In this document: positions 1 to 64,000 of the stretch, one piece after another
Position numbering within the stretch: the stretch's first letter is position 1
Layout: the number at the start of each line of letters is the position of its first letter
Source: an uncultured Actinomycetes bacterium
Lineage (GTDB): Bacteria > Actinomycetota > Actinomycetes > Streptosporangiales > Streptosporangiaceae
Assembly (NCBI GenBank): GCA_963787645.1
Contig: CAWBDS010000005.1
Coordinates: 56,749-120,748, forward strand
DNA: 64,000 nt
Reading direction: 5' to 3'
Position numbers and translations under genes: made by a program
Notes under the pieces: model-generated
The model's database searches: none
What the model was told of the DNA's origin: nothing
The model's input: the letters and a program-made list of their open reading frames with translations, nothing else

Positions 1-1321
1 CTCGCCGTCGTCCGCCGAACTGACCGCCCCGCCGAACGCCGCGGCGGCCGCCCAGGCGATGCGCTCCGGCGCCGCCGAACGCCGCGGCGTCATCGCCCGC
101 GGCCTGGGCCGCAGCTATAACAACGCCGCGCAGTGCGCCGGCGGCGTGGTCATCTCCACCGCGCGGCTGGACCGGATCCTGGCGCTGGACGCCCGGACCG
201 GCCTGGTCATCTGCGAGGCGGGTGTCAGCCTGGAGCAGCTCATGGTGGCCGGGCTGCCCGCCGGGTGGTTCGTGCCGGTGTCCCCGGGCACCCGGCAGGT
301 GACCGTGGGCGGAGCGATCGCCGCCGACGTACACGGCAAGAATCATCACGCGGCGGGCAGCTTCGCCCGGCACGTGCGGTCGTTCGACCTGCTGCTGCCG
401 GACGGCGAGCCGCGCACGGTGACCGAACAGTCCGACCCGGCCCTGTTCTGGGCCACGGCGGGCGGCATGGGCCTGACCGGGCTCATCACCCGGGCCACCC
501 TCCAGCTCACGCCGGTGGCCACCTCGCGGCTGCGAGTCGATACGGTGCGCACCGCCGATATCGACCAGACCATGGCCGCGCTGGCCGAGCATGACCGCCG
601 CTTCGGCTACACCGTGGCCTGGTCGGACAGCCTGGCCCGCGGGGCGGGCCTGGGGCGTTCGGTGATCACCAGCGGCGACTTCGCCGAGCCGGCCGATCTG
701 TCCGCGCACGACGCCCGGGACCCGTTCGCGTTCCATCCCGGCGCCCGGCTGGGCGTGCCGTCCGGGTTCCCGCCCGGCCTGATCAACCGCCACACGGTGG
801 GCCTGGCCAACGACGTGTGGTACCGCAAGGCGCCCCGTACGCGCAGCGGCGAGATCCAGGCCATCGGCCCGTTCTTCCACCCGCTGGACGGGATCAGGAA
901 CTGGAACCGGGTCTACGGCCCGGGCGGATTCCGGCAGTACCAGTACGTCGTGCCGTTCGGCGCGGAGGACGCCGTGCGCCGTTCGTTCGAGCTGGTCAGC
1001 CAGGCGCGCGCGCCGTCCTTCGTGACGGTGCTCAAGCGCTTCGGCGCCGGGAACTCCGGGCTGCTCTCGTTCCCGATGCCGGGCTGGACGCTGGCCCTGG
1101 ATTTCCCGGCCCGTACCCCCGGGCTGGCCGGGCTGTTCGGCTCGCTGGACCGGCTGGTCGTCGAGGCCGGCGGCCGCGTCTACCTGGCCAAGGACTCCCG
1201 GGTGCCGCCCGCGGTGCTGGCCGAGATGTACCCGCGGCTGCCCGAGTTCCGCAAGCTGCGCGCCGAACTGGACCCGGCCGGCACCCTGGCCTCCGACCTC
1301 TCCCGCCGCCTGTCTCTCTAG
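1..1321 (+). CDS. dprE1: Decaprenylphosphoryl-beta-D-ribose oxidase DprE1 (FAD-dependent); 5' end outside window
   Basis: Frame is open to position 1. ORF 59..1321 matches mycobacterial DprE1 as I recall it along its whole length (ARGLGRSY, PGTRQVTVGGAIA.DVHGKNHH, FWAT.GG.GLTG, WYRK, LSFPMPGW, YLAKDSR). Confidence 0.9.
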   Translation, partial: SPSSAELTAPPNAAAAAQAMRSGAAERRGVIARGLGRSYNNAAQCAGGVVISTARLDRILALDARTGLVICEAGVSLEQLMVAGLPAGWFVPVSPGTRQVTVGGAIAADVHGKNHHAAGSFARHVRSFDLLLPDGEPRTVTEQSDPALFWATAGGMGLTGLITRATLQLTPVATSRLRVDTVRTADIDQTMAALAEHDRRFGYTVAWSDSLARGAGLGRSVITSGDFAEPADLSAHDARDPFAFHPGARLGVPSGFPPGLINRHTVGLANDVWYRKAPRTRSGEIQAIGPFFHPLDGIRNWNRVYGPGGFRQYQYVVPFGAEDAVRRSFELVSQARAPSFVTVLKRFGAGNSGLLSFPMPGWTLALDFPARTPGLAGLFGSLDRLVVEAGGRVYLAKDSRVPPAVLAEMYPRLPEFRKLRAELDPAGTLASDLSRRLSL

Positions 1322-1355
1322 CGCCCCGCCGGCCCCGCGCTGAACCTATGGTTCC

Positions 1356-1387
1356 GGCAACCTAACGGATCTAGCCATCAGGTTGCC
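1356..1387 (+). terminator. Hairpin downstream of dprE1 (GGCAACCT-N16-AGGTTGCC)
   Basis: Perfect 8-bp inverted repeat 35 nt after the dprE1 stop, at the start of a visibly lower-G+C stretch. The loop is long and there is no clear T-tract. Confidence 0.3.
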
Positions 1388-1810
1388 ACTTTCATCGGTT
1401 ATCCGCGCATGCTCCCCGGATTGCGCAAAACGGGCGAATGTCGCATATTGCTTCGATTTGAAATGCCGGGCGGCTGGGCGGCACGGTTTACCGCGCGCAT
1501 GTGCGCTAATACGGTCAAATTGCTATCGAATCGACCCGGCCTGGCGACTGTAACGGATGTTAAAGCCGGTACGCCCGATCTGTATCCAAAAATCACCGCA
1601 GGCCAGAATGGACTTTTACCACGAGCGTTTCGTGTGCACTGTAAAGTCGTGTTCGTCGCTTTGCTCTGCGGCGTGGCTCGCCATCACCTCGATTTGCGAG
1701 GCGACCCCGTAACCGGAAGGCCGCCCCGGTTCCGTGCCGACTGTGTGGGATCAGGCATCACGGAACCGGAAAGCGGACTTCTCTGTCCACCTCCCGGAAG
1801 GAGGCGCGTT

Positions 1811-2050
1811 ATGCAAGACACTACTGTCTCGCATAGGACTTGCGCGAGCGATTCCGGCGCAATTTCTCGACGCAATTTCCGCGGCAAACCGGTCGCCTGG
1901 GGCAACGAGGACGAATTGCTGGCCCGGGTGCTGATCACCAGCTGGACGCTGGCCACCGGGCGCACCTTGCCCGCGGGCGTCCCGCCGCATTCGCACAGCG
2001 CGGACGAGCTGATCAGTTTCTGGGCCGACGACCAGATCGCGATCCCGTGA
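1811..2050 (+). CDS. Hypothetical small protein (79 aa), translationally coupled to the next gene
   Basis: ATG at 1811 is preceded by GGAAGGAGG. Its stop overlaps the GTG of the next ORF (GTGA at 2047-2050). I recognise no family. Confidence 0.45.
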   Translation: MQDTTVSHRTCASDSGAISRRNFRGKPVAWGNEDELLARVLITSWTLATGRTLPAGVPPHSHSADELISFWADDQIAIP

Positions 2051-3168
2051 GCCAGGCCGCCGCGGGCACGCTGACCACTAGCGAGCGCGACTGGCTCACG
2101 GTCCGGTCCTACCTCGCCGAGCACCGGTACGACCTGGCCGTGACCGCCGCGGACGACTACCCGCCGGACCGCCGGATGGCCGGCACCCCGCTGCTGGCCG
2201 CGCCGGACTGGCGGCCGGCCGCCCCGATCCCGCTGCGGGACATCCGCCTGGAGCTGCGGGAGGACCGGCTGGCCGAGGCCGAGCTGCCCGCCGCGGTGCT
2301 GCCCCGGCGAGCCGACGGGACGCCCTACCGCCGCTACTCCGAGGCGATGGGCGAACTGGCCGCCCCGGCCGTGTTCGAGAACCGGGCCACCTACCGGCTG
2401 GCCGAAGCGGACCTGTGCGCCCGCCCGCCCCGGCTGGCCTTCTCCGACGGCCGGTACTTCGACGGCATCGACACCGGGGAAGCGGCCGCCCACGAGTACG
2501 CGGCGGCCCGGCTGGGCCTGGACCCCTTGGCCGTGTCCGGCCCAGGCATCCGCCTGGCCGATCCGTGCGATCTGCGGCGCCGCCCGGCCAACCTGGCCAT
2601 CAGCACGCTGACCTTGCGGCTGGACCGCCGCGCGGGCCGGGCGTCCTTCCTGCTGCACTGGCGCGACCCGGCCAAGGTTGGTCACGCGGGCGGCTTGTAC
2701 CAGGTCATCCCGGTGGGCGTGTTCCAGCCTTCCGGCGGGGCACCCTGGAATCGCCAGCATGACTTCTCGCTGTGGCGGTGCATGGTCCGCGAGTTCGCCG
2801 AGGAACTCGGCGGGCGCTCGGAGGACTACGCCAGCGACAGCGCACCGGTCGACTACGATTCCTGGCCGTTCGCTCGGCAGCTGACCGACGCCCTGGACCG
2901 CGGCCAGGTCCGCGTCTGGTGCCTGGGGCTCGGCACCGACCCGCTGACCTACGCCACCGACCTGCTCACCGTGGCCGTGATCGACAGCGACGTGTTCGAC
3001 GCCGTCTTCGGCGTGAACCTGCGGGGCAATGCCGAGGGGCAGATCCTGGCCGCGCGCGAGTTCGCCGCCCATGTCATCGACCGCACCGTCACCGGCGAGC
3101 CGGTGCAGGCGGCCGGGGCCGCCTTGCTCCGCCTCGCCTGGCGCCACCGCGAGACGTTCGGCGGCTAG
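2047..3168 (+). CDS. Hypothetical protein with a Nudix-box-like motif
   Basis: In frame with ORF 1840..3168; GTG 2047 overlaps the upstream stop. Contains LWRCMVREFAEELGG, resembling the Nudix signature REx2EExG. The rest is unrecognised. Confidence 0.6.
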   Translation: MSQAAAGTLTTSERDWLTVRSYLAEHRYDLAVTAADDYPPDRRMAGTPLLAAPDWRPAAPIPLRDIRLELREDRLAEAELPAAVLPRRADGTPYRRYSEAMGELAAPAVFENRATYRLAEADLCARPPRLAFSDGRYFDGIDTGEAAAHEYAAARLGLDPLAVSGPGIRLADPCDLRRRPANLAISTLTLRLDRRAGRASFLLHWRDPAKVGHAGGLYQVIPVGVFQPSGGAPWNRQHDFSLWRCMVREFAEELGGRSEDYASDSAPVDYDSWPFARQLTDALDRGQVRVWCLGLGTDPLTYATDLLTVAVIDSDVFDAVFGVNLRGNAEGQILAAREFAAHVIDRTVTGEPVQAAGAALLRLAWRHRETFGG

Positions 3169-3224
3169 CTGAGGCCAGCCGCTAAGCCAGGCCGCCCCAC
3201 GGCGGCAGCCGCCAAGCCCTAGAG

Positions 3225-4016
3225 CTAGCCGCCATTGAGCAGCGCCGCGCTCAGCGTGTCCCGGACCCAGGCCTCGAGCTGGTCGTAGCTGTAGCCCGCC
3301 TGGCGGACTAGCTGGTCGTGGGAGTCGGGGCTGGCGATGACCCAGGCCGTGTCGGCCGCCGCGGCGGGCGTCAGCCCGGGACGCAGCGCCGTCGCCGGGA
3401 TGTGCGCGATCATGGCGGTGATAGCCCGCCGGCGCAGCTCGTTGAGCTGCCGCCAGTCCGCGGCGATGTCCGGGTCGACGGCGGCCCCGTCCCGGTAGGT
3501 CTGCCAGCCGACCGCGGCCCGCTCGGCCAGTATCCGGTACTCGCGGCTGAGGTGGGCCAGCAACCGGGCAGGGTCGGCGGCGTCGGCCCGGTCCAAGATG
3601 GCCGCGAACACCGGTGGCGGCTCTCCCGCCACCAGCGGCCGGTCCTCGTCGCCGGTGACCGAGCTGACCATGATGCCGCGCAGCAGGTTCCGCTTGTTGC
3701 CCCAGTTGGAGTACAGGGTCTGCACTGACACGTCGGCCCGCTCGGCGATCCGGATCACCGTGGCCGCCGCGTAGCCCCGCTCGGCGAACTCGGCCCGGGC
3801 CGCGGCCAGTCTCTGAGTCAGTGAGGAGCCGACGATGAGCTCAGCGATCCACCTCCACGTCCGGTCCCGGGCCGCCGGCCCAGCGCCAGCGGGCCCCGGC
3901 TCGCGGCATGCAGGCCCCGGCCGGCGGCATACAGGCTCCGGCCCGCGGCAAGCAGGCTCCGGCCCCGGACCCGGCCGCCGCCTTGGTCCCGACGCCGCCC
4001 GGCCGGGTGTCGTCAC
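3225..4016 (-). CDS. TetR/AcrR family transcriptional regulator (start uncertain)
   Basis: TetR HTH region LTQRLAAARAEFAERGYAAATVIRIAERADVSVQTLYSNWGNKRNLL. No ATG/GTG/TTG lies just upstream of the HTH; the nearest in-frame starts are GTG 4016 and ATG 4058, both overlapping the divergent MFS gene. Confidence 0.75.
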   Translation of the reverse strand: MTTPGRAASGPRRRPGPGPEPACRGPEPVCRRPGPACREPGPAGAGPAARDRTWRWIAELIVGSSLTQRLAAARAEFAERGYAAATVIRIAERADVSVQTLYSNWGNKRNLLRGIMVSSVTGDEDRPLVAGEPPPVFAAILDRADAADPARLLAHLSREYRILAERAAVGWQTYRDGAAVDPDIAADWRQLNELRRRAITAMIAHIPATALRPGLTPAAAADTAWVIASPDSHDQLVRQAGYSYDQLEAWVRDTLSAALLNGG

Positions 4017-5454
4017 CGCGGTCGTCTGCCTGGCGCTGGCCGCCGTGGTGGCGGCCATGTCGTCCCTGAACGTGGCCCTGCCCGACATCGCCCGCTCGAC
4101 CCACGCCAGCCAGACCCAGCTGACCTGGGTCATCGACGCGTACTCGCTGGTCTTCGCCGCTCTGCTGCTGCCCGCCGGGGCCGTCGGCGACCGTTACGGC
4201 CGCCGCCGGGCGCTGATCGCCGGGCTGTCGGTGTTCGGGGCCGGGTCCGCGGTCGCCATGACCGCGCACTCAGCGGCCGAGCTGATCGGCCTGCGCGCGG
4301 TACTGGGCCTGGGCGCGGCGCTGGTCATGCCCGCCACGTTGTCCACCATCACCGGCACGTTCGCGCCCGAACGGCGCACCCGCGCGGTCAGCACCTGGGC
4401 CGCGGTGGCCGGCGGGGCCGCGGTGCTGGGCCTGCTCACCTCGGGTCTGGTCCTGCAGATGTGGTCGTGGCCAGCCGTGTTCGGGCTCAACGTGGTGCTG
4501 GCCGCCGCGGCCATCGCCGGCACCGTGCGCTTCGTGCCCGAGTCGGCCGAGCCCGGCGTGCCGCGGCTGGACGTCAGCGGCGCCGCGCTGGCCGTGCTCG
4601 GCCTGGTCGCGCTGGTCTACTCGATCATCGAGGCGCCCGAGGCGGGCTGGACCTCGGCCCGCACCCTGGCCGGCCTGGCGGGCGGCCTGTTCGTCCTGGC
4701 CGGCTTCGTGGCCTGGGAACTGCGCCGGCGTCACCCGATGCTCGACCCCCGGGTGTTCGGCCGCCGGGCGCTGGCCGCGGGCAGCGCGGCGGTGTTCGTC
4801 CAGTTCTTCGCGCTGTTCGGGTTCATCTTCCTGGTGCTGCAGTACCTGCAGCTGGTCCGGGGCGACTCGGGGCTGGTCTCGGCGCTGAGCATGCTGCCCA
4901 TGGCCGCGGCCATGCAGCCCGCCGCCCGGCTGGCGCCCGCGCTGGTGGCCCGGCTCGGGGCCCGGGTCACCGGCGCGGCCGGGCTGACCCTGATCGCCGC
5001 GGCCCTGGTCGTCCTGGCCCAGCTGACCGCGACCAGCGGCTACTGGCTGCTGGCCGCCGGGCTGGTCCCGCTCGGTGCCGGGCTGGGCCTGGCCATGCCT
5101 CCCGCCACCAGCGGCATCACCTCGGCCCTGCCCGCCGCCCAGCAGGGCGTGGGTTCGGCGCTGAACGACCTGTCCCGGGAGACCGGCGGCGCGGTCGGCA
5201 TCGCGGTCCTGGCCAGCGTGCTCACCGGGACCTACGCCAGCCACCTGCACCTGGGCGGCCTGCCCGCCGCGCAGGCCGCGGCGGCCCGGTCGTCGGTCGC
5301 GGTGGCGGCCCGGCTGGGCGGCCCGGCCGCGGTCCAGGCCCGGACCGCGTTCGCCGACGGCATGCACCTGGCCCTGCTGATCGCGGCCGCAATCGTGGTC
5401 GTGGCCGCGATCACCGTGACCGTCCTGCTGCGCGGCCACGACCGGGCCGCATAG
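3835..5454 (+). CDS. MFS drug-efflux transporter, DHA2 (EmrB/QacA, 14-TMS) type
   Basis: SSLNVALPDIARS...TWVIDAYSLVFAALLLPAGAVGDRYGRRR is a typical DHA2 TM1-TM2/motif A, and there are many hydrophobic segments. The first 60 aa are Gly/Pro/Arg-rich, so the true start is uncertain. Confidence 0.8.
   Translation: MSSAIHLHVRSRAAGPAPAGPGSRHAGPGRRHTGSGPRQAGSGPGPGRRLGPDAARPGVVTAVVCLALAAVVAAMSSLNVALPDIARSTHASQTQLTWVIDAYSLVFAALLLPAGAVGDRYGRRRALIAGLSVFGAGSAVAMTAHSAAELIGLRAVLGLGAALVMPATLSTITGTFAPERRTRAVSTWAAVAGGAAVLGLLTSGLVLQMWSWPAVFGLNVVLAAAAIAGTVRFVPESAEPGVPRLDVSGAALAVLGLVALVYSIIEAPEAGWTSARTLAGLAGGLFVLAGFVAWELRRRHPMLDPRVFGRRALAAGSAAVFVQFFALFGFIFLVLQYLQLVRGDSGLVSALSMLPMAAAMQPAARLAPALVARLGARVTGAAGLTLIAAALVVLAQLTATSGYWLLAAGLVPLGAGLGLAMPPATSGITSALPAAQQGVGSALNDLSRETGGAVGIAVLASVLTGTYASHLHLGGLPAAQAAAARSSVAVAARLGGPAAVQARTAFADGMHLALLIAAAIVVVAAITVTVLLRGHDRAA
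3903..3965. repeat. 3 x 21-bp imperfect tandem repeat (gcggcaWRcaggcYccggccN)
   Basis: Units start at 3903, 3924 and 3945. The repeat lies where the N-terminal extensions of the divergent TetR and MFS ORFs overlap. Confidence 0.7.
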
Positions 5455-5468
5455 CCGGGGCCGGGCCG

Positions 5469-7850
5469 TCAGTCCCACTCCTGGGGGAGCTCACCGCCGT
5501 CCACCGTGGCCCCGGCCGCCTTTTCCAGCCACTCGGTCTTGCCGCGCCGCCACAGCACGACCAGGATGCCGATCCCGATGGCCAGCCAGATCCCGTCGAT
5601 CAGCGGCGCGTAGTTGTACGGGAAGCTGGGGAACGGCTGGAACGACTTGATCGTGACGTAGACCAGGGCCGCGGTCGAGATCAACGGGAACCCGATGTGC
5701 AGCAGCCAGTTGAACTCATCGCGCCGGAACCGCAGGTAGTAGAAGGCCACCGCGAAGTTGGCCGACACGTAGATGTACAGCACGGCCAGCACCAGGATCA
5801 GGCCGTTGGTCAGCAGGTAGGACCGGCTCGCGTTCAGGCCGAAGCCGACGCCCAGGCCCACGCCCAGCGACAGGGCCAGGTTGGCCAGGATCGCGTTCTT
5901 CGGGGTCCGGTGCACGGGATGGACCTCGCTGAACCACCTGGGCAGCGTGCCGGTCTCGCCCATCTTGAACCAGATCCGGGTGGACACGTTGTTGCACGCC
6001 TGGCAGACCGCGAGGGTGGAGCTGAACATCGCGGCCAGCACCAGGACCCAGCCCGCGCCCCACAGCCGGTGCGCGATGGCCAGCCCGGGCAGGTCGGGCG
6101 AGTTCACCAGGGCGTTCGGGCTGCTGCCGGTGAGCACGCTGGTGCCCCAGCCGATGATCTGGCCCCAGTAGACGATGACCAGGAAGACGCCGAGCGCGAT
6201 GATCGCGGTCAAGGTGGCGCGCGGGATGTTCCGCCGCGGGTTGGCGGTCTCCTCGGCCAGTGGCGCGGCGGCCTCCCAGCCGGTCAGCCCCTGCAGCGAG
6301 AACACCACCGCGAGCGCGAAGCCCGCCCCGGACAGGCTGTGGCTGGGGATCCAGCTGTTGACGTTGTCCCCGCCGGGGCCGGGGGAGATGAATCCCGAGA
6401 TGGCCAGCGCGAACACGATGGCCATCTCGAGCAGGCCGAGTCCGACCAGCACCCGGACCGACACGGCCAGTCCGCGCCAGGCCAGGAAGGCCACGAACGG
6501 CGCGAACACGATCAGGGTCAGCCACCACAGGTAGGGCGCGTTGATCCCGTAGTGCGTCTTGAGCTCCTGGGAGAGCAGGTAGCCGAAGTAGGCGTAGATG
6601 GGCCCGGCGCATACCGGGTTGTAGAACACGTACATCCAGGCGGTCAGGAACCCGACCCGCGGGTTGATGGCCCGGCTGACGAACGTGTAGTAGCCGCCCG
6701 CCGAGCTCATGTGCTTGGACAGCTGGACCAGGGTGCTACCGAGCATCAGCACGATGAGCACACCGAGGACGTAGGCCAGCGGCGCGGTGACGCCGGTCAG
6801 CGACACCACGTACTGGGTGAAGAACAGGCCGGCGATCGCCGGGGCGATGGTCGCGACCGCCTGCATGGTGGCCCCGCCGAAGCCGATGGCGCCGGCCCGC
6901 AGCCTGGTCCCGGCCTGAGCTGAATGCTGGGGTACTACCTCTCCTGTGGCCATCTCGGGGTTCCTTTCATCCGGCCGAGCCGGCCCGCAAACGTATTGGT
7001 CGTAGGCGTCCTCGGGTTTCATCGACTCGTGCACCACGGCCCCGACCGCGCGGATCATCGCCTGCGGGGCGTCGCTCTGGAAGATGTTGCGGCCCATGTC
7101 CACGCCGGCCGCTCCGTTCTCGATCGCTTGGTGCGCCATGGTGAGCGCGTCACGTTCGGGCAGCTTGCGTCCGCCGGCCATGACCAGCGGCACCGGGCAG
7201 GCCGCCGCCACCGTGTCGAAGTCCGGCTCGCAGTAGTAGGTCTTGACCACGTGGGCGCCCAGTTCGGCGCAGATCCGGGTGGCCAGCCGCAGGTAGCGGG
7301 CGTCCCGGGTCAGCTCCCGGCCCACCGCGGTGACGGCCAGCACCGGGATGCCGCAGCGCTGGCCGGCGTCGACCAGCCGGGTCATGTTCCGCACCAACTG
7401 GGTCTCGTGCTCGCCGCCGATGAACACCTGGACGGCCACCGCGCAGGCGTTGATCCGCACCGCGTCGTCCATGCCGACCGCGATCTGCTCGTTGGAAAGC
7501 TCGCGCAGCACGCTCGGCCCGCCGCTGGCCCGCAGCACGATGGGCGGGGCCGCGGCGGGCGGGATGGTCGAGCGGACCATGCCGCGGGTGGTCATCAGCG
7601 CGTCGGCGTAGGGCAGCAGCGGCACGATGGACAGGTCGACCCGTTCCAGGCCGGTGGTCGGACCCTGGAAGTAGCCGTGGTCGATGGCCAGCATCACGGT
7701 CCGCCCGCTGGCGGCCCGGAAGATGCGCGCCAGCCTGCTCTGCATCCCCCAGTCCAGCGCGCCGCAGCCCTTGAGGCCGAACGCCTCGTGCCGGGCCGGG
7801 ACCGATGCGGCGAAGCGAGCGCCCTCGGTCAGGTCCTCGAGGTCGGGCAT
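5469..7850 (-). CDS. lsrF: Single 793-aa ORF joining an LsrF-type class I aldolase/thiolase (aa 1-~290) to an APC-family amino acid/polyamine permease (aa 300-793)
   Basis: The N-terminal part is near-colinear with E. coli LsrF ([21 protein letters not shown]...[16 protein letters not shown]...[11 protein letters not shown]). The rest is a 12-TMS APC-type permease with its own AAGGAA-N7-ATG at 6953. No in-frame stop separates them. Confidence 0.8.
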
Positions 7851-7860
7851 GGTTTGCCTC

Positions 7861-9420
7861 CTAAGCGCCTGCCGCCCGCCAGAGCGGGCGGAGCAGGCCG
7901 TCTTCGGTGATGTCGAGCATGCGCCGGTAGATCTCGCGCCAGGTCGCGTAGTGCTCGTCGTAGGCCGCCACCGCGGCCGGGTCGGGCTCGAAACTGGCCG
8001 CGCGCCGGCGCAGGGTCGCCCGCGGCTCGGTCAGGCCGGCATACACCCCCGCGCCGACGCCGGCGCAGATCGCCGCGCCCAGCGCGCTGCTTTCCGTCAC
8101 CACCGGGATGTGCACCGGCACGCCCAGCACGTCGGCCATGACCTGCGGCCACAGCCGTCCCTTGGCCGCGCCGCCGGTGAACACCACCTCGCCGAAATCC
8201 CGGCCGGTCAGGCCGGTGATGATGTCCCGGTGCCCGCGGGCCACGTAGGCCGCCGCCTCCTCGATGGCCCGCACGCACGCGCCCCGGCCGCTGGTACCCG
8301 GATCGTTCAGGTCAAATTGGAGGAACGAAGGGCTGGCGTGCACCCAGCGCCGGGCCTGCATGACGTTGGACATGATCGCGATCACGCCCCCGGCCGGGGC
8401 CGTGGCCGCGAGCCGTTCCATCAGCTCGTACGGGTCGGTGCGCCGGCTGCGGGCCAGCGCCACCTCGTCGGCGCAGAACGCGTCGCGGAACCACCGCATG
8501 CTCATCCCGCAGTAGAAGCCGATGCCCTCGAGCATCCACTCACCCGGGGTGACGTGGCACAGCGTGCGCAGCCGGGCCTCCGGGTCGATGAGCGGCTCGT
8601 CGAGCAGCACCGTGTTCTGCCAGAACGTACCGCCCATCACGGTGTACTCGTCCCGTTCCGCGCCCGCCCCGAGCAGGCCCAGCTGGGTGTCGGCGCCGCC
8701 CGCCACCACCGGGGTGCCCGCGCGCAGCCCGGTGGCCTCGGCGGCCGCCGCGCTGACCTCGCCCACCACCGTACCGGGGTCCACGACCGGCGGCAGCGCG
8801 GCGGCGGGCAGGCCGCACAGTGCGGTGATGGACGGCGACCAGCGGCGGTCGGCCAAGGTGAACATGCCCGAGCTCGACCCGCAGGACGGTTCGGTGACGT
8901 GCTGCCCGCACAGCCGGTAGACGATCCAGTCGCTGAGCATGCCCAGCCGGTCGGTCGCGGCCAGCAGGTCCGGACGGTGCCGGGCCAGCCAGCGCAGCCG
9001 GGCCGGGGCGGTGATCGACACCCAGTCGCCAGCCTCGGCGTAGATCTTCGCCGCGGCGCCTTCGCGGATCAGCTCCTCGGCCTCCGCGGCCGCCCGGCTG
9101 TCCACGTTCGGGCAGGCCCAGACCTCCCGGCCGGCCCGGTCGAACAAGACCATGCCCTCGCGCATGCTGGTCGCCGCGACCGCGGCGACGTCGGCTGCGC
9201 CTGCCCCGTGACCGGCTGCGCCCAGCGCGTCCCGGACGCACCCGGCCACCGCCCGCCAGCCCGCGGCCACGTCGAAGTCCTGGCCGCCGGGTACCCCGGG
9301 CGGCTCGTGGTGCACCCATTCGCGCTGGCCCACCGCGACCTGCTCGCCGGCCTGCGTGAACAGCACGGCCCGGCAGCTGCCGGTGCCGGCGTCGATGGCC
9401 AGCAGGTAGCGGCCGGTCAT
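7861..9420 (-). CDS. lsrK: Autoinducer-2 (DPD) kinase-like FGGY carbohydrate kinase LsrK
   Basis: Colinear with E. coli LsrK ([45 protein letters not shown]). GGAGG RBS of the next gene follows; ATGA overlap with the upstream gene. Confidence 0.9.
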
Positions 9421-10590
9421 CGCGCCGCCTCGCGGGGCGCACTGCGGGCCGCGCCCTGCTGCGCGGACAGCACCTGCGGGTTGACCACGTCGGCCGGCGC
9501 CCGTCCGGCCAGCACGTCGGTCACCGCGGCCACCGCCCGCCGCGCGCCCCGGTCCAGCGTCTCGGCCGTGGCCCCGCCGATGTGCGGGGTGACGAATACG
9601 TTCGGCAGGCTCAGCAGGGCGTGCCGCCCGCCGTCCGAGGTGCGTTCCAGCACGTCCAGGGCCGCGCCGCCCAGCTGGCCCGACTCCAGCGCCCGGCCCA
9701 GGGCCGCCTCGTCCACCAGCCCCTCCCGGGCGGTGTTGATGAAGTACGACCCGGGCCGCATCCGGGCGAACGCGTCCCGGGAGAACATGTGCTGGTTCTG
9801 CGGGGTCAGCCTGGCGTGCAGCGAGACCACGTCCGAGCGGCCCAGCAGGTCCTCTAGCCCGAACTGGTCCACGCCGGGCGGCACGGCCAGCGGCTGCGGG
9901 TCGTACCCGATCACGGTGAAGCCCAGGGCCCGGGCCCGCCAGGCCACCTCGCGGCCGACGTGGCCGAGCCCGACCAGGCCCATGGTCAAGCTGGGCGCCT
10001 CCCGGCCGAAGAACTCCCCGCCCTCGAACACCGACTCGGCGAATCCGCCGCCCTCGGCCAGGTGACGGGCGGCCCGCGGCACCGCCCGGATCAGCAGCAG
10101 GGCGAAGGCGATGGTCAGTTCGGCCACCGCCTCGGCGTTCTTGCCCGGCGTGTTCACCACCGGGATGCCCCGGTCGGTGGCCGCGGCCACGTCCACGTTG
10201 ACCGGGCCGCCGCGGGCGCAGCCCACCACGCGTATCGGCGCGGCGTCCAGCACCTCCGCGGTCACCGGCGCGCCGTGCACGATCAGCGCGTCGTGCCCGG
10301 CCACGGCCTGCGCGATCTGCGCCGGGTCGCCCACGTACTCCCGCAGCCGCCGCTCGGACTCAGTGCGGGGCGGCGGGCACCGAGACCGAGTCGATCTGCA
10401 GCGTGGACACCTCGATCCGGCCGTCCAGCCCGGCCCCGGAAAGGCCAGCGCCGGAAAGCCCAACGCCGGAAAGCCCAGCGCCGGAAAGCCCAGCGCCGGA
10501 AAGCCCAGCGCCGGAAAGCCCGGCCAGCGCCGTGGCGTATGCGGAGGCCGGCATGTAGGGGTCGCCGACGACCAGCAGGCGCAGGCTCAC
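9417..10590 (-). pseudogene. D-isomer-specific 2-hydroxyacid dehydrogenase, frame-broken as assembled; carries a (GLSGA)6 repeat near the N-terminus
   Basis: The N-terminus VSLRLLVVGDPYMPASAY starts at GTG 10590 (GTGA overlap with the VOC gene stop) and ends at a TGA at 10360. The catalytic body (GCARGGPVNVDV, GLVGLGHVG, FVTPHIGG) continues in another frame to 9417. Confidence 0.8.
10436..10525. repeat. 6 x 15-bp tandem repeat (ccggaaagcccagcg) encoding (GLSGA)n on the minus strand
   Basis: Six contiguous units read directly from the sequence; copies 3-5 are identical and copies 1, 2 and 6 have 1-3 substitutions. The unit length keeps the reading frame. Confidence 0.95.
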
Positions 10591-11105
10591 GGGTACACGT
10601 AGGTGGGCTCGAGGTCGATGGCGTGGCCGCTGCCCGACTCCAGCACGAATTTGATCAGCGGTCCGCTGTCGACGTAGTAGAACTCGATGGATTCGCCGAT
10701 CCGGCCGCCCATCAAGATCTCCGCGCCGCGCTCGCGCCAGTGCTTCTTCAGCGCCTCGCTGTCCTCGATGGAGTGCTTCATGCACGCGATGTGCTGGAGG
10801 CCCTCCCCGTGGGCGTCGAGGAACTCCTGGTAGATGCTCGGCCCGCTGACCGGCTGGATGAGCTCGAAGCCCAGCCCGTCGACCTTGGTCTCCGCGCCGA
10901 TCATGCGGAACTCGCACGGCTCGCCGCGCACCACGGTGTCGTGCAGCAGCGGCGGGGCGTACTCGAACACGCTCCACGGCCCCCAGCCGAGGTTCTCGGT
11001 GTAGGAGCGCAGCGCGGACTCCATGTCCGCGACGACGACGGCGATCTGCGTGATCGTCATGGGTACCGCGGGCGGTACGATCCGCCCGCCATTACCGCTT
11101 GTCAC
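10587..11105 (-). CDS. VOC (glyoxalase/bleomycin-resistance/dioxygenase) family protein
   Basis: IAVVVADMESALRSY...LGFELIQP...FLDAHGEGLQHIA is a typical VOC fold signature. Alternative start is ATG 11060. Confidence 0.75.
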   Translation of the reverse strand: MTSGNGGRIVPPAVPMTITQIAVVVADMESALRSYTENLGWGPWSVFEYAPPLLHDTVVRGEPCEFRMIGAETKVDGLGFELIQPVSGPSIYQEFLDAHGEGLQHIACMKHSIEDSEALKKHWRERGAEILMGGRIGESIEFYYVDSGPLIKFVLESGSGHAIDLEPTYVYP

Positions 11106-11619
11106 CGGGTACCTCCTTGAGTTGGCCGATCAGCAAATCCAGGTTCCGGGCCGGGTCGATCCGGTCGAAGACGGCGCTGCCGCTGACGATGACGTCAATG
11201 CCCCAGCTGGCCATCTCGGCCGCGTTGGCGATGGTCACCCCGCCGTCCACGCCGACCAGCACGTCCGCCCCGGCGCGCCGGGCCAGGTCGGTCATCTCGG
11301 TCATGGTCCGGTGCAGGTGCCGGGTGGCCTCGGCGTGCACGGTGATGACCGCGGCGCCCGCGGCCGCCACGTCGGCCAGCATCCGCCGCGGCTCCTCCAC
11401 CATCAGGTGGGCGTCCACCGCGATCCCGGTCGAGGCCACCGCGGCCACGAACGCCGGGCCCACGGTCAGCTGCGGGCAGAACGCTCCGTCCATCACGTCC
11501 ACGTGCGCCCAGGCCGCCCGGCCCCGCAGGTGCTCCAGCTCGGTCCCCAGCCGGGTCAGGTCGGCGGTGAGTACCCCGGCGCTCAGGGCCGGGGCCGTGT
11601 ACGCCGGCGCCACGGTCAT
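11092..11619 (-). CDS. Ribulose-phosphate 3-epimerase-like protein, shortened (175 aa)
   Basis: HVDVMDG.F.P..T.GP, VDAHLMVEEP, VHAEA..HLHRT and GVDGG..AGSA.F motifs are present, but about 45-55 aa between the HLHRT and VDGG blocks (the M.V.PGFGGQ region) are absent. ATG 11619 follows GGAG. Confidence 0.7.
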   Translation of the reverse strand: MTVAPAYTAPALSAGVLTADLTRLGTELEHLRGRAAWAHVDVMDGAFCPQLTVGPAFVAAVASTGIAVDAHLMVEEPRRMLADVAAAGAAVITVHAEATRHLHRTMTEMTDLARRAGADVLVGVDGGVTIANAAEMASWGIDVIVSGSAVFDRIDPARNLDLLIGQLKEVPGDKR

Positions 11620-11711
11620 GCATGCTCCTATCAGAGCATCCGCTCAGGTATTGCGCATCTGCTCGTATCTGAAGTATTGATCCGGAGGACCGGCGAGATC
11701 AAGACCCGATG
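11620..11711 (-). promoter_or_regulatory. Intergenic control region between the SorC regulator and the Rpe-like/LsrK/LsrF genes
   Basis: 92-bp lower-G+C gap. It contains TTGATC-N18-AATACT (minus strand) and a direct repeat AATACYTSAG x2. The promoter assignment is by eye only. Confidence 0.3.
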
Positions 11712-12677
11712 TCAACAACGCTCGAGCAGGTTCAGCGCCGTGAGCTCGTTGGTGACCAGCACGTCGAGGAACCCGCCGCGCAGCGCGCCGAGAATGGCAT
11801 CCACCTTGTGCAGGCCGCCGGCCACCCCGACCACCTTGGGGATCTGGGCCAGGTCGGTGAGCTCGATGCCGATCCGGCGGTCGTGGATGGGCAGCTTGAC
11901 CACCTGTCCGGCGGCGTCGAAGAACTGGCCGAGGATGTCTCCCGCCACCTGATGGTCGTGCAGGGTGCGCACGTCCTCGGCCTGCAGGTAGCCCATCTGC
12001 ACGATGGTCGCGTCGGCGGCCGGCGTGCCCACCCCGACGATGGCCTGGTCGACGTCGCAGGCCTGCTTGAGCACCTGCTGGATGGCGGGCTCGGCCTTCA
12101 GCGCGGCGGCCAGCTCGGGGGTGGAGGCGACGATGGGCGTGGGGATCACCGTGGCGGTGGTCATCTCGCCTTCCGCGGCCCCCTCGCCCTTGGAAGACAG
12201 GAAGGCCGGCAGGTACGCGTCCACTCCGCCGGTCAGCGAGACCATGTGGATCGGGCCCGCCGCGCCGAAGTTCGTCGACCCGATCACCCGGGACACGGTC
12301 TCGCCCCAGCCGACGCCGAGCGTCCCGCCCGGCCGCAGGTGCGTGCTCATGAACTGGGCGCCGCCCAGGCCCAGCCGGGCGTTCAGCCCGTGCTGGTCGC
12401 CGTCGGCGGCCTGGTGATCGGGAATGACCAGCGCCTCGGTCAGCGCGAAGGTCTCGCGCAGCTGCCTGCTGACCTCAAAGGCGCTCAGGTGGTCGGCGTT
12501 GAGGCTGATCGAGACCAGGCCCACCTTCCGGGCCCGGTCCAGCATCCGGCCCACCGACGCGCGGGACACCGACAGCCGCCGGGCGATCTCGTCCTGGGTC
12601 AGCTCGTCCTTGTAGTAGAACCAGGCCACTCGCAACAGCAGGTCGGTGGCCGCCTCGGGGCGGCTACTCGCGGTCAA
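11712..12677 (-). CDS. SorC/DeoR-type sugar-binding transcriptional regulator (LsrR-like)
   Basis: N-terminal HTH (LTQDEIARRLSVSRASVGRMLDRARKVGLV) and a C-terminal sugar-phosphate-binding domain (VGVAGG..K..AILGALRGG..DVLVT.E). Confidence 0.85.
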   Translation of the reverse strand: MTASSRPEAATDLLLRVAWFYYKDELTQDEIARRLSVSRASVGRMLDRARKVGLVSISLNADHLSAFEVSRQLRETFALTEALVIPDHQAADGDQHGLNARLGLGGAQFMSTHLRPGGTLGVGWGETVSRVIGSTNFGAAGPIHMVSLTGGVDAYLPAFLSSKGEGAAEGEMTTATVIPTPIVASTPELAAALKAEPAIQQVLKQACDVDQAIVGVGTPAADATIVQMGYLQAEDVRTLHDHQVAGDILGQFFDAAGQVVKLPIHDRRIGIELTDLAQIPKVVGVAGGLHKVDAILGALRGGFLDVLVTNELTALNLLERC

Positions 12678-13434
12678 TGACCTGGCCTCCGTCCAGCGGG
12701 ATGACGGCGCCGGTCATGAACGAGGCCATCGGGCTCAGCAGCAGCGTGATCCAGGTCGCGATCTCCTCCGGGGTGCCGATGCGCCCCAGCGGGACCTGGC
12801 CGCGCAGCCACCGGTAGGCCTCGTCCAGGTCGTCGGCCCAGGTCGCGTGGATGGGCGTGTCGACCGGCCCGGGGGCGATGCCGTTGACCCGTACGCCCAG
12901 CGGGGCCAGCTCCCCGGCCAGCGTCTGGGTCAGGTAGTCCAGCGCGGACTTGGTCATCCCGTACACCGACTGGCCGGCCCGGCGCAGGGTGCCCGAGGAG
13001 GAGCTGATGTTCACCACCGACCGGACCGGCGAGTCGCGCAATGCGGGCAGCGCGGCCTGGATCAGGAAGAACGGTGCGCGGACGTTGGTCGCGAGGTGCT
13101 CGTCGAAGCAGCCGGTGTCCCATTCGGCCAGCGGCATGTGCCGCACCACCGCCGCGTTGTTGACCAGCCCGTCGAGCCGGTTGTAGTGGTTCAGGCAGGC
13201 GTCCACGATCCGCCGCGGGCTGGCCGGGTCGGCTAGGTCGGCGGGCACGCTCAGCGCGTCACCGTCGGCCTCGGCGATCTGCGCCGCCACGTCCTTGAGC
13301 GGAGCCTCGCGCCTTCCGGCCAGCACCACCCGGGTCCCCACCGCGCCGAGCTGGCGGGCGGTGGCGGCCCCGATCCCGCTGCCCGCGCCGGTCACGACGA
13401 CCACCGCGCCGCGCAGGCCCACGTCGGTCAGCAC
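12664..13434 (-). CDS. SDR family oxidoreductase
   Basis: TGAGSGIGAA, NNAA, S...YxxxK (YGMTKSA) and PGPVDTP motifs. Start chosen at GTG 13434; the longer 622-aa ORF upstream is non-coding shadow. Overlaps the SorC gene start by 14 nt. Confidence 0.85.
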   Translation of the reverse strand: MLTDVGLRGAVVVVTGAGSGIGAATARQLGAVGTRVVLAGRREAPLKDVAAQIAEADGDALSVPADLADPASPRRIVDACLNHYNRLDGLVNNAAVVRHMPLAEWDTGCFDEHLATNVRAPFFLIQAALPALRDSPVRSVVNISSSSGTLRRAGQSVYGMTKSALDYLTQTLAGELAPLGVRVNGIAPGPVDTPIHATWADDLDEAYRWLRGQVPLGRIGTPEEIATWITLLLSPMASFMTGAVIPLDGGQVIDRE

Positions 13435-13470
13435 GGGCGGGCACCCGGACCCAGGCCGATCATTTGCTCG

Positions 13471-13499
13471 TTTACTGAGCGCATGTTCACGCGTATAGT
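13471..13499 (+). promoter_or_regulatory. Candidate sigma-70-type promoter (TTTACT-N17-TATAGT) upstream of the MEDS sensor gene
   Basis: Hexamers and 17-nt spacer read directly. Flanked by the inverted repeat GCGCAT...ATGCGC. No experimental support. Confidence 0.3.
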
Positions 13500-13611
13500 A
13501 TGCGCGCCGCCGCAAGCGCGGACAAGATCTGATCGCGTCGTGCATGTCATCGCGAATTCTGGGCAGATAGGCCGTCGGGTTGACGTGGTGAAGTACCGAT
13601 GGAGACAAACG

Positions 13612-14568
13612 GTGGTTGCGAGTACTGAGGGCCTGGACGGCGGTCACGTCGTCCAGTTCTACCGGCACGAGGAAGAACTGGCCAGTCAGGTGGCCGGCTA
13701 TCTCCTCAGCGCGCTGCAGGGAGAGGGCGTGGCGGTGGTCATCGCGACCGCGCCGCACCGCAGAGCGTTCGAAGGGCGGCTGACGCGGGCCGGCGTCGAT
13801 CTGGCCGCGGCCGCCCGAGACGGCCGCTACCGGGCCCTGGACGCCGCCGATACGGTAGGCACGCTGATGACCAGCGACGGGCAGCTCGACCGCGGCGCCT
13901 TCGACCGCGTGATCGGCGGCCTGATCGCCGACGCGGGCCAGGGCGGCCGCCCGGTCCGCGCCTACGGCGAGATGGTGGCGCTGCTGTGGGACGATGGCCT
14001 GGTCAACGCGGCCGTCCAGCTCGAGGAGATGTGGGTCTCGCTCGGCCTGGTTCATCCGTTCTCGCTGTTCTGCAGTTACCCGATCCAGTCGGTGACCGGC
14101 GACGGCCACCTGGAGGCGTTCGCCGAGGTGTGCCGGCTGCACGGCTCGGTGGTGGGCGACTGGCCGCTCCCGTCCCGCCCCGAGGCGCCCGGCCGCGACG
14201 CGCCCGCCAGCGATACCGCGAGCCGCGCGTTCGCCCTGTCCGGCGACGCGCCCGCGGCGGCCCGGCACTTCGCGGTCGACGCCGTGCGGCGCCTGGGTGC
14301 CGCCGACCTGGCCGACGACACCGCCCTGGTGGTGACCGAATTGGCCGCCAACGCCATCGTGCACGCCCAGACCGGGTTCACCGTGACCGTGGCGGCCGGG
14401 CCGGACGTGCTGCGCATCTCGGTACGCGACTCGAGCCCGCCGCCCGCCGCGGGCCTGCCTCCGCGCCCGCTGCACGGCCTGGGCGCGGTGGACGCGCTGG
14501 CCAGCCGCTGGGGCGTCGAGCCGTTCGGTCACTCCAGCAAGCTGGTATGGGTGGAACTGCGTCGCTGA
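13612..14568 (+). CDS. MEDS-domain sensor fused to an RsbW/SpoIIAB-like anti-sigma-factor kinase (HATPase) domain
   Basis: GHVVQFY....L......L...L..GE.VVVIA is MEDS-like; the C-terminus ALVVTELAANAIVHA...ISVRD is HATPase_c_2-like. GTG 13612 is preceded by GGAGA at 6 nt. Confidence 0.7.
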   Translation: MVASTEGLDGGHVVQFYRHEEELASQVAGYLLSALQGEGVAVVIATAPHRRAFEGRLTRAGVDLAAAARDGRYRALDAADTVGTLMTSDGQLDRGAFDRVIGGLIADAGQGGRPVRAYGEMVALLWDDGLVNAAVQLEEMWVSLGLVHPFSLFCSYPIQSVTGDGHLEAFAEVCRLHGSVVGDWPLPSRPEAPGRDAPASDTASRAFALSGDAPAAARHFAVDAVRRLGAADLADDTALVVTELAANAIVHAQTGFTVTVAAGPDVLRISVRDSSPPPAAGLPPRPLHGLGAVDALASRWGVEPFGHSSKLVWVELRR

Positions 14569-14582
14569 CCTAGGCTGGGTGA

Positions 14583-15053
14583 GTGCCGGAGATCCGCGTC
14601 CGCCGCGTCTACGACGCGCCCTCGCCGCAAGACGGGGCCCGCGTCCTGGTCGACCGGATCTGGCCCCGCGGCCTGCGCAAGGACGCGGCCCAGCTGGATG
14701 AGTGGGCCAAGGACGCCGCCCCGTCCACCGAGCTGCGCCAGTGGTACGGCCACGACCCGGCCCGGTTCGACGAGTTCCGCCACCGCTACCTGGACGAACT
14801 GTCCGGCCGGCCGCAACGGGCCGCGCTCGGCCAGCTCCGTGCCCTGGCCGCCGCCGGCCCGCTGACCCTGCTCACCGCCACCAAGGCCGTCGACATCAGC
14901 CAGGCCGCCGTCCTGGCCCGGGTGCTGCGTCAGCCCCTCGAGTCCGAACAGCCCGGGGACGCCGCCTGCTGGGCCAACCTGGTCTGCCCCCACTGCGGCG
15001 CCCTGGAATCCGAAGGCCACCGCCCAGGCTGCGCCGCGGCCCGGCTCCCCTGA
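14583..15053 (+). CDS. DUF488 family protein with a Cys/His-rich C-terminal tail
   Basis: RVYD.P...DG.RVLVDR.WPRG..K.......W.K..APS..LR.W..HDP..F..F...Y is the DUF488 signature. The tail is CWANLVCPHCG...H...C. Confidence 0.75.
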   Translation: MPEIRVRRVYDAPSPQDGARVLVDRIWPRGLRKDAAQLDEWAKDAAPSTELRQWYGHDPARFDEFRHRYLDELSGRPQRAALGQLRALAAAGPLTLLTATKAVDISQAAVLARVLRQPLESEQPGDAACWANLVCPHCGALESEGHRPGCAAARLP

Positions 15054-15057
15054 TCGC

Positions 15058-17100
15058 TCACACGAACGCGCTGGTCCCGGTGATCGCGCGGCCCACGATC
15101 AGCGTGTTGATCTCCCTGGTCCCCTCGTAGGAGTAGATCGCCTCGGAGTCGGCCACGAACCGGCCCACGTGGTTCTCCAGCAGGATGCCGTTCCCGCCTA
15201 GCAGCTCCCGGGCCCAGCCCACCGCCTCGCGCATCCGCACCGTGCAGAACGCCTTGGCCAGCGCCGAGTGATGGTCCTCGGCCAGGCCGTCCTGCTGCAG
15301 CGCGGACAGCCGGGCGCACAGGCAGGCCGAGGAGGTGATGTTGGCCAGCATCCGCACCAGCAGGTCCTGGACCAGCTGGAACCCGGCGATCGGCCGGCCG
15401 AACTGCTGGCGCTGCCGGGCGTAGGCCAGCGCGTGCTCGTACGCGCCGCGGGCGCAGCCGGTGGCCTGCCAGGCCACGCCGGCCCGGGTCAGCCGCAGCA
15501 CCTTGGCGGTGTCCTGGAAGCTGTTGGCCTCCTGCAGGCGGTGCGACTCGGGCACCCGGACCCCGTCCAGCGTGATGTGCGCGTTCTGCACCACCCGCAG
15601 CGCGATCTTGTCGGTCATCTTGGCCGGAGAAAAGCCCGGCGTGTCCTTCTCCACCACGAAGCCCTTGACCTGGCCGTCTTCCAGCGACCTGGCCCAGATG
15701 ATCACGTAGTCGGCGAACGTGGCGTTGCCGATCCACTTCTTCTGCCCGTCCAGCACCCACTCCTCGCCGTCACGCCGGGCCGTGGTGGTCAGCCCGCCCG
15801 CCGCGCCGGACCCGACATCGGGCTCGGTCAGGCCGAACGCCCCGATCTTGTCCATCCGCGCCATCTCGGGCAGCCAGCGCTGCTTCTGCTCTTCGGACCC
15901 GCACAGGAAGATGGAGCCCATGGCCAGGCCGCCGTGCACGCCGAAGAACGTCGCGATGGACGGGTCCACCCGGGCCAGTTCCATCGCGATCATGCCGTCC
16001 AGCAGGTAGCCGCCACCCGGGCAGCCGTAACCCTGGTACAGCTGCCCGACGATGCCGAGCCTGCGGAAGCCGTCCATCAGGTCGAACGGGAACTCCTCCC
16101 GGGTCCAGTAGTGGTTGATGACCGGCTGGACCGATTTCTCCATGAACTCCCGGACCCGGCGCAGCAGCTGGCGGCCCTCGTCGTCGAGCGTCTGCTCGAT
16201 CAGGTAGAAGTCGGCGTCGGTCACGGCAGTCCGTGTCACAGCAAACCTCCAAACAGATACGGGTAACGGCGCGGTCAGGAAGGCGTCCACCACCGGAGCC
16301 AGCGACGCTGCCTCGGTCACCAGGCCGAGGTGACCACCGTGGAAGACGTGCAGCTGCGAGCTGGGGATGAGCAGCTTCATCAGCCGGGCGTTGGCCAGCG
16401 GGATCAGCGGGTCGTCGTCGCCGGACACGATGAGCGTGCGCTGGCGCAGCAACGGCAGGAACGGCAGGCTGGTCCAGCCCGCGCCCGCGGCGAGCTGGTA
16501 CAGGTAGCCCCGGGACGGGCCGACCCGGTTGCCGTCGTGCATGACCGCCACGACCTGCTCAGGGTCCTCCCGCGCCGAGCCGCCGTACAGCCGCGGAGCC
16601 ATCTCCTCCAGGTAACCGCGGTCCCGGTAGCGCCGCGGCGTCACCATGTGCCTGAGCACCGACGGCCGGGCCGGCACCATCAGCGAGCCGGTCGCGGTGG
16701 AGACCAGCACCAGCCGCCGGCAGCGGGCGCGCTGGAACGCCGCGAAGTGCTGCGCCACCGCCCCGCCCCAGGAGATGCCGAGCACGTCAACCTGGTCGTA
16801 ACCAAGCGAGGTCAGCATGCTGGCGATCAGCGCGCACAGCCCGGTGAACCGGTACGGACCGGACGGTTCGGCCGAGCCGCCCACCCCGGGCGGGTCGAAG
16901 CGGATCACGTCAGCTGACGAGTCGACCTCGGCGACGAACGGCTCGAGCAGCTCCAGGCTGGCGCCGATCCCGTTGATCAGCAGCAGCGGCGTCCGTGGCA
17001 AGACGCCGGAGCCAGGCCCCGCGGAGGCACCCGGGCGCACCGCCACCCGCAGCAGCCGGCCGTCGACGGCCAGGCTGCGCACCTCAGCGGTCGTGGACAT
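15058..17100 (-). CDS. Single 680-aa ORF joining a PhaZ-type PHA depolymerase (alpha/beta hydrolase, aa 1-~285) to a glutaryl-CoA-dehydrogenase-like acyl-CoA dehydrogenase (aa 288-680)
   Basis: Lipase box GISWGG and Pseudomonas PhaZ-like layout at the N-terminus. The ACAD part has its own GGAGG-N7-GTG at 16239 and ends ...YEGT.EI..LI.GR.ITG. No in-frame stop lies between the two parts. Confidence 0.8.
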   Translation of the reverse strand: MSTTAEVRSLAVDGRLLRVAVRPGASAGPGSGVLPRTPLLLINGIGASLELLEPFVAEVDSSADVIRFDPPGVGGSAEPSGPYRFTGLCALIASMLTSLGYDQVDVLGISWGGAVAQHFAAFQRARCRRLVLVSTATGSLMVPARPSVLRHMVTPRRYRDRGYLEEMAPRLYGGSAREDPEQVVAVMHDGNRVGPSRGYLYQLAAGAGWTSLPFLPLLRQRTLIVSGDDDPLIPLANARLMKLLIPSSQLHVFHGGHLGLVTEAASLAPVVDAFLTAPLPVSVWRFAVTRTAVTDADFYLIEQTLDDEGRQLLRRVREFMEKSVQPVINHYWTREEFPFDLMDGFRRLGIVGQLYQGYGCPGGGYLLDGMIAMELARVDPSIATFFGVHGGLAMGSIFLCGSEEQKQRWLPEMARMDKIGAFGLTEPDVGSGAAGGLTTTARRDGEEWVLDGQKKWIGNATFADYVIIWARSLEDGQVKGFVVEKDTPGFSPAKMTDKIALRVVQNAHITLDGVRVPESHRLQEANSFQDTAKVLRLTRAGVAWQATGCARGAYEHALAYARQRQQFGRPIAGFQLVQDLLVRMLANITSSACLCARLSALQQDGLAEDHHSALAKAFCTVRMREAVGWARELLGGNGILLENHVGRFVADSEAIYSYEGTREINTLIVGRAITGTSAFV

Positions 17101-18810
17101 AGGTGCCAGGCGCCGCGGCGCGTACCGGGTAGGCCTTGCGGCCGAGCGTCCGCGGGGCCTTGCGCTGGCCGCCGCCCCGCCCGGCCAGCCAGCCCGCGTA
17201 GTCGGTCCACCAGCTGCCCGGCACCACCTGCGCGGTGGCCAGGAACTCGGCCGCGTCAGCCGGGTTGCCCCTGATAACCGTGCGGAACGCCGCCTTAGGG
17301 TTGGTCGGCGGGTTGACCATGGCCGCGATGTGCCCGCTGGTCGACAGCACGAACCTGACCGGCCCGCCGAGCAGCTGCGTGGTCCGGTAGCAGGACTCCC
17401 ACGGGCACAGGTGGTCGGTGATGCCCGCCACCAGGTAGGCGTCCACGTCCACCTGGCCCAGGTCGACCGGCGACCCGAGCATGGTCGCCGCGCCCGGTGT
17501 GACCAGCGCGTTGGCCTGGCCCAGCCGGATGAAATCGTGGTGCAGCGCGGCGGGCAGCCGGGTCACGTCGGCGTTCCAGGACAAGATGTCGAAGGCCGGC
17601 GGCGTCTTGCCCTGCAGGTAGTTGTTGACCCAGTAGTTCCAGATCAGGTCGTCGGGCCGCAGCCAGGCGAACACCTCGGCCAGGGCCCGTCCGTCCAGGT
17701 AGCCGCGCGCGCTGGACACCGCCATGGCCGCCGCGGCGGTCTTCTCGTCGATCATCGCCGCGGCGGTGCCCGCCGACGACTGGTCCAGCACGGCCACGCC
17801 CAGGCACAGGCTGGCCAGCTGGCCGAGCTGCCCGGTCACGGCCAGGTGCGCGGCCACCATCGAGGCCATGATGCCGCCCGAGCACAGCGCGCACACGTGG
17901 ACCTTGGCCGCCCCGGAGATGGCCCGCACCGCGGCCAGCGCGTCGGTCAGCGCCCCGCCGTAGGTGTCCAGCCCCCAGTCCCGGTGCCGGGCGTCCGGAT
18001 TGCGCCACGACATGACGAACACCGTGTGGCCCGCAGACACCAAGAACTCCACCATGCTGCGCCCGGGCGCCAGGTCGACGACGTAGTACTTGTTGATCAT
18101 CGGCGGCACGATCAGCAGCGGGTAGCGGTAAACCAACTCGGTCGACGGCTGGTACTGGATCAGCTCGAACTGGTCGGTGGCGTGCACCACCCCGCCCGGC
18201 GTGACGGCCAGATCGGTGCCGACGGTAAAAGAACCGGCGGGCACCATGGACGGCACCCGGGGCGAGGTGGACAGGTCCGAGGCCAGGTTGCGCAGCCCGC
18301 GGACCGCGTTCTCGCCGCCGGTGTCGATCAGTGCTTTCCATCCGGCCGGCGACAGCAGCGGGTTATTAGAGGGAGCCGCAGCGGCGACCAGGTTGGCGAG
18401 CAGGAACTTCAGCCGGGTGTCGTCCCGCCAGTCCAGCTCCGCCCCGTCCACCAGCTCTGACGCCGACGCCGCCGCGGCCAGGTAGGCCTGGACGCAGCGG
18501 CGCAGCACGGGGTTGTCCGTCCAGGCCGGGTCGGCGAACCGGCGGTCGCGCCGGTCCGGCGCTACCGCCGACCGTCCGGCCGCGATCCGGCCGAGCTCGC
18601 CCGCCAGCGCACCCGCGTGCCGCCCGACGAAGTCGGGCCGGCGCGCCAGCCGGCCGGCCAGCCGCAGCACCGAGCTGTCCGGCCGCAGCCGCTGCCACAC
18701 CCCCAGCGCCGCATCGGTCAGCAGCAGGTCCAGGCCGCCGGCCGCGTCGGCCGCATCCTCGGCCCATTCCTGGCCAGCGCCAGCCCCAACGCCGGCTCCA
18801 GTCCCAGCGG

Positions 18811-18814
<4 letters not shown>
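17084..18814 (-). CDS. phaC: Poly(R)-hydroxyalkanoate synthase PhaC (class II-like)
   Basis: FADPAW..NP, PLLIVPP.INKYY..DL, catalytic box ALCSGG, ILSWNAD.T..P. GTGA overlap with the upstream ligase gene. Confidence 0.9.
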
Positions 18815-20313
<1,499 letters not shown>

Positions 20314-20388
20314 GACGTCCTCCACTCGGCGCACGGACCGCAGCCGTAACGGCCTCCCCGCCAGCATGCCCCAGCTCCGCACCCCGCG

Positions 20389-21135
<747 letters not shown>

Positions 21136-21149
21136 GACCAGCTACCTTC

Positions 21150-21617
21150 TCACGGAACGACGGTGACCGGCCACTTCCCGGCCTTGACCAGCCGCACCGC
21201 CAGCGACCCGACCAGCCGGTGCCCGGCCTTGGTGGACGCGCCGACCACCACCGCGTCCGCGCGCACCTCGTCCGCCACCCGCCGCAGCTCGTGGTACGGA
21301 TCGCCGGCCGCGGTAACGAACCTGACCGGCACGCCCCGCTCGGCGGCGTACTCCTCGACCCGCCGCTTCAGGTCCGCCGCGGTCTCGGAGAACGCCCGCT
21401 CCTGCTCGGCCATGGCCGCCGCGCTCGCCCCCGCCGCCGCCCCGTACATCGCCGACGGCTGCTCCACGTACACCACGACCAGCCGCGCGCCCTGCCGCCG
21501 GGCCAGCCCGGCCGCGTAGGCCCCGGCCCGCAGCGAGGTGACCGAATCGTCGATCCCGACCAGGATGACCATCGGCCCGTCAGTGCCCAGCTCGAAGGAA
21601 GCAGCCTCCGCGTCCAC
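21150..21617 (-). CDS. Universal stress protein (UspA family)
   Basis: ILVGIDDS......A...A...A.......L.VVYV ... VVVGAS...GH..VGS.A..LV....PV.VV pattern. Confidence 0.8.
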   Translation of the reverse strand: MDAEAASFELGTDGPMVILVGIDDSVTSLRAGAYAAGLARRQGARLVVVYVEQPSAMYGAAAGASAAAMAEQERAFSETAADLKRRVEEYAAERGVPVRFVTAAGDPYHELRRVADEVRADAVVVGASTKAGHRLVGSLAVRLVKAGKWPVTVVP

Positions 21618-21648
21618 ACCCAGATCATTTCATCCGAACGGCCGTGGT

Positions 21649-22135
21649 TCACGCCCCAGGCCAACTCCAAGGCCAGCCCTGCGGGAGGGCGAGCATTCCG
21701 TCGGTGTTGCCGGCCGAGTCGGTGTAGGCCCCGACCACCTCGTCGCGGTCGTTCAGGCCGAACGCCTGGGTCATCGACGCCCCCGGCACGGCCAGCGTGA
21801 CGAACACCGGCCGCTGTGCAGGAGCAGGAACGCGTCGGTCACCGACGAGCTCTTGGCGTAGAACCCGGCCACGTCACCGGAGAGTTGTTGATCGCGGCGG
21901 CGGCCCGGCCCGGCCTCGCCGCCCTGCGCGTTGGTGTAGAAGCCGACCGCCACGTCGTGGTCGTCGGCCCCCAGCAGCTGGTCGACGCCCTTATTGGGGT
22001 GGCCCTTGGCGCCCGAGCCGAAGTAGCCCGCGATCACGCCCTCGTTGTTAATGCCGAGCAACTGGTTGAAGGTCATGTCCCGGTGGTCGTTCAGCGTGCG
22101 GAACTGGTAACCGCTCGAGCTCTGGGTGCTCGCAA
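21649..22135 (-). pseudogene. Remnant of an actinobacterial secreted repeat protein, 5'-truncated and frame-broken
   Basis: YQFRTLNDHRDMTFNQLLGINNEGVIAGYFGSGAKGHPNKG, then SGDVAGFY..., then (other frame) VFVTLAVPGASMTQAFGLNDRDEVVGAYTDSAGNT. No start or signal peptide; at least two frame changes. Confidence 0.55.
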
Positions 22136-22149
22136 AAGCCGGGGCGGCC

Positions 22150-22440
22150 AGCCGCGTTCTCGTCGGTAACCCGGAACGGCGGCCGGACCAGCTGGGCCCG
22201 CTGCTCGAACAGCTTGACCGCGTCCGATCCGGCCAGGCCGAAGCGGTCAGGTCCGAGCCGGGACCGGGCTTGGGCGGCGAGAGCGGCGGCACCTGCCAGC
22301 TCAGCTCGCCCTCCACGCCGAGCGCCTCGCGGCTGGTGGCCAGCACGGTCAGCGCCGGGCAGGCGGCCAGCAGGTTCTCGGTCAGGCTGGCCGTCGCCCC
22401 GGCCAGGTGCTCGTGAGCCGCACCGGGAGCTGCGCCGTGG
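22150..22440 (-). pseudogene. About 95-aa fragment of an NB-ARC/AAA ATPase-type (LuxR/SARP-associated) regulator
   Basis: LLAACPALTVLATSREALGVEGELSWQVPPLS and, in a second frame, SDAVKLFEQRAQLVRPPFRVTDENAA. Both are typical of the middle of about 1000-aa regulators; no N- or C-terminal parts are present. Confidence 0.5.
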
Positions 22441-22596
22441 TGAGCGACATGCTGCTTCCGCCCCGCTTCGATCCGGAAACGCCCCTTCATGAAGAAATTT
22501 AGCTCAGCGCAAGCAATTGCGCCGAGAGGCGACCGTGCCGGGTTAGCGGCGATTCGGCAGCATCCCGGCCACGGAAGGGCCGGTAACCTGGCCGGC

Positions 22597-22980
22597 ATGG
22601 ACGAGAACCGTGCCCGTCGGGTGACCGACGCGCTGCGCGACCGCGGAATTGCGGCGCACCTGAAGAAGTCCGGTATCGACGCCTATTCGGTGCAGGTGCC
22701 CGCCGGCCGCGGGCGCGAGGCCATCTGGGGGGCCGAGGGCACGACCGGGCTGGAGGCCGAGGTCCTGCAGGACGGGGACCTGGTCGGCTTCATCTCGCAG
22801 ATCCCGGGCTCGGAGGCTTTCGACGAGGCCCAGATCGTGGAGGCCATCGCCCGCGCCGACTACGACGAGCCGGAGGGCCACGAGCGCGCCGCAGCCCCGC
22901 CCGGCAAGCCGCCGCTGGCTCACGAGGGCGGCGTCTTCCGCCGCTTCCTCGACGGCTTCCGCTACGACTCCGAGGCCTAG
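22597..22980 (+). CDS. Hypothetical protein (127 aa)
   Basis: ORF with high third-position G+C starting at ATG 22597 (MDENRARRV...). No family recognised. Confidence 0.5.
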   Translation: MDENRARRVTDALRDRGIAAHLKKSGIDAYSVQVPAGRGREAIWGAEGTTGLEAEVLQDGDLVGFISQIPGSEAFDEAQIVEAIARADYDEPEGHERAAAPPGKPPLAHEGGVFRRFLDGFRYDSEA

Positions 22981-23033
22981 CGAGCGCCCCACCCCGGGTG
23001 GCACGACCGCGTCCGGGGTGACAGGCTAACGGG

Positions 23034-23855
23034 GTGCGGTTGGCGACGTGGAACGTGAACTCGGTCAAGGCGCGGCTGCCCCGGCTGCTGGAGTGGCTGG
23101 ACGAGGCCAAGCCGGACGTACTGGCCCTGCAGGAGGTCAAGACGACCAGCGCCTTGTTCCCCGCGGCCGAGGTCGAGGAGCTGGGCTACGAGGTGGCGGT
23201 GCACGGCGAGGGCCGGTGGAACGGCGTGGCCCTGCTGTCCAGCGTCGGCCTGGACGACGTGAGCCTGGGCTTCCCCGGCGCGCCGAGTTACGAGGGGGAG
23301 GAGGCGGCCGAGCCGACCCTGCTCGACGAGCCGGTGCTGCGCCAGCCCGAGGCGCGCGCGGTGGGCGCCACCTGCGGCGGGGTCCGGATCTGGTCGCTGT
23401 ACGCGCCCAACGGCCGCACGCCGGATTCGGCGCATTACCACTACAAGCTGGCCTGGTTCGCGGCGTTCCGGACCGCGCTCGAGGCGGAGCTGAAGCACCA
23501 GCCACAGCTGGTCGCGATGGGCGACTTCAACGTGGCGCCGACCGACGCCGACGTGTGGGATCCGGCGGTATTCGTCAATTCCACCCACGTCACCCCGCCG
23601 GAGCGGCAGGCTCTGGCCGACCTGCGGGCGATCGGGCTGACCGACATCGTGCCCAGGCCGATGAAGGGCCCGCACCCGTTCACCTACTGGGACTACCGGG
23701 CCGGCGCCTTCCCCAAGGACATGGGTATGCGCATCGACCTGATCTACGCCAGCCAGGCGGTGGCCGACCGGGTGGCCGGCGCCTACGTGGACCGCGAGGC
23801 CCGCAAGGGCCACGCCCCGTCCGACCACGCGCCGATCGTCGTGGACCTGGACTAG
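23034..23855 (+). CDS. xthA: Exodeoxyribonuclease III
   Basis: RLATWNVNS...PDVLALQE.K, GDFNVAP.D.DV, TYWDYR..AF....G.RID, SDHAP are ExoIII/APE1 family motifs. Confidence 0.9.
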   Translation: MRLATWNVNSVKARLPRLLEWLDEAKPDVLALQEVKTTSALFPAAEVEELGYEVAVHGEGRWNGVALLSSVGLDDVSLGFPGAPSYEGEEAAEPTLLDEPVLRQPEARAVGATCGGVRIWSLYAPNGRTPDSAHYHYKLAWFAAFRTALEAELKHQPQLVAMGDFNVAPTDADVWDPAVFVNSTHVTPPERQALADLRAIGLTDIVPRPMKGPHPFTYWDYRAGAFPKDMGMRIDLIYASQAVADRVAGAYVDREARKGHAPSDHAPIVVDLD

Positions 23856-23863
23856 AGACCGGG

Positions 23864-24706
23864 CTAGAGCCGCAGGATGCGCGCGGCGTTGTCGTACAGC
23901 ACCGCGCGCGCCACCTCGGCGGGCACGTCCAGCTCGTCGAACTCGGTCAGGCCGCGTTCCGGGGTGAGCAGCGGATAGTCGCTGCCCCACAGGAACTGCC
24001 CGCTCAGCCGGCCGCGCAGCTCGCGGATCACCTCGGGCGGGATGCGCCGCGGCGACCAGCCCGAGATGTCGATGTACACGTTGGTCTTGTGCAGCGCGAC
24101 CGCGATCAGGTCCATGTGCCAGGGCCAGCCGAAGTGCGCCGCCACCACGGTCAGGTCCGGGAACGCCGCGGCCACCGGGTCGAGCTTGAGCGGGTGGGCC
24201 AGGTCGATCCGGATGCCCTGGCCGCCGGGCTGGCGCGCGCCGATGCCGCTGGTGCCGGTGTGGAACAGGGCCAGCAGGCCGTGCTCCTGGCAGGCCGCGA
24301 AGATGGGCCAGTACGCCGGGTCATCGGGCGCGAAGGCCTGCAGCGACGGGTGGAACTTGACCCCGCGCAGCCCCAGCGCGGCGATCGACGCCACCTCGGC
24401 GACCGCCGAGCTCTTGTGCGGGTCGACCGAGCCCAGCCCGGTGAACACGTCCGGGTAGTCCCGGCACGCGGCGGCCACGGTCTCGTTCGGCACCCGGGGC
24501 CGCCCGGTGGCCGTCTCGGCGTCCCAGGCCAGCAGGACCGCCTTCAGCCCCAGCCCGCGGTACCGGGCGGCGAGCTCGTCCAGCGACTGCCGCTGGACCG
24601 GCGAGCGGAAGTACGCCTCGGCCGCCTCGACGTAGCCCGCCATGCTGCCGTCCAGCCAGTCCGGGGTGGGCAGGTGCACATGGAAGTCGATCGCGCGCAA
24701 CGGCAC
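23864..24706 (-). CDS. Amidohydrolase-2 (ACMSD-like, PF04909-type) metal-dependent hydrolase; last gene of the minus-strand biosynthetic operon
   Basis: IDFHVHLP, GVKFHP, LFHTG, AHFGWPW, GSDYP motifs. GTG 24706 lies 19 nt after the MFS stop. Confidence 0.8.
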   Translation of the reverse strand: MPLRAIDFHVHLPTPDWLDGSMAGYVEAAEAYFRSPVQRQSLDELAARYRGLGLKAVLLAWDAETATGRPRVPNETVAAACRDYPDVFTGLGSVDPHKSSAVAEVASIAALGLRGVKFHPSLQAFAPDDPAYWPIFAACQEHGLLALFHTGTSGIGARQPGGQGIRIDLAHPLKLDPVAAAFPDLTVVAAHFGWPWHMDLIAVALHKTNVYIDISGWSPRRIPPEVIRELRGRLSGQFLWGSDYPLLTPERGLTEFDELDVPAEVARAVLYDNAARILRL

Positions 24707-24725
24707 TGCCCCATGGTAGCGGGCC

Positions 24726-25973
24726 TCAGGTCTGCGCTCCCGCGGTGGCCAGCTCGGCGTTTTGCTCCCGCGCGGCCGGGCGCATGCCGTACCACGCGAG
24801 CGCCAGGCCGATGAACGACGCACCGGCGCACAGCCACCACACCTTGCTGCCGATCAGGTTCCAGCCCAGCACTCCCAAGGCCGGGCCGATGGCGAAGCCC
24901 AGCGTGAAGACCGCCTGCGAGGTGCCCACATACTGGCTCTTCAGCCGCGACGGGCCCGCGTTCGCCGGATACGCCAACATCACCGGGCCGGCCGTGATCT
25001 CGGCCAGCGTCCAGATCAGCGTGCCCCCGATGAAGATGACCAGCCCGGCTGGAACCGAGTACAGGGCCTGGCCGAAGCCGAGAAGGGCAAACCCGATCAA
25101 GGCCACCACCCGGGCCGGCCAGCGCTGGGTCAGCTTGGTCATCAGCAGCTCGCACGTGATCACGATCGCGGCGTTCATGGCGACCACGAAGGCGTACCAG
25201 GCGACGGCCAGATGGTCTGCGCGCATGGCCAGCGGCAGCACGCTGACGTACTGGATGTAGACCGTGGCGTTGATCAGCAGGGCGGACAGGAACAGCGCGT
25301 ATCGCCGGTCGGCGAAGACGGCGGCCAGCGCCCAACGTCTGGCCACCGAGACCGGGCCGGTTTCTTCTGCGTGCCGGACGGTCCGGGGCGGCAGCAGGAC
25401 GAGCGCGATCACCGCGTAGCCCATCGACGTCACCGCCTCGCCCCAGAACAGCAGGTTATAGGAGACCAGGATCAGCGTGGCGCCGAGCAGCGGCGCGGCC
25501 GTGGAGCCGATGTTCAGCGCAAGACGGTACAGCGCGAAGACCATGACCTGCCGGTTCTTTGGCGTGAGCTCGGACAGCAGGGCCGCCGAGGCCGGCCGGT
25601 ACACCAGCCCGATCATGCCGACGAGCGCCGCGAGGACCACCAGGGCGGGGTAGTTGCGGACGTACAGGATGCCGAGGATCAGCACCGACCGTCCGGCCAT
25701 GCTGAGCACGGTCCCCCAACGAGCGCCGAGCCAGTCGGCGAGCGCGGTGCCCACGACGACGCCGGCCGCCCCCCCGGCGCCGTAGGCGCTGAGCGCCGTG
25801 CCTGCCTGCACCGCGGTGAAACCGCGGTGCGTCATGAACAGCACCAGGAAGATGTTCAGGAACGTTCCGACCTGGTTCACCAGCACCCCGCCGAGCACCG
25901 CCTTGATCGCGGTCGGCGACTCGCGGAAGGTGACCAGGATGCGTGCGTCCTGTGCGGCTGGCCCGGCGGTCAT
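24726..25973 (-). CDS. MFS transporter (12-TMS), paralog of 31776..33167
   Basis: Hydrophobic 12-TMS pattern. The N-terminus FRESPTAIKAVLGGVLVNQVGTFLNIFLVLFMTHRGFTAVQAG parallels the second MFS. ATGA overlap with the upstream FAD oxidase stop. Confidence 0.85.
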   Translation of the reverse strand: MTAGPAAQDARILVTFRESPTAIKAVLGGVLVNQVGTFLNIFLVLFMTHRGFTAVQAGTALSAYGAGGAAGVVVGTALADWLGARWGTVLSMAGRSVLILGILYVRNYPALVVLAALVGMIGLVYRPASAALLSELTPKNRQVMVFALYRLALNIGSTAAPLLGATLILVSYNLLFWGEAVTSMGYAVIALVLLPPRTVRHAEETGPVSVARRWALAAVFADRRYALFLSALLINATVYIQYVSVLPLAMRADHLAVAWYAFVVAMNAAIVITCELLMTKLTQRWPARVVALIGFALLGFGQALYSVPAGLVIFIGGTLIWTLAEITAGPVMLAYPANAGPSRLKSQYVGTSQAVFTLGFAIGPALGVLGWNLIGSKVWWLCAGASFIGLALAWYGMRPAAREQNAELATAGAQT

Positions 25974-26974
25974 GTCAGTTCGGCCGCAGCACACTCGCTG
26001 GCGGCGAGCGCGGACTTGGCGCCACCGCCGGACCCGCCGGTGAAGGTGAACATGCCGGGTGCCACCTCGCGCAGGGCCAGCACCGGCGGCTCGCAGTAGC
26101 AGTCGGCCGCGCTGACCCGCTGCCGGGCGTGGCCGAGCTTCAGCAACGGGAAGCAGCCGACCGCCAGCTGCAGCGCCCGGTCATGCCAGGACCCGGTGAC
26201 CGGCGTGGCGCCCGGCGGCACGTCCCACTCGGTCGTCGGCACGCCGAGCAGCAGCCCCCCGTCCGCGGTGGGTCGGCCGTACAGGCCGGTCTGCTCGTCG
26301 GCGAACCCGGGCGGTCGCCAGGATCCCGCGTCGTAGACCGCGTACTGGATGGACCTGGTCCGGTACGCTCCGGTCGGCATCTCGAGGGCGCGTAGCAGCC
26401 GCGTGGTCCACGCCCCTGCGGCCAGCACCACCGCGTCATAGCCGCTCGCGGTCCGGGCGCTGTCCAGGGCTGCCTGGCGGACCCGGGCGCCCGGCCGCCC
26501 GGCGAGATCGGCGATCACGGCTTTACGCAGCGCGGCCGGGGAAATGTAGCCCGCCCGCCGTTCACGCACGACCACGCCCGGCCGCTCGCCGGTCCAGCCA
26601 GGGCGGCCGTCCTCGGTGGGGAACACCTCGGCCGGCGTGGTCAGCTCGGCGGATCCGGGCAGCTCCCGTTCGATCTCGGCAATCTCGCCGGCCAGGTCGG
26701 CACCCGCGCCGCGCAGGTAGGCGAACCCGGTCTCGCGATAGTCAGCCCACTGTCGCAGCAGCCGGCTCGCTAGCAGCTCGGCCAGGCTGGCGATAGCCAG
26801 TTCCCGCTGCCGGGGCAGGGGATCATAGGCGCGGACCGCGCCGCCGGACGCCGCGGTCGCGTCCGTCACCCCACCAGGTCCGGTCAGCAGGTCGACCTCG
26901 ATCCCGGGCCGCTGCGCGAGCCGCCAGGCCAGCAGCGAGCCGGCCAGCCCACACCCTGCCACACACACCCGCAC
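25970..26974 (-). CDS. FAD-dependent oxidoreductase, D-amino-acid/glycine-oxidase (DAO) type
   Basis: N-terminal dinucleotide fold VCVAGCGLAGSLLAWRLA, then DAVVLAAGAW; about 330 aa. Confidence 0.8.
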   Translation of the reverse strand: MRVCVAGCGLAGSLLAWRLAQRPGIEVDLLTGPGGVTDATAASGGAVRAYDPLPRQRELAIASLAELLASRLLRQWADYRETGFAYLRGAGADLAGEIAEIERELPGSAELTTPAEVFPTEDGRPGWTGERPGVVVRERRAGYISPAALRKAVIADLAGRPGARVRQAALDSARTASGYDAVVLAAGAWTTRLLRALEMPTGAYRTRSIQYAVYDAGSWRPPGFADEQTGLYGRPTADGGLLLGVPTTEWDVPPGATPVTGSWHDRALQLAVGCFPLLKLGHARQRVSAADCYCEPPVLALREVAPGMFTFTGGSGGGAKSALAASECAAAELT

Positions 26975-26983
26975 GGCCGCCGC

Positions 26984-27187
26984 CTAGCCGTCGCCGGCTA
27001 TTGGGGAGCCGTCGCCGACCGTCGGGAACCGGACGCCTGCTCGTGGAATCAGCAGGTGGCCCAGGCACCGCCGGTGCCGGGGCGGGGGGTCGATCTCCCG
27101 GCTGGCGACCTCGAACAGGTCGCCGGGTGCCGTCCCGGGCCCGGCCGCTTCCTTCAGGTACAGCCCGCTGCGCTCATTGTGCGGCAT
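26984..27187 (-). CDS. Hypothetical small protein (67 aa) filling the gap between ATP-grasp 1 and the FAD oxidase
   Basis: ATG 27187 overlaps the ATP-grasp stop by 14 nt and the ORF ends 10 nt before the oxidase start. About 85% of third codon positions are G/C by hand count. No family recognised. Confidence 0.4.
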   Translation of the reverse strand: MPHNERSGLYLKEAAGPGTAPGDLFEVASREIDPPPRHRRCLGHLLIPRAGVRFPTVGDGSPIAGDG

Positions 27188-28477
27188 GGGCGGGCCTCAG
27201 CCGCTCCCATGGGGTCTTGGTCGTCGTCGGCGCCTGGCCAGCCAGCTTGACCTCGATCATATCCGCGAAGTCCTCCAGCCTGCGCTGGGCGTCCTCGGCG
27301 GAGGTGCCGGTCACGATCAGGAATCCGAGCACGTTGTTCCCGTTCGGCGGCCGGCGGATGATGTCGCCCGGCCGCGCGGTGGCCGCGGCCATCAGGGTCT
27401 GCTCGGCGCCGGCGACCTCAGCGGGTATCCGGACGTATTCCAGCTGGCCTTCGTCGCCGATCAGGCACGTGCCCATCATGTGCACCCCGGTCGGCGCGTA
27501 GTGGTGCACCCGGGGCTGGACGCCGCGGGCCACGTCCATCACCGCCTCGATCGGGCTGTAGTCGGCGGTCACCCGCGCCACCAGGTCCAGGCCGCCGCCG
27601 CCCGGGCGGATGGCGATCTCGACGATGTACGGGTCGCCGCGGTGGTAGCGCACCTCGGCGTGCATCACGCTGCGCCGCAGTCCCTGGGCGTGCGCCGCGG
27701 CGGCGATGACCTGGTGTACCCGGGCCAGTTCCGCGTCGCTCAGCGCGGTCGGCGCCCGGTGCACGTCGTCCTCGAACGTGTCGCCCTCGGCCGTGACCCG
27801 GTCCACGATGGACCCGAGGTAGACCTCGTCGTCCCAGGCCAGTGCCTCGAACAGGTGCTCGTGGCCGTCGAGGAACGATTCCACCAGGACACGGTGCGGG
27901 CCGAGGTCGATGCCTTCGGCTTCGCGCAGATACGGGGGCATGTGCCGCATGCCCTCAGCCGTGATCCGGAAGCGCTGCTCCATCTCGGCGGGGTTATCGA
28001 CCCGGAACACGAAGTCGCTCGCGGCGCCCAGCGTCGGCTTGAGCACGACCGGGTACCCGAATTCCGCGGCGGCGGCCACCGCCTCGGCCGGGCTGCCCAC
28101 CCACCGGTACCGCGGATGCGGCACGCCGGCCCGCTCGTGCGCCTGGCGCATCAGCAGCTTGTTCCGGCTCTTGCGGGCCGCGTCCACACCGACGCCGGGC
28201 AGGCCGAGCGCCTCGGCGACCGCTGCGACCGCGATGACCGCGGACTCGGAGAACGTGAACACGCCGTCGAACGACTCGGCCTGGTGCCATTCCCTGGCCG
28301 CGGCGATGATCTCGCCGATCTGCTGTAGCCGGCGATCCGGTACCGGCCGTCGGCCCAGTAGCCTTCCTCACCGATGCCGTTGAGCACGAACAGGTCCGCG
28401 CCGAAGTCCCTGACCTGACGGTAGCGGCCGAGATGGTAGCTGGCGTGCTGGCGGGCCTCGATGGCGAGCAGCTTCAT
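27174..28477 (-). pseudogene. ATP-grasp ligase 1, one frame break as assembled
   Basis: MKLLAIEARQH...GRYRIAG (ATG 28477, ATGA overlap with the cupin stop) continues in another frame as LQQIGEIIAAAREWH...GYPVVLKP...EIAIRPGGGG. The break is near 28322-28340 and is repaired by adding 1 nt. Confidence 0.8.
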
Positions 28478-28863
28478 GGTGTCGGCGGGCCGTCGTGTCC
28501 GGCGGCGACGTGGCGGGCGGTGAACTTCTCCGACATCTCTGGGTCCCAAAACACGCTGTAGAACTGGAAGTCGGTGGTCCCGGCGTTAATGAGCTGATGG
28601 TTCGTGCCGGGCGGGAAGTGGACGATGTCGCCGGGCAGGAACGGGCTGCGCTCGCCCTCGGCCTCGAGCGCCCCTTCGCCGGAGATCGCGATGAAGATCT
28701 CGTACTCCTGGTGCGCGTGCGGGTCGGTGGCGCCGCCGGGCTCGATGACGCACCACGCGCCCTCGAACGGCGCGTTGAGGGCCGCCCACGGCACCAGGCG
28801 CTGGACGCGGACCCCGTATTCCTCCGGCATGCCGTCGCGGTCAAGCTTGCGGATCTCCATCAC
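28474..28863 (-). CDS. Stand-alone cupin (bicupin motifs 1 and 2 intact)
   Basis: GGATDPHAHQEYEIFIAISG fits G-x5-HxH-x3-E-x6-G and GDIVHFPPGTNHQLIN fits G-x5-PxG-x2-H-x3-N. GTGA/ATG overlap with the N-hydroxylase stop. Confidence 0.9.
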   Translation of the reverse strand: MMEIRKLDRDGMPEEYGVRVQRLVPWAALNAPFEGAWCVIEPGGATDPHAHQEYEIFIAISGEGALEAEGERSPFLPGDIVHFPPGTNHQLINAGTTDFQFYSVFWDPEMSEKFTARHVAAGHDGPPTP

Positions 28864-30191
28864 ACACTCCCGTGGTCAGGCCGCGCTGACGCCGGGTCGT
28901 CGGCGTCTGGTGAACCCCGGCCGGTCTGCTCGCGGTGCGCCAGCAGATCGGCGACGATCTCGCCGGCCCGCACGGCCAGCACACTGATCAGCGAGTCCGC
29001 TATGCCGTGCGTAGCCTCGTTGTTTCCCTGCAGATAACATCCCGCCGTGATGTCCGGCGGGGTGATCATCCGGTAGTGGCGGCTCACCCGGACGTCTCCG
29101 ATACCGCACGCGTCGGCCAGGTCACGGACCAGGCTGGGCGCTCTGGACTCGAAGCCGGTGCCGAGCAGCACCAGGTCGCAGCGCAGTTCGTCCCGGCAGG
29201 CCCGCATCCGGTCGTTGAGCGTGAGCACGATCTCCTCGCCCGCCATCTCGGCCGACTCGATGTCGACCATGGTGACCATGGACAGCCTCTGCTCGCCGGT
29301 CAGCCGCTCCAGGTAGATCTGCCGGAACAGGGTGTTGAGCATATCCGGCGTCACGCCCCCGTAGTTCGTCAGCCGTATGCCCGCCAGCACCTGCTCCCTG
29401 GTCTGCTCGGGGGCGGCGAAGAACTTGTCGGTATAGGAGGGGAAGTACAGCTCGTTGGTGAACTTGCTCGTCTGGTAGTAGTCGAGTCCGGCCGATCTCA
29501 TGATCATCGTGCACCGCGCGCCGGGCAAGCGCTGGTAGATGTCCCACAGCATCTCGGCCGCGCTCTCCGCGGCTCCCACCACCACCACACGGTCGAGTCG
29601 CTGCGGGTCGATCTCGCCGATCTGGCGCAGGTACTCGGTGCTGTGCAGGACGCGCTCCCTGGGCAGCCCGGCGAACGCCGCGGGCACATGCGCGTCGCGG
29701 CCGGCGCCGATCACCAGATTGCGCGCCGCGATCGTCGAGCCGTCCGCCATCCGGGCCAGCCAGCCGTCGGCCACGCCGTCAGCCTGGACGGGCTCGATGC
29801 TCGTGCAGTCCCTGCCGTACTCGACCCGGACCAGCTCCAGCGACTTGGCCGCCCACTGCAGGTAGTCGGAGATCTCCAGCCGGAACGGCAGGAAGCTGGC
29901 CATGTTGATGAAATCGTCCAGCCGGCCGCTGGAGTGCAGATAATTGACAAACGAAAACCGGCTGAGCGGATTGCGCAAGGTGACCAGGTTTTTAAGGAAG
30001 GAGACCTGGCTCTGTGTCCACGGCAGCATCATGCCGCGCTGCCAAACGATGCTCTCGTGCCGCTCGATAACGAGCGTGCTGGACGCTATTTCCGGCGGCG
30101 CCAGTTCCTCGACGGCAACCGCGAAAGCCAGGTTCGAAGGCCCGGCTCCAATGGCGAGAATCTCGACCTCTTGATGAGCCGTCGCCCTCAC
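28860..30191 (-). CDS. Lysine/ornithine N-hydroxylating flavin monooxygenase (SidA/IucD/PvdA family)
   Basis: ILAIGAGPSNLA (FAD site), VVVVGAAESAAE (NADPH site), TGF, and about 440 aa length typical of the family. Confidence 0.9.
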   Translation of the reverse strand: MRATAHQEVEILAIGAGPSNLAFAVAVEELAPPEIASSTLVIERHESIVWQRGMMLPWTQSQVSFLKNLVTLRNPLSRFSFVNYLHSSGRLDDFINMASFLPFRLEISDYLQWAAKSLELVRVEYGRDCTSIEPVQADGVADGWLARMADGSTIAARNLVIGAGRDAHVPAAFAGLPRERVLHSTEYLRQIGEIDPQRLDRVVVVGAAESAAEMLWDIYQRLPGARCTMIMRSAGLDYYQTSKFTNELYFPSYTDKFFAAPEQTREQVLAGIRLTNYGGVTPDMLNTLFRQIYLERLTGEQRLSMVTMVDIESAEMAGEEIVLTLNDRMRACRDELRCDLVLLGTGFESRAPSLVRDLADACGIGDVRVSRHYRMITPPDITAGCYLQGNNEATHGIADSLISVLAVRAGEIVADLLAHREQTGRGSPDADDPASARPDHGSV

Positions 30192-30356
30192 TGCCTTCCC
30201 GCCATAAAGCCGAGCGGGAAGCGCGCGGACGGCACAGAGCCGCCTTTGGCCCCGCTCGCACTAGATGAGAATCGCTCTTGATCGCCAACGACAATGCTCA
30301 CATAGGGGGTGATCCACGTCAAGGGTCCATCGTAACTCAAACACCTCCAAAAGGGA

Positions 30357-30377
30357 GTTGTTACCTTCAGTAACAAC
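30357..30377. promoter_or_regulatory. Perfect palindrome GTTGTTAC-N5-GTAACAAC, candidate operator upstream of the N-hydroxylase operon
   Basis: Read directly. It lies 166-186 nt upstream of GTG 30191 in a 282-bp lower-G+C intergenic region. Confidence 0.3.
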
Positions 30378-30473
30378 CGATGCCCTGGCGGCGGGTAAGG
30401 AGCGCGCCGTGAACTGGGGACGCGGTGGAATATCGCCAGAATAAGGGCAGGAATTTGCACAGGTCAGTTCGGC

Positions 30474-31753
30474 CTAGCCGAACGAAGGCCTGACCTTGAC
30501 GGAGATGAGATCCATCGCCGCCTGGGCGACGGCCAGCGCCTGGTCGGCGGTGGACCCCTCGGCCTCTACCGTTATAACGCGGTCGTGCGAGCTGCGCAGC
30601 GGCGGGGCCCGCTCGCCCACCTTGACCTGGATCGAGCAGCCGTGCACGCCGGGCAGGGCCAGCGCCTCCTCGCGGCCGTCGATGCTCGTCACCTCGCCTG
30701 GCGGCACGGCGCCCATCCATACCGCCGCGTAGCGGTCCGTGACCGGCGGCGCGGTCAGATCCCGGTCCAGCATCATGTCGAGGAAGGCGCCGTTGGCGTC
30801 GTAGCCCGAGGCGATGGAGATGAGCTCGATGATTCCGCCGCCCGCCATCCGGCCCGCGCACTCCATCAGGTAGGGCACGCCATCCTCGACCCGCCACTCG
30901 CAGTGCGTCCACCCGCTGTCCAGGCCCACGGCGTCGAGCACACGCACGGTGCCGGTCAGCAGCCGCTCGGTCAGGTCCGCGCTGATGTCGGCCGGATACA
31001 GGTGACCTTGCTCGACCGGACGCGGGCCGTCGAACAGCAGCGTCCTGGTCACGCCGCCGAACGCCATGTGGCCGGAGCGGAACATCATCTCCACGCTGAA
31101 CTCCTCGCCGCGGACGTACCGCTCGGCGAGCATCCGCAGCGGCAGCGGCCGGTCCGGCAGGAAGACGCCCTCTTCCTGGTGGGTGCACTCCAGCCAGGTC
31201 GCGTCGACCTCACCGGGCTCGGAGACGATCTTGGTCCCGATCGCCGCCTGCCGGTTGGCCGGCTTGAGCACGATCGGGCCGCCGATCTCGGCCATGAACG
31301 CCCTGACCTCGGCCGGCCCCTCACCGGTACCGACTCGGGGTTGGCGATGCCCGCGGACCGGGTTATCTGGCGCAGCAGGTGCTTGTCCCGCAGCGCGCGG
31401 GCGGCTCCGTACCCGGCGCCGCGCACGCCGTACCGTTCCGCCAGCCGCGCCGTGAACGGCACGCCGTAGTCGGATACCGGGAGGATGCCGGCCGGCAGGC
31501 GCTGCCGGTTGGCGTTGTAGAAGCGGTCGGCGGCGCCTTCGAGCTCGTACAGCTCCCACCCGATCAACTCCCGCAGCGTCGGGACGTCGGCGGATTCGGC
31601 CACCGCGTCCCGCTTGCGCAGCACGTCCGGTTCGTCGATGAAGACCGCGGAGCCGTCGGGCAGGTACTGGCCCAGGCCCCGCAGCCCGGCGAGCGTCAAG
31701 CCGATGAAGATGACCGACCCGTCGCTGTTCTCCGCAACGCCTACGTTGCCCAT
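30474..31753 (-). pseudogene. ATP-grasp ligase 2, one frame break as assembled
   Basis: MGNVGVAENSDGSVIFIG...RDKHLLRQITRSAGIANPESVPV continues in another frame as (T)GEGPAEVRAFMAEIGGPIVLKP...ECAGRMAGGG. The break is near 31318-31335 and is repaired by adding 1 nt. Confidence 0.8.
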
Positions 31754-31775
31754 CGCGCTTGGCGCTTCCCTTCGC

Positions 31776-33167
31776 TCAGTTTGGTGATTCGGCGCTGCCG
31801 GGAGCCGCCTGCGTCGCGCCGCCTTGTTCCACGCCGGGAAGGTCGCCGTCCGAAAGCGGCATGTCCGGAGGCGGCATTTCGGCCGGTTCCCTCTCGGCGG
31901 CCTCGGCGGCCTCGGCCGGCTGGACGGCCGGCTTGTCCTGCATCAACGACCAGATCCCGGGGAGGGTGATCACCGCGCCGAGGATGGCGCAGACCAGCCA
32001 GACGCCCTTGCCGATGTGGGTCCACAGCAGCACCCCGGCTACCGGGCCGATCGCGTAGCCGAGCAGGAACGCGCCGTTGGCCATGCCGATGTAACGCGCC
32101 TTGGCTCCCGGCGGGGCGATCCGGGCCGGATGGGCAAAGGCCGCCGGTCCGCCGATCAGCTGGCCCGCGCAGCCGATGAGCATGGCGACGAACAGGACGG
32201 CCAGGCCGCCGGGCAGCCCGAATGAGCTGCGGCCTATCCACAGCAGCACCCATCCGCTCATCACCGCCAGCCAGATCGGCCAGGTCTGCGTCCGCTTGGT
32301 GACGCCGAGTTGGAGGATGACTCCCAGCGTGGCGGAAACGGCGGTGAGCGATGCGTAGATCCAGGTCGGGTACTGCTCCGCCTTCAGCATCAGGGGCAGG
32401 ACCGCGAAGAACTGGATGTGCACCAGCCCGTTGCACAGCATCAGCAGCAGGTAGACCAGGTACCTGCGGTCCCGCAGGATGTCCAGGTAGCTGGTCCGGC
32501 CCTGCCGGGCCGAGGCGGGCAGCCCGGTAGCCTTCTCCGTGTCCCGGGCGAGCTGCGCCGAGCGCAGCGCGAAGGCGGCGATGCCGCAGTAGGCCAGGGA
32601 CGTCCCGGCGTCCGCCCAGAAGACCAGGTCCCAGGAGACCGTGCTCACCGCCGCGCCTACCAGCGGCGCCACCGCCAGACCGCCGTTGTTCACGGTCCGG
32701 TACATGGCCTGCATCATGACCTGGCGGTCCCTGGGCGCCAGGTCGAACAGCAGCGTGCTCGAGGCGGTCGCCGACGCCCGCGCCATGGCGCCCGACAGTG
32801 CCGCCGCCGCGTAGATGGCCGGCAGGTTGTGCAGCAGCGTCAGCGAGTAGGTGAACAGGCCGGCCGCGCCCATCGACGCCACGATCGTCGAGCGCCGCCC
32901 GAGCCAGTCCGCCAGCGCGCCGCCGCCGAGCGTGCCGACAATGGCACCGGCCGAATAGCAGCCGAGGGCGAGGCCGGCCTGCGCCACGGTGAAACCGCGC
33001 GAGATCAGGAAGAGCACGAGAAAGAGCTGGACAAATGCGCCGACCTGGTTGATGAAGACGCCGAGCAGCACCACCTGCGCGCTGATCGGCGTCTCCCGCA
33101 GCATCCGCAGGACGCCCGCGGGTGCGTCCGGCCCGGATTGAGACCGGCGCCATCTGGCCAGCACCAT
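31776..33167 (-). CDS. MFS transporter (12-TMS) with an Ala/Glu/Pro-rich C-terminal tail; paralog of 24726..25973
   Basis: LRETPISAQVVLLGVFINQVGAFVQLFLVLFLISRGFTVAQAG parallels the first MFS. Start ATG 33167 (alternative 33104). Confidence 0.8.
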   Translation of the reverse strand: MVLARWRRSQSGPDAPAGVLRMLRETPISAQVVLLGVFINQVGAFVQLFLVLFLISRGFTVAQAGLALGCYSAGAIVGTLGGGALADWLGRRSTIVASMGAAGLFTYSLTLLHNLPAIYAAAALSGAMARASATASSTLLFDLAPRDRQVMMQAMYRTVNNGGLAVAPLVGAAVSTVSWDLVFWADAGTSLAYCGIAAFALRSAQLARDTEKATGLPASARQGRTSYLDILRDRRYLVYLLLMLCNGLVHIQFFAVLPLMLKAEQYPTWIYASLTAVSATLGVILQLGVTKRTQTWPIWLAVMSGWVLLWIGRSSFGLPGGLAVLFVAMLIGCAGQLIGGPAAFAHPARIAPPGAKARYIGMANGAFLLGYAIGPVAGVLLWTHIGKGVWLVCAILGAVITLPGIWSLMQDKPAVQPAEAAEAAEREPAEMPPPDMPLSDGDLPGVEQGGATQAAPGSAESPN

Positions 33168-33302
33168 CCGCCTGTAGAGCCCCTTCCGTGGTGAGCGAAA
33201 CGGGACACATGGCGCGCCTCGAGGATGCTTAGGCTGCCTGCAGCGCGTTGCCGTCACGGTACCAAAACGCACTTAACGCGACAATGTCGCGAGGCCGCCG
33301 CG

Positions 33303-34337
33303 CTAGTGCAGGCGCACCGAGATGTGCTCTTCGGGGTACGTCGACAGGCCCGGGACCGAAGTCGGCGACGGGTTCTGGATCAGGACGCTGAAGCCGCATT
33401 CCCCGACCGCGTTGCCGCCGACCTTGTTCGGCCCTCCGTTGCTGTCGCCGTACTCCACCGCCGGGTTGTTGCCCGTGCAGACCATGTTGCCGTACACGAC
33501 GTTGTTAATGGCCTCGTTGGCATCGGGCGAGGCCGTGTTGCCGGAGTCGATAAGGCTGCCCCCCACGGTGTTGCGGACAATGCCGTACCAGTTGGTGACC
33601 ATCCCGGTCACGGACATGTTGCCGCCGACCCTGACGTTGGCGTAGTCGCTGTAGGCGGGCAGCGCGATCGGCGCGTCAAGCTGGCCCGGAGCAGCCGGGG
33701 GACCTCCCGGGATGTACTGCGCGAAGATACCGATCGGGACGAAGTTGAGGCCGTCAGGGCCGCCCCCGCCGACCTGGACCACGTTCCCGCGCACCGTCGT
33801 GTTGTGGACCACGGTGCCCGCCGGGTCGTAGGAGAGCAGGTTGCCGCCGATGGTCTCGGTCGCGGCCAGGGTGGCGCCGGTGGTGAAGGCGGTCGCGTCG
33901 TCATCACACGGGAAATCGGGAGTGGTGCCCAGCGCCGGGGGCGGGGCAAACCACAGGGTGACCAGCAGCGGATAGCAGCCGAACAGCACGCTCGCGTCCT
34001 TCTCGACCACCATGTTGCCGCCGACCGAGACGTTCGAGGTGCCCGAATCGGTCTGGTCGTTCATACCGAAATCCGCGACCAGTGACGCGTTCGGCGCGAC
34101 GGTTAGGTTGCCTGCAATGCGGACATTTCCCGCGTCTACCAGGCAGGTGCCGGCAATGGTCACGTTGGCGAAATCGCCGGCCAGCGTGCCGGGTGCAGCC
34201 GAGGTGCCGGTGCAAGTGTAATTGCCGCCGGACCCGATGGGCGCCGCGGCGGCTATCGCGGGAACCGCGGCCACGATGAGGCCGGCTATTCCGGCCGCGC
34301 TCAAAATGCGCGAGACCGATCTAGAGTTCAATCTCAT
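33303..34337 (-). CDS. Secreted protein with GGN-rich beta-helix-like repeats
   Basis: Signal peptide MRLNSRSVSRILSAAGIAGLIVAAVPAIAAAAP, followed by repeated G(G)N.xV/IxG segments and several Cys pairs. No family name recognised. Confidence 0.7.
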   Translation of the reverse strand: MRLNSRSVSRILSAAGIAGLIVAAVPAIAAAAPIGSGGNYTCTGTSAAPGTLAGDFANVTIAGTCLVDAGNVRIAGNLTVAPNASLVADFGMNDQTDSGTSNVSVGGNMVVEKDASVLFGCYPLLVTLWFAPPPALGTTPDFPCDDDATAFTTGATLAATETIGGNLLSYDPAGTVVHNTTVRGNVVQVGGGGPDGLNFVPIGIFAQYIPGGPPAAPGQLDAPIALPAYSDYANVRVGGNMSVTGMVTNWYGIVRNTVGGSLIDSGNTASPDANEAINNVVYGNMVCTGNNPAVEYGDSNGGPNKVGGNAVGECGFSVLIQNPSPTSVPGLSTYPEEHISVRLH

Positions 34338-34371
34338 GGGTCCTCTCTTACGTGCCAGATTTGATGGGGAT

Positions 34372-35640
34372 TTATCCGGTGCGGGAAACGGGGGCGGGCT
34401 GGATGATCAGGGCGGCCTGGGCGGCGTCCAGCGCGACCTCGCATTCCGGGGCGGTCGACGTCAGCACGGTGACGAATGCGACCCGGCCGGACATGGTGCC
34501 CTTGGGCGGCGGCGACATGACGTCGCCGGGTCCGGCCAGCGTCACGGCCTGATCGGTTTCCGGTGGCAGGGACGCCGCCTCGAACCGGATCGCCTCGATC
34601 GTGGTGTCGTCCTCGGCGGCGTAGCAGAACTGCACCCCGGCGGCGGCGGACCGGTCTGCTTTCAGCTCCGGGCGCTGCCCGCAGGCGACCGCGGCGGCGG
34701 CCAGGCCCGGGTCGATGCCGCTGGCGCGCATCCCCAGGTAGGGGATGAGATCGCCGCCCAGGCGCGCGTTGACCTCGATGACCTTCGGCCCGTCCGCGGT
34801 CAGCTTGTACTCGGCGTGGGTTATCCCGTCGGTGAAGCCCAGCGCCTCATGCGCGGCCCGCATGACCCGGATGAGCCCGGGATCGGCCAGCAGGGGATCG
34901 GCGGCGTCGACGACGTGGCCGACCTCCTCGAAGTAGGGCGGGTACCCGACCCGTTTGCGGGCCACGAACATCGGCATCAGCTCGCCGTGATAGACCGCCG
35001 AGTCCACGCTGATCTCGGGACCGGGCACGTACTGCTCGACCAGCACGCCCTCGTCGTAGCGCCATGAACCCGGCACCTCGCAGTCGCGCGCGAACTCGAA
35101 TGTCGGGGCCAGGTCGGCCGGGGCGTTGGCGAGCACCACGCCGAGGCTGCCGCCCATCGCCCGCGGCTTCAGCACGACCGGGTAACCCATCTGCCCGGCC
35201 GCGGCGGCCGCTTGGCTTACGCTGGCCACCAGGACCGACCGCGGCTGGGGAACGCCCCCCGCGTCCAGTGCCAGCCTGGTCAGGTGCTTGTCCCGGCAGC
35301 GCATCACCATGTCCGGATCGCCGCCCGGCAGGCCGAGTGCGGCGGCCACCGTGGCTGCCTGGAGGATCCGCGCCTCATCCCAGCTCAGCACGCCCTGGAC
35401 GGACTCGCGGGCGGCAAGTTCGCGGGCTGCCGCGCACATCGCCGTGGCGTCGATGGTGTCGTCCATGTCCAGCACGGTCCAGCCGGCCAGGTAGCCCTTC
35501 GCCCACCCGGGCTCGGCGCCGCAGAGCAGGTGGACGCGGTATCGGGAGGCGACCGAGGCGAGCAGGTACTCGCGGAAGGCCTGCTTGCCCGTCCCGATCA
35601 GCAGCAGTACCGGGCCGTCGGATCTCGTGGGCCCGGTCAC
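34372..35640 (-). CDS. ATP-grasp ligase 3
   Basis: RDKHLTR, GYPVVLKP, EQYV.G.E.SV, EVNARLGG motifs. GTG 35640 forms a GTGA overlap with the MetRS-paralog stop. Confidence 0.85.
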   Translation of the reverse strand: MTGPTRSDGPVLLLIGTGKQAFREYLLASVASRYRVHLLCGAEPGWAKGYLAGWTVLDMDDTIDATAMCAAARELAARESVQGVLSWDEARILQAATVAAALGLPGGDPDMVMRCRDKHLTRLALDAGGVPQPRSVLVASVSQAAAAAGQMGYPVVLKPRAMGGSLGVVLANAPADLAPTFEFARDCEVPGSWRYDEGVLVEQYVPGPEISVDSAVYHGELMPMFVARKRVGYPPYFEEVGHVVDAADPLLADPGLIRVMRAAHEALGFTDGITHAEYKLTADGPKVIEVNARLGGDLIPYLGMRASGIDPGLAAAAVACGQRPELKADRSAAAGVQFCYAAEDDTTIEAIRFEAASLPPETDQAVTLAGPGDVMSPPPKGTMSGRVAFVTVLTSTAPECEVALDAAQAALIIQPAPVSRTG

Positions 35641-37034
35641 GACCGCCCCGACAGCGCGGCCAGCGGCGCCGAGTCGGCCCCGGCCCCGGCGGTCAGCGCC
35701 AGCACCAGGCACCGGGTGGCCAGCGCGGAGTCGAACCCGCTCAGCTGCAGCGCCCGCGCTGCCCGCTCCAGCTCGGCCGCGGCCAGCTCGGCCGGCAGCA
35801 GGCCGGCCGACGGTGCCGCCCCGGCCAGCAGCGGCCGCACGTAGTCGCAGAATGCGCGGTAGGACTCCCGAGTGAAGTTGCTCTCGTACCGGTCCGGCCG
35901 GTCCCAGGACAGGTATAGCCGGACCAGCTCACGGTCCTCCTCGGCCAGGAACTCATCCGCCCACAGCGCGTGGTTGCGGCTGGTGGAGAACTTCAGCCCG
36001 TCCAGCAGGTAGAGCTCGTTCACGGTGGCGCCGCGCAGCAGCGGCCGCGTCACTCCCGCCGCGGCCAGGATCGCCGGGTAGAGGACTGCGAAGTAGAACG
36101 TGTTGTCGATGCCGTTGAAGTGCCAGACGCCGTCCACCTCGTGCCAGGCCTCGACCCGCCGGGCCAGGGTGTCCGCGCTGGGGTCCAGGGCCAGGGCCGG
36201 CCCGTAGAGATAGCTCAGGCCGAGCTCGGTGGGGAAATCGACCCGCAGCCCGGACAGCTCGCCGTCGCACTCGATGCCCCAGTTGGTCGGGTAGGCGACG
36301 GGATAGTCGGGGAGCGGCACCCGCAGGTAGTGCGCCAGTGCCGCCCGGACCCGCCCCGGCAGGTCGGCCTGCTGCCACTCCGCGACCAGCTGCGCTCGGT
36401 AGTCTTCCAGCGGCAGGACCGGCACCGTGACCTGCATCGGGCGCAGCGCGCCGCCGCACCGGGCGCAGCTGGCGTCGACGAGCAGCTCGGCGGAGGTGAA
36501 CCCGCCGCAGGGCTCGCAGGACAGCCCGTTCGCCCCGGCGCCGCAGATCGGGCACTTGCCGACCACGTAGGAGTGGTGCATGGTGCGACCGCAGTCCGCG
36601 CACGCGTGCAGCGTGACCTCGCGCATGCTGATGCTGCCCGCGGCGATGAGCTCGGTCAGCATGCCGGTGACGGCGCGCTGGAACGCGTCGTCTTCCGGGT
36701 CGAGGAACACGTCGTAACCGATGCCCGCCAGCTCGAATGCCGTGGTGATCTGGGTCCGGAACCCCCTGACCATCTCGTTGACGTCGACCCCGAGGTTCTC
36801 CGCCTTGGTCAGCACGTAGTTGGGGTGCACGTCGACGCCGGCCAGGGTAAGCACCCGGTCCCCCCGGGCTCGCGCCGCGCGCGAGGCAACGTCGGCGGCC
36901 AGGTACGGGCCGGACAGGTGCCCGATGTGCAGCGGGCCGTTGACCGTGGGCTGCGGAATGACAATAACGGTCACTCCAGGCTGCTTGGTCACCAATTTGT
37001 CCGCCGGTTCTGGGTAAGGCGAAACGTGCGACAC
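35637..37034 (-). CDS. Methionyl-tRNA-synthetase-like (class I aaRS catalytic core) paralog with a short C-terminus
   Basis: NGPLHIGHLSG (HIGH) and LKFSTSRN (KMSKS variant). Four Cys pairs (CADCG, CPICG, CEPCG, CARCG) match MetRS zinc knuckles. Only about 100 aa follow KFSTS. Start uncertain (GTG 37034, GTG 36992 or 37082). Confidence 0.85.
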   Translation of the reverse strand: MSHVSPYPEPADKLVTKQPGVTVIVIPQPTVNGPLHIGHLSGPYLAADVASRAARARGDRVLTLAGVDVHPNYVLTKAENLGVDVNEMVRGFRTQITTAFELAGIGYDVFLDPEDDAFQRAVTGMLTELIAAGSISMREVTLHACADCGRTMHHSYVVGKCPICGAGANGLSCEPCGGFTSAELLVDASCARCGGALRPMQVTVPVLPLEDYRAQLVAEWQQADLPGRVRAALAHYLRVPLPDYPVAYPTNWGIECDGELSGLRVDFPTELGLSYLYGPALALDPSADTLARRVEAWHEVDGVWHFNGIDNTFYFAVLYPAILAAAGVTRPLLRGATVNELYLLDGLKFSTSRNHALWADEFLAEEDRELVRLYLSWDRPDRYESNFTRESYRAFCDYVRPLLAGAAPSAGLLPAELAAAELERAARALQLSGFDSALATRCLVLALTAGAGADSAPLAALSGRS

Positions 37035-37431
37035 TGCATTCCCGCTCCTACTCCTTTCCCGTTGACCCAGGCAGAACGCCACGAAGGGCTCGGCGAACCG
37101 CTGGCCAATGGCAGGCTCCGACGGTGGTGAGGTGGGCGGCGCGAGGCGAGTATACGGCTGCCTACCCGAGCGGGCTAGACCCCCGCGGTTCGTTCAAGTC
37201 CGAGGAGTACCCGAGTAGATGTCACCTATCAGTCACTGACAGTAGTGAAAGTCGCCGGAGCAGCGGGAAATGGGTGGCGGCCGATCCACGCAACGGTCAC
37301 GGAGCCCGCGGTGCGCCTGCCGGGTGAGGAAATCGGGCATTGCGGCGCTGCCGGACGGAATATAGCCTTGGGCTCGTGGCCCGTCGCCGTATGCGGCGCC
37401 AGCCGACAGCGGGCGACGGCCGGAGGTCCCG
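37035..37431. promoter_or_regulatory. Divergent control region of the two biosynthetic operons
   Basis: About 400-bp lower-G+C non-coding gap between the minus-strand MetRS-paralog gene and the plus-strand methyltransferase gene. Contains the short palindrome CAGTCACTG. No promoter hexamers could be assigned confidently. Confidence 0.4.
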
Positions 37432-38163
37432 TTGAGCGAGGGTCATTCTTCCCGCGATGCCGCGGCCGTCTCGATGTGGGATGAGGCTTATGGCCCGGCG
37501 CACCTGAAAGACCAGCAGAACCTGTGGGGCGATCCGCCCGTGCCTTACGCCGCGCGGGCTGCTGCTGCCTTCGCGGCCAATTCTTCCCGGCTGGTAATTG
37601 ACCTGCCGTGCGGTGACGGGCGCAATCTCGCCCCCCTGACGGAGGGCACGTCCATCCTGCTCGGCGCCGATACCTCGGTGCAGGCGATGACGATCGCGGA
37701 AAGGGTGGCGGCCCGTGCGGGAATTGCCGCCATGACCGTCTTCCTGCGCATGGACGTCTTCGATACGGGCCTGCTCGACAACTCTGTCGACGGCATTTTC
37801 TGCTGGGATCTGCTCGGGCACCTGAGAAATGTCTCGGACGCGCTGCGGGAACTTTACCGGGTGATCAGGCCGGGTGGCATCATCGTCGCCAACATGTGGA
37901 CGATGAATGACTGCCAGACATCTGATCCGGACATCAGGCAGATCGGCCCGAAAGAATACATCGACCATTTCGATTTTTACTGCAGATTCTACGATCAGGA
38001 TGACCTCGGCACGCTGCTGAATGCTACCGGGATAAGCGCGGAATCGGTTGAGGTCAGTGCCTGGACCGAGCCCGCGCACGCCGACTACCGGACCTATGAG
38101 CATGACCATGAGAGCCTGGCCTTCACGATCAGGAAGGGCGTGGATGAGCACCAGGCTCGGTGA
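37432..38163 (+). CDS. Class I SAM-dependent methyltransferase
   Basis: VIDLPCGDGRN (motif I), DGIFCWDLLGH, LRPGG. TTG 37432 is preceded by GGAGG at 5 nt; the alternative start is ATG 37474. Confidence 0.8.
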   Translation: MSEGHSSRDAAAVSMWDEAYGPAHLKDQQNLWGDPPVPYAARAAAAFAANSSRLVIDLPCGDGRNLAPLTEGTSILLGADTSVQAMTIAERVAARAGIAAMTVFLRMDVFDTGLLDNSVDGIFCWDLLGHLRNVSDALRELYRVIRPGGIIVANMWTMNDCQTSDPDIRQIGPKEYIDHFDFYCRFYDQDDLGTLLNATGISAESVEVSAWTEPAHADYRTYEHDHESLAFTIRKGVDEHQAR

Positions 38164-39124
38164 GCCCAGGTCGGCCGAAGCCGAGTTGGCGGCGCCCGGA
38201 TTCAGCGCGGGCGTCGGCTCGGCGATCGCCCATCACGGCGAGTTGCTCCAGGGTGTGTTCGATGACGGCGCGGGTCGGCTGCGCCGCGCGCTGGTGACGA
38301 TGCCGCTGCCCGGCCGGGGCAGCCGGGCGGTGTTCTACCCGAGCCAGAGCCACTGGGGCGTGGTGGGGCCGGCCGGGCTGACCAAGGCCAGGCGCGCGGC
38401 CATCTACGCGCTGCGTGAGTTCTCCGGGCACCCGTCGCCGGCCAAGGGCGGCCGGGTGGAGATCACCAGCAGCGTCCCGCACGGTATCGGCATGGGCTCC
38501 TCGACCAGCGACGTCGCCGCGGTCATCCGGGCGGTGGCCGACTATCACGGCGTGACCCTGTCCCGGGAGGAGGTCGGCCGGCTCGCGGTGCTGGCCGAGG
38601 TAGCCGCGGACTCAGTGATGATCGACGACCGCGTGGTCCTGTTCGCCCACCGGGACGGGCTGGTGCTCGAGACGTTCGGGCACCAGCTGCCACCCATGGT
38701 CGTGGTCGGCTGTGACACGGCGCCCGGCCAGGTCGTCGAGACGCTGGGCCTGCCGCCCGCCGACTACAGCGACAAGGAGGCCGGGGAGTTCCAGGTGCTG
38801 CGCGGAGCGCTGCGCCGGGCCATCGCCACGGAGGACGTCGCCCTGCTCGGCAAGGTCGCGACGGCCAGCGCGCGGATCAACCAGCGCTACCTGCCCAAGC
38901 CGGGCCTGGAGGCGCTGATCGAGCTGTGCGTGCGGCATGGCGGCGCCGGCCTGCAGATCGCCCACAGCGGCACCGTGGCCGGGCTGATCTTCGACGCCCG
39001 GCACCCGCGCATGGGCATCGAGGGCTGCGTGCTGCGGATCAAGGAGCTCGGGTTCGAGGTGACCGATGTCATCGAGCCCGCGCACGCCCCGGCGCTGCGC
39101 GCGGCGCACCGCACGGCCTCATGA
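38144..39124 (+). CDS. GHMP-family kinase, PduX (L-threonine kinase)-like
   Basis: HHGELLQG, SSVPHGIGMGSSTSDVAA (GHMP motif II), LPKPGLEALIEL......GLQIAHSGTVAGLIFD; colinear with Salmonella PduX as I recall it. Confidence 0.8.
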   Translation: MSTRLGEPRSAEAELAAPGFSAGVGSAIAHHGELLQGVFDDGAGRLRRALVTMPLPGRGSRAVFYPSQSHWGVVGPAGLTKARRAAIYALREFSGHPSPAKGGRVEITSSVPHGIGMGSSTSDVAAVIRAVADYHGVTLSREEVGRLAVLAEVAADSVMIDDRVVLFAHRDGLVLETFGHQLPPMVVVGCDTAPGQVVETLGLPPADYSDKEAGEFQVLRGALRRAIATEDVALLGKVATASARINQRYLPKPGLEALIELCVRHGGAGLQIAHSGTVAGLIFDARHPRMGIEGCVLRIKELGFEVTDVIEPAHAPALRAAHRTAS

Positions 39125-40191
39125 GCGTCCGCGGCAGCTTTGCCGAGGCGACCGACGCCTATCAGCTGCCCAGGCTTATCCGGCTCGGCCCGAATCTGTA
39201 CGCGGCCTGCTTCACGCTGATGAAGATGGTTCCCGCCCGGTTCATCCTGCGCCGGGCCGCGGAGCGGGGAATGCTGGAGCCCGGGACCGTCATCGTCGAG
39301 ACGACCTCGGGCACCTTTGGCCTGGCGCTGGCCATGCAGGCCGTGCACATGGACCGCCAGCTGATCCTGGTCGGCGATCCCGTCATCGACGAGCGCCTGT
39401 ACCGCAGGCTGACCGACCTCGGCACCGTCGTCGAACGGGTCAGCGCGGAGGCGGGCCGGATACCCGGCGGGTACCAGGCCGCCCGGCTGCAGCGGCTCGA
39501 GGCCATCATGGCCGATCTCGACGCCGCCTTCTGCCCCTGGCAGTACTCGAACCCGGATAACCCGCGCGCCTATGCCACGGTGGCCGAATACTTCCTGGAG
39601 TGCCTCGGCCAGGTCGACTGCATCGTCGGGCCGGTGGGGTCGGGCGGCTCGATGTGCGGGACTGTCACCCACGTCCGGGCGCTGCTGCCCGAATGCCGCG
39701 CCGTCGGCGTCGACAGCCATTCCAGCGTGCTGTTCGGCCATCCCGATGGTCCCCGCGAGCTGCGCGGCATGGGCATGAGCCTGATGCCGGACAACCTGGA
39801 TCACCGGGTCTTCGACCAGGTGCACTGGACCGCTCCCGCGCCTGCCTACCAGGCGACCCGCCAGCTGCACCAGCGGCACGCCCTGTTCATGGGGCCGTCG
39901 AGCGGCGCGGCCTACCTGGCCGCGCGCTGGTGGGCCGGCGCGAATCCGGACGCCCTGACCGTCGTGATGATGCCGGACGAGGGATACCGCTACCAGGACA
40001 CCGTTTACGACGACGCCTGGCTGGCCGGCCGCGGCCACCTGGATGAGCCGCTGCCCGCCGAGCCCGTCATGGTCTCAGATCCGGCCCGGCCGGCCGGCTC
40101 CTGGATGGCGTTCGACTGGGCCAGGCGCTCTTACGCCGACGCCATGTCGCGGCCGCTATCGTCGGCGGCCGCCGACGGTGAGCCGTCGTGA
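39121..40191 (+). CDS. Fold-type II PLP-dependent enzyme (cysteine synthase/CBS/SbnA-like family)
   Basis: ETTSGTFGLALA, GPVGSGGSMCG (phosphate-binding loop), GPSSGAAY. ATGA overlap with the kinase stop. Confidence 0.8.
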   Translation: MSVRGSFAEATDAYQLPRLIRLGPNLYAACFTLMKMVPARFILRRAAERGMLEPGTVIVETTSGTFGLALAMQAVHMDRQLILVGDPVIDERLYRRLTDLGTVVERVSAEAGRIPGGYQAARLQRLEAIMADLDAAFCPWQYSNPDNPRAYATVAEYFLECLGQVDCIVGPVGSGGSMCGTVTHVRALLPECRAVGVDSHSSVLFGHPDGPRELRGMGMSLMPDNLDHRVFDQVHWTAPAPAYQATRQLHQRHALFMGPSSGAAYLAARWWAGANPDALTVVMMPDEGYRYQDTVYDDAWLAGRGHLDEPLPAEPVMVSDPARPAGSWMAFDWARRSYADAMSRPLSSAAADGEPS

Positions 40192-41639
40192 CCGGGACCG
40201 GCCGCCTGACCGGTGAACTCGGCCTGCGTACCCGCCGGGTGGTGTACGGCGAGCCGACCCAGGCCGAGCTGGCGGCCGAGCTCGCGCTGATGATCCGCGT
40301 CGACCAGGCCCACCTGGTCATGCTGGCCGAGCAGCAGCTGATCCAGCCAGCGTCCGCGGCCTGCCTGCTAGCCTGCATGGACGAGCTGGCCGCCGGGCAG
40401 TTCAGCGCGCTGCGATCACGGCCCGCGCCGCGCGGGCTCTACCTGTGCTACGAGGGCTACCTGATCGAGCGGCTGGGCCCGGACATCGGCGGGGTGCTGC
40501 ATTCCGGCCGGTCCCGCAACGACCTGAAGGCCACCATCACGGCGCTGCGGCTGCGCGACTGGCTGCTGGAATTCGCCGGTCAGGCGGTCCGGCTCGAGGC
40601 CATCTTGCTGTCCCGCGCGCGGGCCCACGCGGGCGTGGTCATGCCCGCCTACACCCACTTCCAGGCCGCGATGCCGATCAGCTACGGCTACTACCTGCTC
40701 GGCGTGGCCACCGCGGTGGGCCGCGAGATCGACGCGCTCGCCTCGGCCAGTTCCGGGCTGGCGCGGTGTCCGCTCGGCGCGGGCGCGGTGGCCGGCACCG
40801 ATCTGCCCATCAACCCGGAGCGAACCGCGCGGCTGCTCGGCTTCACCGCCGCTACCCGGCACGCGCTTGATGCCGTGGCCAGCCGGGACGTGCCGCTGCG
40901 GCTGCTGGCCTGCGCCGCCAGCCTGGCTGTCGTGCTGAGCAGGTTCGGCACCGACCTGCAGCTGTGGAGCACCGCCGAGTTCGGCTTCATCGACTTTCCC
41001 GACCGCCTGGTGGGCGGCAGCTCGGCCATGCCGCAGAAGCGCAACGCCTTCCTGCTCGAGCACGTCAAGGCGAAGGCAGGCCACGTCACCGGTGCCTGGG
41101 CGGCCGCGGCCGGCATGATGACGGCGGCGCCGTTCACCAACTCGATCGAGGTGGGCACCGAGGCCATGGCCGCCGTCTGGCCCGGGCTGGGCGCCGCCAT
41201 GGACTCCGTCCTGCTCACCCAGGTGCTGGTCAGCGGGGCGAGGCCGGTGCCCGACCGGATGCGGCAGCGGGCAGCCGAGGCGTTCACCGCAGCCACCTGG
41301 CTGGCCAACCGCCTGGTGCGGCAGGGTGTCCCGTTCCGCACCGCCCACCACATGGTGGGCGACGCGGTCCGCCAGGCGGTGGCGGCAGGCTCGACCCAGC
41401 TGGCCGACTTCGGCCCGCCGGGCTGGCTGGACGGGATCGACGAGGCGCGCCTCGACCTCGCGGACTTGGTGCGCGTGCACTCGGCCGGCGGCGGCCCCGG
41501 CGCGTTCACCGGGGCGTTCGCCGATAGCCAGTGCCGGTGGACGGCGCACCGGGACTGGGTCTCCGGCCAGCAGCAGGCCACGCGCGAAGCCGGCGCCGCG
41601 CTCGCCGCGGCGGCCGGACGGCTGAAGGACCGCGGATGA
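40188..41639 (+). CDS. Argininosuccinate-lyase-like enzyme (fumarase/aspartase superfamily)
   Basis: SGRSRNDL, THFQAAMP and the signature GSSAMPQKRN. GTGA overlap with the upstream stop. Confidence 0.85.
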   Translation: MTGTGRLTGELGLRTRRVVYGEPTQAELAAELALMIRVDQAHLVMLAEQQLIQPASAACLLACMDELAAGQFSALRSRPAPRGLYLCYEGYLIERLGPDIGGVLHSGRSRNDLKATITALRLRDWLLEFAGQAVRLEAILLSRARAHAGVVMPAYTHFQAAMPISYGYYLLGVATAVGREIDALASASSGLARCPLGAGAVAGTDLPINPERTARLLGFTAATRHALDAVASRDVPLRLLACAASLAVVLSRFGTDLQLWSTAEFGFIDFPDRLVGGSSAMPQKRNAFLLEHVKAKAGHVTGAWAAAAGMMTAAPFTNSIEVGTEAMAAVWPGLGAAMDSVLLTQVLVSGARPVPDRMRQRAAEAFTAATWLANRLVRQGVPFRTAHHMVGDAVRQAVAAGSTQLADFGPPGWLDGIDEARLDLADLVRVHSAGGGPGAFTGAFADSQCRWTAHRDWVSGQQQATREAGAALAAAAGRLKDRG

Positions 41640-42868
41640 GCGGTGCGTGGCTGGTGCTCGTGGAAAGCAACACCACCGGGTCCGGACGGCTGTTCTGCGA
41701 CTGCGCCCGGCGCCTCGGCCTGCGGCCGGTGCTGATCGCCCGTGACCCGGCGCGCTACCCCTACGTGGCGGCTGACCAGGTGGAGCACCGGGTAGCCGAC
41801 ACCGCCTCCGCGGCGGCCGTGCTGGCCGCCTGCCGCGGCCTGGGCGGCGTGGTCGCCGGTGTCACCAGCAGCTCGGAGTACTTCATCGCCACCGCCGCCG
41901 AAGTGGCCCGCTCCCTCGGACTGCCTCACCCGGCGCCGGATGCGGTCCGGGCCTGCCGCGACAAGCACGCCCAGCGCATCACCTTGAGCGCCGCGGGCGT
42001 ACCCTGCCCGCCGTTCGCGGCCGCCCGCTCACCGGAGGAGGCCGCGGCGGCGGCCGCGCGGGTCGGATACCCGGTCGTGGTCAAGCCGGCCTCCGGCACC
42101 GGGTCGATCGCGGTGCGCCTGTGCCACGACAGCGCCCAGGTCCGGGCCGCGGCCGCCCATGCCTTCGCGGCGCCGGATCCCGCGCTCCCGCGGCAGGAGA
42201 CCGTCTTGGTCGAGGGTTACCTGACCGGCACCGAGTACTCGACCGAGCTGATCGACGACCAGGTGGTCGGGGTCACCAGGAAGCTGCTCGGCCGCGAGCC
42301 GTACTTCGTCGAGACCGGCCACGACTTCCCCGCTCCGCTGCCCGGAGCCACGCGCGCGGCCCTGAGCCGGTTGGCGGTGGCCGCGGTACGCGCCCTCGGC
42401 CTGGGCTGGGGCGGCGCCCATGTCGAGCTCCGCTACTCCGCCGCCGGGGTCCCGTGCGTGGTCGAGGTCAACCCCAGGCTGGCCGGTGGCATGATCCCGC
42501 GCGCGGTCCAGGAGGCGACCGGCGTCGACATGATCTTCCACGTGGTGGCGGCCGCGGCGGCCCGGCCGGAACCGCTGCGGCCCCGGCCGGGCCGGGCCGC
42601 GTCGATCCGCTTCCTGGTGGCCGGCCAGGAGGGCACGCTGACCGGGATCCGCGGCACGGCCGAGGCCCGGCGGGTGCCGGGTGTCGTCGAGGTGGGCATC
42701 ACCGCCCAGGTCGGCCAGCACGTGGTGCCGCGCCACTCGTTCCGGGACAGGCTCGGTTACGTGATCGCGGCCACGGACGACGGCGAGCAGGCCGCGCGGT
42801 CGGCCGAGGCGGCCCTGGCCCTGCTGGCTGCCCAGATCACCCCGGTCACGGCGGGAATGCCGTCATGA
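41636..42868 (+). CDS. ATP-grasp ligase 4
   Basis: RDKHAQR, GYPVVVKP, EGYL.G.EYS.E, EVNPRLAGG. ATGA overlap with the lyase stop. Confidence 0.85.
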   Translation: MSGAWLVLVESNTTGSGRLFCDCARRLGLRPVLIARDPARYPYVAADQVEHRVADTASAAAVLAACRGLGGVVAGVTSSSEYFIATAAEVARSLGLPHPAPDAVRACRDKHAQRITLSAAGVPCPPFAAARSPEEAAAAAARVGYPVVVKPASGTGSIAVRLCHDSAQVRAAAAHAFAAPDPALPRQETVLVEGYLTGTEYSTELIDDQVVGVTRKLLGREPYFVETGHDFPAPLPGATRAALSRLAVAAVRALGLGWGGAHVELRYSAAGVPCVVEVNPRLAGGMIPRAVQEATGVDMIFHVVAAAAARPEPLRPRPGRAASIRFLVAGQEGTLTGIRGTAEARRVPGVVEVGITAQVGQHVVPRHSFRDRLGYVIAATDDGEQAARSAEAALALLAAQITPVTAGMPS

Positions 42869-44697
42869 CCAGATCGGTGGCGATCATCGGACTCGGCTCG
42901 CGCGGGCTCGGCGTGCTGGAGCGGATCGCAGCGCTGGCCGGCCCCGGCGAGGTCACGGTCAAGGTCATCGACCCGGCCTGCACGGGCGCGGGCGTGCACG
43001 ACACCGCCCAGCCCGACTATCTGTTGCTCAACACCACCTGCAGTCAGGTTTCGATGTTCCCCGACCGGCTCAGCGTGGGCTCGGGCCCCGCGGCCCGCGG
43101 CCCGAGCCTGCACGAGTGGGCGGCCTCCCGCGGCCTGCGCCTGGCGCCCGACGGATTCACCGTCGGCACGGAAGGCCGGGACCTGCGGCCCACCGACTTC
43201 CTGCCCCGGCGGCTGCTCGGCGAGTACCTGTCCTGGTGCTTCGGGCAGCTCCGCGGCACGCTGCCTGGCCGGCTGGTCACGCACCGGGCCGAGGCGGTCG
43301 ATATCTCCTCCGCTGACGGCGGCGGGCTGCGCATCGCTCTGGCCGACGGCACCAGCGTGGCCGCCGACTTCGCGTTCCTGACCACGGGCTACACCGGCAA
43401 CGCGAACCCGCAGGCCGACGGCCTCATCGGCGGGCCCTACCCGCTGCCGGGGCGGCTCGCGGCGATCGGGCCCGGGCAAACGGCGGCCATCGGCGGCTTT
43501 GGGCTGTCAGCGATGGACATCATCTCCTGTCTGACCGTGGGCCGTGGCGGCAGGTTCCGCCGGGACCAGGGCGACGTCGAGTACCTCCCGGGCGGCGGCG
43601 AGCCGACGGTCCTGCTGTACTCGAGGTCGGGTATCCCGTGCCGCGCCCGCCCGCTGGTCACCCGGCTCGAGATCAGCTATGACGCCCTGGTGTTCACCCC
43701 GGCCGCGGTCGACGAGCTGCGGGAGCAGCGTGGCGGCCCGCACTGCCCGCTCGACTTCGAGGCCGACGTCATGCCGCTGATCCTGATCGAGATGCGGATC
43801 GCCTACCGCCGCTGCCAGGCCCGGTGCACCGGCCCCGAGGCCGAGCAGGCCTTGGTAGCCGAGCTGCGGGGTGCGCCCGCGGCGGCCGTGGCCGCCCGGC
43901 TCGACGAGCTCGACGCGCGGGCTGGCCGGTTCGACGCTGCCGCGGCCTTCGCCGGCGCCGCCGGCCTCAGGCTGGACGACGGTGCTGCCTACCAGCGCTG
44001 GTTCGCCGATACGCTGCGCCGCGACCTCGGCGAGGGCGTGGTCGGTCTGGCCTGGAGCCCGGTCAAGGCCGCGCTGGACATCCTGCGGGAGGCGCGCGAC
44101 ACGGTCCGGTACGTCGCCGACTTCGGCGGGCTGACCGAATCCTCCGCGCACGACTTTTACCGGCGCATCGTGCCGCTGATGAACCGCGCCGTGGTGGGGC
44201 CGCAGTACGAGAGGCACGCCGAGTTGCTCGCGCTGATGGCTGCCGGGCTGGTCCAGGTCCCGTTCGGCCCCGCGCCCGCCATCGGCTGGAACGGCCGGTG
44301 CTGGACGCTCCGGTCCACCAGGCTCGGCCGACCCGAGCGACGCGAGGCCGACTGGCTGGTACCGGCGCAGGTCCCGCTGCCCGGCGTGGACTGCTCGGCC
44401 AGCCCGCTGCTGGCCACGCTGGCCCGCAAGGGATGGATCAGGCCGTCCCGGCCCGGCAGCCGCCTGGTCCCCGGCATCGACGTGGACCGCGACCAGCATC
44501 CGCTGGACGCGGCCGGCCGGCCGAATCGGCGGATCTGGGTCCTCGGCCCGCTGTGCGAGGGCGCGACGTTCTACAACAACCTGGTCCCCTCGCCCGGCGT
44601 GTACTCGCGCCCGGTCGCCGACGCGCACCGGTGCGCCGCCGCAATGCTCGCGGCCCACGTGCCCGCCGACAGCATCCCGGCCGGCTCTCAGGGCTGA
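42865..44697 (+). CDS. FAD/NAD(P)-binding protein (YdhS-like, PF13454-type oxidoreductase)
   Basis: N-terminal VAIIGLGSRGLGVLERI dinucleotide fold and a second GFGLSAMD site; about 610 aa. ATGA overlap with the ATP-grasp 4 stop. Confidence 0.75.
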   Translation: MTRSVAIIGLGSRGLGVLERIAALAGPGEVTVKVIDPACTGAGVHDTAQPDYLLLNTTCSQVSMFPDRLSVGSGPAARGPSLHEWAASRGLRLAPDGFTVGTEGRDLRPTDFLPRRLLGEYLSWCFGQLRGTLPGRLVTHRAEAVDISSADGGGLRIALADGTSVAADFAFLTTGYTGNANPQADGLIGGPYPLPGRLAAIGPGQTAAIGGFGLSAMDIISCLTVGRGGRFRRDQGDVEYLPGGGEPTVLLYSRSGIPCRARPLVTRLEISYDALVFTPAAVDELREQRGGPHCPLDFEADVMPLILIEMRIAYRRCQARCTGPEAEQALVAELRGAPAAAVAARLDELDARAGRFDAAAAFAGAAGLRLDDGAAYQRWFADTLRRDLGEGVVGLAWSPVKAALDILREARDTVRYVADFGGLTESSAHDFYRRIVPLMNRAVVGPQYERHAELLALMAAGLVQVPFGPAPAIGWNGRCWTLRSTRLGRPERREADWLVPAQVPLPGVDCSASPLLATLARKGWIRPSRPGSRLVPGIDVDRDQHPLDAAGRPNRRIWVLGPLCEGATFYNNLVPSPGVYSRPVADAHRCAAAMLAAHVPADSIPAGSQG

Positions 44698-44760
44698 TCG
44701 GGACCCTTGATGCCCTGGCTCTCCAGGTAGCGGGCCGCGATGGTCTTCGGCTCGCTGGCC
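44698..44760 (-). pseudogene. Internally deleted 3' remnant of a YjbR/MmcQ-family gene
   Basis: Minus-strand reading ASEPKTIAARYLESQGIKGPDQP* parallels the C-terminus VVPKTIAARYLESHGIDPG* of 46501..46860. A 43-nt stretch matches 46,51x-46,55x with 2 mismatches. Confidence 0.5.
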
Positions 44761-44775
44761 CCGAGCGACGGACCG

Positions 44776-46404
44776 TCAGCCCACGTCGGCGGTGGCCAGC
44801 GTGTCGGCCAGGTCGGCCAGGCCGATCGGGCCCAGGCTCAGCGCGGCGGTGTGCCAGCGCTTCAGGTCGAAGCCCGGACGCCGCATCGCCTCGGCCCGGG
44901 CCGCCAGCCAGCCGCGCTCGCCGAGCTTGTACGAGATGGCCTGGGCCGGCCAGCCGAAGTAGCGGACCACCTCGCCCTGGATCCGGCGCGGTTCGCTGGG
45001 GCGCGCCGTGCGGAGCACCTCACAGGCCCGCTCGAAGGTCCACCGGGAGCCGTCGGGCAGGGGCAGGTCCAGGTGAACGCCGATGTCGATGACCACCCGC
45101 GCGGCGCGGAACGCCGACGCGCCGAGCATGCCCAGCCGGGTGCCCGGCTCGGTGAACCAGCCCAGCTCGTCGGCGAGGCGCTCGGCGTACAGGCCCCAGC
45201 CTTCACAGTGCCCGCTGACGAAGCCGGACTTCGCGAACCGCGACAGCCCGTCCCCGGCGGTCTTGGCCGCGCCGATCTGCAGGTGGTGACCGGGCACCCC
45301 CTCGTGGAAGACCGTCGTCAGCGCGGCCCAGGTCGGGAACCGGCCCCGGGGGTCCCGGCCGCCCAGCGGCCACCAGGTGCGTCCGGGCCGGGTCAGGTCC
45401 TCGCTGGGCCCGGTGTAGTAGGCGGCGCCGGACGTCGAGCCGCGGGCCGGGACCACTTCGATCGTGCGCAGCGGGGCGGGGATGTCGAAGTGCACGCCGT
45501 CCAGCTGCTCGATGGCCTGGTCGTGCCGGTCCTGGAGCCAGGCCAGGTACACGTCCTCACCGGTCACATAGGCGGACTCGTCGAGGATGGCGGTCGCCTC
45601 GGCCACGCTCGCGCCCGACCTGATGCCGTCCGCTTCGGTCGCCATCTCGGCCTCGATCCGCCGCAGCTCGTGCCAGCCCCAGTCGTAGGCATCCTCGAAG
45701 TCGATGTCCGCGCCCAGGCTGAGCCGGGCCGCGACCGCGTAGCGCTCGGCGCCGACCGCGTCCACCTCGGTGGCCCGCGGCGCGTAGTCCTCACGCAGGT
45801 AGCGGGCCATCTCCGTGTACCCCCCGTAGGCCTTCGCGGCGGCCGTCGCGAGCTCGGCCGCCAGCGGGCCGTCGCCGTACGAGGCGACCAGGGCGTCGTG
45901 GCTTCCCACGCAGTGATCGGCGCCCACGGCGCCCTGTACCGCTTGCCGGCGCGCCGCGGCCAGGCCCCGGTCCAGCCCGGTGTCCAGGCTGGCCCGCCAG
46001 CTGGCGAACATGACGGGGATCGCGGCCAGGCGCGCCGCGATGTTCCGCCAGGCGTCGTCGCCGTCACGCGGCAGCAGGTCCACACTGCCCCTGACCAGGC
46101 TGATCAGGCCGAGCGGCGCCCGTACCAGCCGGAGCGGCTCGTCCAGCTGATGCCAGGCCAGCTGAGCCTCGAGCCGCTCCCGCAGGAACCCGGCGGCCAG
46201 CCGGTCGGCATCCGAGGTCGTGTCCATCGTCTCGAGCGCGGCCAGGGTGGCGGTGATGAGGTCGGCCCGTGCGGCGAAACCATCAGGGCTGTAGTCGGTG
46301 GCAACACCGAAGACGCCGGTGACGCCTTCCACATCTGCGGCGAGCGGATCCAGCGCCGCCCACCGCGTCACGTAGTCATCACAGAGCCCGAAAACTGGCG
46401 TCAT
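44776..46404 (-). CDS. DUF885 family (metallopeptidase-like) protein
   Basis: HEGVPGHHLQ, GW.LY.E.L, VRYF.WP.QA.SYK.G are typical of DUF885. Start at ATG 46404. Confidence 0.8.
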   Translation of the reverse strand: MTPVFGLCDDYVTRWAALDPLAADVEGVTGVFGVATDYSPDGFAARADLITATLAALETMDTTSDADRLAAGFLRERLEAQLAWHQLDEPLRLVRAPLGLISLVRGSVDLLPRDGDDAWRNIAARLAAIPVMFASWRASLDTGLDRGLAAARRQAVQGAVGADHCVGSHDALVASYGDGPLAAELATAAAKAYGGYTEMARYLREDYAPRATEVDAVGAERYAVAARLSLGADIDFEDAYDWGWHELRRIEAEMATEADGIRSGASVAEATAILDESAYVTGEDVYLAWLQDRHDQAIEQLDGVHFDIPAPLRTIEVVPARGSTSGAAYYTGPSEDLTRPGRTWWPLGGRDPRGRFPTWAALTTVFHEGVPGHHLQIGAAKTAGDGLSRFAKSGFVSGHCEGWGLYAERLADELGWFTEPGTRLGMLGASAFRAARVVIDIGVHLDLPLPDGSRWTFERACEVLRTARPSEPRRIQGEVVRYFGWPAQAISYKLGERGWLAARAEAMRRPGFDLKRWHTAALSLGPIGLADLADTLATADVG

Positions 46405-46500
46405 TCCGCCACGATACGGCACCGAAGGCGGGCCTTCCGCGGTCACACTCGGAATCGGGTGCCGGTGACATTTTCCGCGATACCGCCGGCGGCGGACCGC

Positions 46501-46860
46501 TCAGCCGGGATCGATGCCGTGGCTCTCCAGGTAGCGGGCCGCGATTGTCTTCGGCACCACCATGCACCAGGCGTCGATGAGCAGTTCGCGCAGCTCCTCG
46601 GGGTCCAGGGCCCGCAGCCGGGCCCGGACCCACTGATACCGCTCGTCGGCGCGCAGCGGCATCATGAACTTGGCCGGCTCGCTGGCCACCAGCGCGTCGC
46701 GCTCGTCCTTGGGGAAGCCGAACCCGAGCCGCTCCTCGTCCGCCGACACCGAGGCGTAGACCAGCCGGCCCACCCGGAACTTGGTGTTGTCGCCGATCAG
46801 GTGCTCGGTGGTGCGCGGCAGCGACATCGCTATCTGGCGCACGTCATCGAGGCTGGCCAT
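46501..46860 (-). CDS. MmcQ/YjbR family DNA-binding protein
   Basis: LPRTTEH......KFRVG.......S.......GF......R..L.......F........Y.WV...L pattern; 119 aa. Confidence 0.75.
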   Translation of the reverse strand: MASLDDVRQIAMSLPRTTEHLIGDNTKFRVGRLVYASVSADEERLGFGFPKDERDALVASEPAKFMMPLRADERYQWVRARLRALDPEELRELLIDAWCMVVPKTIAARYLESHGIDPG

Positions 46861-47050
46861 CTAACCGTCCAAGGACGCGTTCCGCGTTGGCGTGGAAGAC
46901 GAGGTCCATGACGGACTGATCGTAACCGAGTTCGTCCCACTCCCGCAGGATGCGCTCTTAGGGCAGGCTCGGGTGGTCGCTGCCGAACATGATCTTCTCG
47001 CGCAGCCGCCCCCGGATGTCGGTGCGCAGCGAGGGTGGGAAGTACTGCCG
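46861..47050 (-). pseudogene. C-terminal fragment of an amidohydrolase with an in-frame TAA
   Basis: ...REKIMFGSDHPSLP*ERILREWDELGYDQSVMDLVFHANAERVLGRL; the TAA is at 46948-46950. No N-terminal part is present. Confidence 0.55.
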
Positions 47051-48113
47051 AACCCGGACAGCGGCAGCGAATCCAGCACCTCGATCCGCTCCGGCAGCTT
47101 GAACCTGGCCATCTCGAACCCGGCCAGGAACGTCACCAGCTCGGCCAGCGACAAGGAAGACCCGGGGCGCAGCACCACGCAGGCGCACATCCGCTCCCCG
47201 AGCCGGATCCGGATACGGCACGCAGGCCACGTTGAGCACCGCTTCGTGGCCCAGGATGAGGTTCTCCGCCTCCTCGGGTCGGCCGCACGTCTCCCGGCGC
47301 ACCGCGGGCGGGTCGGACGAGCGCACGAACATGATCAGCCCCTCGGCCATGCCGAAGTTCTCCTGGATGAAGCAGCCGGGCAGGGCGCGCTCGGCGCGCA
47401 GCCGGACTTCGGGCTGCAGCCGCTGCCCGCCGCTCTGGATGACGCGCAGCGACGACAGGTCATAAGACGTGATCGACGGATCGTCGATCCAGCGGATCAG
47501 CAGCGCGGGCACCAGGTGGATGGGGGTGACCCGGTGCCGCTAGATGAGCTCGAACACGTCCCGCGGCCGGGTGCTGGTGCCGAGCACCACGGTCCCGCCG
47601 GACAGCAGGAAGCCCTGCAGGGCCGGGGCAGCCGAGCGGCAGGTTGTGCTCGATGACCAGCTCGTCCAGCGCCGCGCGGCTCGACCTGGGCGAGCGGGCG
47701 AGCAGGTCTTCCAGCCGCACGAAGCGCGGGTCGTTCGGCCGAAAATCAAGACCCTGGACCAGGCAGAGCCCGCAGGTCCGGGCGGTCGGTCAGGAGGTCG
47801 GCGGCCATGGCGGTGAAGTCGAAGCCGCGCGCGGCGGCCGGGACGGCCAGGCCACCGCGCCCGATATCGACGCGAACTGGCCGATCTCCCGCCCGCGGTG
47901 CCCGGGCAGGGCCAGCACCGGGCACGCCCCGATCCGCTGCAGCGCCAAGTACAGGTAGGCGAACCCGGCGGTGTTCGGCAGCTGGACGATGACCCGGTCC
48001 AGCGGGCGCAGGCCGAGATCCAGCAGCACCCGGGCCAGCCGCTCCGCGTGCTCGAAAAGCTCCCGGTAGCGCGCCGCGAACTCAGCCGGGACCGGCGTCA
48101 CTCCGTCAAGCAC
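47040..48113 (-). pseudogene. Decayed (2,3-dihydroxybenzoate)-AMP ligase (EntE/DhbE-like): several frame changes, stops and internal deletions
   Basis: Fragments in three frames: GVTPVPAEFAARYRE...DRVIVQLPN...ALQRIGACPVLALPGHR; FLLSGGT; LVPALLIRWIDDP..YDLSSLRVIQSGGQRL...FGMAEGL; CACVVLRPG..LSLAELVTFL...ARFKLPERIEVLDSLPL. Confidence 0.7.
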
Positions 48114-48219
48114 AGCGGACCCCGGGCGCCGACACGCGGCTAGCTTAACGCTCCGTTAATCTGCGCCCCGGGGCCAGGACTAGGCTGGAGACCGGCACTT
48201 CCGGGTAAAGGGGCTGTCG

Positions 48220-48474
48220 GTGGAGAAGGATGAGTCCTCGATCGGCTGCGTCGGCGTTCTCACTGTCGCCACCCGCGGCACCGTCGGCCCCGGCGAGGTG
48301 CACATCAAGATCCGCGGCGGCTCCGAGCTCTTCCTGGCCTGGTCGGACAAGCCGCTGCCTAAAGGTTCGACCGTTCTGGTCATCGACTCACGCGGAGCGC
48401 GGGCGGTCGATGTCATCGAGTGGGAGGACGCGCTCGGCGAGAGTCCGCGCCTTCCCGGCTTACGCTGTGCTTAG
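48220..48474 (+). CDS. NfeD-like C-terminal (OB-fold) domain protein
   Basis: G.V...GEV.I...G....AWSD..L..G..V.VID..GAR...V pattern. Sits directly upstream of a flotillin gene. Confidence 0.65.
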   Translation: MEKDESSIGCVGVLTVATRGTVGPGEVHIKIRGGSELFLAWSDKPLPKGSTVLVIDSRGARAVDVIEWEDALGESPRLPGLRCA

Positions 48475-48485
48475 GGAGATGAAGG

Positions 48486-49616
48486 ATGTTCGGTTACCGT
48501 GTTCCAGCGCCCGACGAGGCAATGCTGATTTCCGGCGGCAAGTACGGCATGAAGGGCTCGCCGTTCCGGGTGGTGATCGGCCACGGCGCGTTCGTCACCC
48601 CCGTTACCCGCAAGGTCCGCTATCTCACGCTGTCCATGCAGGAGGCCGAGGTCGCCGAGCAGTGCGTGACCAAGCAGGGCATCGCGCTGAACGTGCGCGC
48701 GGTGATCGCGTTCAAGGTCGGCAACGACGAGGAATCCATCGTCAACGCCGGCCAGCGCTTCCTGTCCGACCAGGACCAGATGTCGGTGCTGACCGGGCGG
48801 ATCTTCGCCGGCCACCTGCGCTCGATCATCGGCTCGATGACCGTCGAGGAGATCGTCACCGAGCGGCAGAAGCTGGCCAGCGAGGTGCTCGACGGGTCCA
48901 AGGCCGAGATGGGCACGATCGGGCTGATCGTGGACTCGCTGCAGATCCAGTCGATCGACGACCTGGGCGCCGGGTACATCGCCGCCATGGCCGCGCCGAA
49001 CAATGCCGCCATCCAGCGCCAGGCCAAGATCGCGCAGGCCCAGGCCGACCAGGCGGCGGCGGAGGCGCAGCAGGCGTCGGCGCGCAAGCAGGCCGAGTTC
49101 GCCAGGCAAACCTCCGTCGTGCAGGCCCAGTACAAGGGCGAGGTGGAACGGGCGCAGGCGGAGGCGGCCCAGGCGGGCCCGCTGGCCCAAGCGAACGCCC
49201 AGCTCGCGGTGATCAACGCCCAGGCCGAGCTGGCTCGCCAGCAGGCCGAGCTCCGGCAGCAGCAGCTGGTCTCCGAGGTGGTCAGGCCCGCCGAGGCCGA
49301 GGCCGAACGGGTCAGGATCCTGGCCAAGGCCGACGCCGAGCGGACCCGCATCCAGGCCGAGGCGGCCGCCTCGAACAACCGGGTGGCCCTGGACCAGCTG
49401 CTGATCAACCAGCTGCCGCTGATCGTCAAGGAGGCCGCGGCCGGCCTCGCGGGCGCCAACGTCAGCGTGCTGAACGGCGCGGACGGCCTGGGTGAGATCG
49501 TGGCCGGGCTGGTCAGCCAGGGGATGACCATCCTGGATTCGGTCCGCAAGGGCATGCCCGGCCAGGCCGAGGCCGACCGCCAGGCCCTCAATGGCCAGGC
49601 CGAGCCGCAGGCCTGA
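48486..49616 (+). CDS. SPFH/band-7 flotillin-like protein
   Basis: SPFH core (V.AV...KV.........A..RFL) followed by a long Ala/Gln/Glu coiled-coil (AQAQADQAAAEAQQA...). GGGAG RBS. Confidence 0.85.
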   Translation: MFGYRVPAPDEAMLISGGKYGMKGSPFRVVIGHGAFVTPVTRKVRYLTLSMQEAEVAEQCVTKQGIALNVRAVIAFKVGNDEESIVNAGQRFLSDQDQMSVLTGRIFAGHLRSIIGSMTVEEIVTERQKLASEVLDGSKAEMGTIGLIVDSLQIQSIDDLGAGYIAAMAAPNNAAIQRQAKIAQAQADQAAAEAQQASARKQAEFARQTSVVQAQYKGEVERAQAEAAQAGPLAQANAQLAVINAQAELARQQAELRQQQLVSEVVRPAEAEAERVRILAKADAERTRIQAEAAASNNRVALDQLLINQLPLIVKEAAAGLAGANVSVLNGADGLGEIVAGLVSQGMTILDSVRKGMPGQAEADRQALNGQAEPQA

Positions 49617-49663
49617 CGATTTGCTGACGCCTGGCCGGGTTTGTCATCCGGCCAGGCGCCGCC

Positions 49664-51553
49664 TTGCCTAGGCTCGCAGGCGTGACAGCTGCGCCCACGG
49701 TCCTGCCGGTCCGGGCGGACCCGCTGCAGCGGGCGCGCCCGCTCAGCGACCGCCGGACGGTGGCGCTCGCCGCCATGTACTACCTGCTGGCCGCGCTCGC
49801 GCTGACCCTGTGGCTGTGGCGGGACCCGGCCTCGCGGACGGTGGCGGGCAACCCCAACGACGCCGACCAGTTCGCCTGGTTCTTCCGCTACGACGCGGTG
49901 GCCGTCGCGCATTTCCACCTGCCCGCCCTGGTCACCACGGCGATGAACGCGCCGCAGGGCGTGAACGTCATGTGGAACACGTTCATGCTGCTGCCCGGGG
50001 TGCTGCTGGTGCCGTTGACGCTGGCGTTCGGTCCGCAGGTCAGCTTGGTTCTGTTGCTGACCATCGGCTTCGCCGGGTCGGCCACGGCCATGTTCGCGGT
50101 GCTGCGCCGCTGGCAGGTCAGCGTGGCCAGCGCGGCGCTCGGCGCGGCCGTCTACGGGTTCTCCCCGGCCCTGGTGCACTCGGCCATCGGCCACTACGAC
50201 CTGCAGTTCGCGGTGTTCCCGCCGCTGATCGTGGACGCCGTGCTCGGCCTGGCGGTAGGCCGGCTAAGCGTGCGCCGCGGCGGGTTGCGGCTCGGCGTGC
50301 TGGTCGCCACGCAGCTGTTCATCAGCGAGGAGCTGCTGTTCGGCGCCGGGCTGGCCGCGGCCCTGCTGCTGGCCGTGCTGGCTGTGAGCCGGCCGCGGGC
50401 CGCGGCAGGCCGGATCGGTGACCTGGCCCGCGGCCTGGGCCTGGCGGCCTGCGTGCTGGTCGTGCTGGCCGGGTATCCGCTGTGGGTCCAGTTCTTCGGC
50501 CCGCTGCGGCAGGCGGGCAGCCCGTTCACCCCCGACTTCTACAAGAACGACCTGTCCGGGTTCGTGGTCCCGTCCTCCTCCCTGCTGTTCCACACTGCGG
50601 GCAGCGCGGCCGAGGCGCTGCGCTACCAGGGCCAGCTGCCCGAGTACCTCGGCTACCTGGGCTGGCCGCTGATCGCGGTGCTGGCCGCCGGCGCGGTCCG
50701 GTTCTGGCGGCGGCTGCCGGTCCGGGCCTGCGCGGTGGCCTGCTTGGTCCTGATGGTGTTCTCCCTGGGCGGCACCCTGCTGGCCAGCGGGCACGAACAC
50801 GCCTGGCTCAAGCTGCCCTGGTACTGGCTGCAGAGCCTGCCCGTGCTCAGCGCCGCGCTGCCGGACCGGTTCTCGATCGTGGCCGACGGCGCGGCCGCCG
50901 CGCTGCTGGCCTGCTGCGTCGACGCGGCCGTCGCGGCGCTGCGGGCCTTCGCGGGCCGCCTGCCGCGGCTGGCCTCCGGGGCCTGGCCGGCTGTGGCGGT
51001 CCTGGGTGTCGCGGTGCTGGCCGTCCTGCCCATCGTGCCGCGGCCGCTGCCCGCGGTGGCCGCCACCCCGGTGCCGCCCGGCTGGTCGGCCACGCTGGCC
51101 ACGCTCGATCTGCCCGCCTCGGCCACCGTGCTCACCGTGCCGGTTCCGATGTCGACCTTCACCGAGCCGCTGCGCTGGCAGGCCGACACCGGCCAGCCGG
51201 GCACGCTGGTCGGTGGTTACTTCATGGGCCCGGCCGACAACGGGCGCGCCTACACCGACGGCAGCGGCCTGCCGCAGGCCGGCCGCTACCTCAACTTCTT
51301 GTGGGCCGAGTCCGGCGCCGGGCTGCCCGCCGCGCTGGCCAACGCCGTGCCGGCCAGCGCGGACCCGAGCTCGCCGGACTACGTGCGGATCGCGGCGGTC
51401 AGCCCGGGCGCGATGCGGGCCCAGATCGTCGCCTGGCACACCACCGCCGTGGTCGCGGTCACGCTGCGCGGCACGCCCTTGTACACCTACCTGGCCGCCC
51501 TGCTCGGGCCGCCCGCGGTGGTCATCGGCGACGTCATGGCCTGGCGCACCTGA
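49664..51553 (+). CDS. Polytopic membrane protein with a C-terminal extracytoplasmic domain (possible GT-C-type glycosyltransferase)
   Basis: About 12 hydrophobic segments, then a roughly 170-aa soluble tail. No family motif recognised with confidence. Start is TTG 49664 or GTG 49682. Confidence 0.55.
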   Translation: MPRLAGVTAAPTVLPVRADPLQRARPLSDRRTVALAAMYYLLAALALTLWLWRDPASRTVAGNPNDADQFAWFFRYDAVAVAHFHLPALVTTAMNAPQGVNVMWNTFMLLPGVLLVPLTLAFGPQVSLVLLLTIGFAGSATAMFAVLRRWQVSVASAALGAAVYGFSPALVHSAIGHYDLQFAVFPPLIVDAVLGLAVGRLSVRRGGLRLGVLVATQLFISEELLFGAGLAAALLLAVLAVSRPRAAAGRIGDLARGLGLAACVLVVLAGYPLWVQFFGPLRQAGSPFTPDFYKNDLSGFVVPSSSLLFHTAGSAAEALRYQGQLPEYLGYLGWPLIAVLAAGAVRFWRRLPVRACAVACLVLMVFSLGGTLLASGHEHAWLKLPWYWLQSLPVLSAALPDRFSIVADGAAAALLACCVDAAVAALRAFAGRLPRLASGAWPAVAVLGVAVLAVLPIVPRPLPAVAATPVPPGWSATLATLDLPASATVLTVPVPMSTFTEPLRWQADTGQPGTLVGGYFMGPADNGRAYTDGSGLPQAGRYLNFLWAESGAGLPAALANAVPASADPSSPDYVRIAAVSPGAMRAQIVAWHTTAVVAVTLRGTPLYTYLAALLGPPAVVIGDVMAWRT

Positions 51554-51725
51554 ATCCCGGGTGGAATGAATCCCCGGTCGCGCCTATTCCCCGGGCGCAC
51601 CCTTTCAGAGGCTGTTCTTAGGAAGAGCTGAGATTCATAGGGGTGGCAGAGGCGGGCCGGCAGGTCCTCATAGCCCGGTCGGGCACGGTAGAAGACGTAG
51701 CCAAGACCTACGTGAGGAGATAACG

Positions 51726-51905
51726 ATGACCTGGATGCTGCTGGACATACCGCTGATGGTCCTGTTCCTGGCCCTGATGACGGGCATCCCGCTATGGCTG
51801 GTGCTGCGTCACCCGGACCGCAAGCCGGCCGTGGCCGCCGCGCCCGCCATCACCCGCCTGCCCGAGCGCGAGCTGCAGGACGCCGGCTACCGCCGCGTCG
51901 CCTAA
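51726..51905 (+). CDS. Small single-pass membrane protein (59 aa; below the ORF-track cutoff)
   Basis: GAGGAGA-N5-ATG. Sequence MTWMLLDIPLMVLFLALMTGIPLWLVLRHPDRK...; high third-position G+C. Confidence 0.5.
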   Translation: MTWMLLDIPLMVLFLALMTGIPLWLVLRHPDRKPAVAAAPAITRLPERELQDAGYRRVA

Positions 51906-52040
51906 CCGCGTCATGCGGGCCGTACCGACGGCCCGGACGGCCAGCACCAGGCGGCCGCCCAGGCCGTCTTCGCGTTCGGGCTTCGTGTCCGGGTCAGGTC
52001 GCTCGCGCCGGCGCGGCCAGCGTTGTGAGAGGCTGCCCGG

Positions 52041-53291
52041 ATGCTGGCCTTCGGTGTCGTGTGCGTGGCGGCCGCGGTGGTCTGGGCCTACCTGGTCCTC
52101 GGGCACGGCGGCTACTGGCGGACCACCCAGTGGCTGCCGCCGGTCCCGGCCACTGCGGCGGGCGGCCCCGGCGCGGCGGCTGGCCCCGGCCGGTGGCCGG
52201 ACGTGGTGGCCGTCATCCCGGCCCGGAACGAGGCCGCCATGCTGCCGGTCGTGCTGCCCGCGCTGCTCGGCCAGGACTATCCCGGCGCGCTGACCGTCAT
52301 CGTGGTCGACGACTGCAGCACCGACGGCACATCCGAGGTCGCGGCCGCCTTCGGCCCCGAACCCGGCCACCCGCAGCGGGCGCTGAAGGTTGTGCCCGGC
52401 GCCCCGCTCCCGCCCGGCTGGGCGGGCAAGGTGTGGGCCATGGCCCAAGGCCTGGCCGCCGCCGGGGCCGAGGCCGGGGCCGGGGATCCGCAGTACGTGC
52501 TGTTCACCGACGCCGACATCGCCTGGGCGCGTCCCGGCGCGCTGCGGGACCTGGTCCGCGCGGCCGAGGCGGACAACCGGGACCTGACCTCGCAGATGGC
52601 GCTGCTGCGCACCGCGACCGGGTGGGAGCGGGTGGTGGTGCCCGCCTTCGTGTACTTCTTCGCTCAGCTCTACCCGTTCGCCCGGGTGAACTCGCCCCGG
52701 TCCCGGGTCGCGGCGGCGGCAGGCGGCTGCATGCTGGTCCGCCGCGCGGCCCTGGAGCGATCCGGCGGGCTGGCTCCGATCAGCGGCGCCCGCATCGACG
52801 ACGTGGCCCTCGGCCAGGTCATCAAGGGCCAGCGCGGCCGGTGCTGGCTGGGGCTGTCGACCGCGGTGGTCAGCGTGCGTCCCTACCCGCGGCTGGCCGG
52901 CCTGTGGCAGATGGTGGCCCGGTCGGCCTACATCCAGCTCCGCTACTCACCCGTGCTGCTGGCCGGGACCGTGGCCGGGCTGGCCTTCCTGTACCTGCTG
53001 CCGCCCGCCGGGGCCATTGCCGGGCTCGTGGCCCTGGCCGCCGGCGCCGGGGCCGGGAACGGCGCGGCGCTGACCGCGGCCGCGGGCCTGGCCGGCTGGG
53101 CCCTGATGTCGCTGACCTACCTGCCCATGCTGCGGCTGTACCGGCTGTCGCCGCTGCGCGCGCCGACCCTGCCGCTGATCGCCATGCTGTACGCCGCGAT
53201 GACCGTCGACTCGGCCCGGCGGCATTACGCCGGCCTGGGTGCGGAGTGGAAGGGCCGGACCGACCGCGCCCAGTTAGGCTGTGCTGCGTGA
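52041..53291 (+). CDS. Family 2 glycosyltransferase with flanking TM segments (HpnB-like)
   Basis: VIPARNEA..LP..L..LL.QDYPG...VIVVDD.STDGT, GWAGKVWA, TDADI. Confidence 0.8.
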   Translation: MLAFGVVCVAAAVVWAYLVLGHGGYWRTTQWLPPVPATAAGGPGAAAGPGRWPDVVAVIPARNEAAMLPVVLPALLGQDYPGALTVIVVDDCSTDGTSEVAAAFGPEPGHPQRALKVVPGAPLPPGWAGKVWAMAQGLAAAGAEAGAGDPQYVLFTDADIAWARPGALRDLVRAAEADNRDLTSQMALLRTATGWERVVVPAFVYFFAQLYPFARVNSPRSRVAAAAGGCMLVRRAALERSGGLAPISGARIDDVALGQVIKGQRGRCWLGLSTAVVSVRPYPRLAGLWQMVARSAYIQLRYSPVLLAGTVAGLAFLYLLPPAGAIAGLVALAAGAGAGNGAALTAAAGLAGWALMSLTYLPMLRLYRLSPLRAPTLPLIAMLYAAMTVDSARRHYAGLGAEWKGRTDRAQLGCAA

Positions 53292-54196
53292 CCCAGACCA
53301 ACGTGGCAGGAACCACTGTGAGCGGCACCAAGCTGTGGGCCGACGACCCGGAGGCGGCCTGGCGCCGGTACATCATCGCCGACGTGTTCACCGGCACCCC
53401 GCTCGAGGGCAACCCGCTCGCCGTCTTCCCGGACGGGCGCGGCCTGGGCGTCGACGTGATGCAGCGGATGGCCCGCGAGCTGAACCTGTCCGAGACGGTG
53501 TTTTTCCTGCCCGCGCAGGACGAAGGAGACGTCCAGGTGCGGATCTTCACCCCGGCGGACGAGCTGACCTTCGCCGGGCATCCGGTGCTGGGGTCGGCGT
53601 TCGTCCTGGGCGAGGCGCTGGGCACCGCGGCGCTGACCCTGGAAACCGGGGCCGGGCTGATCCCGGTAGCGCTGGAGCGCAAGCGCGGGCAGATCGTCTT
53701 CGGCCGGATGGAGCAGCCGGTCCCGGTGCCCGAGCCGTACGAAGAGGCCGGCGCGCTGCTGGCCGCGCTGGGCGTGCCGTCCTCCGGCCTGCCGGTCGAG
53801 GCGTACCGCAACGGGCCCCGGCACGTCTACGTCGAGCTGCCCAGCGAGGCCGAAGTAGCCGGCCTCTGGCCGGACCAGCGCGCGCTCGGCCACCTGCCCA
53901 TCGCGGTGAGCACCTTCGCCGGACAGGGCACGGCCTGGAAGACCCGGATGTTCTCGCCGTTCCACGGGGTGCCCGAAGACCCGGCCGCCGGCTCGGCGGC
54001 CGGACCGCTGGCCGTGCACCTGGCCCGGCACGGCCGGATCGGCTTCGGCCAGGAGATCGAGATCCGCCAGGGCGAGGAGACCGGCAGGCCCTCCCGGCTG
54101 TACGCGCGGGCCGAGGGTTCGGCCGACCAGGTGGAGCGGGTCCTGGTCGGCGGGTCCGCGGTCATCGTGGCCCGCGGCGAATACCGCCTCCGGTAG
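53288..54196 (+). CDS. PhzF-family isomerase-like protein
   Basis: DVFT...L.GNPLAVF, E.NLSETVF, RIFTP..E..FAGHP..G, RMF.P..GV.EDPA.GSAAGPL. GTG 53288 overlaps the GT2 stop. Confidence 0.8.
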   Translation: MTQTNVAGTTVSGTKLWADDPEAAWRRYIIADVFTGTPLEGNPLAVFPDGRGLGVDVMQRMARELNLSETVFFLPAQDEGDVQVRIFTPADELTFAGHPVLGSAFVLGEALGTAALTLETGAGLIPVALERKRGQIVFGRMEQPVPVPEPYEEAGALLAALGVPSSGLPVEAYRNGPRHVYVELPSEAEVAGLWPDQRALGHLPIAVSTFAGQGTAWKTRMFSPFHGVPEDPAAGSAAGPLAVHLARHGRIGFGQEIEIRQGEETGRPSRLYARAEGSADQVERVLVGGSAVIVARGEYRLR

Positions 54197-54282
54197 CCCG
54201 CGGCGAATACCGCCCTAACTAGCACAGCCGGCTTCGGATAAACCATGATGAGCGGTACCAGTCTCAGCAGAAAGGCAGTTAC

Positions 54283-55368
54283 GTGACGATCAGCGTTCAG
54301 GGCGTGGTGGCCCGCGGTAAGGGCGAGCCGGTGGAACTCACGACGGTTCTCGTGCCGGAGCCCGGGCCGGGCGAGGCGCTGGTCAACGTGCAGGCGTGCG
54401 GGGTGTGCCACACCGACCTGCACTACAAAGAGGGCGGCATCGGCGACGACTTCCCCTATCTGCTCGGGCACGAGGCAGCGGGCGTGGTCGAGGCGGTCGG
54501 CCCGGACGTAACCGACGTCGCGCCCGGCAACTTCGTCATCCTCAACTGGCGCGCGGTCTGCGGCCGCTGCCGGGCCTGCACCCGGGGCCGCCCGTGGTAC
54601 TGCTTCAGCACCCACAACGCCACCCAGAAGATGACTCTGGAGGACGGCACCGTGCTGTCCCCGGCCCTGGGCGTCGGCGCGTTCGCGGAAAAGACGCTGG
54701 TCGCCTCCGGCCAGTGCACCAAGGTCGACCCGGCCATCCCGGCCGCCACCGCGGGCCTGCTCGGCTGCGGCGTGATGGCGGGCATCGGCGCCGCGATCAA
54801 TACCGGCGGCGTGACCCGGGGCGACAGCGTGGCGGTGATCGGCTGCGGCGGCGTGGGCGACGGCGCGATCCTCGGCGCGGCGCTGGCCGGCGCCCGGACG
54901 ATCATCGCGGTCGACGTGGACGACCGGAAGCTGGAGTGGGCGCGGGAATTCGGCGCCACCGACGTGATCAACTCGCGCGAGACCGACCCGGTGGCCCGGA
55001 TCAGGGAGCTGACCGGCGGCAACGGCGCGGATGTGGTGGTCGAGGCCATCGGCCGGCCGCAGACCTACGAGCAGGCCTTCTACGCCCGCGACCTGGCCGG
55101 CACGGTGGTCCTGGTCGGCGTGCCGACCCCGGACATGCGGCTGGACCTGCCGCTGCTGGACGTGTTCGGCCGGGGCGGCGCGCTCAAGTCGTCCTGGTAC
55201 GGCGACTGCCTGCCCAGCCGCGACTTCCCGATGCTGGTCGACCTGCACCTGCAGGGCCGCCTGCCGCTGGACAAGTTCGTGTCCGAGACCATCGGGCTGG
55301 GCGACATCGAGGAGGCCTTCGCCAGGATGGGCCGCGGCGAGGTGCTGCGCAGCGTCGTGACCCTGTGA
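54283..55368 (+). CDS. mscR: S-(hydroxymethyl)mycothiol dehydrogenase (class III Zn-ADH)
   Basis: Near-colinear with M. tuberculosis Rv2259 as I recall it ([56 protein letters not shown]). Confidence 0.9.
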
Positions 55369-56108
55369 CCCCCGGGGAAGCCCGTATCGCGATGTGGTCG
55401 GGCCCGCGTACGGTGTCCACCGCACTGATGCGGGCCTGGGAGAACCGCCCCGACACCACGGTGACCGACGAACCCCTGTACGCCTTTTATTTGGACCGAA
55501 CGGACCTGCCTCACCCCGGCCGGGACCAGGTCATCGCCAGCCAGCCGACCGACTGGCGGGTGGTCCTGGCCCGGCTGACGGGTGACCCGCTGCCGCCCGG
55601 GGTGCGGATCAGCTACGCCAAGCACATGACGCACCACCTGCTGCCCGAAGTCGACCGGGCCGCCCTGGCCCCGTTGCGGCACGCTCACCTGATCCGGGAC
55701 CCGCGCGAGCTGCTCGCCTCCTACGCCCGGGTGCGCACCGAGCCGACCCTGGACGACCTGGGCCTGCGGCAGCAGGCCGAGATCTTCGATACGTTCGGCG
55801 GGCCGGTGGTGGATTCCCGCGACCTGCTCACCGACCCCTCGGGCATGCTGCGTGCCTTGTGCCGGGCCCTGGACGTGCCGTTCGACGACGCGATGCTGGC
55901 CTGGCCGCCCGGCCCGCGGGACAGCGACGGCGTGTGGGCGCCGTACTGGTACGACAGCGTGCACGCGTCCACCGGGTTCGCCGCCTACCGGCCGCCGGCT
56001 GCGCCGCTGCCCGCTCGCCTCGAACCACTGGCCGAACGATGCCGGCCCTACTACGAGCGCCTCTACCAGTACCGACTGTCCGGAGCGCATGATGCTGCAG
56101 AGTTATGA
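55365..56108 (+). CDS. Sulfotransferase-like (P-loop) protein of unknown function
   Basis: MWSGPR..STA.MR....R.DT.V.DEP.YA.YL, KHMTHH, LIRDP......Y, DG.WA.YWY..V..STGF. Start is GTG 55365 or ATG 55392. Confidence 0.6.
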
Positions 56109-56991
56109 CGAGCGCAACCGCGACCTGATCGTCAACGTGGGCGGAACGCTCAGCCACCGCGATCAGGCGGGCGTGAGCCCGTTCGATTCGGTCGTCCAGG
56201 GCGGCAACGCGGTCTGGGAGGGCCTGCGGCTGTACGCCGGGCGCATCTTCCGGCTCGACGAGCACCTGGCCCGGCTGCGCGACTCGGCCAAGGCGCTGGC
56301 GTTCACGTCGATTCCGTCCGCCGAGCTGATCACCGAGGAGATCAAGCGCACGCTGGCCGCCAACGGCATGCGGGACGGCGTGCACATCCGGCTCACCCTG
56401 ACCCGCGGGGTGAAGATCACCTCCGGCATGGATCCCCGGCTCAACCAGGCCGGACCGACCCTGATCGTGCTGGCCGAATACAAGGACCCGGTCTACGACG
56501 TCTCCGGCATCACGCTGGTCACCGCCAGCGTGCGCCGTCCCGCCCCGGACTGCCTGGACCCCAAGATCCACCACAACAACCTGCTGCCCTCGATCATGGC
56601 CAAGATCGAGGCCAACATGGCCGGCGCCGACGACGCGGTCGTGCTCGACCAGCGCGGCTTCATCGCCGAGACCAACGCCACCCACCTGTTCCTGGTCCGC
56701 GCCGGGACGCTGGCCACCCCGACCACGGTGTCCTGCCCCGAGGGCATCACCCGGGCCGCCGTCCTGGAACTGGCCGCGGCCGCCGGCCTACCCTGCGAGA
56801 CCGGCGACTACACCCTGCCCCAGCTCTACACCGCCGACGAAGCCTTCGTCACCGGCACCATGGGCGGCCTGGTCCCGGTGATCGCCGTCGACGGCCGCCC
56901 CATCGGCGACGGCCAGCCCGGCCCGGTCACCAAGCAGCTCACCACCGCGTTCGCCGACCTGACCGCCACCACCGGCACCCCCGTCACGTAG
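56089..56991 (+). CDS. Class IV (branched-chain/D-amino-acid) aminotransferase family protein
   Basis: EGLR.Y.GRIFRLDEHL.RL..SA, K..NNL...MAK.EA...GADDA..LD..G...E....N.F.V, EAF.TGT. Overlaps the upstream gene by 20 nt. Confidence 0.85.
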   Translation: MMLQSYDERNRDLIVNVGGTLSHRDQAGVSPFDSVVQGGNAVWEGLRLYAGRIFRLDEHLARLRDSAKALAFTSIPSAELITEEIKRTLAANGMRDGVHIRLTLTRGVKITSGMDPRLNQAGPTLIVLAEYKDPVYDVSGITLVTASVRRPAPDCLDPKIHHNNLLPSIMAKIEANMAGADDAVVLDQRGFIAETNATHLFLVRAGTLATPTTVSCPEGITRAAVLELAAAAGLPCETGDYTLPQLYTADEAFVTGTMGGLVPVIAVDGRPIGDGQPGPVTKQLTTAFADLTATTGTPVT

Positions 56992-57097
56992 CCCGCCGGC
57001 CACCCAGCCCCGGTCACCCCCGGACGCGTATCACCAACCGATGAGTGCGGCACTCTACCGTCAAGAGCCATCAGAGTAAGGAGAAGGGGAAGGGGCC

Positions 57098-57786
57098 CTA
57101 GTCGCGGGTCTTGATCTTGCCGTCCTCGAGTTCCAGGACCGCATCGGCCATGCTGATCAGGTTGGGGTCGTGGGTCGCGACCAGGGCGGTCACGCCTTCG
57201 GACTCGACCACGGCGTGCAGCAGGCGCATGATCTGCTTGCCCGTCTCGAGTCGAGCTGCCCGGTGGGCTCGTCGGCCAGCAGCAACTGGGGGCTGGCCGC
57301 CAGCGCCCGGGCGATCGCGACCCGCTGCTGCTGGCCGCCGGACAGCTCGCCCGGCCGCTGCTTGGTGTGCTCGCCCAGACCAACGATGTCCAGCATGAGC
57401 CGGACTCGCTCCTCCCGTTCCTTGGGCGCCATCCCGGAGATCCGCAGCGGCACCCCGACGTTCTCGGCGGCGGACAGGATCGGGATCAGGCCGAACGACT
57501 GGAAGATGAACGCCACCGACGTGCGGCGCAGCCGCATCCGCTCGTGCTCGGACATCGACGTGACGTCGCGGTCCCCGACCCGGACGCGGCCTTCGTCGGG
57601 CAGGTCGAGGCCGCCCACAATGTTCAGCAGGGTGGTCTTGCCCGACCCCGAGCGGCCCCGCAGGGCGACCAGCTGGCCGGCGGGCACGGTGAACGAGACC
57701 CCGCGCAGCGCCTGGGTCGCGGTGCGGCCGCTGCCGAAGATCCGGACCACCCCTTCGACGGACACCATGTCGGTCAGGACGGTCAC
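57098..57786 (-). pseudogene. ABC transporter ATP-binding protein (MacB/LolD-type), one frame break as assembled
   Basis: Walker A GRSGSGKTT, signature LSGGQQQR and Walker B LLLADEPTGQLDS are followed in another frame by ETGKQIMRLL...THDP. The sequence reads gactcgagacg where gactcgGagacg would restore the frame (57244-57256). Confidence 0.85.
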
Positions 57787-58739
57787 TGGGACTCCTCGGG
57801 GTTCTCGCGCCGCTGCGGCTGGTTGGCACTGTGCTGGCCGGGCCACACGCCGATGTGGTCGGGCTCGGCCTCCAGCCGGACCAGGCCGCGCATGCCGAGC
57901 GGTTCGGTCATCTCCCGCGGCAGCTGCAGGCGGCAGGCCCGGTCCAGCACCGCGTACTCGACCGCGTGCGGGACCACCTCGCCGTCCCCGGCCAAAGTGT
58001 CCCGCAGGGTCTCGGTGCTGGTCCGGCCGTCGCGGATGGCGACTACCCGGCGTACCACCGAGGAGACCGCGGGGTCGTGGGTGACGATCAGCACGGTCAC
58101 GCCGAGTTCCACGTTGGCCTTCTGCAGCGCGCTGAATACCTCGGCCGCGGTGGCCGAGTCCAGCTCGCCGGTGGGCTCGTCGGCCAGCAGCACCTTAGGC
58201 TCGTTGGTCAGCGCGACCGCGATGGCGGCCCGCTGGTTCTCGCCGCCGGACATCTGATCGGGCCTGCGGTGCAGGCAGTCGCCCAGGCCGAGCAGCTCGA
58301 GCAGCTCGACCGAACGCTCCCGGCGGGCCCGGGCCCGGACCCCGGACAGCCGCATCGGCAGCTCCACGTTCTGCTGCGCGGTCAGGTAGGGGAGCAGGTT
58401 GCGGGTGGTCTGCTGCCAGATGAAGCCGACCACCCGGCGCCGGTAGGCCAGCCGCTGCCGGGCGTTCATCGCGGCCAGGTCGTTGCCCGCCACCCGCACC
58501 GCGCCGGCCGTGGGCGTATCCAGCCCGGCCAGGATGTTCATCAGGGTGGATTTGCCGCTGCCCGACGCGCCGACCAGCGCGACGATCTCGCCCTCGTCGA
58601 CCAGCAGGTCCAGGCCCTGCAGGGCTTGGACCTCGATGCCGGCCGCGATGTAGATGCGCACCAGCCGGTCGCAGACGATCAGCGAGCCCGCGCCGAAGTC
58701 CCGGTGGTGCCGCGCCGATTCCGCGCCCAGGTCCGCCAC
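57783..58739 (-). CDS. ABC transporter ATP-binding protein with an approximately 95-aa C-terminal extension
   Basis: GASGSGKST, MSGGENQR, LLADEPTGELD, THDP. An extra C-terminal region follows the ABC domain. GTGA overlap with the downstream ATPase gene. Confidence 0.85.
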   Translation of the reverse strand: MADLGAESARHHRDFGAGSLIVCDRLVRIYIAAGIEVQALQGLDLLVDEGEIVALVGASGSGKSTLMNILAGLDTPTAGAVRVAGNDLAAMNARQRLAYRRRVVGFIWQQTTRNLLPYLTAQQNVELPMRLSGVRARARRERSVELLELLGLGDCLHRRPDQMSGGENQRAAIAVALTNEPKVLLADEPTGELDSATAAEVFSALQKANVELGVTVLIVTHDPAVSSVVRRVVAIRDGRTSTETLRDTLAGDGEVVPHAVEYAVLDRACRLQLPREMTEPLGMRGLVRLEAEPDHIGVWPGQHSANQPQRRENPEESQ

Positions 58740-58807
58740 GCTGATCTGGGGGGACGACCCCCTTGACCCCCCGGCGAAGGCATGCTCATGTTCGTCTCCT
58801 CTGCCTA

Positions 58808-61562
58808 CTAGTTTGCCCGCAAAATGCCGGCGATACCGCGGCGGTGCAACGTCCTGGCCTCGGCGACCAGAGCCGCCACGGCCAGGACCAGGACGCCCGC
58901 CACGGGCACGCCGAGCGCGCTCACGTCGGGCTGGAACAGCACGGGGGTACTGGCCCCGGTAAACGCGGACAGGTCGATCGACGAGCCGATCAGGTGCGGC
59001 AGGACCAGGGCGCAGACCAGGCCGGCCACCACCGCGGCCAGCACCGCGGGCATCGCCTCGGCCATGACCAGCCTGGTATCGCGTTCGTGGCCCATCACGG
59101 TGAGCCGGGCCAGGGTCAGTTCGCGCTCGGCCGACCCCAGGGCCAGCCCCAGGATGACGATCAGCAGGCCGAGCACCGCCGCTTCGGCCAGGGTGAACAC
59201 GACGATCAGCGCGGCGCCGTGCGGCAGCGGGGAGTTGGTCAAGGAGTTGAGCACGGCCGACCGGTAGACGATCGTGCTGTCCGGGATGATCCGGTTGATC
59301 AGGGCGGTCAGCGGCCCTCGTCGATCGCCGAGCCGCTGATCAGGAGCATGTTGGGGGCCGGCTGCCCGGCCGGGCCGGGCAGGGTCAGCTGGGGCATGAC
59401 CACGAACGTGCCGCCACCGGGCTGCGCCGGGGTGCTGGTCACGATGCCCGCCACCCGCACGGTGAACGGCCGGCCGGGGTCAGCGAGGCCAGCTGTACCG
59501 TGCCGTGGCCGAGCAGCGCGGCCGCGGCGGGCGAGGCCAGCACGGGTACGGCGCGGCCGGCGGCCAGGTCCTGCGCCGCTCCCGTCAGCTTGGCCAGGGC
59601 CGGGGCCGGGTACGGGGTGGTCGCGGTGACCGCCGCGTAGCTGGCCGGGTCGACCGCGGCCACCGTGACCGGCTGGCCGAACGACGTGACCCACGTCGTG
59701 TTCCACACCGCGGTGGCGTGGGTGACCCCGCGGACCGCCGCAACCGACTGGACCTCGCCGGGCGTGATCGGGCCGTCCCCGGAGGCGGGCTGGATCAGCA
59801 CGTCGGCGCCGGTCGAGTGCCAGGCCGCGGTGGTCTCGCCGCGGGCGATGGCGCCGCTGACCATCCCGGCGAAGGTGGCCAGGCTGAGCGAGAGCACCAG
59901 CGCGAACGCGGGCAGCACCCCGGTCAGCGAGGACCGGGCCGCGGCCGACAAGGCGACGAAGCCGGTCGCGCCGGTGCCGCGCGCCGACAGCCGGAGCAGG
60001 CTCCGCACGATCAGCGGGTACAGCCGCAGCGTGATCAGCACGATCGGGATGGCCACCAGCACCGGCGCCAGCATGAGCAGCAGGTTGACCTGGCCGCCGG
60101 CAGGCACACCCTGACCGTGCAGCACGACCAGGCCGGCCACGCAGGCCGCACACGCCGTGACCTCGGCTACCGGCCGCCGCCACCCGATCCGGCGCGGGCC
60201 GGTCTCGGCGGACAGGACCTGGGCCGGGTTGCTGGTCGGGGTCGCCTTGCGGTGCTCCCAGGCCGCGATCAGGGCCGGCCCGGATAGTGCGACCGCGAGC
60301 GTGATCGCGGCCAGCAGCCAGCCCAGCTGCGACGCGGCCACGTCGCCGGGGATGGCGGCCCAGGCGATGGCCACGCCGATCACCGCGGCGGGCACCGCCG
60401 CGACCAGCGCACCGCGGGCCATCAACGCCGTGACCTGGCCCAGTGACCCGCCGCGGGCACGTAGCATGGCCAGCTCCGCGGCCCGGCGGAGCACCAGCAT
60501 CCGCCCGGCGAGCAGGATCACGGCCGCGGCGATGACGACCAGGCTGGCCGACAGCAGCAGCAGCACGGTTTCGATGCCGGCCTGGGTGTTGAGGAACAGG
60601 GTCAGGTCCGGGATGAACGGCGAGGTGACGTTCAGGTTGTCCGCGGCCGGCTCGAGCGGCCCGGTCAGCCCGATGGTGACCGTGGTGGCCCGGTTGAGGG
60701 CGTTACCCAGCCCTTGGGCCTGGTCCGCGTTCAGGCCGCCGAGCGCGAGCGGGAACTCCCAGTACAGCTCCAGGCCCGGGCCGGTGAACGCGGTCTGCAT
60801 CGCGTTCAGCTGGCTGGGATCCACGAATACCCCGCCCGCCCAGTACGGTGATGAGGCTCCGGCCAGCGACGGCGCGCTGGCCAGCGGGTCCTGCGTCCAG
60901 AAGGTCGAGCCGGCCTGCTGCTGGCGGACGATCGCGGTGACGTCCAGCGTGATGTATCCGGTCGGGCTGATCAGCTTCAGGCGGCTGCCCGGGTGCACCC
61001 CGAACCGCGCCGCGGTCTGCGGGGTGACCGCCGCCGCCAGCGTCCCGGCGGGCTCCGGTCCGGCGGTCAGGCTCCCCGCCATGACCTGGGTATTGCCGGC
61101 CAGCGAGTTGCGGTAGAGCACCTCAATCTTGGGCGGCTTGCCGTTCAGCTGCGCGCTGGGGGCCGCGCCCGAGGCGACCTCGGCGGTGGTCGTGCCCAGC
61201 CCGTACCAGGCGCCGGACCCGAGCGGCAGCGGCAGGCCGGCCAGGCTGGTCTTGATCTCCTGGGTGGCCAGGGCCAGCCGGCCCAAGGTCAGGTTCAGGT
61301 TGGCCACCGGGACGTTCTGGTTGCCCCCGCTGAAGTTGACTAGCGAGTCGACGAAGTTGGTCCAGTTCGCGCTGATCTGCACGGTCTTGACCGTGGGCGC
61401 GAGCCTGTCCGTGGTCTGGTGCAGCGCCTCGGACCGGGCGTTCAGGCCCAGCGCGGGCCCGGCCATGGCGGCGAACACGCACCCGCAGACCAGCAGGCCC
61501 AGGGCCAGCGTGGCGGCCACCGCTCCGCCCACCGCCTTGGTCAGGCCGTACCGCAGCCTCAT
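58808..61562 (-). pseudogene. Large FtsX-family ABC permease (two FtsX modules, big extracytoplasmic loops), two frame breaks as assembled
   Basis: ORF 59439..61562 continues as GRPFTVRVAGIVTSTP... (break near 59468-59482 in a C4 run) and again as LTALINRIIPDSTIVYRSAVLNSL... (break near 59307-59320). Each break is repaired by adding 1 nt. Confidence 0.8.
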
Positions 61563-61596
61563 GCTGTGCTCCCCGCTCGCCTACGGGGCGCTTTAA

Positions 61597-61648
61597 GGTA
61601 CCGCCTTCCTTCGTCGCTCCTTCGTCGCTCCTCAGTCCAGGCGGTACC
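61597..61648. repeat. 9-bp perfect inverted repeat (GGTACCGCC...GGCGGTACC) enclosing a 2 x 11-bp tandem repeat (tccttcgtcgc)
   Basis: Read directly. Lies in the 103-bp gap between the two FtsX genes. Confidence 0.6.
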
Positions 61649-61665
61649 GCGCCCCTGCGGCTCGC

Positions 61666-64000
61666 TCATGCGGCTTCCGCGGCGCGCAGCGCGGCCGCGG
61701 CGTCTGGCCGCCGGGCGATGGTGAACGCTGCGGCCAGCACCGGCAGAACGGCCACCGCCAGGGCCAGCGGCAGCGTCTGCGCCCAGCCGAACTGGATCAG
61801 CACCGGCGGCACCGGCGTGGTCGCCGAGGAGGTCAGCGTGATCGCCGGGACCAGCAGCTCGGCCAGGACCACGCCCAGGATCAGCCCGGCCACCGCCGAG
61901 GGCAGGCTGAGCATGAGCTTCTCCAGGCACAGCTGGCCCGCCGCCGAGCGCGGCGGCACGCCCAGCGCGGCCAGCAGCGCGTTCTCCGCGCGCCGCTGCC
62001 GCACGCCGGCCGCGATGCTGACGCAGAAGCCGGTGATGGCCAGGACCGCGGCGGCGAGGGCCACCACCAGCAGGGCCTGCTGCGGCACGGTAGACAGCGG
62101 GTCGCTCAGCAGCCCGGCCGCGACCCCGGCCGCGCTGGTGATGTCCGATCCGGGCGGCAGGTCGCCGGCCAGCCCGGCCGGGACGGCGGCGGCGGACGGC
62201 CCGCTCGCGCCGCCCGAGGTGGCCAGCCACCACTGGTTCGGCTGGGCGGGGGGCAGTGCGCTGCTGGTCAGCGCGTCCTGCAGGCTGTTGAAGTCGACCA
62301 GCAGGCCGCCGCCGCTGCCGGTCACGGTCGGGAACGTGGTCACCTGGCCCACGATCCGCACGCTCAGCACCGCGCCGTTGACGTCGACCTGGACCAGGGA
62401 TCCGACGCTGGAGCTGGTCGCGGCCAGGAACCGCTGGGTGGCGATGGCGGGCAGCACCGCCACCGGGGGCGTCCCGGTCAGCATGAGCTCACCGCTGACC
62501 GGGCTCGGGGGCGCGCTGGTGCCGCTGGCCGCGAGCCCGAAGCCGGTGTCGAGCGTGACCGCCAGCACGCCGCCCGAGGCGCTCTTGATGACCTGACCGG
62601 GCGTGCCCGACGGGCAGGCCGTGCCGTTGGTCTGGCGGGCGCCGGCCAGCTCGACCGACGAGGCCGCGGCCGGCCAGCTCCCGAGCGCCGTGCCGGCCAC
62701 CGCGCTGGTGCCCGGCCCGGCCGAGAAGCTGTCCACGGTGAAGGTCGCGGCCCCGGCCGGCTTTCGGCCGGCAGCGTGTAGTCCAGGCTGACCGAGGTCA
62801 GGCGCAGCGGGTAGAGGGCCCCGCCCGCCGCCCCGCCGGCCTGGTTGGCCAGGTTGATGCGCAGCGTGTGGTCCCGGCCGTCGGCGGTCAGCTGCCCCGC
62901 GTCGAGCTGGTAGACGTTGCCCGCGGCGTCCTGCACCGACACGTTCACCGTGGCCGGCGCCAGCCCCAGCGAGGCCGGGCCGAGCCGCGCCGTGAGCTGC
63001 ACGTCGGCCGTGCGTCCGGGCAGGGCCACGCCCGACGGCGGCCCGGTGCGGGCGATCTTGCCGAACAGCGTGGCCGCGTTCTGCGCGGACTGGTCGGCGC
63101 GCATCAGCACCACCGAAGCGGCCTGGCTCGAGCCGACCGCCAGCAGCTCGCTGTTGTTGACCGTCTGCGGGTAGGTCGCCACCGGCATGGCGTGCTGCAC
63201 TCCGGGCAGCTGGGCCAGGCCGGCCGCCTGGGTCGCCGACAGCGGCTGGCTGGCGTCGACCTGCACGTCGGCGCCCGCGCTGAACGCGGCCTGATCGTGG
63301 TCCGACCGGGTCCAGCTCTGCCGCTGGGACAGGGCCAGCGTCCCGGTCGCCACGGCCAGCACGATCAGCAGCGCCGCGCCGCCCTGCCGGATCGGCTGCC
63401 GGCTGATCTGCCAGCTGGCCAGCGCGGCGGTCAGCCGCCGGCCGCGCGCGGCCAGCCGGTCGCCGGCCTTGCCGCCCGCGGGCAGCAGGCGCAGCGCCAG
63501 GACGGTGCCGCCCGCCAGGGCCAGCGCCGGCGCGATGACCACCACCGGGTCGATGCCGAAGTTGCCGTTGGCCCCCGCCGAGACCGCCGAGTAGTGCCGC
63601 AGCTGCCAGCCCGCGAGTACGGCCAGCACGATCAGGGCCAGGTCCGCGCCCGCCCGGCTGACCCCGGAAATCGCCGCCTGCCGCCCCCGCCGGGCCCGGG
63701 CCGCGCCCGGCGCCACCGTGCTCAGCGCCGGGAGCAGCATGATCACCGCCGCGACCACCGCGACCGCCAGGGCGGCCAGCCAGGCCCCGGTGGTCGGCCC
63801 GGTCCCCGAACCCGCCGAAGCCCCGGAGGTCAGCAGCCGGGCCAGCAGCACGCCGAGCACCCCGCCCGCGGCCGCGGACAGCACGCACAGCGGGATCGCC
63901 TCGGCCGCGGTCAGCCGGACCAGCTGCCACCGGGTCGCGCCGCGCGCGGTCAGCATCGCGGATTCACCCTCGCGCTGACCGGACAGCAGCCGGGCCGCGG
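61666..64000 (-). pseudogene. Second large FtsX-family ABC permease; 5' end outside the window; one frame break as assembled
   Basis: The frame of ORF 62478..63956 stays open to position 64000 (AARLLSGQREGESAMLTARGATRWQL is FtsX-like). It continues after about 62755-62775 in the frame of ORF 61666..63930 (...RKPAGAATFTVDSF... to ...RRAENALLAALG...). Repaired by adding 1 nt. Confidence 0.8.

Follow-up and report, generated by a model that had tools for sequence, protein, structure and literature searches.

Fuscazine, a hydrazide-linked tripeptide, is made by a split four-gene hydrazine cassette together with two ATP-grasp ligases (PMC13149037, 2026). FuzC and FuzH join its parts, and hydrazide formation by ATP-grasp enzymes has a precedent. 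In pyrazomycin biosynthesis the MetRS-like half of the hydrazine synthetase is PyrN-C (PDB 9vq4/9l8v; bioRxiv 10.1101/2025.08.22.671884). The function of DabABC, a 2,3-diaminobutyrate cassette, has also been demonstrated (PMC10906522). The 64,000-nucleotide stretch of actinomycete DNA analysed here (the window) carries a cluster of about 21 kb that likely combines three known modules in an NRPS/PKS-independent route to a small N-N-bonded peptide.

Architecture of the locus

Third-position GC framing and Pfam/NCBIfam scans resolve two divergent, translationally coupled operons at 23864-44697, one running from 37034 to 23864 on the minus strand and one from 37432 to 44697 on the plus strand. Both operons had been described in an earlier note on this DNA, and every gene listed there is recovered here, at the coordinates given. 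Gene junctions are mostly 4-nt start/stop overlaps. The cluster was also said to be free of NRPS and PKS genes, and scans of the gene calls across the window find no such domain. The features are as follows.

23864-24823, minus: Amidohydrolase_2 (Amidohydro_2) family protein, sub-variant accessory (PF04909, 3.5e-47)
24726-25994, minus: predicted MFS exporter (MFS_1, 4.8e-36); likely start 25973, overlapping the DAO stop
25970-26974, minus: DAO-family FAD oxidase (Pfam DAO, 1.6e-23)
27174-28477, minus: LAL-type ATP-grasp, translationally coupled to the cupin (ATP-grasp_4 + LAL_C2; called ORF 27174-28262)
28474-28863, minus: stand-alone zinc cupin, predicted N-N bond-forming rearrangement enzyme (Cupin_2, 9.3e-17)
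28860-30191, minus: SidA/MbtG-type flavin N-monooxygenase, Lys N6 or Orn N5 hydroxylase (PF13434, 3.4e-84)
30474-31753, minus: second LAL-type ATP-grasp, sub-variant-specific (LAL_C2 + ATP-grasp_4; called ORF 30474-31559)
31776-33272, minus: second predicted MFS exporter (MFS_1, 3.6e-35)
33303-34337, minus: predicted secreted beta-solenoid protein (signal-like N-terminus, GGN repeats)
34372-35640, minus: ATP-grasp ligase coupled to the MetRS-like gene (ATP-grasp_4/_3; ORF to 35712, likely start 35640)
35637-37034, minus: stand-alone MetRS-like protein, predicted O-aminoacyl-hydroxylamine synthetase, the large half of a hydrazine synthetase (tRNA-synt_1g)
37035-37431: intergenic region between the divergent operons
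37432-38163, plus: class I SAM methyltransferase, first Dab-operon gene (Methyltransf_11/25)
~38144-39124, plus: DabA-like GHMP kinase, predicted L-Thr or L-Ser O-kinase (GHMP_kinases_N/C)
39121-40191, plus: DabB-like SbnA-family PLP beta-replacement enzyme (PALP)
40188-41639, plus: argininosuccinate-lyase-like enzyme, DabC C-terminal-half homologue (Lyase_1 + ASL_C2)
41636-42868, plus: ATP-grasp, DabC N-terminal-half homologue (PRK02186 positions 5-396, 346 bits)
42865-44697, plus: FzmM/CreE-family class B flavin N-oxygenase, last Dab-operon gene (NAD_binding_9)

The intergenic region, described earlier as a shared control region of about 400 bp and lower G+C content, measures 397 bp with a G+C only slightly below that of the window (67% versus 72%); an Rfam scan of it matched no family. 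The cluster boundaries hold, with exodeoxyribonuclease III, USP, SDR, acyl-CoA ligase and PhaC genes on the left and DUF885 and YjbR genes on the right.

Pfam matches confirm the two MFS exporters, the amidohydrolase and the SAM methyltransferase. The amidohydrolase gene also follows the DAO gene in the related locus L006 and is absent from most other variants. Homologues of the first MFS protein (46-72% identity) occur in most related loci, and the second MFS gene travels with the extra ligase, a pairing also seen in L005, L006, L040, L073 and L082. The protein at 33303-34337, described before simply as secreted, does have a signal-like N-terminus and can be refined to a confident all-beta solenoid (AF2 pLDDT 87.9); it has no Pfam/NCBIfam match, and Foldseek with the model returned only insignificant beta-helix matches. 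Homologues occur in 16 of the 24 listed related loci (at least 8 kb) carrying the methyltransferase/Dab module; the solenoid is absent from L008, L010, L026, L031, L033, L034, L045, L047, L049 and L057, not all of which reach far enough in that direction.

The predicted hydrazine cassette

AGGAG stands just ahead of the MetRS-like gene start at 37034, and this start agrees with a 465-aa homologue (P0001). In the Pfam scan the protein consists of the tRNA-synt_1g catalytic core only, with no match to an anticodon domain. Its top PDB matches are the two PyrN-C entries (E = 1.9e-58; 35% identity); the best true MetRS reaches 3.4e-35. HIGH, KFSTS and all eight zinc-knuckle cysteines are retained, as are the adenylate/hydroxylysine contacts T141, N143, D420, N421, N449 and Y452. 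Judged by these comparisons the protein is specifically PyrN-C-like, and the proposal that this MetRS paralog is of the hydrazine-synthetase type stands. The Glu-binding Arg390 and Arg425 are lost. Of the pocket residues that can be aligned, position 1 is Q, positions 3 and 4 are D and P, and positions 7 and 8 are N and F, a set that agrees with no published code for Gly, Thr or Glu (PMC12376268).

The cupin motif HAHQEYE...NH is the catalytic HxHxxxE...H signature of a His/His/Glu/His zinc site, equivalent to His50/His52/Glu56/His90 of PyrN (PMC8664883), so the metal-binding motifs are intact as reported. PDB matches include 4rd7 (8.8e-42), plu4264 (3e-29) and RHS1 (5UQP, 3.7e-8), a proven N-N cupin. 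Specific similarity to hydrazine synthetases is thus present when the MetRS paralog and the cupin are checked for it. The N-hydroxylase matches the lysine enzyme MbtG (3.6e-78), the ornithine enzyme KtzI (2e-73) and PvdA (1.7e-70); its substrate may be L-lysine or, less likely, L-ornithine. For the DAO oxidase no solved relative was found by sequence; by analogy with Spb39 and FuzF it would split the hydrazine adduct and remove its Lys-derived half. All four core parts listed in the earlier note have the corresponding domains. The likeness to Spb40, Tri28, FuzG and FuzE, as to DabABC, is one of family, motif and gene order.

Chance does not account for the gene set, which is found in many independent metagenomic contigs, and the cluster is known so far only from soil metagenomes and, where the organism is named, actinomycete MAGs. 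DAO, N-hydroxylase and cupin genes flank MetRS-like genes in clades of at least 64% and of 50-58% identity, the DAO gene adjoining the MetRS-like gene in near and distant clades alike. The N-hydroxylase and the FAD oxidase are co-conserved with the MetRS-like protein and the cupin in dozens of metagenomic loci; the four core genes therefore do keep together in relatives, across clades. No synteny with an already characterised cluster was found. The claim of novelty is weakened because the fuscazine cluster has the same split cassette and two ATP-grasp ligases (PMC13149037).

The predicted Dab module and its flavoprotein

On the plus strand a kinase, an SbnA-family PLP enzyme, a lyase and an ATP-grasp follow one another with start/stop overlaps. 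The PLP enzyme matches TIGR03945 (SbnA family) at 5.2e-59, below the equivalog cutoff. The lyase covers PRK02186 positions 411-882 at 424 bits (argH, 287 bits), and its PDB matches at or below 1e-20 are only ArgH and delta-crystallin; CreD is absent from them, though CreD structures exist (5XNY/5XNZ). The ATP-grasp always adjoins the lyase in related loci and outscores the other three ATP-grasps against PRK02186 (346 versus 95-171 bits). Compared through profiles and order, the kinase-PLP-lyase succession is that of dabABC, with DabC split here in contrast to the fused PRK02186 architecture; by this comparison the four genes are a split DabABC cassette (PMC10906522). Because they form such a unit, the accessory set said to be unrecognised is largely explicable, and of the four ATP-grasps correctly counted before, one is a DabC half and only three are candidate peptide ligases.

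Among the related loci with enough flank to be informative, DabA, DabB and the FzmM-like gene are present in 22 of 22, and both DabC halves as well in 19. The lyase is missing in three relatives (in L003 and L045 together with the other DabC half, in L029 alone), and free diaminobutyrate therefore cannot arise there by the known route. The methyltransferase gene precedes the kinase in all related loci. In four relatives an AlaX-type tRNA deacylase, a published marker of non-canonical amino acid clusters (PMC13149037), lies inside the Dab operon.

The last gene of the operon, noted earlier as an FAD/NAD(P)-binding protein, does encode a flavoprotein, more exactly an N-oxygenase of the FzmM/CreE family. 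It matches over its full length (3e-57, 33% identity) PDB 8cp2, the L-aspartate N-hydroxylase of Streptomyces sp. V2. In the alignment N62 and the flavin-side cluster Arg266/409/412/416 are kept, but the entry chamber differs at R276, N413, R577 and R593 (PMC10404684). Of its five contacts to L-Asp three are lost (R276 falls in a gap, N413 is Asp, R577 is Ser); N413E is a mutation designed against aspartate binding.

Ligases, alternative readings and product

The ligase at 34372-35640, with the L-amino acid ligases BL00235 and BacD as nearest structures, is the most constant ligase partner of the MetRS-like gene (54-91% identity in near and distant clades). The two LAL-type genes are frameshifted: a 1-nt deletion near 28327 places the N-terminal 50 aa of the cupin-coupled ligase in another frame, and one near 31321 splits the second ligase into two frames that align to its L005 homologue. 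The reference is L006 (92-93% nucleotide identity to both genes), in which uninterrupted copies encode 437 and 426 aa, respectively. The idea that ATP-grasp ligases assemble the product is supported at its core, but two of the three candidates are broken in this sequence, and this copy may therefore not make the full product. It is possible, though on balance doubtful, that the deletions are real and the cluster is decaying, two dead ligases leaving a truncated product or none. Against L006, each gene shows just one deletion that breaks the frame, and intact orthologues exist there and in L007, L001 and L002. However, apart from a 9-nt in-frame difference at one 3′ end, neither gene shows other gaps against L006 or premature stops outside the frameshift, one deletion sits at a G run, and the source, an NCBI contig of 158 kb, is apparently a metagenome-type assembly, with the same protein in run ERR11594400. 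In each of two further stop-to-stop ORFs of the window a single frame contains two unrelated families, which would fit scattered indel errors.

Other readings concern the chemistry itself. SidA/MbtG-family hydroxylases are typical of siderophore pathways, and with MFS exporters and two N-oxygenases the locus could encode an ordinary NRPS-independent hydroxamate-type metallophore, hydroxylated Lys or Orn serving iron and the MetRS-like protein and cupin being unrelated to N-N bonds. This is highly improbable, as there is no IucA/IucC synthetase, acyltransferase, TonB/ABC uptake or siderophore-binding gene in or beside the cluster, the catalytic cupin Glu is kept, the MetRS-like protein resembles PyrN-C specifically and the four core genes co-travel across clades. 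Triacsin, as Del Rio Flores et al. are said to have reported in 2021, pairs a hydrazine synthetase with a nitrite pathway (summarised in PMC11705231). Here the lyase and the FzmM-like protein might likewise be a CreD/CreE-type aspartate-nitrosuccinate pair providing nitrite for a second N-N chemistry (triacsin-like N-nitrosation to a triazene, diazo or N-nitroso group). The flavoprotein's homology to 8cp2, the flavin-side residues it retains and an aspartase/fumarase-superfamily lyase two genes upstream are consistent with this; yet the lyase meets the argH model, matches the DabC C-terminal half and sits in a unit that already accounts for it, a CreM/Tri17-type ligase is absent and the flavoprotein is retained in relatives without the lyase. 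Given the altered aspartate entry chamber and the lack of a CreD-type lyase, a nitrite pathway at the locus is unlikely. It is also unlikely that the Dab module acts within the N-N chemistry itself rather than providing a building block of its own. The FzmM-like enzyme might N-oxygenate the DabB aspartate adduct or the Dab beta-amine, and the MetRS-like protein and cupin couple the resulting hydroxylamine; or the DabB-like enzyme might take a hydrazine or hydroxylamine as nucleophile. The constant place of the FzmM-like gene at the operon end, also in loci without either DabC half (L003, L031, L045), favours such a link, as does the kept carboxylate-binding Arg cluster; an acidic residue at N413 would suit an aspartate derivative with an extra amine. 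Hydrazine synthetases do take other N-hydroxy-diamino acids, e.g., N4-hydroxy-2,4-diaminobutyrate for Apy9 (PMC11705231). Against it, the conventional SidA/MbtG-type hydroxylase and the cleaving DAO are present and conserved, a lysine-carrier signature, and the 50-58% identity clade runs the hydrazine cassette without any Dab module.

In the preferred reading, with a separate hydrazino acid and diamino acid, the pathway we infer from the observed families, motifs, operons and co-conservation would begin with N-hydroxylation of L-lysine at its side-chain amine (L-ornithine is the less likely substrate). The MetRS-like enzyme would adenylate a non-glutamate amino acid and esterify it onto the N-OH, the zinc cupin would rearrange the ester to a hydrazine, and the DAO-type oxidase would remove the lysine carbon chain to free an alpha-hydrazino acid. 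The GHMP kinase would phosphorylate L-threonine (or L-serine), the PLP enzyme swap the phosphate for the amine of L-aspartate, and the lyase with its ATP-grasp partner eliminate fumarate, giving 2,3-diaminobutyrate (or 2,3-diaminopropionate). Two or three LAL-type ATP-grasps, acting like FuzC and FuzH, may then link the hydrazino acid, the diamino acid and perhaps a further amino acid by amide or hydrazide bonds. The methyltransferase and the FzmM-family N-oxygenase would modify an amine group, the best candidates being those of the diamino acid or its aspartate adduct, and the MFS pumps would export the product.

Since a hydrazine-bond set, a 2,3-diaminobutyrate set and peptide-joining ligases occur together, the cluster probably makes a small hydrazine-containing peptide. 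The locus is a good genome-mining lead and no categorical surprise.

Architecture of the divergent operons

The cluster at 23864-44697 is made up of two divergent operons. Because the window has a G+C content of about 72%, plain ORF lists are unreliable, and genes were picked by third-position G+C and then scanned against Pfam and NCBIfam. Every gene listed in the earlier note was recovered in these scans with unchanged coordinates and in the same two operons. In order of transcription, the minus operon (37034 to 23864) and then the plus operon (37432 to 44697) contain:

35637-37034, minus strand, methionyl-tRNA synthetase (MetRS)-like protein
34372-35640, minus strand, ATP-grasp ligase
33303-34337, minus strand, protein of no recognized family
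next in order, minus strand, MFS transporter
gene at 30474, minus strand, ATP-grasp protein of the L-amino-acid ligase (LAL) type
28860-30191, minus strand, Lys/Orn N-monooxygenase (N-hydroxylase)
28474-28863, minus strand, cupin
gene at 27174, minus strand, ATP-grasp protein of the LAL type
25970-26974, minus strand, DAO-type oxidase
24731-25963, minus strand, MFS transporter
last gene, to 23864, minus strand, Amidohydro_2 amidohydrolase
first gene, from 37432, plus strand, SAM methyltransferase
about 38144-39124, plus strand, GHMP kinase
39121-40191, plus strand, SbnA-family PLP enzyme
40188-41639, plus strand, ArgH-like lyase
41636-42868, plus strand, ATP-grasp protein
42865-44697, plus strand, NAD_binding_9 flavoprotein (FzmM-like)

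The majority of the gene junctions are start/stop overlaps of 4 nt, and an AGGAG precedes the MetRS-like start at 37034. The divergent intergenic region spans 397 bp with a G+C content of 67%, as against 72% for the window overall. No riboswitch or other RNA element was found with Rfam in the cluster, this region included. Both flanks are ordinary, carrying exonuclease III, USP, SDR, acyl-CoA ligase and PhaC genes on the left and DUF885 and YjbR genes on the right, and the boundaries originally drawn for the cluster are kept. The YjbR-family gene (46501-46860, minus strand) lies just beyond the FzmM-like end of the cluster, with the DUF885 gene (44776-46446) in between; a YjbR gene is also called a few kb from the cluster in two related loci from metagenome contigs, L002 and L007.

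The protein of no recognized family (33303-34337, 344 aa) combines a signal-like N-terminus with GGN repeats, and most of the cluster's close relatives encode it too. It has no match in Pfam or NCBIfam. AF2 predicts a beta-solenoid with high confidence (pLDDT 87.9), for which a Foldseek search of the PDB returns only insignificant beta-helix matches. A secreted-looking beta-solenoid is an odd part for a small-molecule pathway.

The proposed split hydrazine cassette

The closest solved relatives of the MetRS-like protein are 9vq4/9vqj/9vr2 (E 1.9e-58) and 9l8v (4.4e-58). These are structures of PyrN-C, the half of the pyrazomycin hydrazine synthetase that has O-aminoacyl-hydroxylamine synthetase activity (bioRxiv 10.1101/2025.08.22.671884). 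The best genuine MetRS, 1rqg, follows at 3.4e-35, which bears out the earlier proposal that this paralog is specifically related to hydrazine synthetases. Residue-level alignment to PyrN-C gives 35% identity, with the class I signatures HIGH and KFSTS kept, together with eight of eight zinc-knuckle cysteines and the residues binding the adenylate or N6-hydroxy-lysine (T141, N143, D420, N421, N449 and Y452). The tRNA-synt_1g catalytic core (residues 40-407) is the sole Pfam match, and about 70 residues extend past the region aligned to PyrN-C. The protein is not a housekeeping synthetase, since no anticodon-binding domain matches in Pfam at E<=0.01. R390 and R425, the arginines that grip the glutamate side chain in PyrN-C, are missing, and the activated amino acid is predicted to be one other than glutamate. 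Specificity codes have been published for Gly (TPDQWMNH), Thr (SADQWYGH) and Glu (SFVQALNR) (PMC12376268); the pocket of the MetRS-like protein matches none of the three.

The cupin carries an HAHQEYE motif and a downstream NH motif, both kept in five orthologues. The metal ligands, including an essential Glu, are H50/H52/E56/H90 in PyrN and D63/H65/E69/H103 in RHS1 (PMC8664883), and all four are found in the window cupin. It matches RHS1 (5UQP) at 3.7e-8 and, far better, two uncharacterised stand-alone cupins, 4rd7 (8.8e-42) and plu4264 (3e-29); a literature search on plu4264 yielded no informative paper. The N-hydroxylase gene and the FAD oxidase gene share the operon with the cupin and MetRS-like genes. 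The N-hydroxylase is nearest in the PDB to the lysine N6-hydroxylase MbtG (3.6e-78), with the ornithine enzymes KtzI and PvdA close behind, and its substrate is likely lysine. A sequence search for a solved relative of the DAO oxidase found none.

The plus operon, the ligases and the predicted pathway

The four plus-strand genes from the kinase to the ATP-grasp protein are best read as a known unit, a 2,3-diaminobutyrate (Dab) cassette. In this route DabA, a GHMP L-threonine kinase, DabB, an SbnA-like PLP enzyme that adds L-aspartate, and DabC, an ATP-grasp/ArgH-like protein, produce (2S,3R)-2,3-diaminobutyrate; the same enzymes also yield L-2,3-diaminopropionate (Dap) from phosphoserine, and the DabC halves are known as separate proteins too (PMC10906522). 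The NCBIfam model PRK02186, named argininosuccinate lyase, is in fact an 890-position ATP-grasp-lyase fusion. The ArgH-like lyase of the window covers its positions 411-882 (424 bits), and the ATP-grasp protein encoded downstream covers positions 5-396 (346 bits). The other three ATP-grasp proteins reach only 95-171 bits against this model. In the same operon the kinase gene (GHMP_kinases_N/C) adjoins the PLP enzyme gene (PALP; TIGR03945 at 5.2e-59) through an ATGA start/stop overlap at 39121-39124. The earlier note had treated the kinase, PLP enzyme and lyase as mere accessories; the split PRK02186 match and the published route (PMC10906522) place them, with one ATP-grasp protein, in the Dab cassette. 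Its count of four ATP-grasp ligases accordingly stands for three candidate peptide ligases only, because the fourth, a homologue of the N-terminal half of DabC, belongs to the Dab unit.

Two of the three candidate ligases, the genes at 27174 and 30474, encode ATP-grasp_4 and LAL_C2 domains (Pfam). Both are broken in the window, their homologues aligning across two frames. Relative to the nearest related locus, L006 (92-93% nt identity), each lacks exactly one base, at ~28327 and ~31321, and the L006 counterparts are intact (437 and 426 aa). The third candidate, 34372-35640, has an intact reading frame, and its nearest structures are the L-amino-acid ligases BL00235 and BacD. Elsewhere in the window, the stop-to-stop ORF 5469-8030 (minus strand) joins a DeoC aldolase and an amino-acid permease in one frame, and the ORF 15058-17562 (minus strand) joins an alpha/beta hydrolase and an acyl-CoA dehydrogenase; these are either natural fusions or the result of stops lost through indel errors. 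The balance tips towards assembly error for the two frameshifts, because the assembly appears to be of the metagenome type and two window ORFs merge unrelated families. Looking for independent reads across the two sites with the exact cupin sequence gave no match.

The flavoprotein at the end of the plus operon aligns end to end with 8cp2 (33% identity, 3e-57), the L-aspartate N-hydroxylase of Streptomyces sp. V2, a member of the FzmM/CreE family (PMC10404684). R13, N62 and the cluster Arg266/409/412/416 are kept. Among the five contacts to L-Asp in the entry chamber (R13, R276, N413, R416 and R577), R13 and R416 are kept and three are changed: R276 falls in a gap, N413 is replaced by Asp and R577 by Ser. 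R593 is also replaced, by Ala. In the characterized enzyme N413E is a mutation made to keep aspartate out (PMC10404684). FzmM/CreE enzymes act in the aspartate-nitrosuccinate (nitrite) pathway (PMC10404684), whereas the window homologue is tied to a diamino-acid operon instead. In the related loci its gene is always joined to this operon and stays even where the DabC lyase is absent.

A nitrite pathway would pair such a CreE-type enzyme with a CreD-type nitrosuccinate lyase. None was found in the cluster, where the sole lyase is the ArgH/DabC-like protein, and a search for CreD (5XNY/5XNZ) among the PDB matches of that lyase at <=1e-20 returned only ArgH and delta-crystallin. As a main reading of the operon the nitrite pathway was set aside in view of the split PRK02186 match, the ArgH-only PDB list and the lost aspartate contacts. 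A nitrite-generating CreE/CreD pair thus appears unlikely, since the entry-chamber contacts are changed and the PDB matches of the lyase are all ArgH or delta-crystallin; more probably, the flavoprotein oxygenates an amine of the pathway. A bolder version of amine oxygenation, which has only a slim chance of being correct, is that its substrate for N-oxygenation is the diamino acid or the corresponding aspartate adduct and that no nitrite is made. The cluster would then provide two activated nitrogens, one in a hydrazine and one in a hydroxylamine or nitroso group, from which the ligases would build compounds bearing at least two N-N or N-O groups. Examples would be N-hydroxy-hydrazides, azoxy or triazane-like peptides, and aza-heterocycles whose ring closure falls to an ATP-grasp enzyme. 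If true, N-oxygenation of the diamino acid or aspartate adduct would give the FzmM enzyme family a route and a substrate class that are both new to it, and would be widespread in uncultured soil actinomycetes.

From the observed families, motifs and linkage, a pathway can be proposed in which the substrates, the order of steps and the product are predictions. Lysine would be N6-hydroxylated at the outset. The MetRS-like enzyme would adenylate some amino acid and esterify it onto the N-OH group, the zinc cupin would convert the ester to a hydrazine, and the DAO oxidase would set free an alpha-hydrazino acid. In a parallel branch, Thr (or Ser) would receive a phosphate, Asp would displace it through its amine, and cleavage of the adduct would leave Dab (or Dap). 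Amide and hydrazide bonds between these building blocks may then be formed by the LAL-type ligases, in the manner of FuzC and FuzH in fuscazine biosynthesis. Tailoring by the methyltransferase and the FzmM-like oxygenase and export by the MFS pumps would complete the pathway, which as a whole is probably right.

Distribution of the cluster family and related systems

Relatives of the MetRS-like protein at 70-94% identity number in the hundreds, nearly all of them in soil metagenomes. Those that are named are MAGs of Streptosporangiaceae, Sporichthyaceae, Jatrophihabitantaceae, Micromonosporaceae and Pseudonocardiaceae. Four related loci examined individually (L001, L002, L006 and L007) have the gene set of the window, and 80 further loci from a metagenome scan were compared by tblastn. 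DabA, DabB and the FzmM-like gene occur in 22/22 loci with a MetRS-like protein of >=64% identity, a methyltransferase and >=6.8 kb beyond it, a count that includes a few near-duplicate contigs (e.g., L007/L008, L019/L020 and L033/L034). Both DabC halves are present in 19 of these 22; L003 and L045 are without both and L029 is without the lyase. Among related loci that reach far enough on that side, in near and distant clades, the majority carry a DAO oxidase gene and the majority an N-hydroxylase gene; both adjoin the MetRS-like gene where the flank is long enough. The tblastn comparison thereby confirms that the four hydrazine core genes singled out in the earlier note are co-conserved.

The distant clade (50-58% identity, n=20 loci) is compact, with a cupin, a MetRS-like protein, a DAO oxidase, a different N-hydroxylase, a small protein, the same ATP-grasp protein and an MFS transporter. 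The methyltransferase, Dab and FzmM module is absent from all 20 loci. Because this clade keeps the hydrazine cassette and the ATP-grasp protein without the Dab module, the cassette and the ligase beside the MetRS-like gene appear to be an old core, and the Dab/methyltransferase/oxygenase operon an addition specific to one clade.

The window and L006 represent one sub-variant with an extra LAL and MFS pair and an amidohydrolase, and without a 450-462-aa protein found in most variants. The latter is encoded between the cupin-linked ligase and the DAO gene (L001:17529-18917, L007:17047-18399 and L002:1-1176); it has no Pfam domain and shows weak matches (E 0.005-0.02) to circularly permuted ATP-grasp type 2. 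The extra LAL and MFS pair in place of this protein may be a non-orthologous ligase replacement. The MFS gene at 24731-25963, between the DAO and amidohydrolase genes, is missing in the otherwise collinear, ~92% identical L006, where positions 14889-14899 join its two flanks directly in a DNA alignment. This difference between the two loci points to a recent gain or loss of the exporter.

Several further genes occur in only part of the family. Four relatives carry an AlaX-type tRNA deacylase in the Dab operon (L029:3926-4663, L031:2218-2958, L045:4195-4935 and L047:2307-3047), a 246-aa protein (tRNA_SAD 2.7e-10) encoded between DabB or the N-terminal half of DabC and the FzmM-like gene. It replaces both DabC halves in L031 and L045 and is absent from the window. 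A tRNA deacylase is a marker for clusters making translatable non-canonical amino acids (PMC13149037). In L001 (11598-11834), L004, L005, L025, L029, L033, L040, L045 and L074-L089, the gene for a conserved 78-aa protein separates the MetRS-like gene from its ATP-grasp partner; precomputed Pfam annotation assigns this protein to Avidin_like, an assignment that a separate scan did not confirm. It is absent from the window, where the MetRS-like gene overlaps the ATP-grasp gene. In some variants (L002:9102-9947 and L055) the genes for the cupin-linked ligase and the MetRS-like protein are separated by one for a 281-aa DDAH/amidinotransferase-like protein (PF19420 3.5e-5), which suggests more tailoring diversity in the cluster family.

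The nearest known system is the fuscazine (fuz) cluster of Microbispora fusca, which encodes the flavin N-monooxygenase FuzD, the stand-alone cupin FuzE, the flavin oxidoreductase FuzF and the MetRS-like FuzG (PMC13149037). By its description it shares with the window a split four-gene hydrazine cassette and an actinomycete origin (PMC13149037). [quoted passage not shown] Only fuz encodes an Fe/alpha-KG arginine hydroxylase, and its building blocks are Arg or hydroxy-Arg, Ala and pipecolate. In contrast, it lacks the Dab cassette, methyltransferase, FzmM-like N-oxygenase, secreted beta-solenoid protein and amidohydrolase of the window cluster, and its cassette is contiguous, whereas that of the window is interleaved with ligases.

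The didomain hydrazine synthetases comprise PyrN/ForJ (pyrazomycin, formycin), Spb40 (s56-p1), Tri28 (triacsin) and AzsN/ThzN (azaserine, thrazarine). Their pathways have, like the window, both catalytic units, an N-hydroxylase and a cleaving oxidase, and the cupin zinc ligands are the same. The two units are fused in these enzymes but separate in the window, as in RHS1, Fuz and AsnHS, and the Glu-binding arginines of PyrN are missing from the window protein. In the didomain pathways the later assembly steps are of the NRPS, PKS or nucleoside kind, in place of ATP-grasp ligation (PMC11705231). DabABC is an operon of Burkholderia thailandensis with homologues in the friulimicin, pacidamycin and napsamycin clusters (PMC10906522). 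Likened by families, it has a GHMP kinase, an SbnA-like PLP enzyme and an ArgH-like lyase plus ATP-grasp unit in one operon, as in the window. Its product enters NRPS lines, whereas the window cluster has no NRPS. Unlike DabABC, the Dab operon of the window has a methyltransferase and an FzmM-like flavoprotein attached, and some relatives lack the DabC halves.

No characterised cluster combining a hydrazine synthetase with a Dab cassette or an FzmM-like enzyme was found in the open-access literature searched. The cluster family is real, uncharacterised and widespread. It is far less surprising than the earlier note implied: the cluster is a solid mining target without conceptual surprise, because every module is known and the combination of hydrazine formation with ATP-grasp ligation was published in 2026.

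Few natural products contain an N-N bond, those that do are often bioactive, and there is demand for hydrazine synthetases as biocatalysts. At ~21 kb and without megasynthases, the cluster is compact enough to be practical to synthesise and express. Its study would yield a new amino-acid specificity of a MetRS-like enzyme and ATP-grasp ligases that take hydrazino and diamino acids. It would also provide a role for the DabC ATP-grasp half and a test of FzmM-family oxygenase activity other than nitrite making, in a cluster family that is abundant in soil metagenomes and so far seen only there and, where named, in MAGs of several actinomycete families.

What the first reader, a model, noticed from the sequence alone, without database searches (positions are those of the whole stretch)
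27174..42868. Four ATP-grasp ligase paralogs in one cluster, with no NRPS, PKS or carrier protein
Seen:
- ATP-grasp genes lie at 27174-28477, 30474-31753, 34372-35640 and 41636-42868. All have the RDKH...GYPVVLKP...EVN.R.GG pattern.
- Each is translationally coupled to a different partner: cupin, MFS, MetRS paralog, ArgH-like lyase.

Established: ATP-grasp enzymes form amide or peptide bonds via acyl-phosphates (L-amino-acid ligases, dapdiamide- and pheganomycin-type ligases).

Inference: they carry out successive ligations building a multi-residue peptide around the N-N unit, or some act on non-peptide carboxylates. Two of the four carry a frame break as assembled (see the frame-break finding).
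Basis: partly seen in the sequence, partly recalled or inferred. Interest (0 to 1): 0.65.

Follow-up and report, generated by a model that had tools for sequence, protein, structure and literature searches.

The report
Hydrazine-peptide gene cluster with four ATP-grasp enzymes
Four ATP-grasp genes sit in an actinomycete cluster with no assembly-line synthetase: three look like peptide or hydrazide ligases tied to a nitrogen-nitrogen bond machinery, and the fourth belongs to a module that makes a diamino acid.

Summary
Four ATP-grasp genes lie at the stated coordinates, and each one's best solved-structure match is an L-amino-acid ligase. No NRPS, PKS or carrier protein was found.

- **AG1, AG2, AG3** sit inside a four-gene hydrazine cassette (lysine-type N-monooxygenase, cupin, MetRS-like enzyme, DAO-type oxidase). 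This layout was published in 2026 for fuscazine, where two ATP-grasp ligases build a hydrazide tripeptide. A Streptomyces genome carries orthologues of all three beside the same cassette.
- **AG4** is different. With the adjacent ArgH-like lyase it matches the two halves of the fused DabC protein. With the GHMP kinase and SbnA-like PLP enzyme upstream it forms a split DabABC module for 2,3-diaminobutyrate. The ATP-grasp part has no established role in that module.
- **AG2 plus its MFS gene** is an accessory cassette, present zero, one or two times in relatives.
- **The two frame breaks** are single-base deletions seen only in this assembly. Every relative examined has intact genes. Whether they are sequencing errors or real mutations is unresolved.

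The product is unknown. I rate this a new variant of a known kind, common in soil actinomycetes, of moderate interest.

The parts
27174..28477 (-). AG1: L-amino-acid-ligase-type ATP-grasp gene. ATGA-coupled to the cupin gene. Frame break (1-nt deletion) at about 28325.
   Evidence: Pfam ATP-grasp_4, LAL_C2 and ATPgrasp_N. Best PDB match is BL00235 at 1e-24. Relatives are intact at 434-442 aa. Break site shown.
30474..31753 (-). AG2: BacD-like ATP-grasp ligase gene, downstream of MFS gene b. Frame break (1-nt deletion) at about 31320. Forms an accessory cassette with that MFS gene.
   Evidence: Pfam LAL_C2 and ATP-grasp_4. Best PDB match is BacD at 6e-15. Relatives are 426 aa and intact. The cassette is present 0, 1 or 2 times in relatives.
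34372..35640 (-). AG3: ATP-grasp ligase gene, GTGA-coupled to the MetRS-like gene.
   Evidence: Pfam ATP-grasp_4 and others. PDB matches BL00235 and a second L-amino-acid ligase. 1674 homologues at E<=1e-20. Next to or near the MetRS-like gene in L002, L004-L008.
41636..42868 (+). AG4: ATP-grasp protein of the DabC-N type, ATGA-coupled to the ArgH-like lyase gene upstream and to the N-oxygenase gene downstream.
   Evidence: NF002563/PRK02186 positions 5-396, E 3.6e-103. Some homologues are named 'argininosuccinate lyase' or 'S-sulfo-L-cysteine synthase' by JGI. Junctions.
40188..41639 (+). ArgH-like lyase, equivalent to the C-terminal half of DabC.
   Evidence: NF002563 positions 411-882, E 1.4e-126. 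TIGR00838 argH scores 287 bits. Pfam Lyase_1 and ASL_C2.
39121..40191 (+). SbnA-like PLP beta-replacement enzyme (DabB-like).
   Evidence: Pfam PALP. TIGR03945 SbnA family, E 5e-59, below the family cut-off. Start set by the ATGA junction and the L008 homologue.
38144..39124 (+). GHMP-family kinase (DabA-like, predicted L-threonine kinase).
   Evidence: Pfam GHMP_kinases_N and _C. Same order kinase-PLP-lyase-ATP-grasp in L002, L005-L007 and L010; L008 ends within the lyase gene. In-frame ATG at 38144.
37432..38163 (+). SAM-dependent methyltransferase, first gene of the + operon.
   Evidence: Pfam Methyltransf_11 and _25. Conserved in L002, L003, L005-L008.
42865..44697 (+). FzmM/CreE-family flavin N-oxygenase, last gene of the + operon.
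   Evidence: Pfam NAD_binding_9. Full-length match to L-aspartate N-hydroxylase 8CP2, E 3e-57. The catalytic Arg cluster is kept but several Asp-binding residues are not.
35637..37082 (-). MetRS-like half of a split hydrazine synthetase.
   Evidence: Pfam tRNA-synt_1g. The HIGH motif is visible in the sequence. 73-85% identical homologues in four MAG loci.
28474..28860 (-). Stand-alone cupin, the N-N-forming half of the hydrazine synthetase.
   Evidence: Pfam Cupin_2. Start at MEIRK by comparison with L008. Called as one 561-aa product with AG1 in L006.
28860..30191 (-). Lysine/ornithine-type flavin N-monooxygenase (likely start GTG at 30152).
   Evidence: Pfam Lys_Orn_oxgnase, E 3e-84. N-terminus compared with L008.
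25970..26974 (-). DAO-family FAD oxidase, in the position of Spb39/FuzF.
   Evidence: Pfam DAO. Conserved after AG1 in L005-L008.
31776..33143 (-). MFS transporter b, paired with AG2.
   Evidence: Pfam MFS_1. 88% identical to the L008 homologue. MFS+AG2 pair is tandemly doubled in L010.
24726..25994 (-). MFS transporter a.
   Evidence: Pfam MFS_1. Present in L006 and L007, absent in L008.
33303..34337 (-). Conserved 344-aa protein with a signal-peptide-like N-terminus and no known family.
   Evidence: No Pfam or NCBIfam match. 66-68% identical homologues at the same place in L002 and L005, and a 344-349-aa gene without a Pfam match there in L006 and L008.
27089..27187 (-). Remnant (about 33 codons) of a roughly 450-aa gene that lies intact between AG1 and DAO in relatives.
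   Evidence: tblastn of the L005 protein against the window. A no-Pfam gene of 450-485 aa sits there in L005, L006 and L007; similar genes beside DAO in L010 and elsewhere in L003. The L005 copy has no Pfam, NCBIfam or PDB match.
44776..46860 (-). DUF885 and YjbR genes, possibly associated with the cluster.
   Evidence: Pfam. YjbR flanks the L006 cluster, and DUF885 plus YjbR flank the Streptomyces cluster L009.

Best explanation
This is an NRPS-independent biosynthetic cluster for a small peptide containing a hydrazine or hydrazide. It is of the fuscazine type and has two divergent operons.

**Minus operon (steps 1-5 inferred from family membership and the fuscazine precedent)**
1. The N-monooxygenase hydroxylates lysine N6.
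2. The MetRS-like enzyme activates an amino acid and esterifies the hydroxylamine.
3. The cupin rearranges this ester to an N-N bond.
4. The DAO-type oxidase releases an alpha-hydrazino acid.
5. AG3, AG1 and the accessory AG2 use ATP to form acyl-phosphates. They join carboxylates to hydrazine or amine nucleophiles, one bond per enzyme.
6. MFS pumps export the product.

**Plus operon: a non-proteinogenic building block (inferred from the DabABC study)**
1. The GHMP kinase phosphorylates threonine.
2. The SbnA-like PLP enzyme replaces the phosphate with aspartate.
3. The ArgH-like lyase removes fumarate to give 2,3-diaminobutyrate.
4. AG4 is the ATP-grasp partner of that lyase (a split DabC). 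Its chemical role is unknown.
5. A methyltransferase and an FzmM-like N-oxygenase probably tailor the unit.

**Shown here:** domain identities, gene order, translational coupling, orthology and conservation in relatives. **Inferred:** all substrates and every chemical step.
For: **All four are ligase-type**
- Pfam ATP-grasp_4 and LAL_C2; best PDB matches are L-amino-acid ligases.
- Each keeps the Lys of the (V/I)(V/L)KP motif and the E-x-(N/A)-x-R motif, as do their orthologues.

**The hydrazine cassette is complete**
- Lys_Orn_oxgnase, Cupin_2, tRNA-synt_1g and DAO.

**Published precedent**
- Fuscazine uses a stand-alone N-monooxygenase, cupin, flavin oxidase and MetRS-like enzyme plus two ATP-grasp ligases to make a hydrazide tripeptide (PMC13149037).

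**The AG1/AG2/AG3 trio is conserved**
- It recurs with the cassette and without any Dab module in Streptomyces GCA_000721645.1.
- AG3 and AG1 keep their places beside the MetRS-like and cupin genes in L002-L008.

**AG4 plus the lyase equals a split DabC**
- AG4 scores 346 bits and the lyase 424 bits on the two halves of NF002563. AG3, AG2 and AG1 score 171, 137 and 97 bits.
- The order kinase-PLP-lyase-ATP-grasp is conserved.
- DabABC function and the existence of split DabC forms are reported in PMC10906522.
Against: - No substrate of any enzyme was determined.
- The role of the DabC ATP-grasp part is not established in the source paper, so AG4 could still be a true ligase.
- The FzmM-like N-oxygenase next to a lyase also resembles a nitrite-generating aspartate/nitrosuccinate pair.
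- L003 keeps the kinase, the PLP enzyme and the N-oxygenase but shows no lyase or AG4 within the 15.6 kb held.
- AG1 and AG2 are frame-broken in this assembly, so the pathway may be inactive in this strain.
- The window lacks the roughly 450-aa protein that most relatives have between AG1 and DAO.
Confidence: 0.65

Rival explanations
1. All four ATP-grasp enzymes, AG4 included, are chain-building ligases that add residues one after another around the N-N unit.
For: - AG4 has a full LAL_C2 domain and an L-amino-acid ligase as best PDB match.
- It keeps the ATP-grasp catalytic motifs.
- The DabABC pathway as written needs no ATP-grasp step, and the role of DabC-N is open.
Against: - AG4 is about twice as close to the DabC N-half as the other three are.
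- It always travels with the kinase, the PLP enzyme and the lyase (L008 ends inside the lyase gene).
- It is absent from the Streptomyces three-ligase cluster.
- Fused DabC works in a pathway whose product is a free amino acid handed to an NRPS (PMC10906522).
Confidence: 0.2
2. The lyase and the FzmM-like flavoenzyme form an aspartate/nitrosuccinate (ANS) nitrite-generating pair. AG4 acts in nitrite-dependent N-N chemistry rather than in diamino-acid synthesis.
For: - The 610-aa flavoprotein aligns end to end with L-aspartate N-hydroxylase 8CP2 (E 3e-57).
- It keeps the catalytic Arg cluster (PMC10404684).
- From my own knowledge, hydrazine synthetase and the ANS pathway coexist in triacsin biosynthesis.
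Against: - The lyase is ArgH-type. It passes the argH model cut-off and best matches the DabC C-half.
- Asp entry-chamber residues are not kept: R276, N413, R577 and R593.
- The kinase and SbnA-like enzyme in the same operon are unexplained by an ANS pathway.
- Known nitrite-using N-N enzymes are not ATP-grasp proteins (my own knowledge).
Confidence: 0.1
3. In this strain the cluster is a decaying, non-functional relic. The frame breaks in AG1 and AG2 are real mutations.
For: - Both breaks are in the sequence. The window's own AG2 is on record only as a 273-aa fragment from a 158-kb contig (P0136).
- A shattered AMP-binding pseudogene lies 4 kb away.
- A neighbouring gene has been reduced to a 33-codon remnant.
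- The other cluster genes and the other long ORFs in the window read through intact, but no systematic test for frame breaks was made (one search was not decisive).
Against: - All relatives, including one at 90-94% DNA identity with the same gene order, have intact AG1 and AG2.
- Single-base deletions in GC-rich DNA are a common sequencing or assembly error.
- No reads of this strain cover the two sites, and exact-match look-ups found nothing.
Confidence: 0.4
4. The ATP-grasp genes are primary-metabolism enzymes (PurK, PurT, biotin carboxylase, D-Ala-D-Ala ligase), or are carrier-protein-dependent (LysX) or ribosomal-peptide (graspetide) ligases.
For: Weak secondary matches to carboxylases, Ddl, LysX and RimK.
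Against: - Best matches are always L-amino-acid ligases.
- The LAL_C2 domain is present in three of the four.
- There is no LysW-like gene or DWGE motif, and no space for a carrier gene. A precursor-peptide ORF was not searched for.
- All four are embedded in secondary-metabolite operons.
Confidence: 0.03

Closest known systems
Fuscazine (fuz) cluster of Microbispora fusca (Millar et al., Nat Chem 2026, PMC13149037)
   Same: - Stand-alone N-monooxygenase, cupin, flavin oxidase and MetRS-like enzyme.
- These sit together with L-amino-acid-ligase-type ATP-grasp enzymes.
- No NRPS or carrier protein.
- ATP-grasp ligases make the hydrazide and amide bonds.
- The closest relatives of the window's cluster are MAGs of Streptosporangiaceae, the family to which Microbispora belongs.
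   Different: - Three cassette-linked ligases here instead of two.
- No AlaX-type tRNA deacylase and no Fe/2-oxoglutarate arginine hydroxylase.
- An extra operon with a Dab module, a methyltransferase and an FzmM-like N-oxygenase.
- Gene order differs.
- Sequence orthology to FuzC and FuzH was not tested.
DabABC / PacQST-type 2,3-diaminobutyrate module (PMC10906522)
   Same: - GHMP kinase, SbnA-like PLP enzyme, ArgH-like lyase and an ATP-grasp part, in one operon.
- Split forms of DabC are described in the same paper.
   Different: - Here the lyase precedes the ATP-grasp part, and they are two proteins.
- The module feeds an NRPS-free pathway rather than an NRPS.
- It is followed by an N-oxygenase.
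- Whether the product is Dab or Dap was not determined.
Spb38/39/40 and related hydrazine synthetases (s56-p1, triacsin, azaserine, thrazarine)
   Same: The same chemistry is predicted: N6-hydroxylysine, MetRS-like activation, cupin N-N formation and FAD oxidase release.
   Different: - Cupin and MetRS-like parts are separate proteins here, but fused in most characterised systems.
- Downstream assembly uses ATP-grasp ligases, not NRPS, PKS or amino-group carrier proteins.
Characterised L-amino-acid ligases (BacD/YwfE, BL00235, DdaF, RizA, TabS)
   Same: Same fold and domain set, and the same ATP-dependent acyl-phosphate mechanism is predicted.
   Different: Relatedness is remote: 50-90 bits for the best matches in the PDB search. 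The nucleophile is probably a hydrazine for at least one of the enzymes.
FzmM/CreE L-aspartate N-hydroxylases (8CP2)
   Same: The neighbouring 610-aa flavoprotein is a full-length homologue that keeps the catalytic arginine cluster.
   Different: Several aspartate-binding residues are replaced, and no CreD/FzmL-type lyase is evident.

Membership tests
ATP-grasp superfamily, L-amino-acid ligase type | ATP-grasp domain plus the LAL C-terminal domain | tested here: met
   ATP-grasp_4 in all four. LAL_C2 in AG1, AG2 and AG4. AG3 lacks a LAL_C2 match in the window, though some close relatives have one.
ATP-grasp superfamily, L-amino-acid ligase type | Closest solved structures are L-amino-acid ligases rather than carboxylases or purine enzymes | tested here: met
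   Best matches are 3VOT (BL00235) or BacD for all four.
ATP-grasp superfamily, L-amino-acid ligase type | Conserved ATP and Mg motifs: the (V/I)(V/L)KP lysine and E-x-(N/A)-x-R-x-x-G | tested here: met
   Alignment of AG1-4 with their orthologues.
ATP-grasp superfamily, L-amino-acid ligase type | ATP-dependent amide-bond formation between amino-acid-like substrates | not testable with these tools
   Needs enzyme assays.
DabC (ATP-grasp + ArgH-like lyase) of the DabABC pathway: AG4 and the lyase | Sequence match to both halves of the fused protein family | tested here: met
   NF002563: AG4 on positions 5-396 (E 3.6e-103), lyase on 411-882 (E 1.4e-126).
DabC (ATP-grasp + ArgH-like lyase) of the DabABC pathway: AG4 and the lyase | Operon partners: a GHMP kinase and an SbnA-like PLP enzyme | tested here: met
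   Conserved in L002, L005, L006, L007 and L010.
DabC (ATP-grasp + ArgH-like lyase) of the DabABC pathway: AG4 and the lyase | Direct similarity to B. thailandensis DabC, or to PacQST or friulimicin Dab proteins | not tested
The link rests on the NCBIfam model and the paper's description.
DabC (ATP-grasp + ArgH-like lyase) of the DabABC pathway: AG4 and the lyase | Production of 2,3-diaminobutyrate or diaminopropionate | not testable with these tools
   Needs expression and assay.
Fuscazine-type NRPS-independent hydrazine peptide cluster | Four-gene hydrazine cassette with stand-alone cupin and MetRS-like proteins | tested here: met
Fuscazine-type NRPS-independent hydrazine peptide cluster | Two or more ATP-grasp ligases and no NRPS or carrier protein | tested here: met
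Fuscazine-type NRPS-independent hydrazine peptide cluster | AlaX-type tRNA deacylase and arginine hydroxylase in the cluster | tested here: not met
   No such Pfam domains in any gene from 23.8 to 46.9 kb.
Fuscazine-type NRPS-independent hydrazine peptide cluster | Orthology of the ligases to FuzC and FuzH | not tested
   No supplementary sequences are held.
Aspartate/nitrosuccinate (ANS) nitrite pathway | CreE/FzmM-type aspartate N-hydroxylase with the Asp-binding residues | tested here: inconclusive
   Full-length homology to 8CP2. R13, N62, R266, R409, R412 and R416 are kept. R276, N413, R577 and R593 are not.
Aspartate/nitrosuccinate (ANS) nitrite pathway | CreD/FzmL-type nitrosuccinate lyase | tested here: inconclusive
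   The only lyase present is ArgH/DabC-C type. No nitrosuccinate-lyase family was among the NCBIfam matches; whether that library holds such a model is not known.
LysW/amino-group-carrier-protein-dependent ATP-grasp (s56-p1 type) | LysW-like carrier gene with a C-terminal EDWGE motif | tested here: not met
   No DWGE or DWGD motif in six frames of 23-45 kb. LysX matches are weak.

The most novel reading that the evidence does not exclude
The two operons may be chemically coupled in a way not yet described.
- The FzmM-like N-oxygenase would oxidise the Dab-pathway intermediate or the diamino acid itself.
- That would create a second hydroxylamine, which the split hydrazine synthetase or the ligases use, giving a new N-N (or N-N-N, or heterocyclic) peptide scaffold.
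- The DabC-type ATP-grasp (AG4) would have a real catalytic step in this chemistry, which would settle the unknown role of a widespread domain.
- The swappable ligases (AG2+MFS cassette versus the unclassifiable roughly 450-aa protein) would make this a natural combinatorial family of hydrazide peptides across soil actinomycetes.
Probability: 0.15. Interest if true: 0.75.

Novelty: new variant of a known kind. Interest (0 to 1): 0.5.

Why it matters
- NRPS-independent hydrazide peptides made by ATP-grasp ligases were first described in 2026, from one cluster.
- This locus shows that a much larger, uncharacterised family exists, mostly in uncultured soil Actinomycetota. AG3 alone has more than 1600 homologues at E<=1e-20.
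- The family combines the hydrazine cassette with a diaminobutyrate module, an FzmM-like N-oxygenase and a variable set of ligases.
- It offers candidate hydrazine-accepting ligases for biocatalysis.
- It offers a test bed for the unknown function of the DabC ATP-grasp domain.
- It is an example of ligase-cassette swapping as a route to product diversification.
- For annotation, the lesson is not to count every ATP-grasp gene in such a cluster as a chain-extension step.

Tried and rejected
**Direct comparison with FuzC and FuzH.** No supplementary text is held for the paper.

**Independent reads across the two frame breaks.**
- Only soil-metagenome relatives cover the sites.
- The one run with 100%-identical pieces (X20) does not reach them.
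- ERR11594400, which holds a 99.87%-identical 3.7-kb contig, is not in the run index.
- Exact-protein look-ups of the cupin (two possible starts) and of the truncated AG2 found nothing.

**Classifying the roughly 450-aa protein that relatives carry between AG1 and DAO.** No Pfam, NCBIfam or PDB match even at E<=10. Its resemblance to a permuted ATP-grasp ('LMEINMGSTTGG', 'LILKPTAMHGGLGV') is my impression only.

**A GC3 frame-change scan of the whole window, to judge general assembly quality.** Not decisive.

**Rejected readings.**
- Primary-metabolism ATP-grasp enzymes.
- LysW-dependent ligases.
- Graspetide ligases.
- The amidohydrolase at 23864-24706 as a conserved cluster member: it is present only in the closest relative L008.

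**An inefficiency.** I rebuilt loci through a large DNA alignment before noticing that the data files hold several records each.

Full report
**Setting**

The window is about 72% G+C. Raw ORF lists are noisy at that composition, so genes were called by third-position GC and then checked by Pfam and NCBIfam. The closest relatives found are metagenome-assembled genomes of Streptosporangiaceae, Micromonosporaceae and Pseudonocardiaceae. The source is therefore probably a Streptosporangiaceae-like actinomycete.

Yes. Four ATP-grasp genes lie at the stated coordinates:

| Gene | Coordinates | Strand |
|---|---|---|
| AG1 | 27174-28477 | - |
| AG2 | 30474-31753 | - |
| AG3 | 34372-35640 | - |
| AG4 | 41636-42868 | + |

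- Pfam finds ATP-grasp_4 in all four. It finds the L-amino-acid-ligase C-terminal domain LAL_C2 in AG1, AG2 and AG4.
- Each has an L-amino-acid ligase (BL00235/3VOT or BacD) as its best match among solved structures. Carboxylases, Ddl and purine enzymes score below.

Gene junctions:
- cupin/AG1 and lyase/AG4 overlap as ATGA.
- MetRS-like/AG3 overlaps as GTGA.
- MFS/AG2 has a 22-nt spacer holding a purine-rich stretch.

No gene scanned in the window (a few short ORFs were not scanned) has NRPS, PKS or carrier domains. No LysW-type motif occurs in any frame of the cluster.

Two refinements are needed.
- The four are only 28-36% identical to one another.
- Their Mg-site motif differs. AG3 and AG4 have EVN-R-GG. 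AG1 has EIAIRPGGGG and AG2 has ECAGRMAGGG. Each variant is conserved in that gene's own orthologues.

They are four old lineages of one family, not recent duplicates.

**Anatomy of the cluster**

Minus operon, in order of transcription:
1. MetRS-like enzyme
2. AG3
3. A conserved 344-aa protein of no known family
4. MFS transporter b
5. AG2
6. Lys/Orn-type N-monooxygenase
7. Cupin
8. AG1
9. DAO-type FAD oxidase
10. MFS transporter a

Plus operon, divergent from a 350-bp intergenic region:
1. Methyltransferase
2. GHMP kinase
3. SbnA-like PLP enzyme
4. ArgH-like lyase
5. AG4
6. A 610-aa FAD protein

**The hydrazine cassette and AG1-AG3**

N-monooxygenase, cupin, MetRS-like enzyme and DAO-type oxidase form the known bacterial hydrazine-forming set. 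A literature search turned up a 2026 paper on the fuscazine cluster of Microbispora fusca.
- That cluster has the same four stand-alone proteins plus two ATP-grasp ligases and no NRPS.
- FuzC joins alanine to the hydrazine nitrogen of hydrazinyl-arginine, forming a hydrazide.
- FuzH then adds pipecolate (PMC13149037).

Further support comes from relatives.
- Streptomyces GCA_000721645.1 carries orthologues of AG3 (48%), AG1 (61%) and AG2 (50%). They sit around an N-monooxygenase (58%), a cupin (57%), a more divergent MetRS-like enzyme (33%) and a DAO-type gene with no detectable similarity to the window's DAO (none at E 1e-5). There is no diamino-acid module.
- In the Streptosporangiaceae-type loci, AG3 follows the MetRS-like gene and AG1 follows the cupin gene. 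In one metagenome contig the cupin and AG1 are called as a single 561-aa product.

**AG4 is a different thing**

- In NCBIfam, AG4 and the lyase upstream of it match the N-terminal and C-terminal halves of one 890-aa family, NF002563/PRK02186. The E-values are 3.6e-103 and 1.4e-126.
- The other three ATP-grasp proteins match the same N-half far more weakly: 171, 137 and 97 bits against 346 for AG4.
- A literature search for this gene combination found the DabABC study (PMC10906522). In that pathway:
  - a GHMP-type L-threonine kinase makes O-phosphothreonine;
  - an SbnA-like PLP enzyme replaces the phosphate with L-aspartate;
  - DabC, an N-terminal ATP-grasp domain fused to an ArgH-like lyase, yields (2S,3R)-2,3-diaminobutyrate.
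- The paper states that the two DabC halves occur as separate proteins, or with the ATP-grasp part fused to the PLP enzyme, in other operons.
- This fits the JGI names 'argininosuccinate lyase' and 'S-sulfo-L-cysteine synthase' given to stand-alone AG4 homologues.
- The order kinase-PLP-lyase-ATP-grasp is conserved in relatives down to about 59% identity.

AG4 is therefore best read as part of the building-block module. That paper did not establish what the ATP-grasp part does, so a ligase role cannot be excluded.

**The last gene of the plus operon**

The 610-aa flavoprotein aligns end to end with L-aspartate N-hydroxylase 8CP2 of the FzmM/CreE family (E 3e-57).
- Kept: the catalytic arginine cluster (R266, R409, R412, R416), R13 and N62.
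- Not kept: residues that hold aspartate in the entry chamber (R276, N413, R577, R593), compared with PMC10404684.

I read it as an N-oxygenase of an anionic amine that may not be plain aspartate. It raises a rival in which this enzyme and the lyase make nitrite. The ArgH/DabC identity of the lyase and the presence of the kinase and PLP enzyme argue against that rival.

**Variation among relatives**

- The common form (L002, L005, L006, L007) lacks AG2 and MFS b. Where the contig extends that far (L005, L006, L007), it carries a 450-485-aa protein with no Pfam, NCBIfam or PDB match between AG1 and DAO.
- The window keeps only the first 33 or so codons of that gene, at 27089-27187.
- The window and a 20.5-kb metagenome contig, L008, share the AG2+MFS form. 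L008 has the same gene order apart from lacking MFS a, 85-94% DNA identity over the aligned blocks and 88-96% protein identity.
- A more distant contig, L010, has the MFS+AG2 pair twice in tandem.
- AG2+MFS is therefore a movable accessory cassette, and the number of ligation steps varies within the family.
- The family is large. AG3 has 1674 homologues at E<=1e-20 and AG4 has 1056 at E<=1e-30. Most come from soil metagenomes and none carries a functional name.

**The frame breaks**

Contigs of eight soil-metagenome runs were laid on the region. Seven span the AG1 site, five the AG2 site, and every one that does has one extra base there.

| Site | Runs showing an extra base | Window (coding strand) | Relatives |
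|---|---|---|---|
| about 28325 (AG1) | 7 | GGC T-A CAG | GGC TCx CAG |
| about 31320 (AG2) | 5 | GTG A-G GGG | GTG ACC GGG (L008 only) |

- Alignment with L005, L006 and L008 gives the sequences in the table.
- L008 encodes intact AG1 (437 aa) and AG2 (426 aa).
- The window's own AG2 is on record only as a 273-aa fragment from a 158-kb contig, so the break is in the deposited assembly.
- I could not find reads of the strain itself over the two sites.

A shattered AMP-binding pseudogene 4 kb away shows real gene decay nearby. The other cluster genes and the other long ORFs read through intact. I rate real mutation against sequencing error at roughly even odds.

**Mechanism proposed (inferred, not shown)**

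1. Lysine N6 is hydroxylated.
2. The MetRS-like enzyme loads an amino acid onto the hydroxylamine.
3. The cupin forms the N-N bond.
4. The DAO-type oxidase releases an alpha-hydrazino acid.
5. AG3, AG1 and AG2 each make one hydrazide or amide bond through an acyl-phosphate.
6. The plus operon supplies 2,3-diaminobutyrate, possibly N-oxygenated or methylated.
7. MFS pumps export the product.

The identity of the acceptor amino acid, the order of ligations and the product are unknown.

**Verdict**

Three ligases plausibly build the peptide. The fourth belongs to a DabABC-type module.
- This is a new variant of a recently described kind, widespread in soil actinomycetes, with an unknown product.
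- Interest is moderate (0.5).

Noticed in passing
window 42865-44697 (+): A 610-aa flavoprotein is a full-length homologue of L-aspartate N-hydroxylase 8CP2 (FzmM/CreE family). It keeps the catalytic Arg cluster, but several Asp-binding residues are replaced. It may N-oxygenate a Dab-pathway intermediate instead of aspartate.
   Followed up: partly
window 27089-27187 (-); intact in L005 13836-15206, L006 15718-17070, L007 14663-16120, L003 2108-3556: Relatives carry a 450-485-aa protein between AG1 and DAO (elsewhere in L003) with no Pfam, NCBIfam or PDB match. The window keeps only about 33 codons of it. Motifs such as LMEINMGSTTGG and LILKPTAMHGGLGV suggest to me a permuted ATP-grasp, but this is unproven.
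   Followed up: partly
window 46900-48113 (-): An AMP-binding (aryl-acid adenylating type) gene is broken across three reading frames with an in-frame stop. An amidohydrolase-like C-terminal fragment follows it. This is a decayed region just outside the cluster.
   Followed up: partly
L010 5664-11281: The MFS + AG2-type ligase pair occurs twice in tandem directly after the AG4 homologue. The pair is absent from L002, L005, L006 and L007. It looks like a movable transporter-plus-ligase cassette.
   Followed up: partly
L006 14046-15731: Cupin and AG1 are called as a single 561-aa product in one metagenome contig. This could be a true fusion or a sequencing artefact. If true, it links AG1 physically to N-N bond formation.
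   Followed up: no
L007 9633-10004; L009 2346-2687: Avidin-like genes sit inside two related clusters. One lies between the MetRS-like gene and the AG3 homologue in L007. The other lies next to a BBE-type oxidase in the Streptomyces cluster. They might be binding or self-protection proteins.
   Followed up: no
window 44776-46860 (-); L006 459-818; L009 11323-14972: DUF885 and YjbR-domain genes recur at the edge of three versions of the cluster, including the distant Streptomyces one. They may belong to the pathway (processing or immunity).
   Followed up: no
window 33303-34337 (-): A 344-aa protein with a signal-peptide-like N-terminus and Gly/Asn-rich repeats has no known family. A homologue (66-68% identity in L002 and L005) or a like-sized no-Pfam gene (L006, L008) sits at the same place.
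   Followed up: no
window 24726-25994 (-): MFS transporter a lies between DAO and the amidohydrolase in the window. It is missing from the otherwise collinear closest relative L008, and present in L006 and L007.
   Followed up: partly
L003 (Micromonosporaceae MAG) 4859-9555: This version has methyltransferase, kinase, PLP enzyme and N-oxygenase, but no ArgH-like lyase or AG4 in the 15.6 kb held. The N-oxygenase may substitute for the lyase there, or those genes may lie elsewhere.
   Followed up: no

Follow-up and report, generated by a model that had tools for sequence, protein, structure and literature searches.

The window, a 64,000-nucleotide stretch of DNA from an uncultured actinomycete, contained an uncharacterised peptide gene cluster with a free cupin gene and a free MetRS-like gene. 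Six sister loci, defined by a MetRS-like protein 72–94% identical to that of the window (L001, L002, L003, L007, L008, and L009), were used for comparison. The features of the cluster were as follows.

23864–24823, minus strand: amidohydrolase, likely the left edge of the cluster (PF04909, E 4e-47; conserved in L001)
24726–25994, minus strand: second MFS transporter (PF07690, E 5e-36)
25970–26974, minus strand: DAO-type FAD oxidoreductase, Tri27/FuzF counterpart (PF01266, E 2e-23)
27174–28477, minus strand: ATP-grasp ligase 1, L-amino-acid-ligase type, frameshift near 28326 (ATP-grasp_4, LAL_C2, ATPgrasp_N)
28474–28863, minus strand: standalone cupin, 128/129 aa, putative N–N-forming half of a hydrazine synthetase (PF07883, HHEH site, solved relatives, family HMM)
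28860–30191, minus strand: flavin-dependent Lys/Orn N-hydroxylase, predicted hydroxylamine supplier (PF13434, E 3e-84)
30192–30473, no strand: 282-nt intergenic region, where the N-hydroxylase/cupin/ATP-grasp 1 sub-operon probably begins (GC3 plot, sequence)
30474–31753, minus strand: ATP-grasp ligase 2, L-amino-acid-ligase type, frameshift near 31320 (C-terminal part: ATP-grasp_4, LAL_C2)
31776–33210, minus strand: MFS-type transporter, probable exporter (GC3 0.90; L001 orthologue annotated PF07690 MFS_1)
33303–34337, minus strand: conserved protein of 344 aa, N-terminus hydrophobic and signal-like (L001 and L002 have orthologues)
34372–35640, minus strand: ATP-grasp ligase 3 (Pfam ATP-grasp_4 and related families), overlapping the MetRS-like stop as GTGA
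35637–37034, minus strand: standalone MetRS-like protein from GTG 37034, putative aminoacyl-hydroxylamine synthetase (aaHS) half (PF09334, PyrN-C relatives, motifs)
37432–38163, plus strand: SAM-dependent methyltransferase, first gene of the divergent operon (Methyltransf_11, E 8e-16)
38048–39124, plus strand: GHMP-family kinase, start uncertain (PF00288, PF08544)
39121–40191, plus strand: SbnA-like PLP enzyme, beta-replacement type (PALP, E 2e-30; ATGA overlap with the upstream gene)
40188–41639, plus strand: argininosuccinate-lyase (ASL)-like lyase (Lyase_1, ASL_C2)
41636–42868, plus strand: ATP-grasp ligase 4, L-amino-acid-ligase type (LAL_C2, ATP-grasp)
42865–44697, plus strand: FAD/NAD(P) flavoprotein, 610 aa, homologous to L-aspartate N-hydroxylase of the CreE/FzmM type (PF13454, E 2e-32)

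The cupin gene (GC3 0.91) encoded 129 residues from GTG 28863 or 128 from ATG 28860. The latter was the start in an NCBI record (P0121, 128 aa) 100% identical to the window cupin, and the start of the L001 cupin likewise corresponded to it. The protein matched Cupin_2 (PF07883) in Pfam with an E value of 9e-17, and its catalytic site was His/His/Glu/His (H49, H51, E55, and H89). This signature was common to 74 of the 84 aligned cupins, mostly N-terminal domains of fused synthetases, and 80 fused proteins were matched at their N-termini by the cupin-family HMM (down to E 4e-26). The nearest solved cupins were 4RD7 (E 9e-42) and Plu4264 (PDB codes 4MV2 and 4Q29; E 3e-29), which were 50% and 41% identical to it, respectively, where they aligned. 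Both are standalone structural-genomics cupins of ~127 aa with the same HxHxxxE...H motif, whose entries were named by their depositors without a function. The RHS1 cupin (PDB code 5UQP) showed a distant sequence similarity (E 4e-8).

The MetRS-like protein (465 aa; GC3 0.91) matched PF09334 with an E value of 2e-47, and a Pfam search found neither a cupin domain nor an anticodon-binding domain in it. The stop-to-stop frame of its gene comprised only 518 codons, which left no space for a fused cupin. Since most of the near homologues had 452 aa, the true start may be an internal one, ~13 codons downstream of 37034. Its best solved relatives were the PyrN-C structures (9vq4 and 9l8v; E 2e-58, 36% identity); it was shorter than the PyrN C-terminal domain (~550 aa) because the C-terminal helical region was truncated. 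The HIGH and KFSTS motifs, the eight zinc-knuckle Cys residues, and the adenylate-binding residues were retained, and the equivalents of T141, G418, D420, N421, N449, and Y452 were conserved; these motifs and residues were nearly invariant among 121 family members. With 191 bits against 553, the protein was far under the NCBIfam MetRS cut-offs. The pocket residues P27, Q28, D68, P71, N311, and F315 fitted none of the three published codes compared.

The first-pass annotation had placed a free cupin and a free MetRS-like protein 6.8 kb apart in different sub-operons, and both ORFs were confirmed, with 6,774 nt between the start of the cupin gene and the stop of the MetRS-like gene. The two gene groups were divided by 282 nt of weaker coding signal in the GC3 plot (30192–30473), which fits separate sub-operons; this gap showed neither a consensus promoter nor a consensus terminator. 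The MetRS-like TGA (35639–35637) overlapped the ATP-grasp 3 GTG (35640) as GTGA, as annotated earlier, and the L001 orthologue of ATP-grasp 3 showed the identical 4-nt overlap. The cupin had been described as overlapping both of its neighbours by 4 nt. This held on the ATP-grasp 1 side, where the cupin TGA (28476–28474) and the ATG at 28477 formed ATGA. On the other side, the N-hydroxylase TGA was read at 28862–28860, so that the overlap was 4 nt (GTGA) if the cupin started at GTG 28863, but 1 nt (TGATG) if it started at ATG 28860. Since 4-nt overlaps also linked the SbnA-like, ASL, ATP-grasp 4, and FAD protein genes in the divergent operon, they are a general syntax of the cluster and no sign of a special partnership.

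The best solved relatives of the N-hydroxylase were MbtG (Lys N6-monooxygenase, E 4e-78) and KtzI (Orn N5-monooxygenase). The methyltransferase gene was a neighbour of the MetRS-like gene in each of the six sister loci; the DAO gene adjoined the latter in L004, L005, L007, and L009. The 344-aa protein gave no Pfam or NCBIfam match, and an identical protein was present in a Logan metagenome contig. The window MFS protein at 31776–33210 itself had no Pfam match at E 0.01; the second MFS transporter was missing from L001, where the alignment skipped 1.2 kb. PHA and fatty-acid metabolism genes lay to the left of the amidohydrolase. In the divergent operon, the SbnA-like enzyme matched the NCBIfam SbnA family with an E value of 3e-59, under the family's cut-off, and the ASL-like lyase scored 287 bits in argH TIGR00838 against a cut-off of 279.5. 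The lyase also matched the C-terminal half of PRK02186, and ATP-grasp 4 matched its N-terminal half (E 4e-103). The 610-aa flavoprotein aligned over its full length (E 3e-57) with PDB 8cp2, the aspartate N-hydroxylase of Streptomyces sp. V2 (PMC10404684).

These genes included a complete four-gene hydrazine cassette of cupin, MetRS-like protein, Lys/Orn N-hydroxylase, and DAO-type flavoenzyme, and the cupin and MetRS-like protein very probably form a two-component (split) hydrazine synthetase in a peptide-type cluster of this actinomycete. The division of labour described in the first-pass annotation, in which the MetRS-like part makes an O-aminoacyl-N-hydroxylysine ester and the cupin forms the N–N bond, agrees with published work (PMC8664883; bioRxiv 10.1101/2025.08.22.671884). 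A pathway was drawn up with all its steps assigned by homology. The flavin N-hydroxylase would form N6-hydroxylysine, or possibly N5-hydroxyornithine. The free MetRS-like protein would adenylate an amino acid without tRNA and transfer it to the N-OH oxygen, giving an unstable O-aminoacyl-hydroxylamine ester, which the free metal-binding cupin would accept in trans and, with its conserved Glu, convert to an N–N bonded Lys-amino-acid hydrazine. By analogy, the DAO-type flavoenzyme would cleave this adduct by oxidative removal of the lysine skeleton and free the alpha-hydrazino acid, on which the ATP-grasp ligases of the L-amino-acid-ligase type would build a short peptide that, like fuscazine, contains a hydrazide bond. 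The MFS pumps would export the product, and the enzymes of the divergent operon probably provide or modify a further unusual building block.

The first-pass annotation had implied that a split is unusual; split hydrazine synthetases are in fact already published, biochemically proven, and common. In Rhodococcus jostii RHA1, the RHS1 cupin and a standalone MetRS-like partner were proven in 2021, and RHS1, as a foreign cupin, also complemented the PyrN MetRS domain in trans in vitro at 25 µM (PMC8664883). This system resembles that of the window in being naturally split, with a cupin that acts in trans and keeps the catalytic Glu. However, the RHS1 ligands are Asp/His/Glu/His, its cluster has a saccharopine-dehydrogenase-type releasing enzyme instead of the DAO, and it uses Glu, whereas the position of the Glu-binding Arg425 is Phe in the window MetRS-like protein. 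The AsnHS of Burkholderia ubonensis is likewise a two-protein hydrazine synthetase (AsnHS-aaHS and AsnHS-cupin), validated in vivo and in vitro (bioRxiv 10.1101/2025.08.22.671884), but it is proteobacterial and Asn-specific and lies in another gene context. In gene content, the window is like the actinomycete fuscazine cluster (2026), in which a four-gene hydrazine cassette with separate cupin FuzE and MetRS-like FuzG stands beside two ATP-grasp ligases and the peptide is built by such ligases, not by NRPS. The window differs in its four ATP-grasp genes interleaved with the cassette, the 6.8-kb gap between cupin and MetRS-like genes, the lack of an Fe/2OG dioxygenase and a tRNA deacylase, and the extra divergent operon with its methyltransferase, GHMP kinase, SbnA-like, ASL, and Asp-N-hydroxylase-like flavoprotein genes. 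The didomain synthetases Spb40, Tri28, PyrN, AzsN, and ThzN share both catalytic modules, the chemistry, and the N-hydroxylase partner with the window, and the Gly didomain systems also have a DAO-type cleaving enzyme (Tri27) as a partner, but there the cupin and MetRS-like parts lie on one polypeptide of ~650 aa.

The survey of split and fused architectures suggested in the first-pass annotation was carried out on the best 150 representatives at 50% identity. Among the 136 full-length MetRS-like representatives, 56 were standalone (~40%) and 80 were fused, with at least 18 switches between the two states in a rough tree; the best 120 matches of the cupin and the best 120 of the MetRS-like protein were all standalone. 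In each of the six sister loci, the cupin and MetRS-like genes were separate and ATP-grasp genes were present, with the N-hydroxylase in five and the DAO in four (L003 ends at a contig end). The two genes overlapped by 4 nt in L007, and were at most 6.7 kb apart, in L001. According to the first-pass annotation, a fused cupin–MetRS gene elsewhere in the genome, if it were the true partner, would refute the split. In the 64 kb of the window, tblastn detected neither another cupin gene nor another MetRS-like gene, although a fused synthetase may lie elsewhere in the genome.

The two free proteins might be obligate partners in a stable non-covalent complex, in which the didomain enzyme is restored and the labile ester channelled, but this was considered rather doubtful. 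Proximity would help, since the ester is very unstable and, without any enzyme, rearranges to a side product; gene overlaps such as that in L007 often go with complex formation, and repeated fusion and fission is typical for interacting partners. However, the complementation of the PyrN MetRS domain by RHS1 indicates that no specific interface is needed, and the two genes were 2–7 kb apart in the window, L001, L002, and L008, and on opposite strands in L003.

As two of the three ATP-grasp genes of the operon on the cupin and MetRS-like side were frameshifted as assembled, the pathway may be broken in the window organism. The GC3 plot placed a frame change ~150 nt into ATP-grasp 1, near 28326, and another in ATP-grasp 2, near 31320; in each case, one nucleotide was missing by comparison with the intact gene of L001 (437 and 426 aa, respectively). 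A decaying cluster, in which both frameshifts are real and the hydrazine is perhaps made while the final peptide is not, would also fit the clearly degraded AMP-binding gene 10 kb away, but is unlikely: the codon bias (GC3 > 0.9) was undiminished past each shift, the remaining cluster genes were all intact, one deletion lay in a G/C run, typical of consensus errors, and the source appears to be a contig derived from a metagenome.

The first-pass annotation had also raised a partial diversion of the ester to another fate, for example capture by a translationally coupled ATP-grasp enzyme, which would make the separation from the cupin functional. This diversion is highly improbable. What speaks for it is that the ester is able to rearrange spontaneously and that the genes are coupled as MetRS-like/ATP-grasp 3 and cupin/ATP-grasp 1, but the former coupling was missing in L002, L007, L008, and L009 and the latter in L007 and L009, and such overlaps are general across the cluster. 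Moreover, carboxylate activation by ATP-grasp ligases proceeds via acyl phosphates, a cupin in trans suffices in vitro, and in the one characterised analogue, fuscazine, the hydrazino acid, which serves as the nucleophile, is acylated by the ATP-grasp FuzC only once the flavoenzyme FuzF has freed it. It is equally improbable that the cupin serves another step (such as a dioxygenase or isomerase step tied to ATP-grasp 1), with the MetRS-like protein working by itself or being a resistance paralogue of MetRS: Tri28 without its cupin still formed some product in vitro and the nearest solved cupins have no assigned function, but the family HMM and the HHEH site unite the cupin with domains fused to MetRS-like domains, it accompanied the MetRS-like gene in every sister locus, the N-hydroxylase and DAO co-occurred wherever the sister-locus DNA reached them, and the missing anticodon-binding domain and low MetRS score argue against a resistance paralogue. 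Given the Tri28 result, the cupin may not be equally important for the pathway in every case.

The pair in the window is thus an ordinary case of a split hydrazine synthetase. The split is one of two common gene architectures of the hydrazine synthetase family, and the 6.8-kb separation arises because genes have been shuffled within the cluster family, and not because the chemistry differs.

The window had a G+C content of about 72%, and its genes were called from third-position GC (GC3) and then confirmed with Pfam. The MetRS-like protein, the cupin and their neighbours were located in a minus-strand series composed of the following features:

37034..35637, minus strand: MetRS-like protein, 465 aa, PF09334 only
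35640..34372, minus strand: ATP-grasp 3 (Pfam)
33303-34337, minus strand: conserved protein of 344 aa with a signal-like N-terminus, matching no Pfam or NCBIfam family
between the 344-aa protein gene and ATP-grasp 2, minus strand: MFS transporter (GC3 calling)
31753..30474, minus strand: ATP-grasp 2 (Pfam)
between the ATP-grasp 2 and N-hydroxylase genes: 282-nt gap
30191..28860, minus strand: Lys/Orn N-hydroxylase (PF13434, E 3e-84)
28863..28474, minus strand: cupin (PF07883)
28477..27174, minus strand: ATP-grasp 1 (Pfam)
25970-26974, minus strand: DAO-type flavoenzyme (PF01266)
24726-25994, minus strand: second MFS transporter, between the DAO and amidohydrolase genes
down to 23864, minus strand: amidohydrolase (Pfam), the last gene of the series

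The first-pass annotation had described the cupin and the MetRS-like protein as separate ORFs 6.8 kb apart, each overlapping its neighbours, and this description was confirmed by the junctions, the MetRS-like reading frame and a tblastn search. In the sequence, the N-hydroxylase and cupin genes shared a GTGA, or a 1-nt TGATG overlap when the cupin start was placed at ATG 28860, as in the public cupin record P0121. The cupin/ATP-grasp 1 and MetRS-like/ATP-grasp 3 junctions read ATGA and GTGA, respectively. A distance of 6,774 nt, with stop codons on both sides, separated the start of the cupin from the stop of the MetRS-like gene. The MetRS-like frame was open for only 518 codons and therefore held no hidden cupin in frame, and no second copy of either gene, including a fused one, was detected by tblastn in the 64-kb window. 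Four-nucleotide overlaps also joined four consecutive genes of the divergent operon on the plus strand; therefore, such overlaps are a house style of the window cluster. Promoter, terminator and Rfam scans gave nothing above chance, and the sub-operon boundaries were placed solely from gap sizes and coding signal.

The GC3 plot revealed a frame change in the middle of ATP-grasp 1 and ATP-grasp 2, near window positions 28326 and 31320, respectively. Comparison with L001, a metagenome contig 90–94% identical to the window, traced each change to a 1-nt deletion: the L001 orthologues are intact, with 437 and 426 aa, respectively. The codon bias persisted past each shift; thus, the missing bases reflect consensus errors or frameshifts of recent origin.

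Among solved structures, 9vq4 and 9l8v (E 2e-58, 36% identity) were closest to the MetRS-like protein; both represent PyrN-C, the MetRS-like domain of the fused synthetase PyrN. The PyrN-C match scored 201 bits, compared with 125 bits for 1rqg, the highest-scoring true MetRS. A genuine methionyl-tRNA synthetase was rejected: the best NCBIfam MetRS equivalog model gave 191 bits against a cut-off of 553 bits (all cut-offs exceeded 330), and Pfam detected the catalytic domain only, with no anticodon-binding domain. The HIGH motif, His36-Ile-Gly-His39, aligned to residues 147-HLGH-150 of PyrN, and the KMSKS-equivalent segment, Lys348-Phe-Ser-Thr-Ser352, aligned to 458-KFSTG-462. All eight cysteines of the zinc knuckles, corresponding to Cys256, Cys259, Cys272, Cys275, Cys285, Cys288, Cys302, and Cys305 of PyrN, were retained and were invariant among 121 relatives. 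The equivalents of PyrN Thr141, Gly418, Asp420, Asn421, Asn449, and Tyr452, which bind the ribose, the α-amino and carboxyl groups, and the adenine of the adenylate, were also retained. The HIGH, KFSTS and adenylate-binding positions were nearly invariant among the same 121 relatives.

The substrate pocket differed from that of PyrN. Residue Arg425 of PyrN, which binds the glutamate side chain, was replaced by Phe, and residues Val179 and Gln182 were replaced by Asp and Pro, respectively. As judged from these substitutions, the predicted substrate of the MetRS-like protein is an amino acid other than glutamate. The pocket residues Pro27, Gln28, Asp68, Pro71, Asn311, and Phe315 matched none of the three published codes compared (Gly, TPDQWMNH; Thr, SADQWYGH; Glu, SFVQALNR), code positions 7 and 8 being without a reliable alignment. 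The MetRS-like protein and its clade (452–465 aa) were among the shortest full-length family members; for comparison, most standalone members had 500–560 aa and the C-terminal domain of PyrN has about 550 aa. The protein ended about 70 residues past the KFSTS region and therefore lacks the greater part of the C-terminal helical bundle. Neither the exact MetRS-like protein nor the exact cupin was on record as an encoded gene, the cupin being present only as an unnamed NCBI protein, and the nearest named relative was from a Micromonosporaceae MAG (77%).

Among solved structures, the cupin was closest to 4rd7 (E 9e-42) and Plu4264 (E 3e-29), both of them standalone cupins from structural genomics; a literature search for Plu4264 returned unrelated methods papers only. 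RHS1 (5uqp), a proven N-N-forming cupin (PMC8664883), matched the window cupin with an E value of 4e-8. The motif HAHQEYE...H defined a site composed of His49, His51, Glu55, and His89. In the alignment, Glu55 was the counterpart of Glu69 in RHS1 and Glu56 in PyrN, both of which are essential (PMC8664883), whereas the first ligand was His in the window cupin and Asp in RHS1. The HHEH signature was common to 74 of the 84 aligned cupins, which were mostly fused domains. In addition, an HMM derived from relatives of the cupin matched the N-terminal domains of 80 fused cupin–MetRS-like proteins.

The N-hydroxylase gene was located directly upstream of the cupin gene, and its best solved relatives were MbtG and KtzI. 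With the N-hydroxylase and the DAO-type flavoenzyme alongside the cupin and the MetRS-like protein, the four-gene hydrazine cassette was complete. The catalytic signatures, the PyrN-C relatives, this cassette and the published split pairs all favour the proposal of the first-pass annotation, and the two proteins are most probably the halves of a split hydrazine synthetase.

Split hydrazine synthetases are common, and their architecture has been published and validated. The standalone MetRS-like protein of Rhodococcus jostii and the RHS1 cupin make the hydrazine in vivo, and RHS1 complements the MetRS domain of PyrN in trans in vitro (Zhao et al., PMC8664883). AsnHS and the FuzE/FuzG pair of fuscazine also belong to this two-protein subtype. 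The best 120 clusters at 90% identity for the MetRS-like protein were all 417–521 aa long with PF09334 only, and the best 120 cupin matches were all 107–145 aa long. A survey of split and fused architectures, which had been proposed at first reading, gave 80 proteins with an N-terminal cupin and 56 full-length standalone proteins among the best 150 MetRS-like representatives at 50% identity (the others were 12 fragments and 2 proteins with another extension), although truncated gene calls could account for some of the metagenomic standalone proteins. In a rough neighbour-joining tree, the fused or standalone state changed at least 18 times, compared with about 44 times when the labels were shuffled. 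In the same tree, the clade of the window protein was small and made up of short standalone enzymes, and the fused P0244 was among the nearest neighbours of the window protein. The frequency of fusions, together with the instability of the ester intermediate, would favour a stable complex of the cupin and the MetRS-like protein, but the activity of a foreign cupin in trans speaks against it.

The scan of a genome collection gave three loci only, and gene context was taken from metagenome and MAG contigs. Six sister loci encoded a MetRS-like protein 72–94% identical to that of the window. All six contained ATP-grasp genes and the methyltransferase and GHMP-kinase genes of the divergent operon, and the cupin and the MetRS-like protein were separate ORFs in each (L001, L002, L003, L007, L008, and L009). 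The N-hydroxylase was found in five of the six and the DAO in four, L003 ending at a contig end; the SbnA-like gene was found in five, L009 being the exception. The order N-hydroxylase, cupin, ATP-grasp seen in the window recurred in L001, L002, and L008. In L007, the order was cupin, MetRS-like protein, DAO, N-hydroxylase, with a 4-nt overlap of the first two. In L009, the cupin gene preceded the MetRS-like gene by 127 nt; it lay 1.4 kb away on the opposite strand in L003, and directly upstream in the more distant MAG locus L004 (57% identical).

This loose gene linkage also counts against a stable complex, which we consider rather unlikely. The couplings of MetRS-like protein with ATP-grasp 3 and of cupin with ATP-grasp 1 were not conserved across the relatives; capture of the ester by co-translated ATP-grasp enzymes, the other route raised in the first-pass annotation, thus found no support, and a special hand-over to an 'own' ATP-grasp is disfavoured. 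The evidence best supports a hydrazine synthetase of two components that would act in trans. Each of its steps is assigned by homology. The N-hydroxylase would hydroxylate lysine, or possibly ornithine, and the MetRS-like protein would activate an amino acid and form the O-acyl ester. The cupin would convert the ester to the N-N bond by rearrangement, and the DAO-type enzyme would cleave the adduct to release a free α-hydrazino acid. The ATP-grasp ligases may then join this acid into a short peptide, which the MFS pumps would export.

Several smaller differences were observed among the loci. L001 was collinear with the window except for the MFS transporter gene at 24726-25994 (minus strand), which it lacked. 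A small avidin-like gene (PF26421) was located directly upstream of an ATP-grasp gene in L002 (11598-11834), L007 (13736-14068), and L009 (13772-14122), and was absent from the window and L001. The 344-aa protein (33303-34337, minus strand) had orthologues in L001 and L002 by tblastn, unassigned genes of about 310 aa were present in L007 and L008, and an identical copy was found in the Logan metagenome run ERR11594400. A small YjbR-family gene (PF04237) was located near the cluster edge in the window (46501-46860, minus strand), L007 (1116-1457), and L008 (2622-3020). In the MAG locus L005 (10001-11372), the MetRS-like gene changed frame at about 10694, so that a frameshift is apparent in this metagenome-assembled relative as well.

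In fuscazine biosynthesis (2026), FuzF frees hydrazino-arginine, FuzC uses it as a nucleophile to give a hydrazide, and FuzH adds pipecolate. By domain content, the window resembled this system in its DAO-type flavoenzyme and its ATP-grasp ligases (four genes, two of them frameshifted as assembled). However, fuscazine has a tRNA deacylase (FuzB), the marker by which its cluster was discovered, and an Fe/2OG arginine hydroxylase (FuzA), and Pfam found neither domain type among the window cluster genes; therefore, the window cluster and the fuz cluster are distinct. Among the related loci, only L007 (3920-4663) encoded an AlaX-like tRNA_SAD protein, which may be a tRNA deacylase; the window had none.

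The genes on the opposite strand formed a divergent operon, most genes of which accompanied the hydrazine genes in the sister loci:

37432-44697, plus strand: divergent operon of methyltransferase, GHMP kinase, SbnA-like PLP enzyme, argininosuccinate-lyase-like protein, ATP-grasp 4, and 610-aa flavoprotein
40188-41639, plus strand: argininosuccinate-lyase-like (ASL-like) gene
42865-44697, plus strand: 610-aa flavoprotein, with full-length homology to L-aspartate N-hydroxylase 8cp2 (E 3e-57)

The 8cp2 enzyme is a nitrosuccinate-forming L-aspartate N-hydroxylase (PMC10404684). The flavoprotein gene lay two genes downstream of the ASL-like gene, as a second nitrogen-oxidising module beside the hydrazine cassette. 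A complete nitrite-generating CreE/CreD pathway was not adopted: the lyase scored as an argininosuccinate lyase, and L003 and L007 had the flavoprotein without the lyase. The NCBIfam profile PRK02186 (890 positions) aligned to ATP-grasp proteins through its N-terminal half, which ATP-grasp 4 (41636-42868, plus strand) and ATP-grasp 3 (34372-35640, minus strand) both matched, and to the ASL-like protein through its C-terminal half. These matches suggest a possible coupled ligate-then-eliminate step of the aspartate-as-nitrogen-donor type.

The left flank of the cluster consisted of primary metabolism genes, and the right flank of DUF885, YjbR, and a degraded AMP-binding gene. This acyl-CoA-ligase-type remnant (46961-48155, minus strand) matched positions 24–95 and 264–347 of PF00501 in different frames, with too little DNA between the two pieces, and looks like a genuine pseudogene.

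The split alone leaves the understanding of hydrazine synthetases unchanged. Two-protein forms date from 2021 in the literature, and they act in trans. What remains of interest is the uncharacterised cluster family, along with a substrate pocket unlike the three published codes. Tentatively, and against somewhat unfavourable odds, the window protein may be part of a distinct clade of aaHS enzymes that are short (~455 aa), always standalone and abundant in soil Actinomycetota, with an invariant pocket unlike the Gly, Thr, and Glu codes. Their uncharacterised cluster family would combine the hydrazine cassette and four ATP-grasp ligases with a further nitrogen-oxidising module, composed in the same joint reading of the Asp-N-hydroxylase homologue, the ASL-like lyase, the SbnA-like enzyme, and the GHMP kinase. 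If so, a new acceptor amino acid would be used and a new hydrazide peptide made, conceivably with a more elaborate N-N motif. The cluster family was widespread in uncultured Actinomycetota (more than 100 sequence clusters at 90% identity), and its ATP-grasp ligases are independent of the ribosome and of NRPS. Given this spread, the unlike pocket and the use of ATP-grasp ligases, the family could yield a new N-N-containing peptide, and biocatalytic hydrazine synthesis could gain a new amino-acid specificity from it. Furthermore, the gene arrangements range from overlapping genes, through a spacing of 6.8 kb, to a fusion in a sister lineage, and form a natural series that bears on the channelling of the labile ester.
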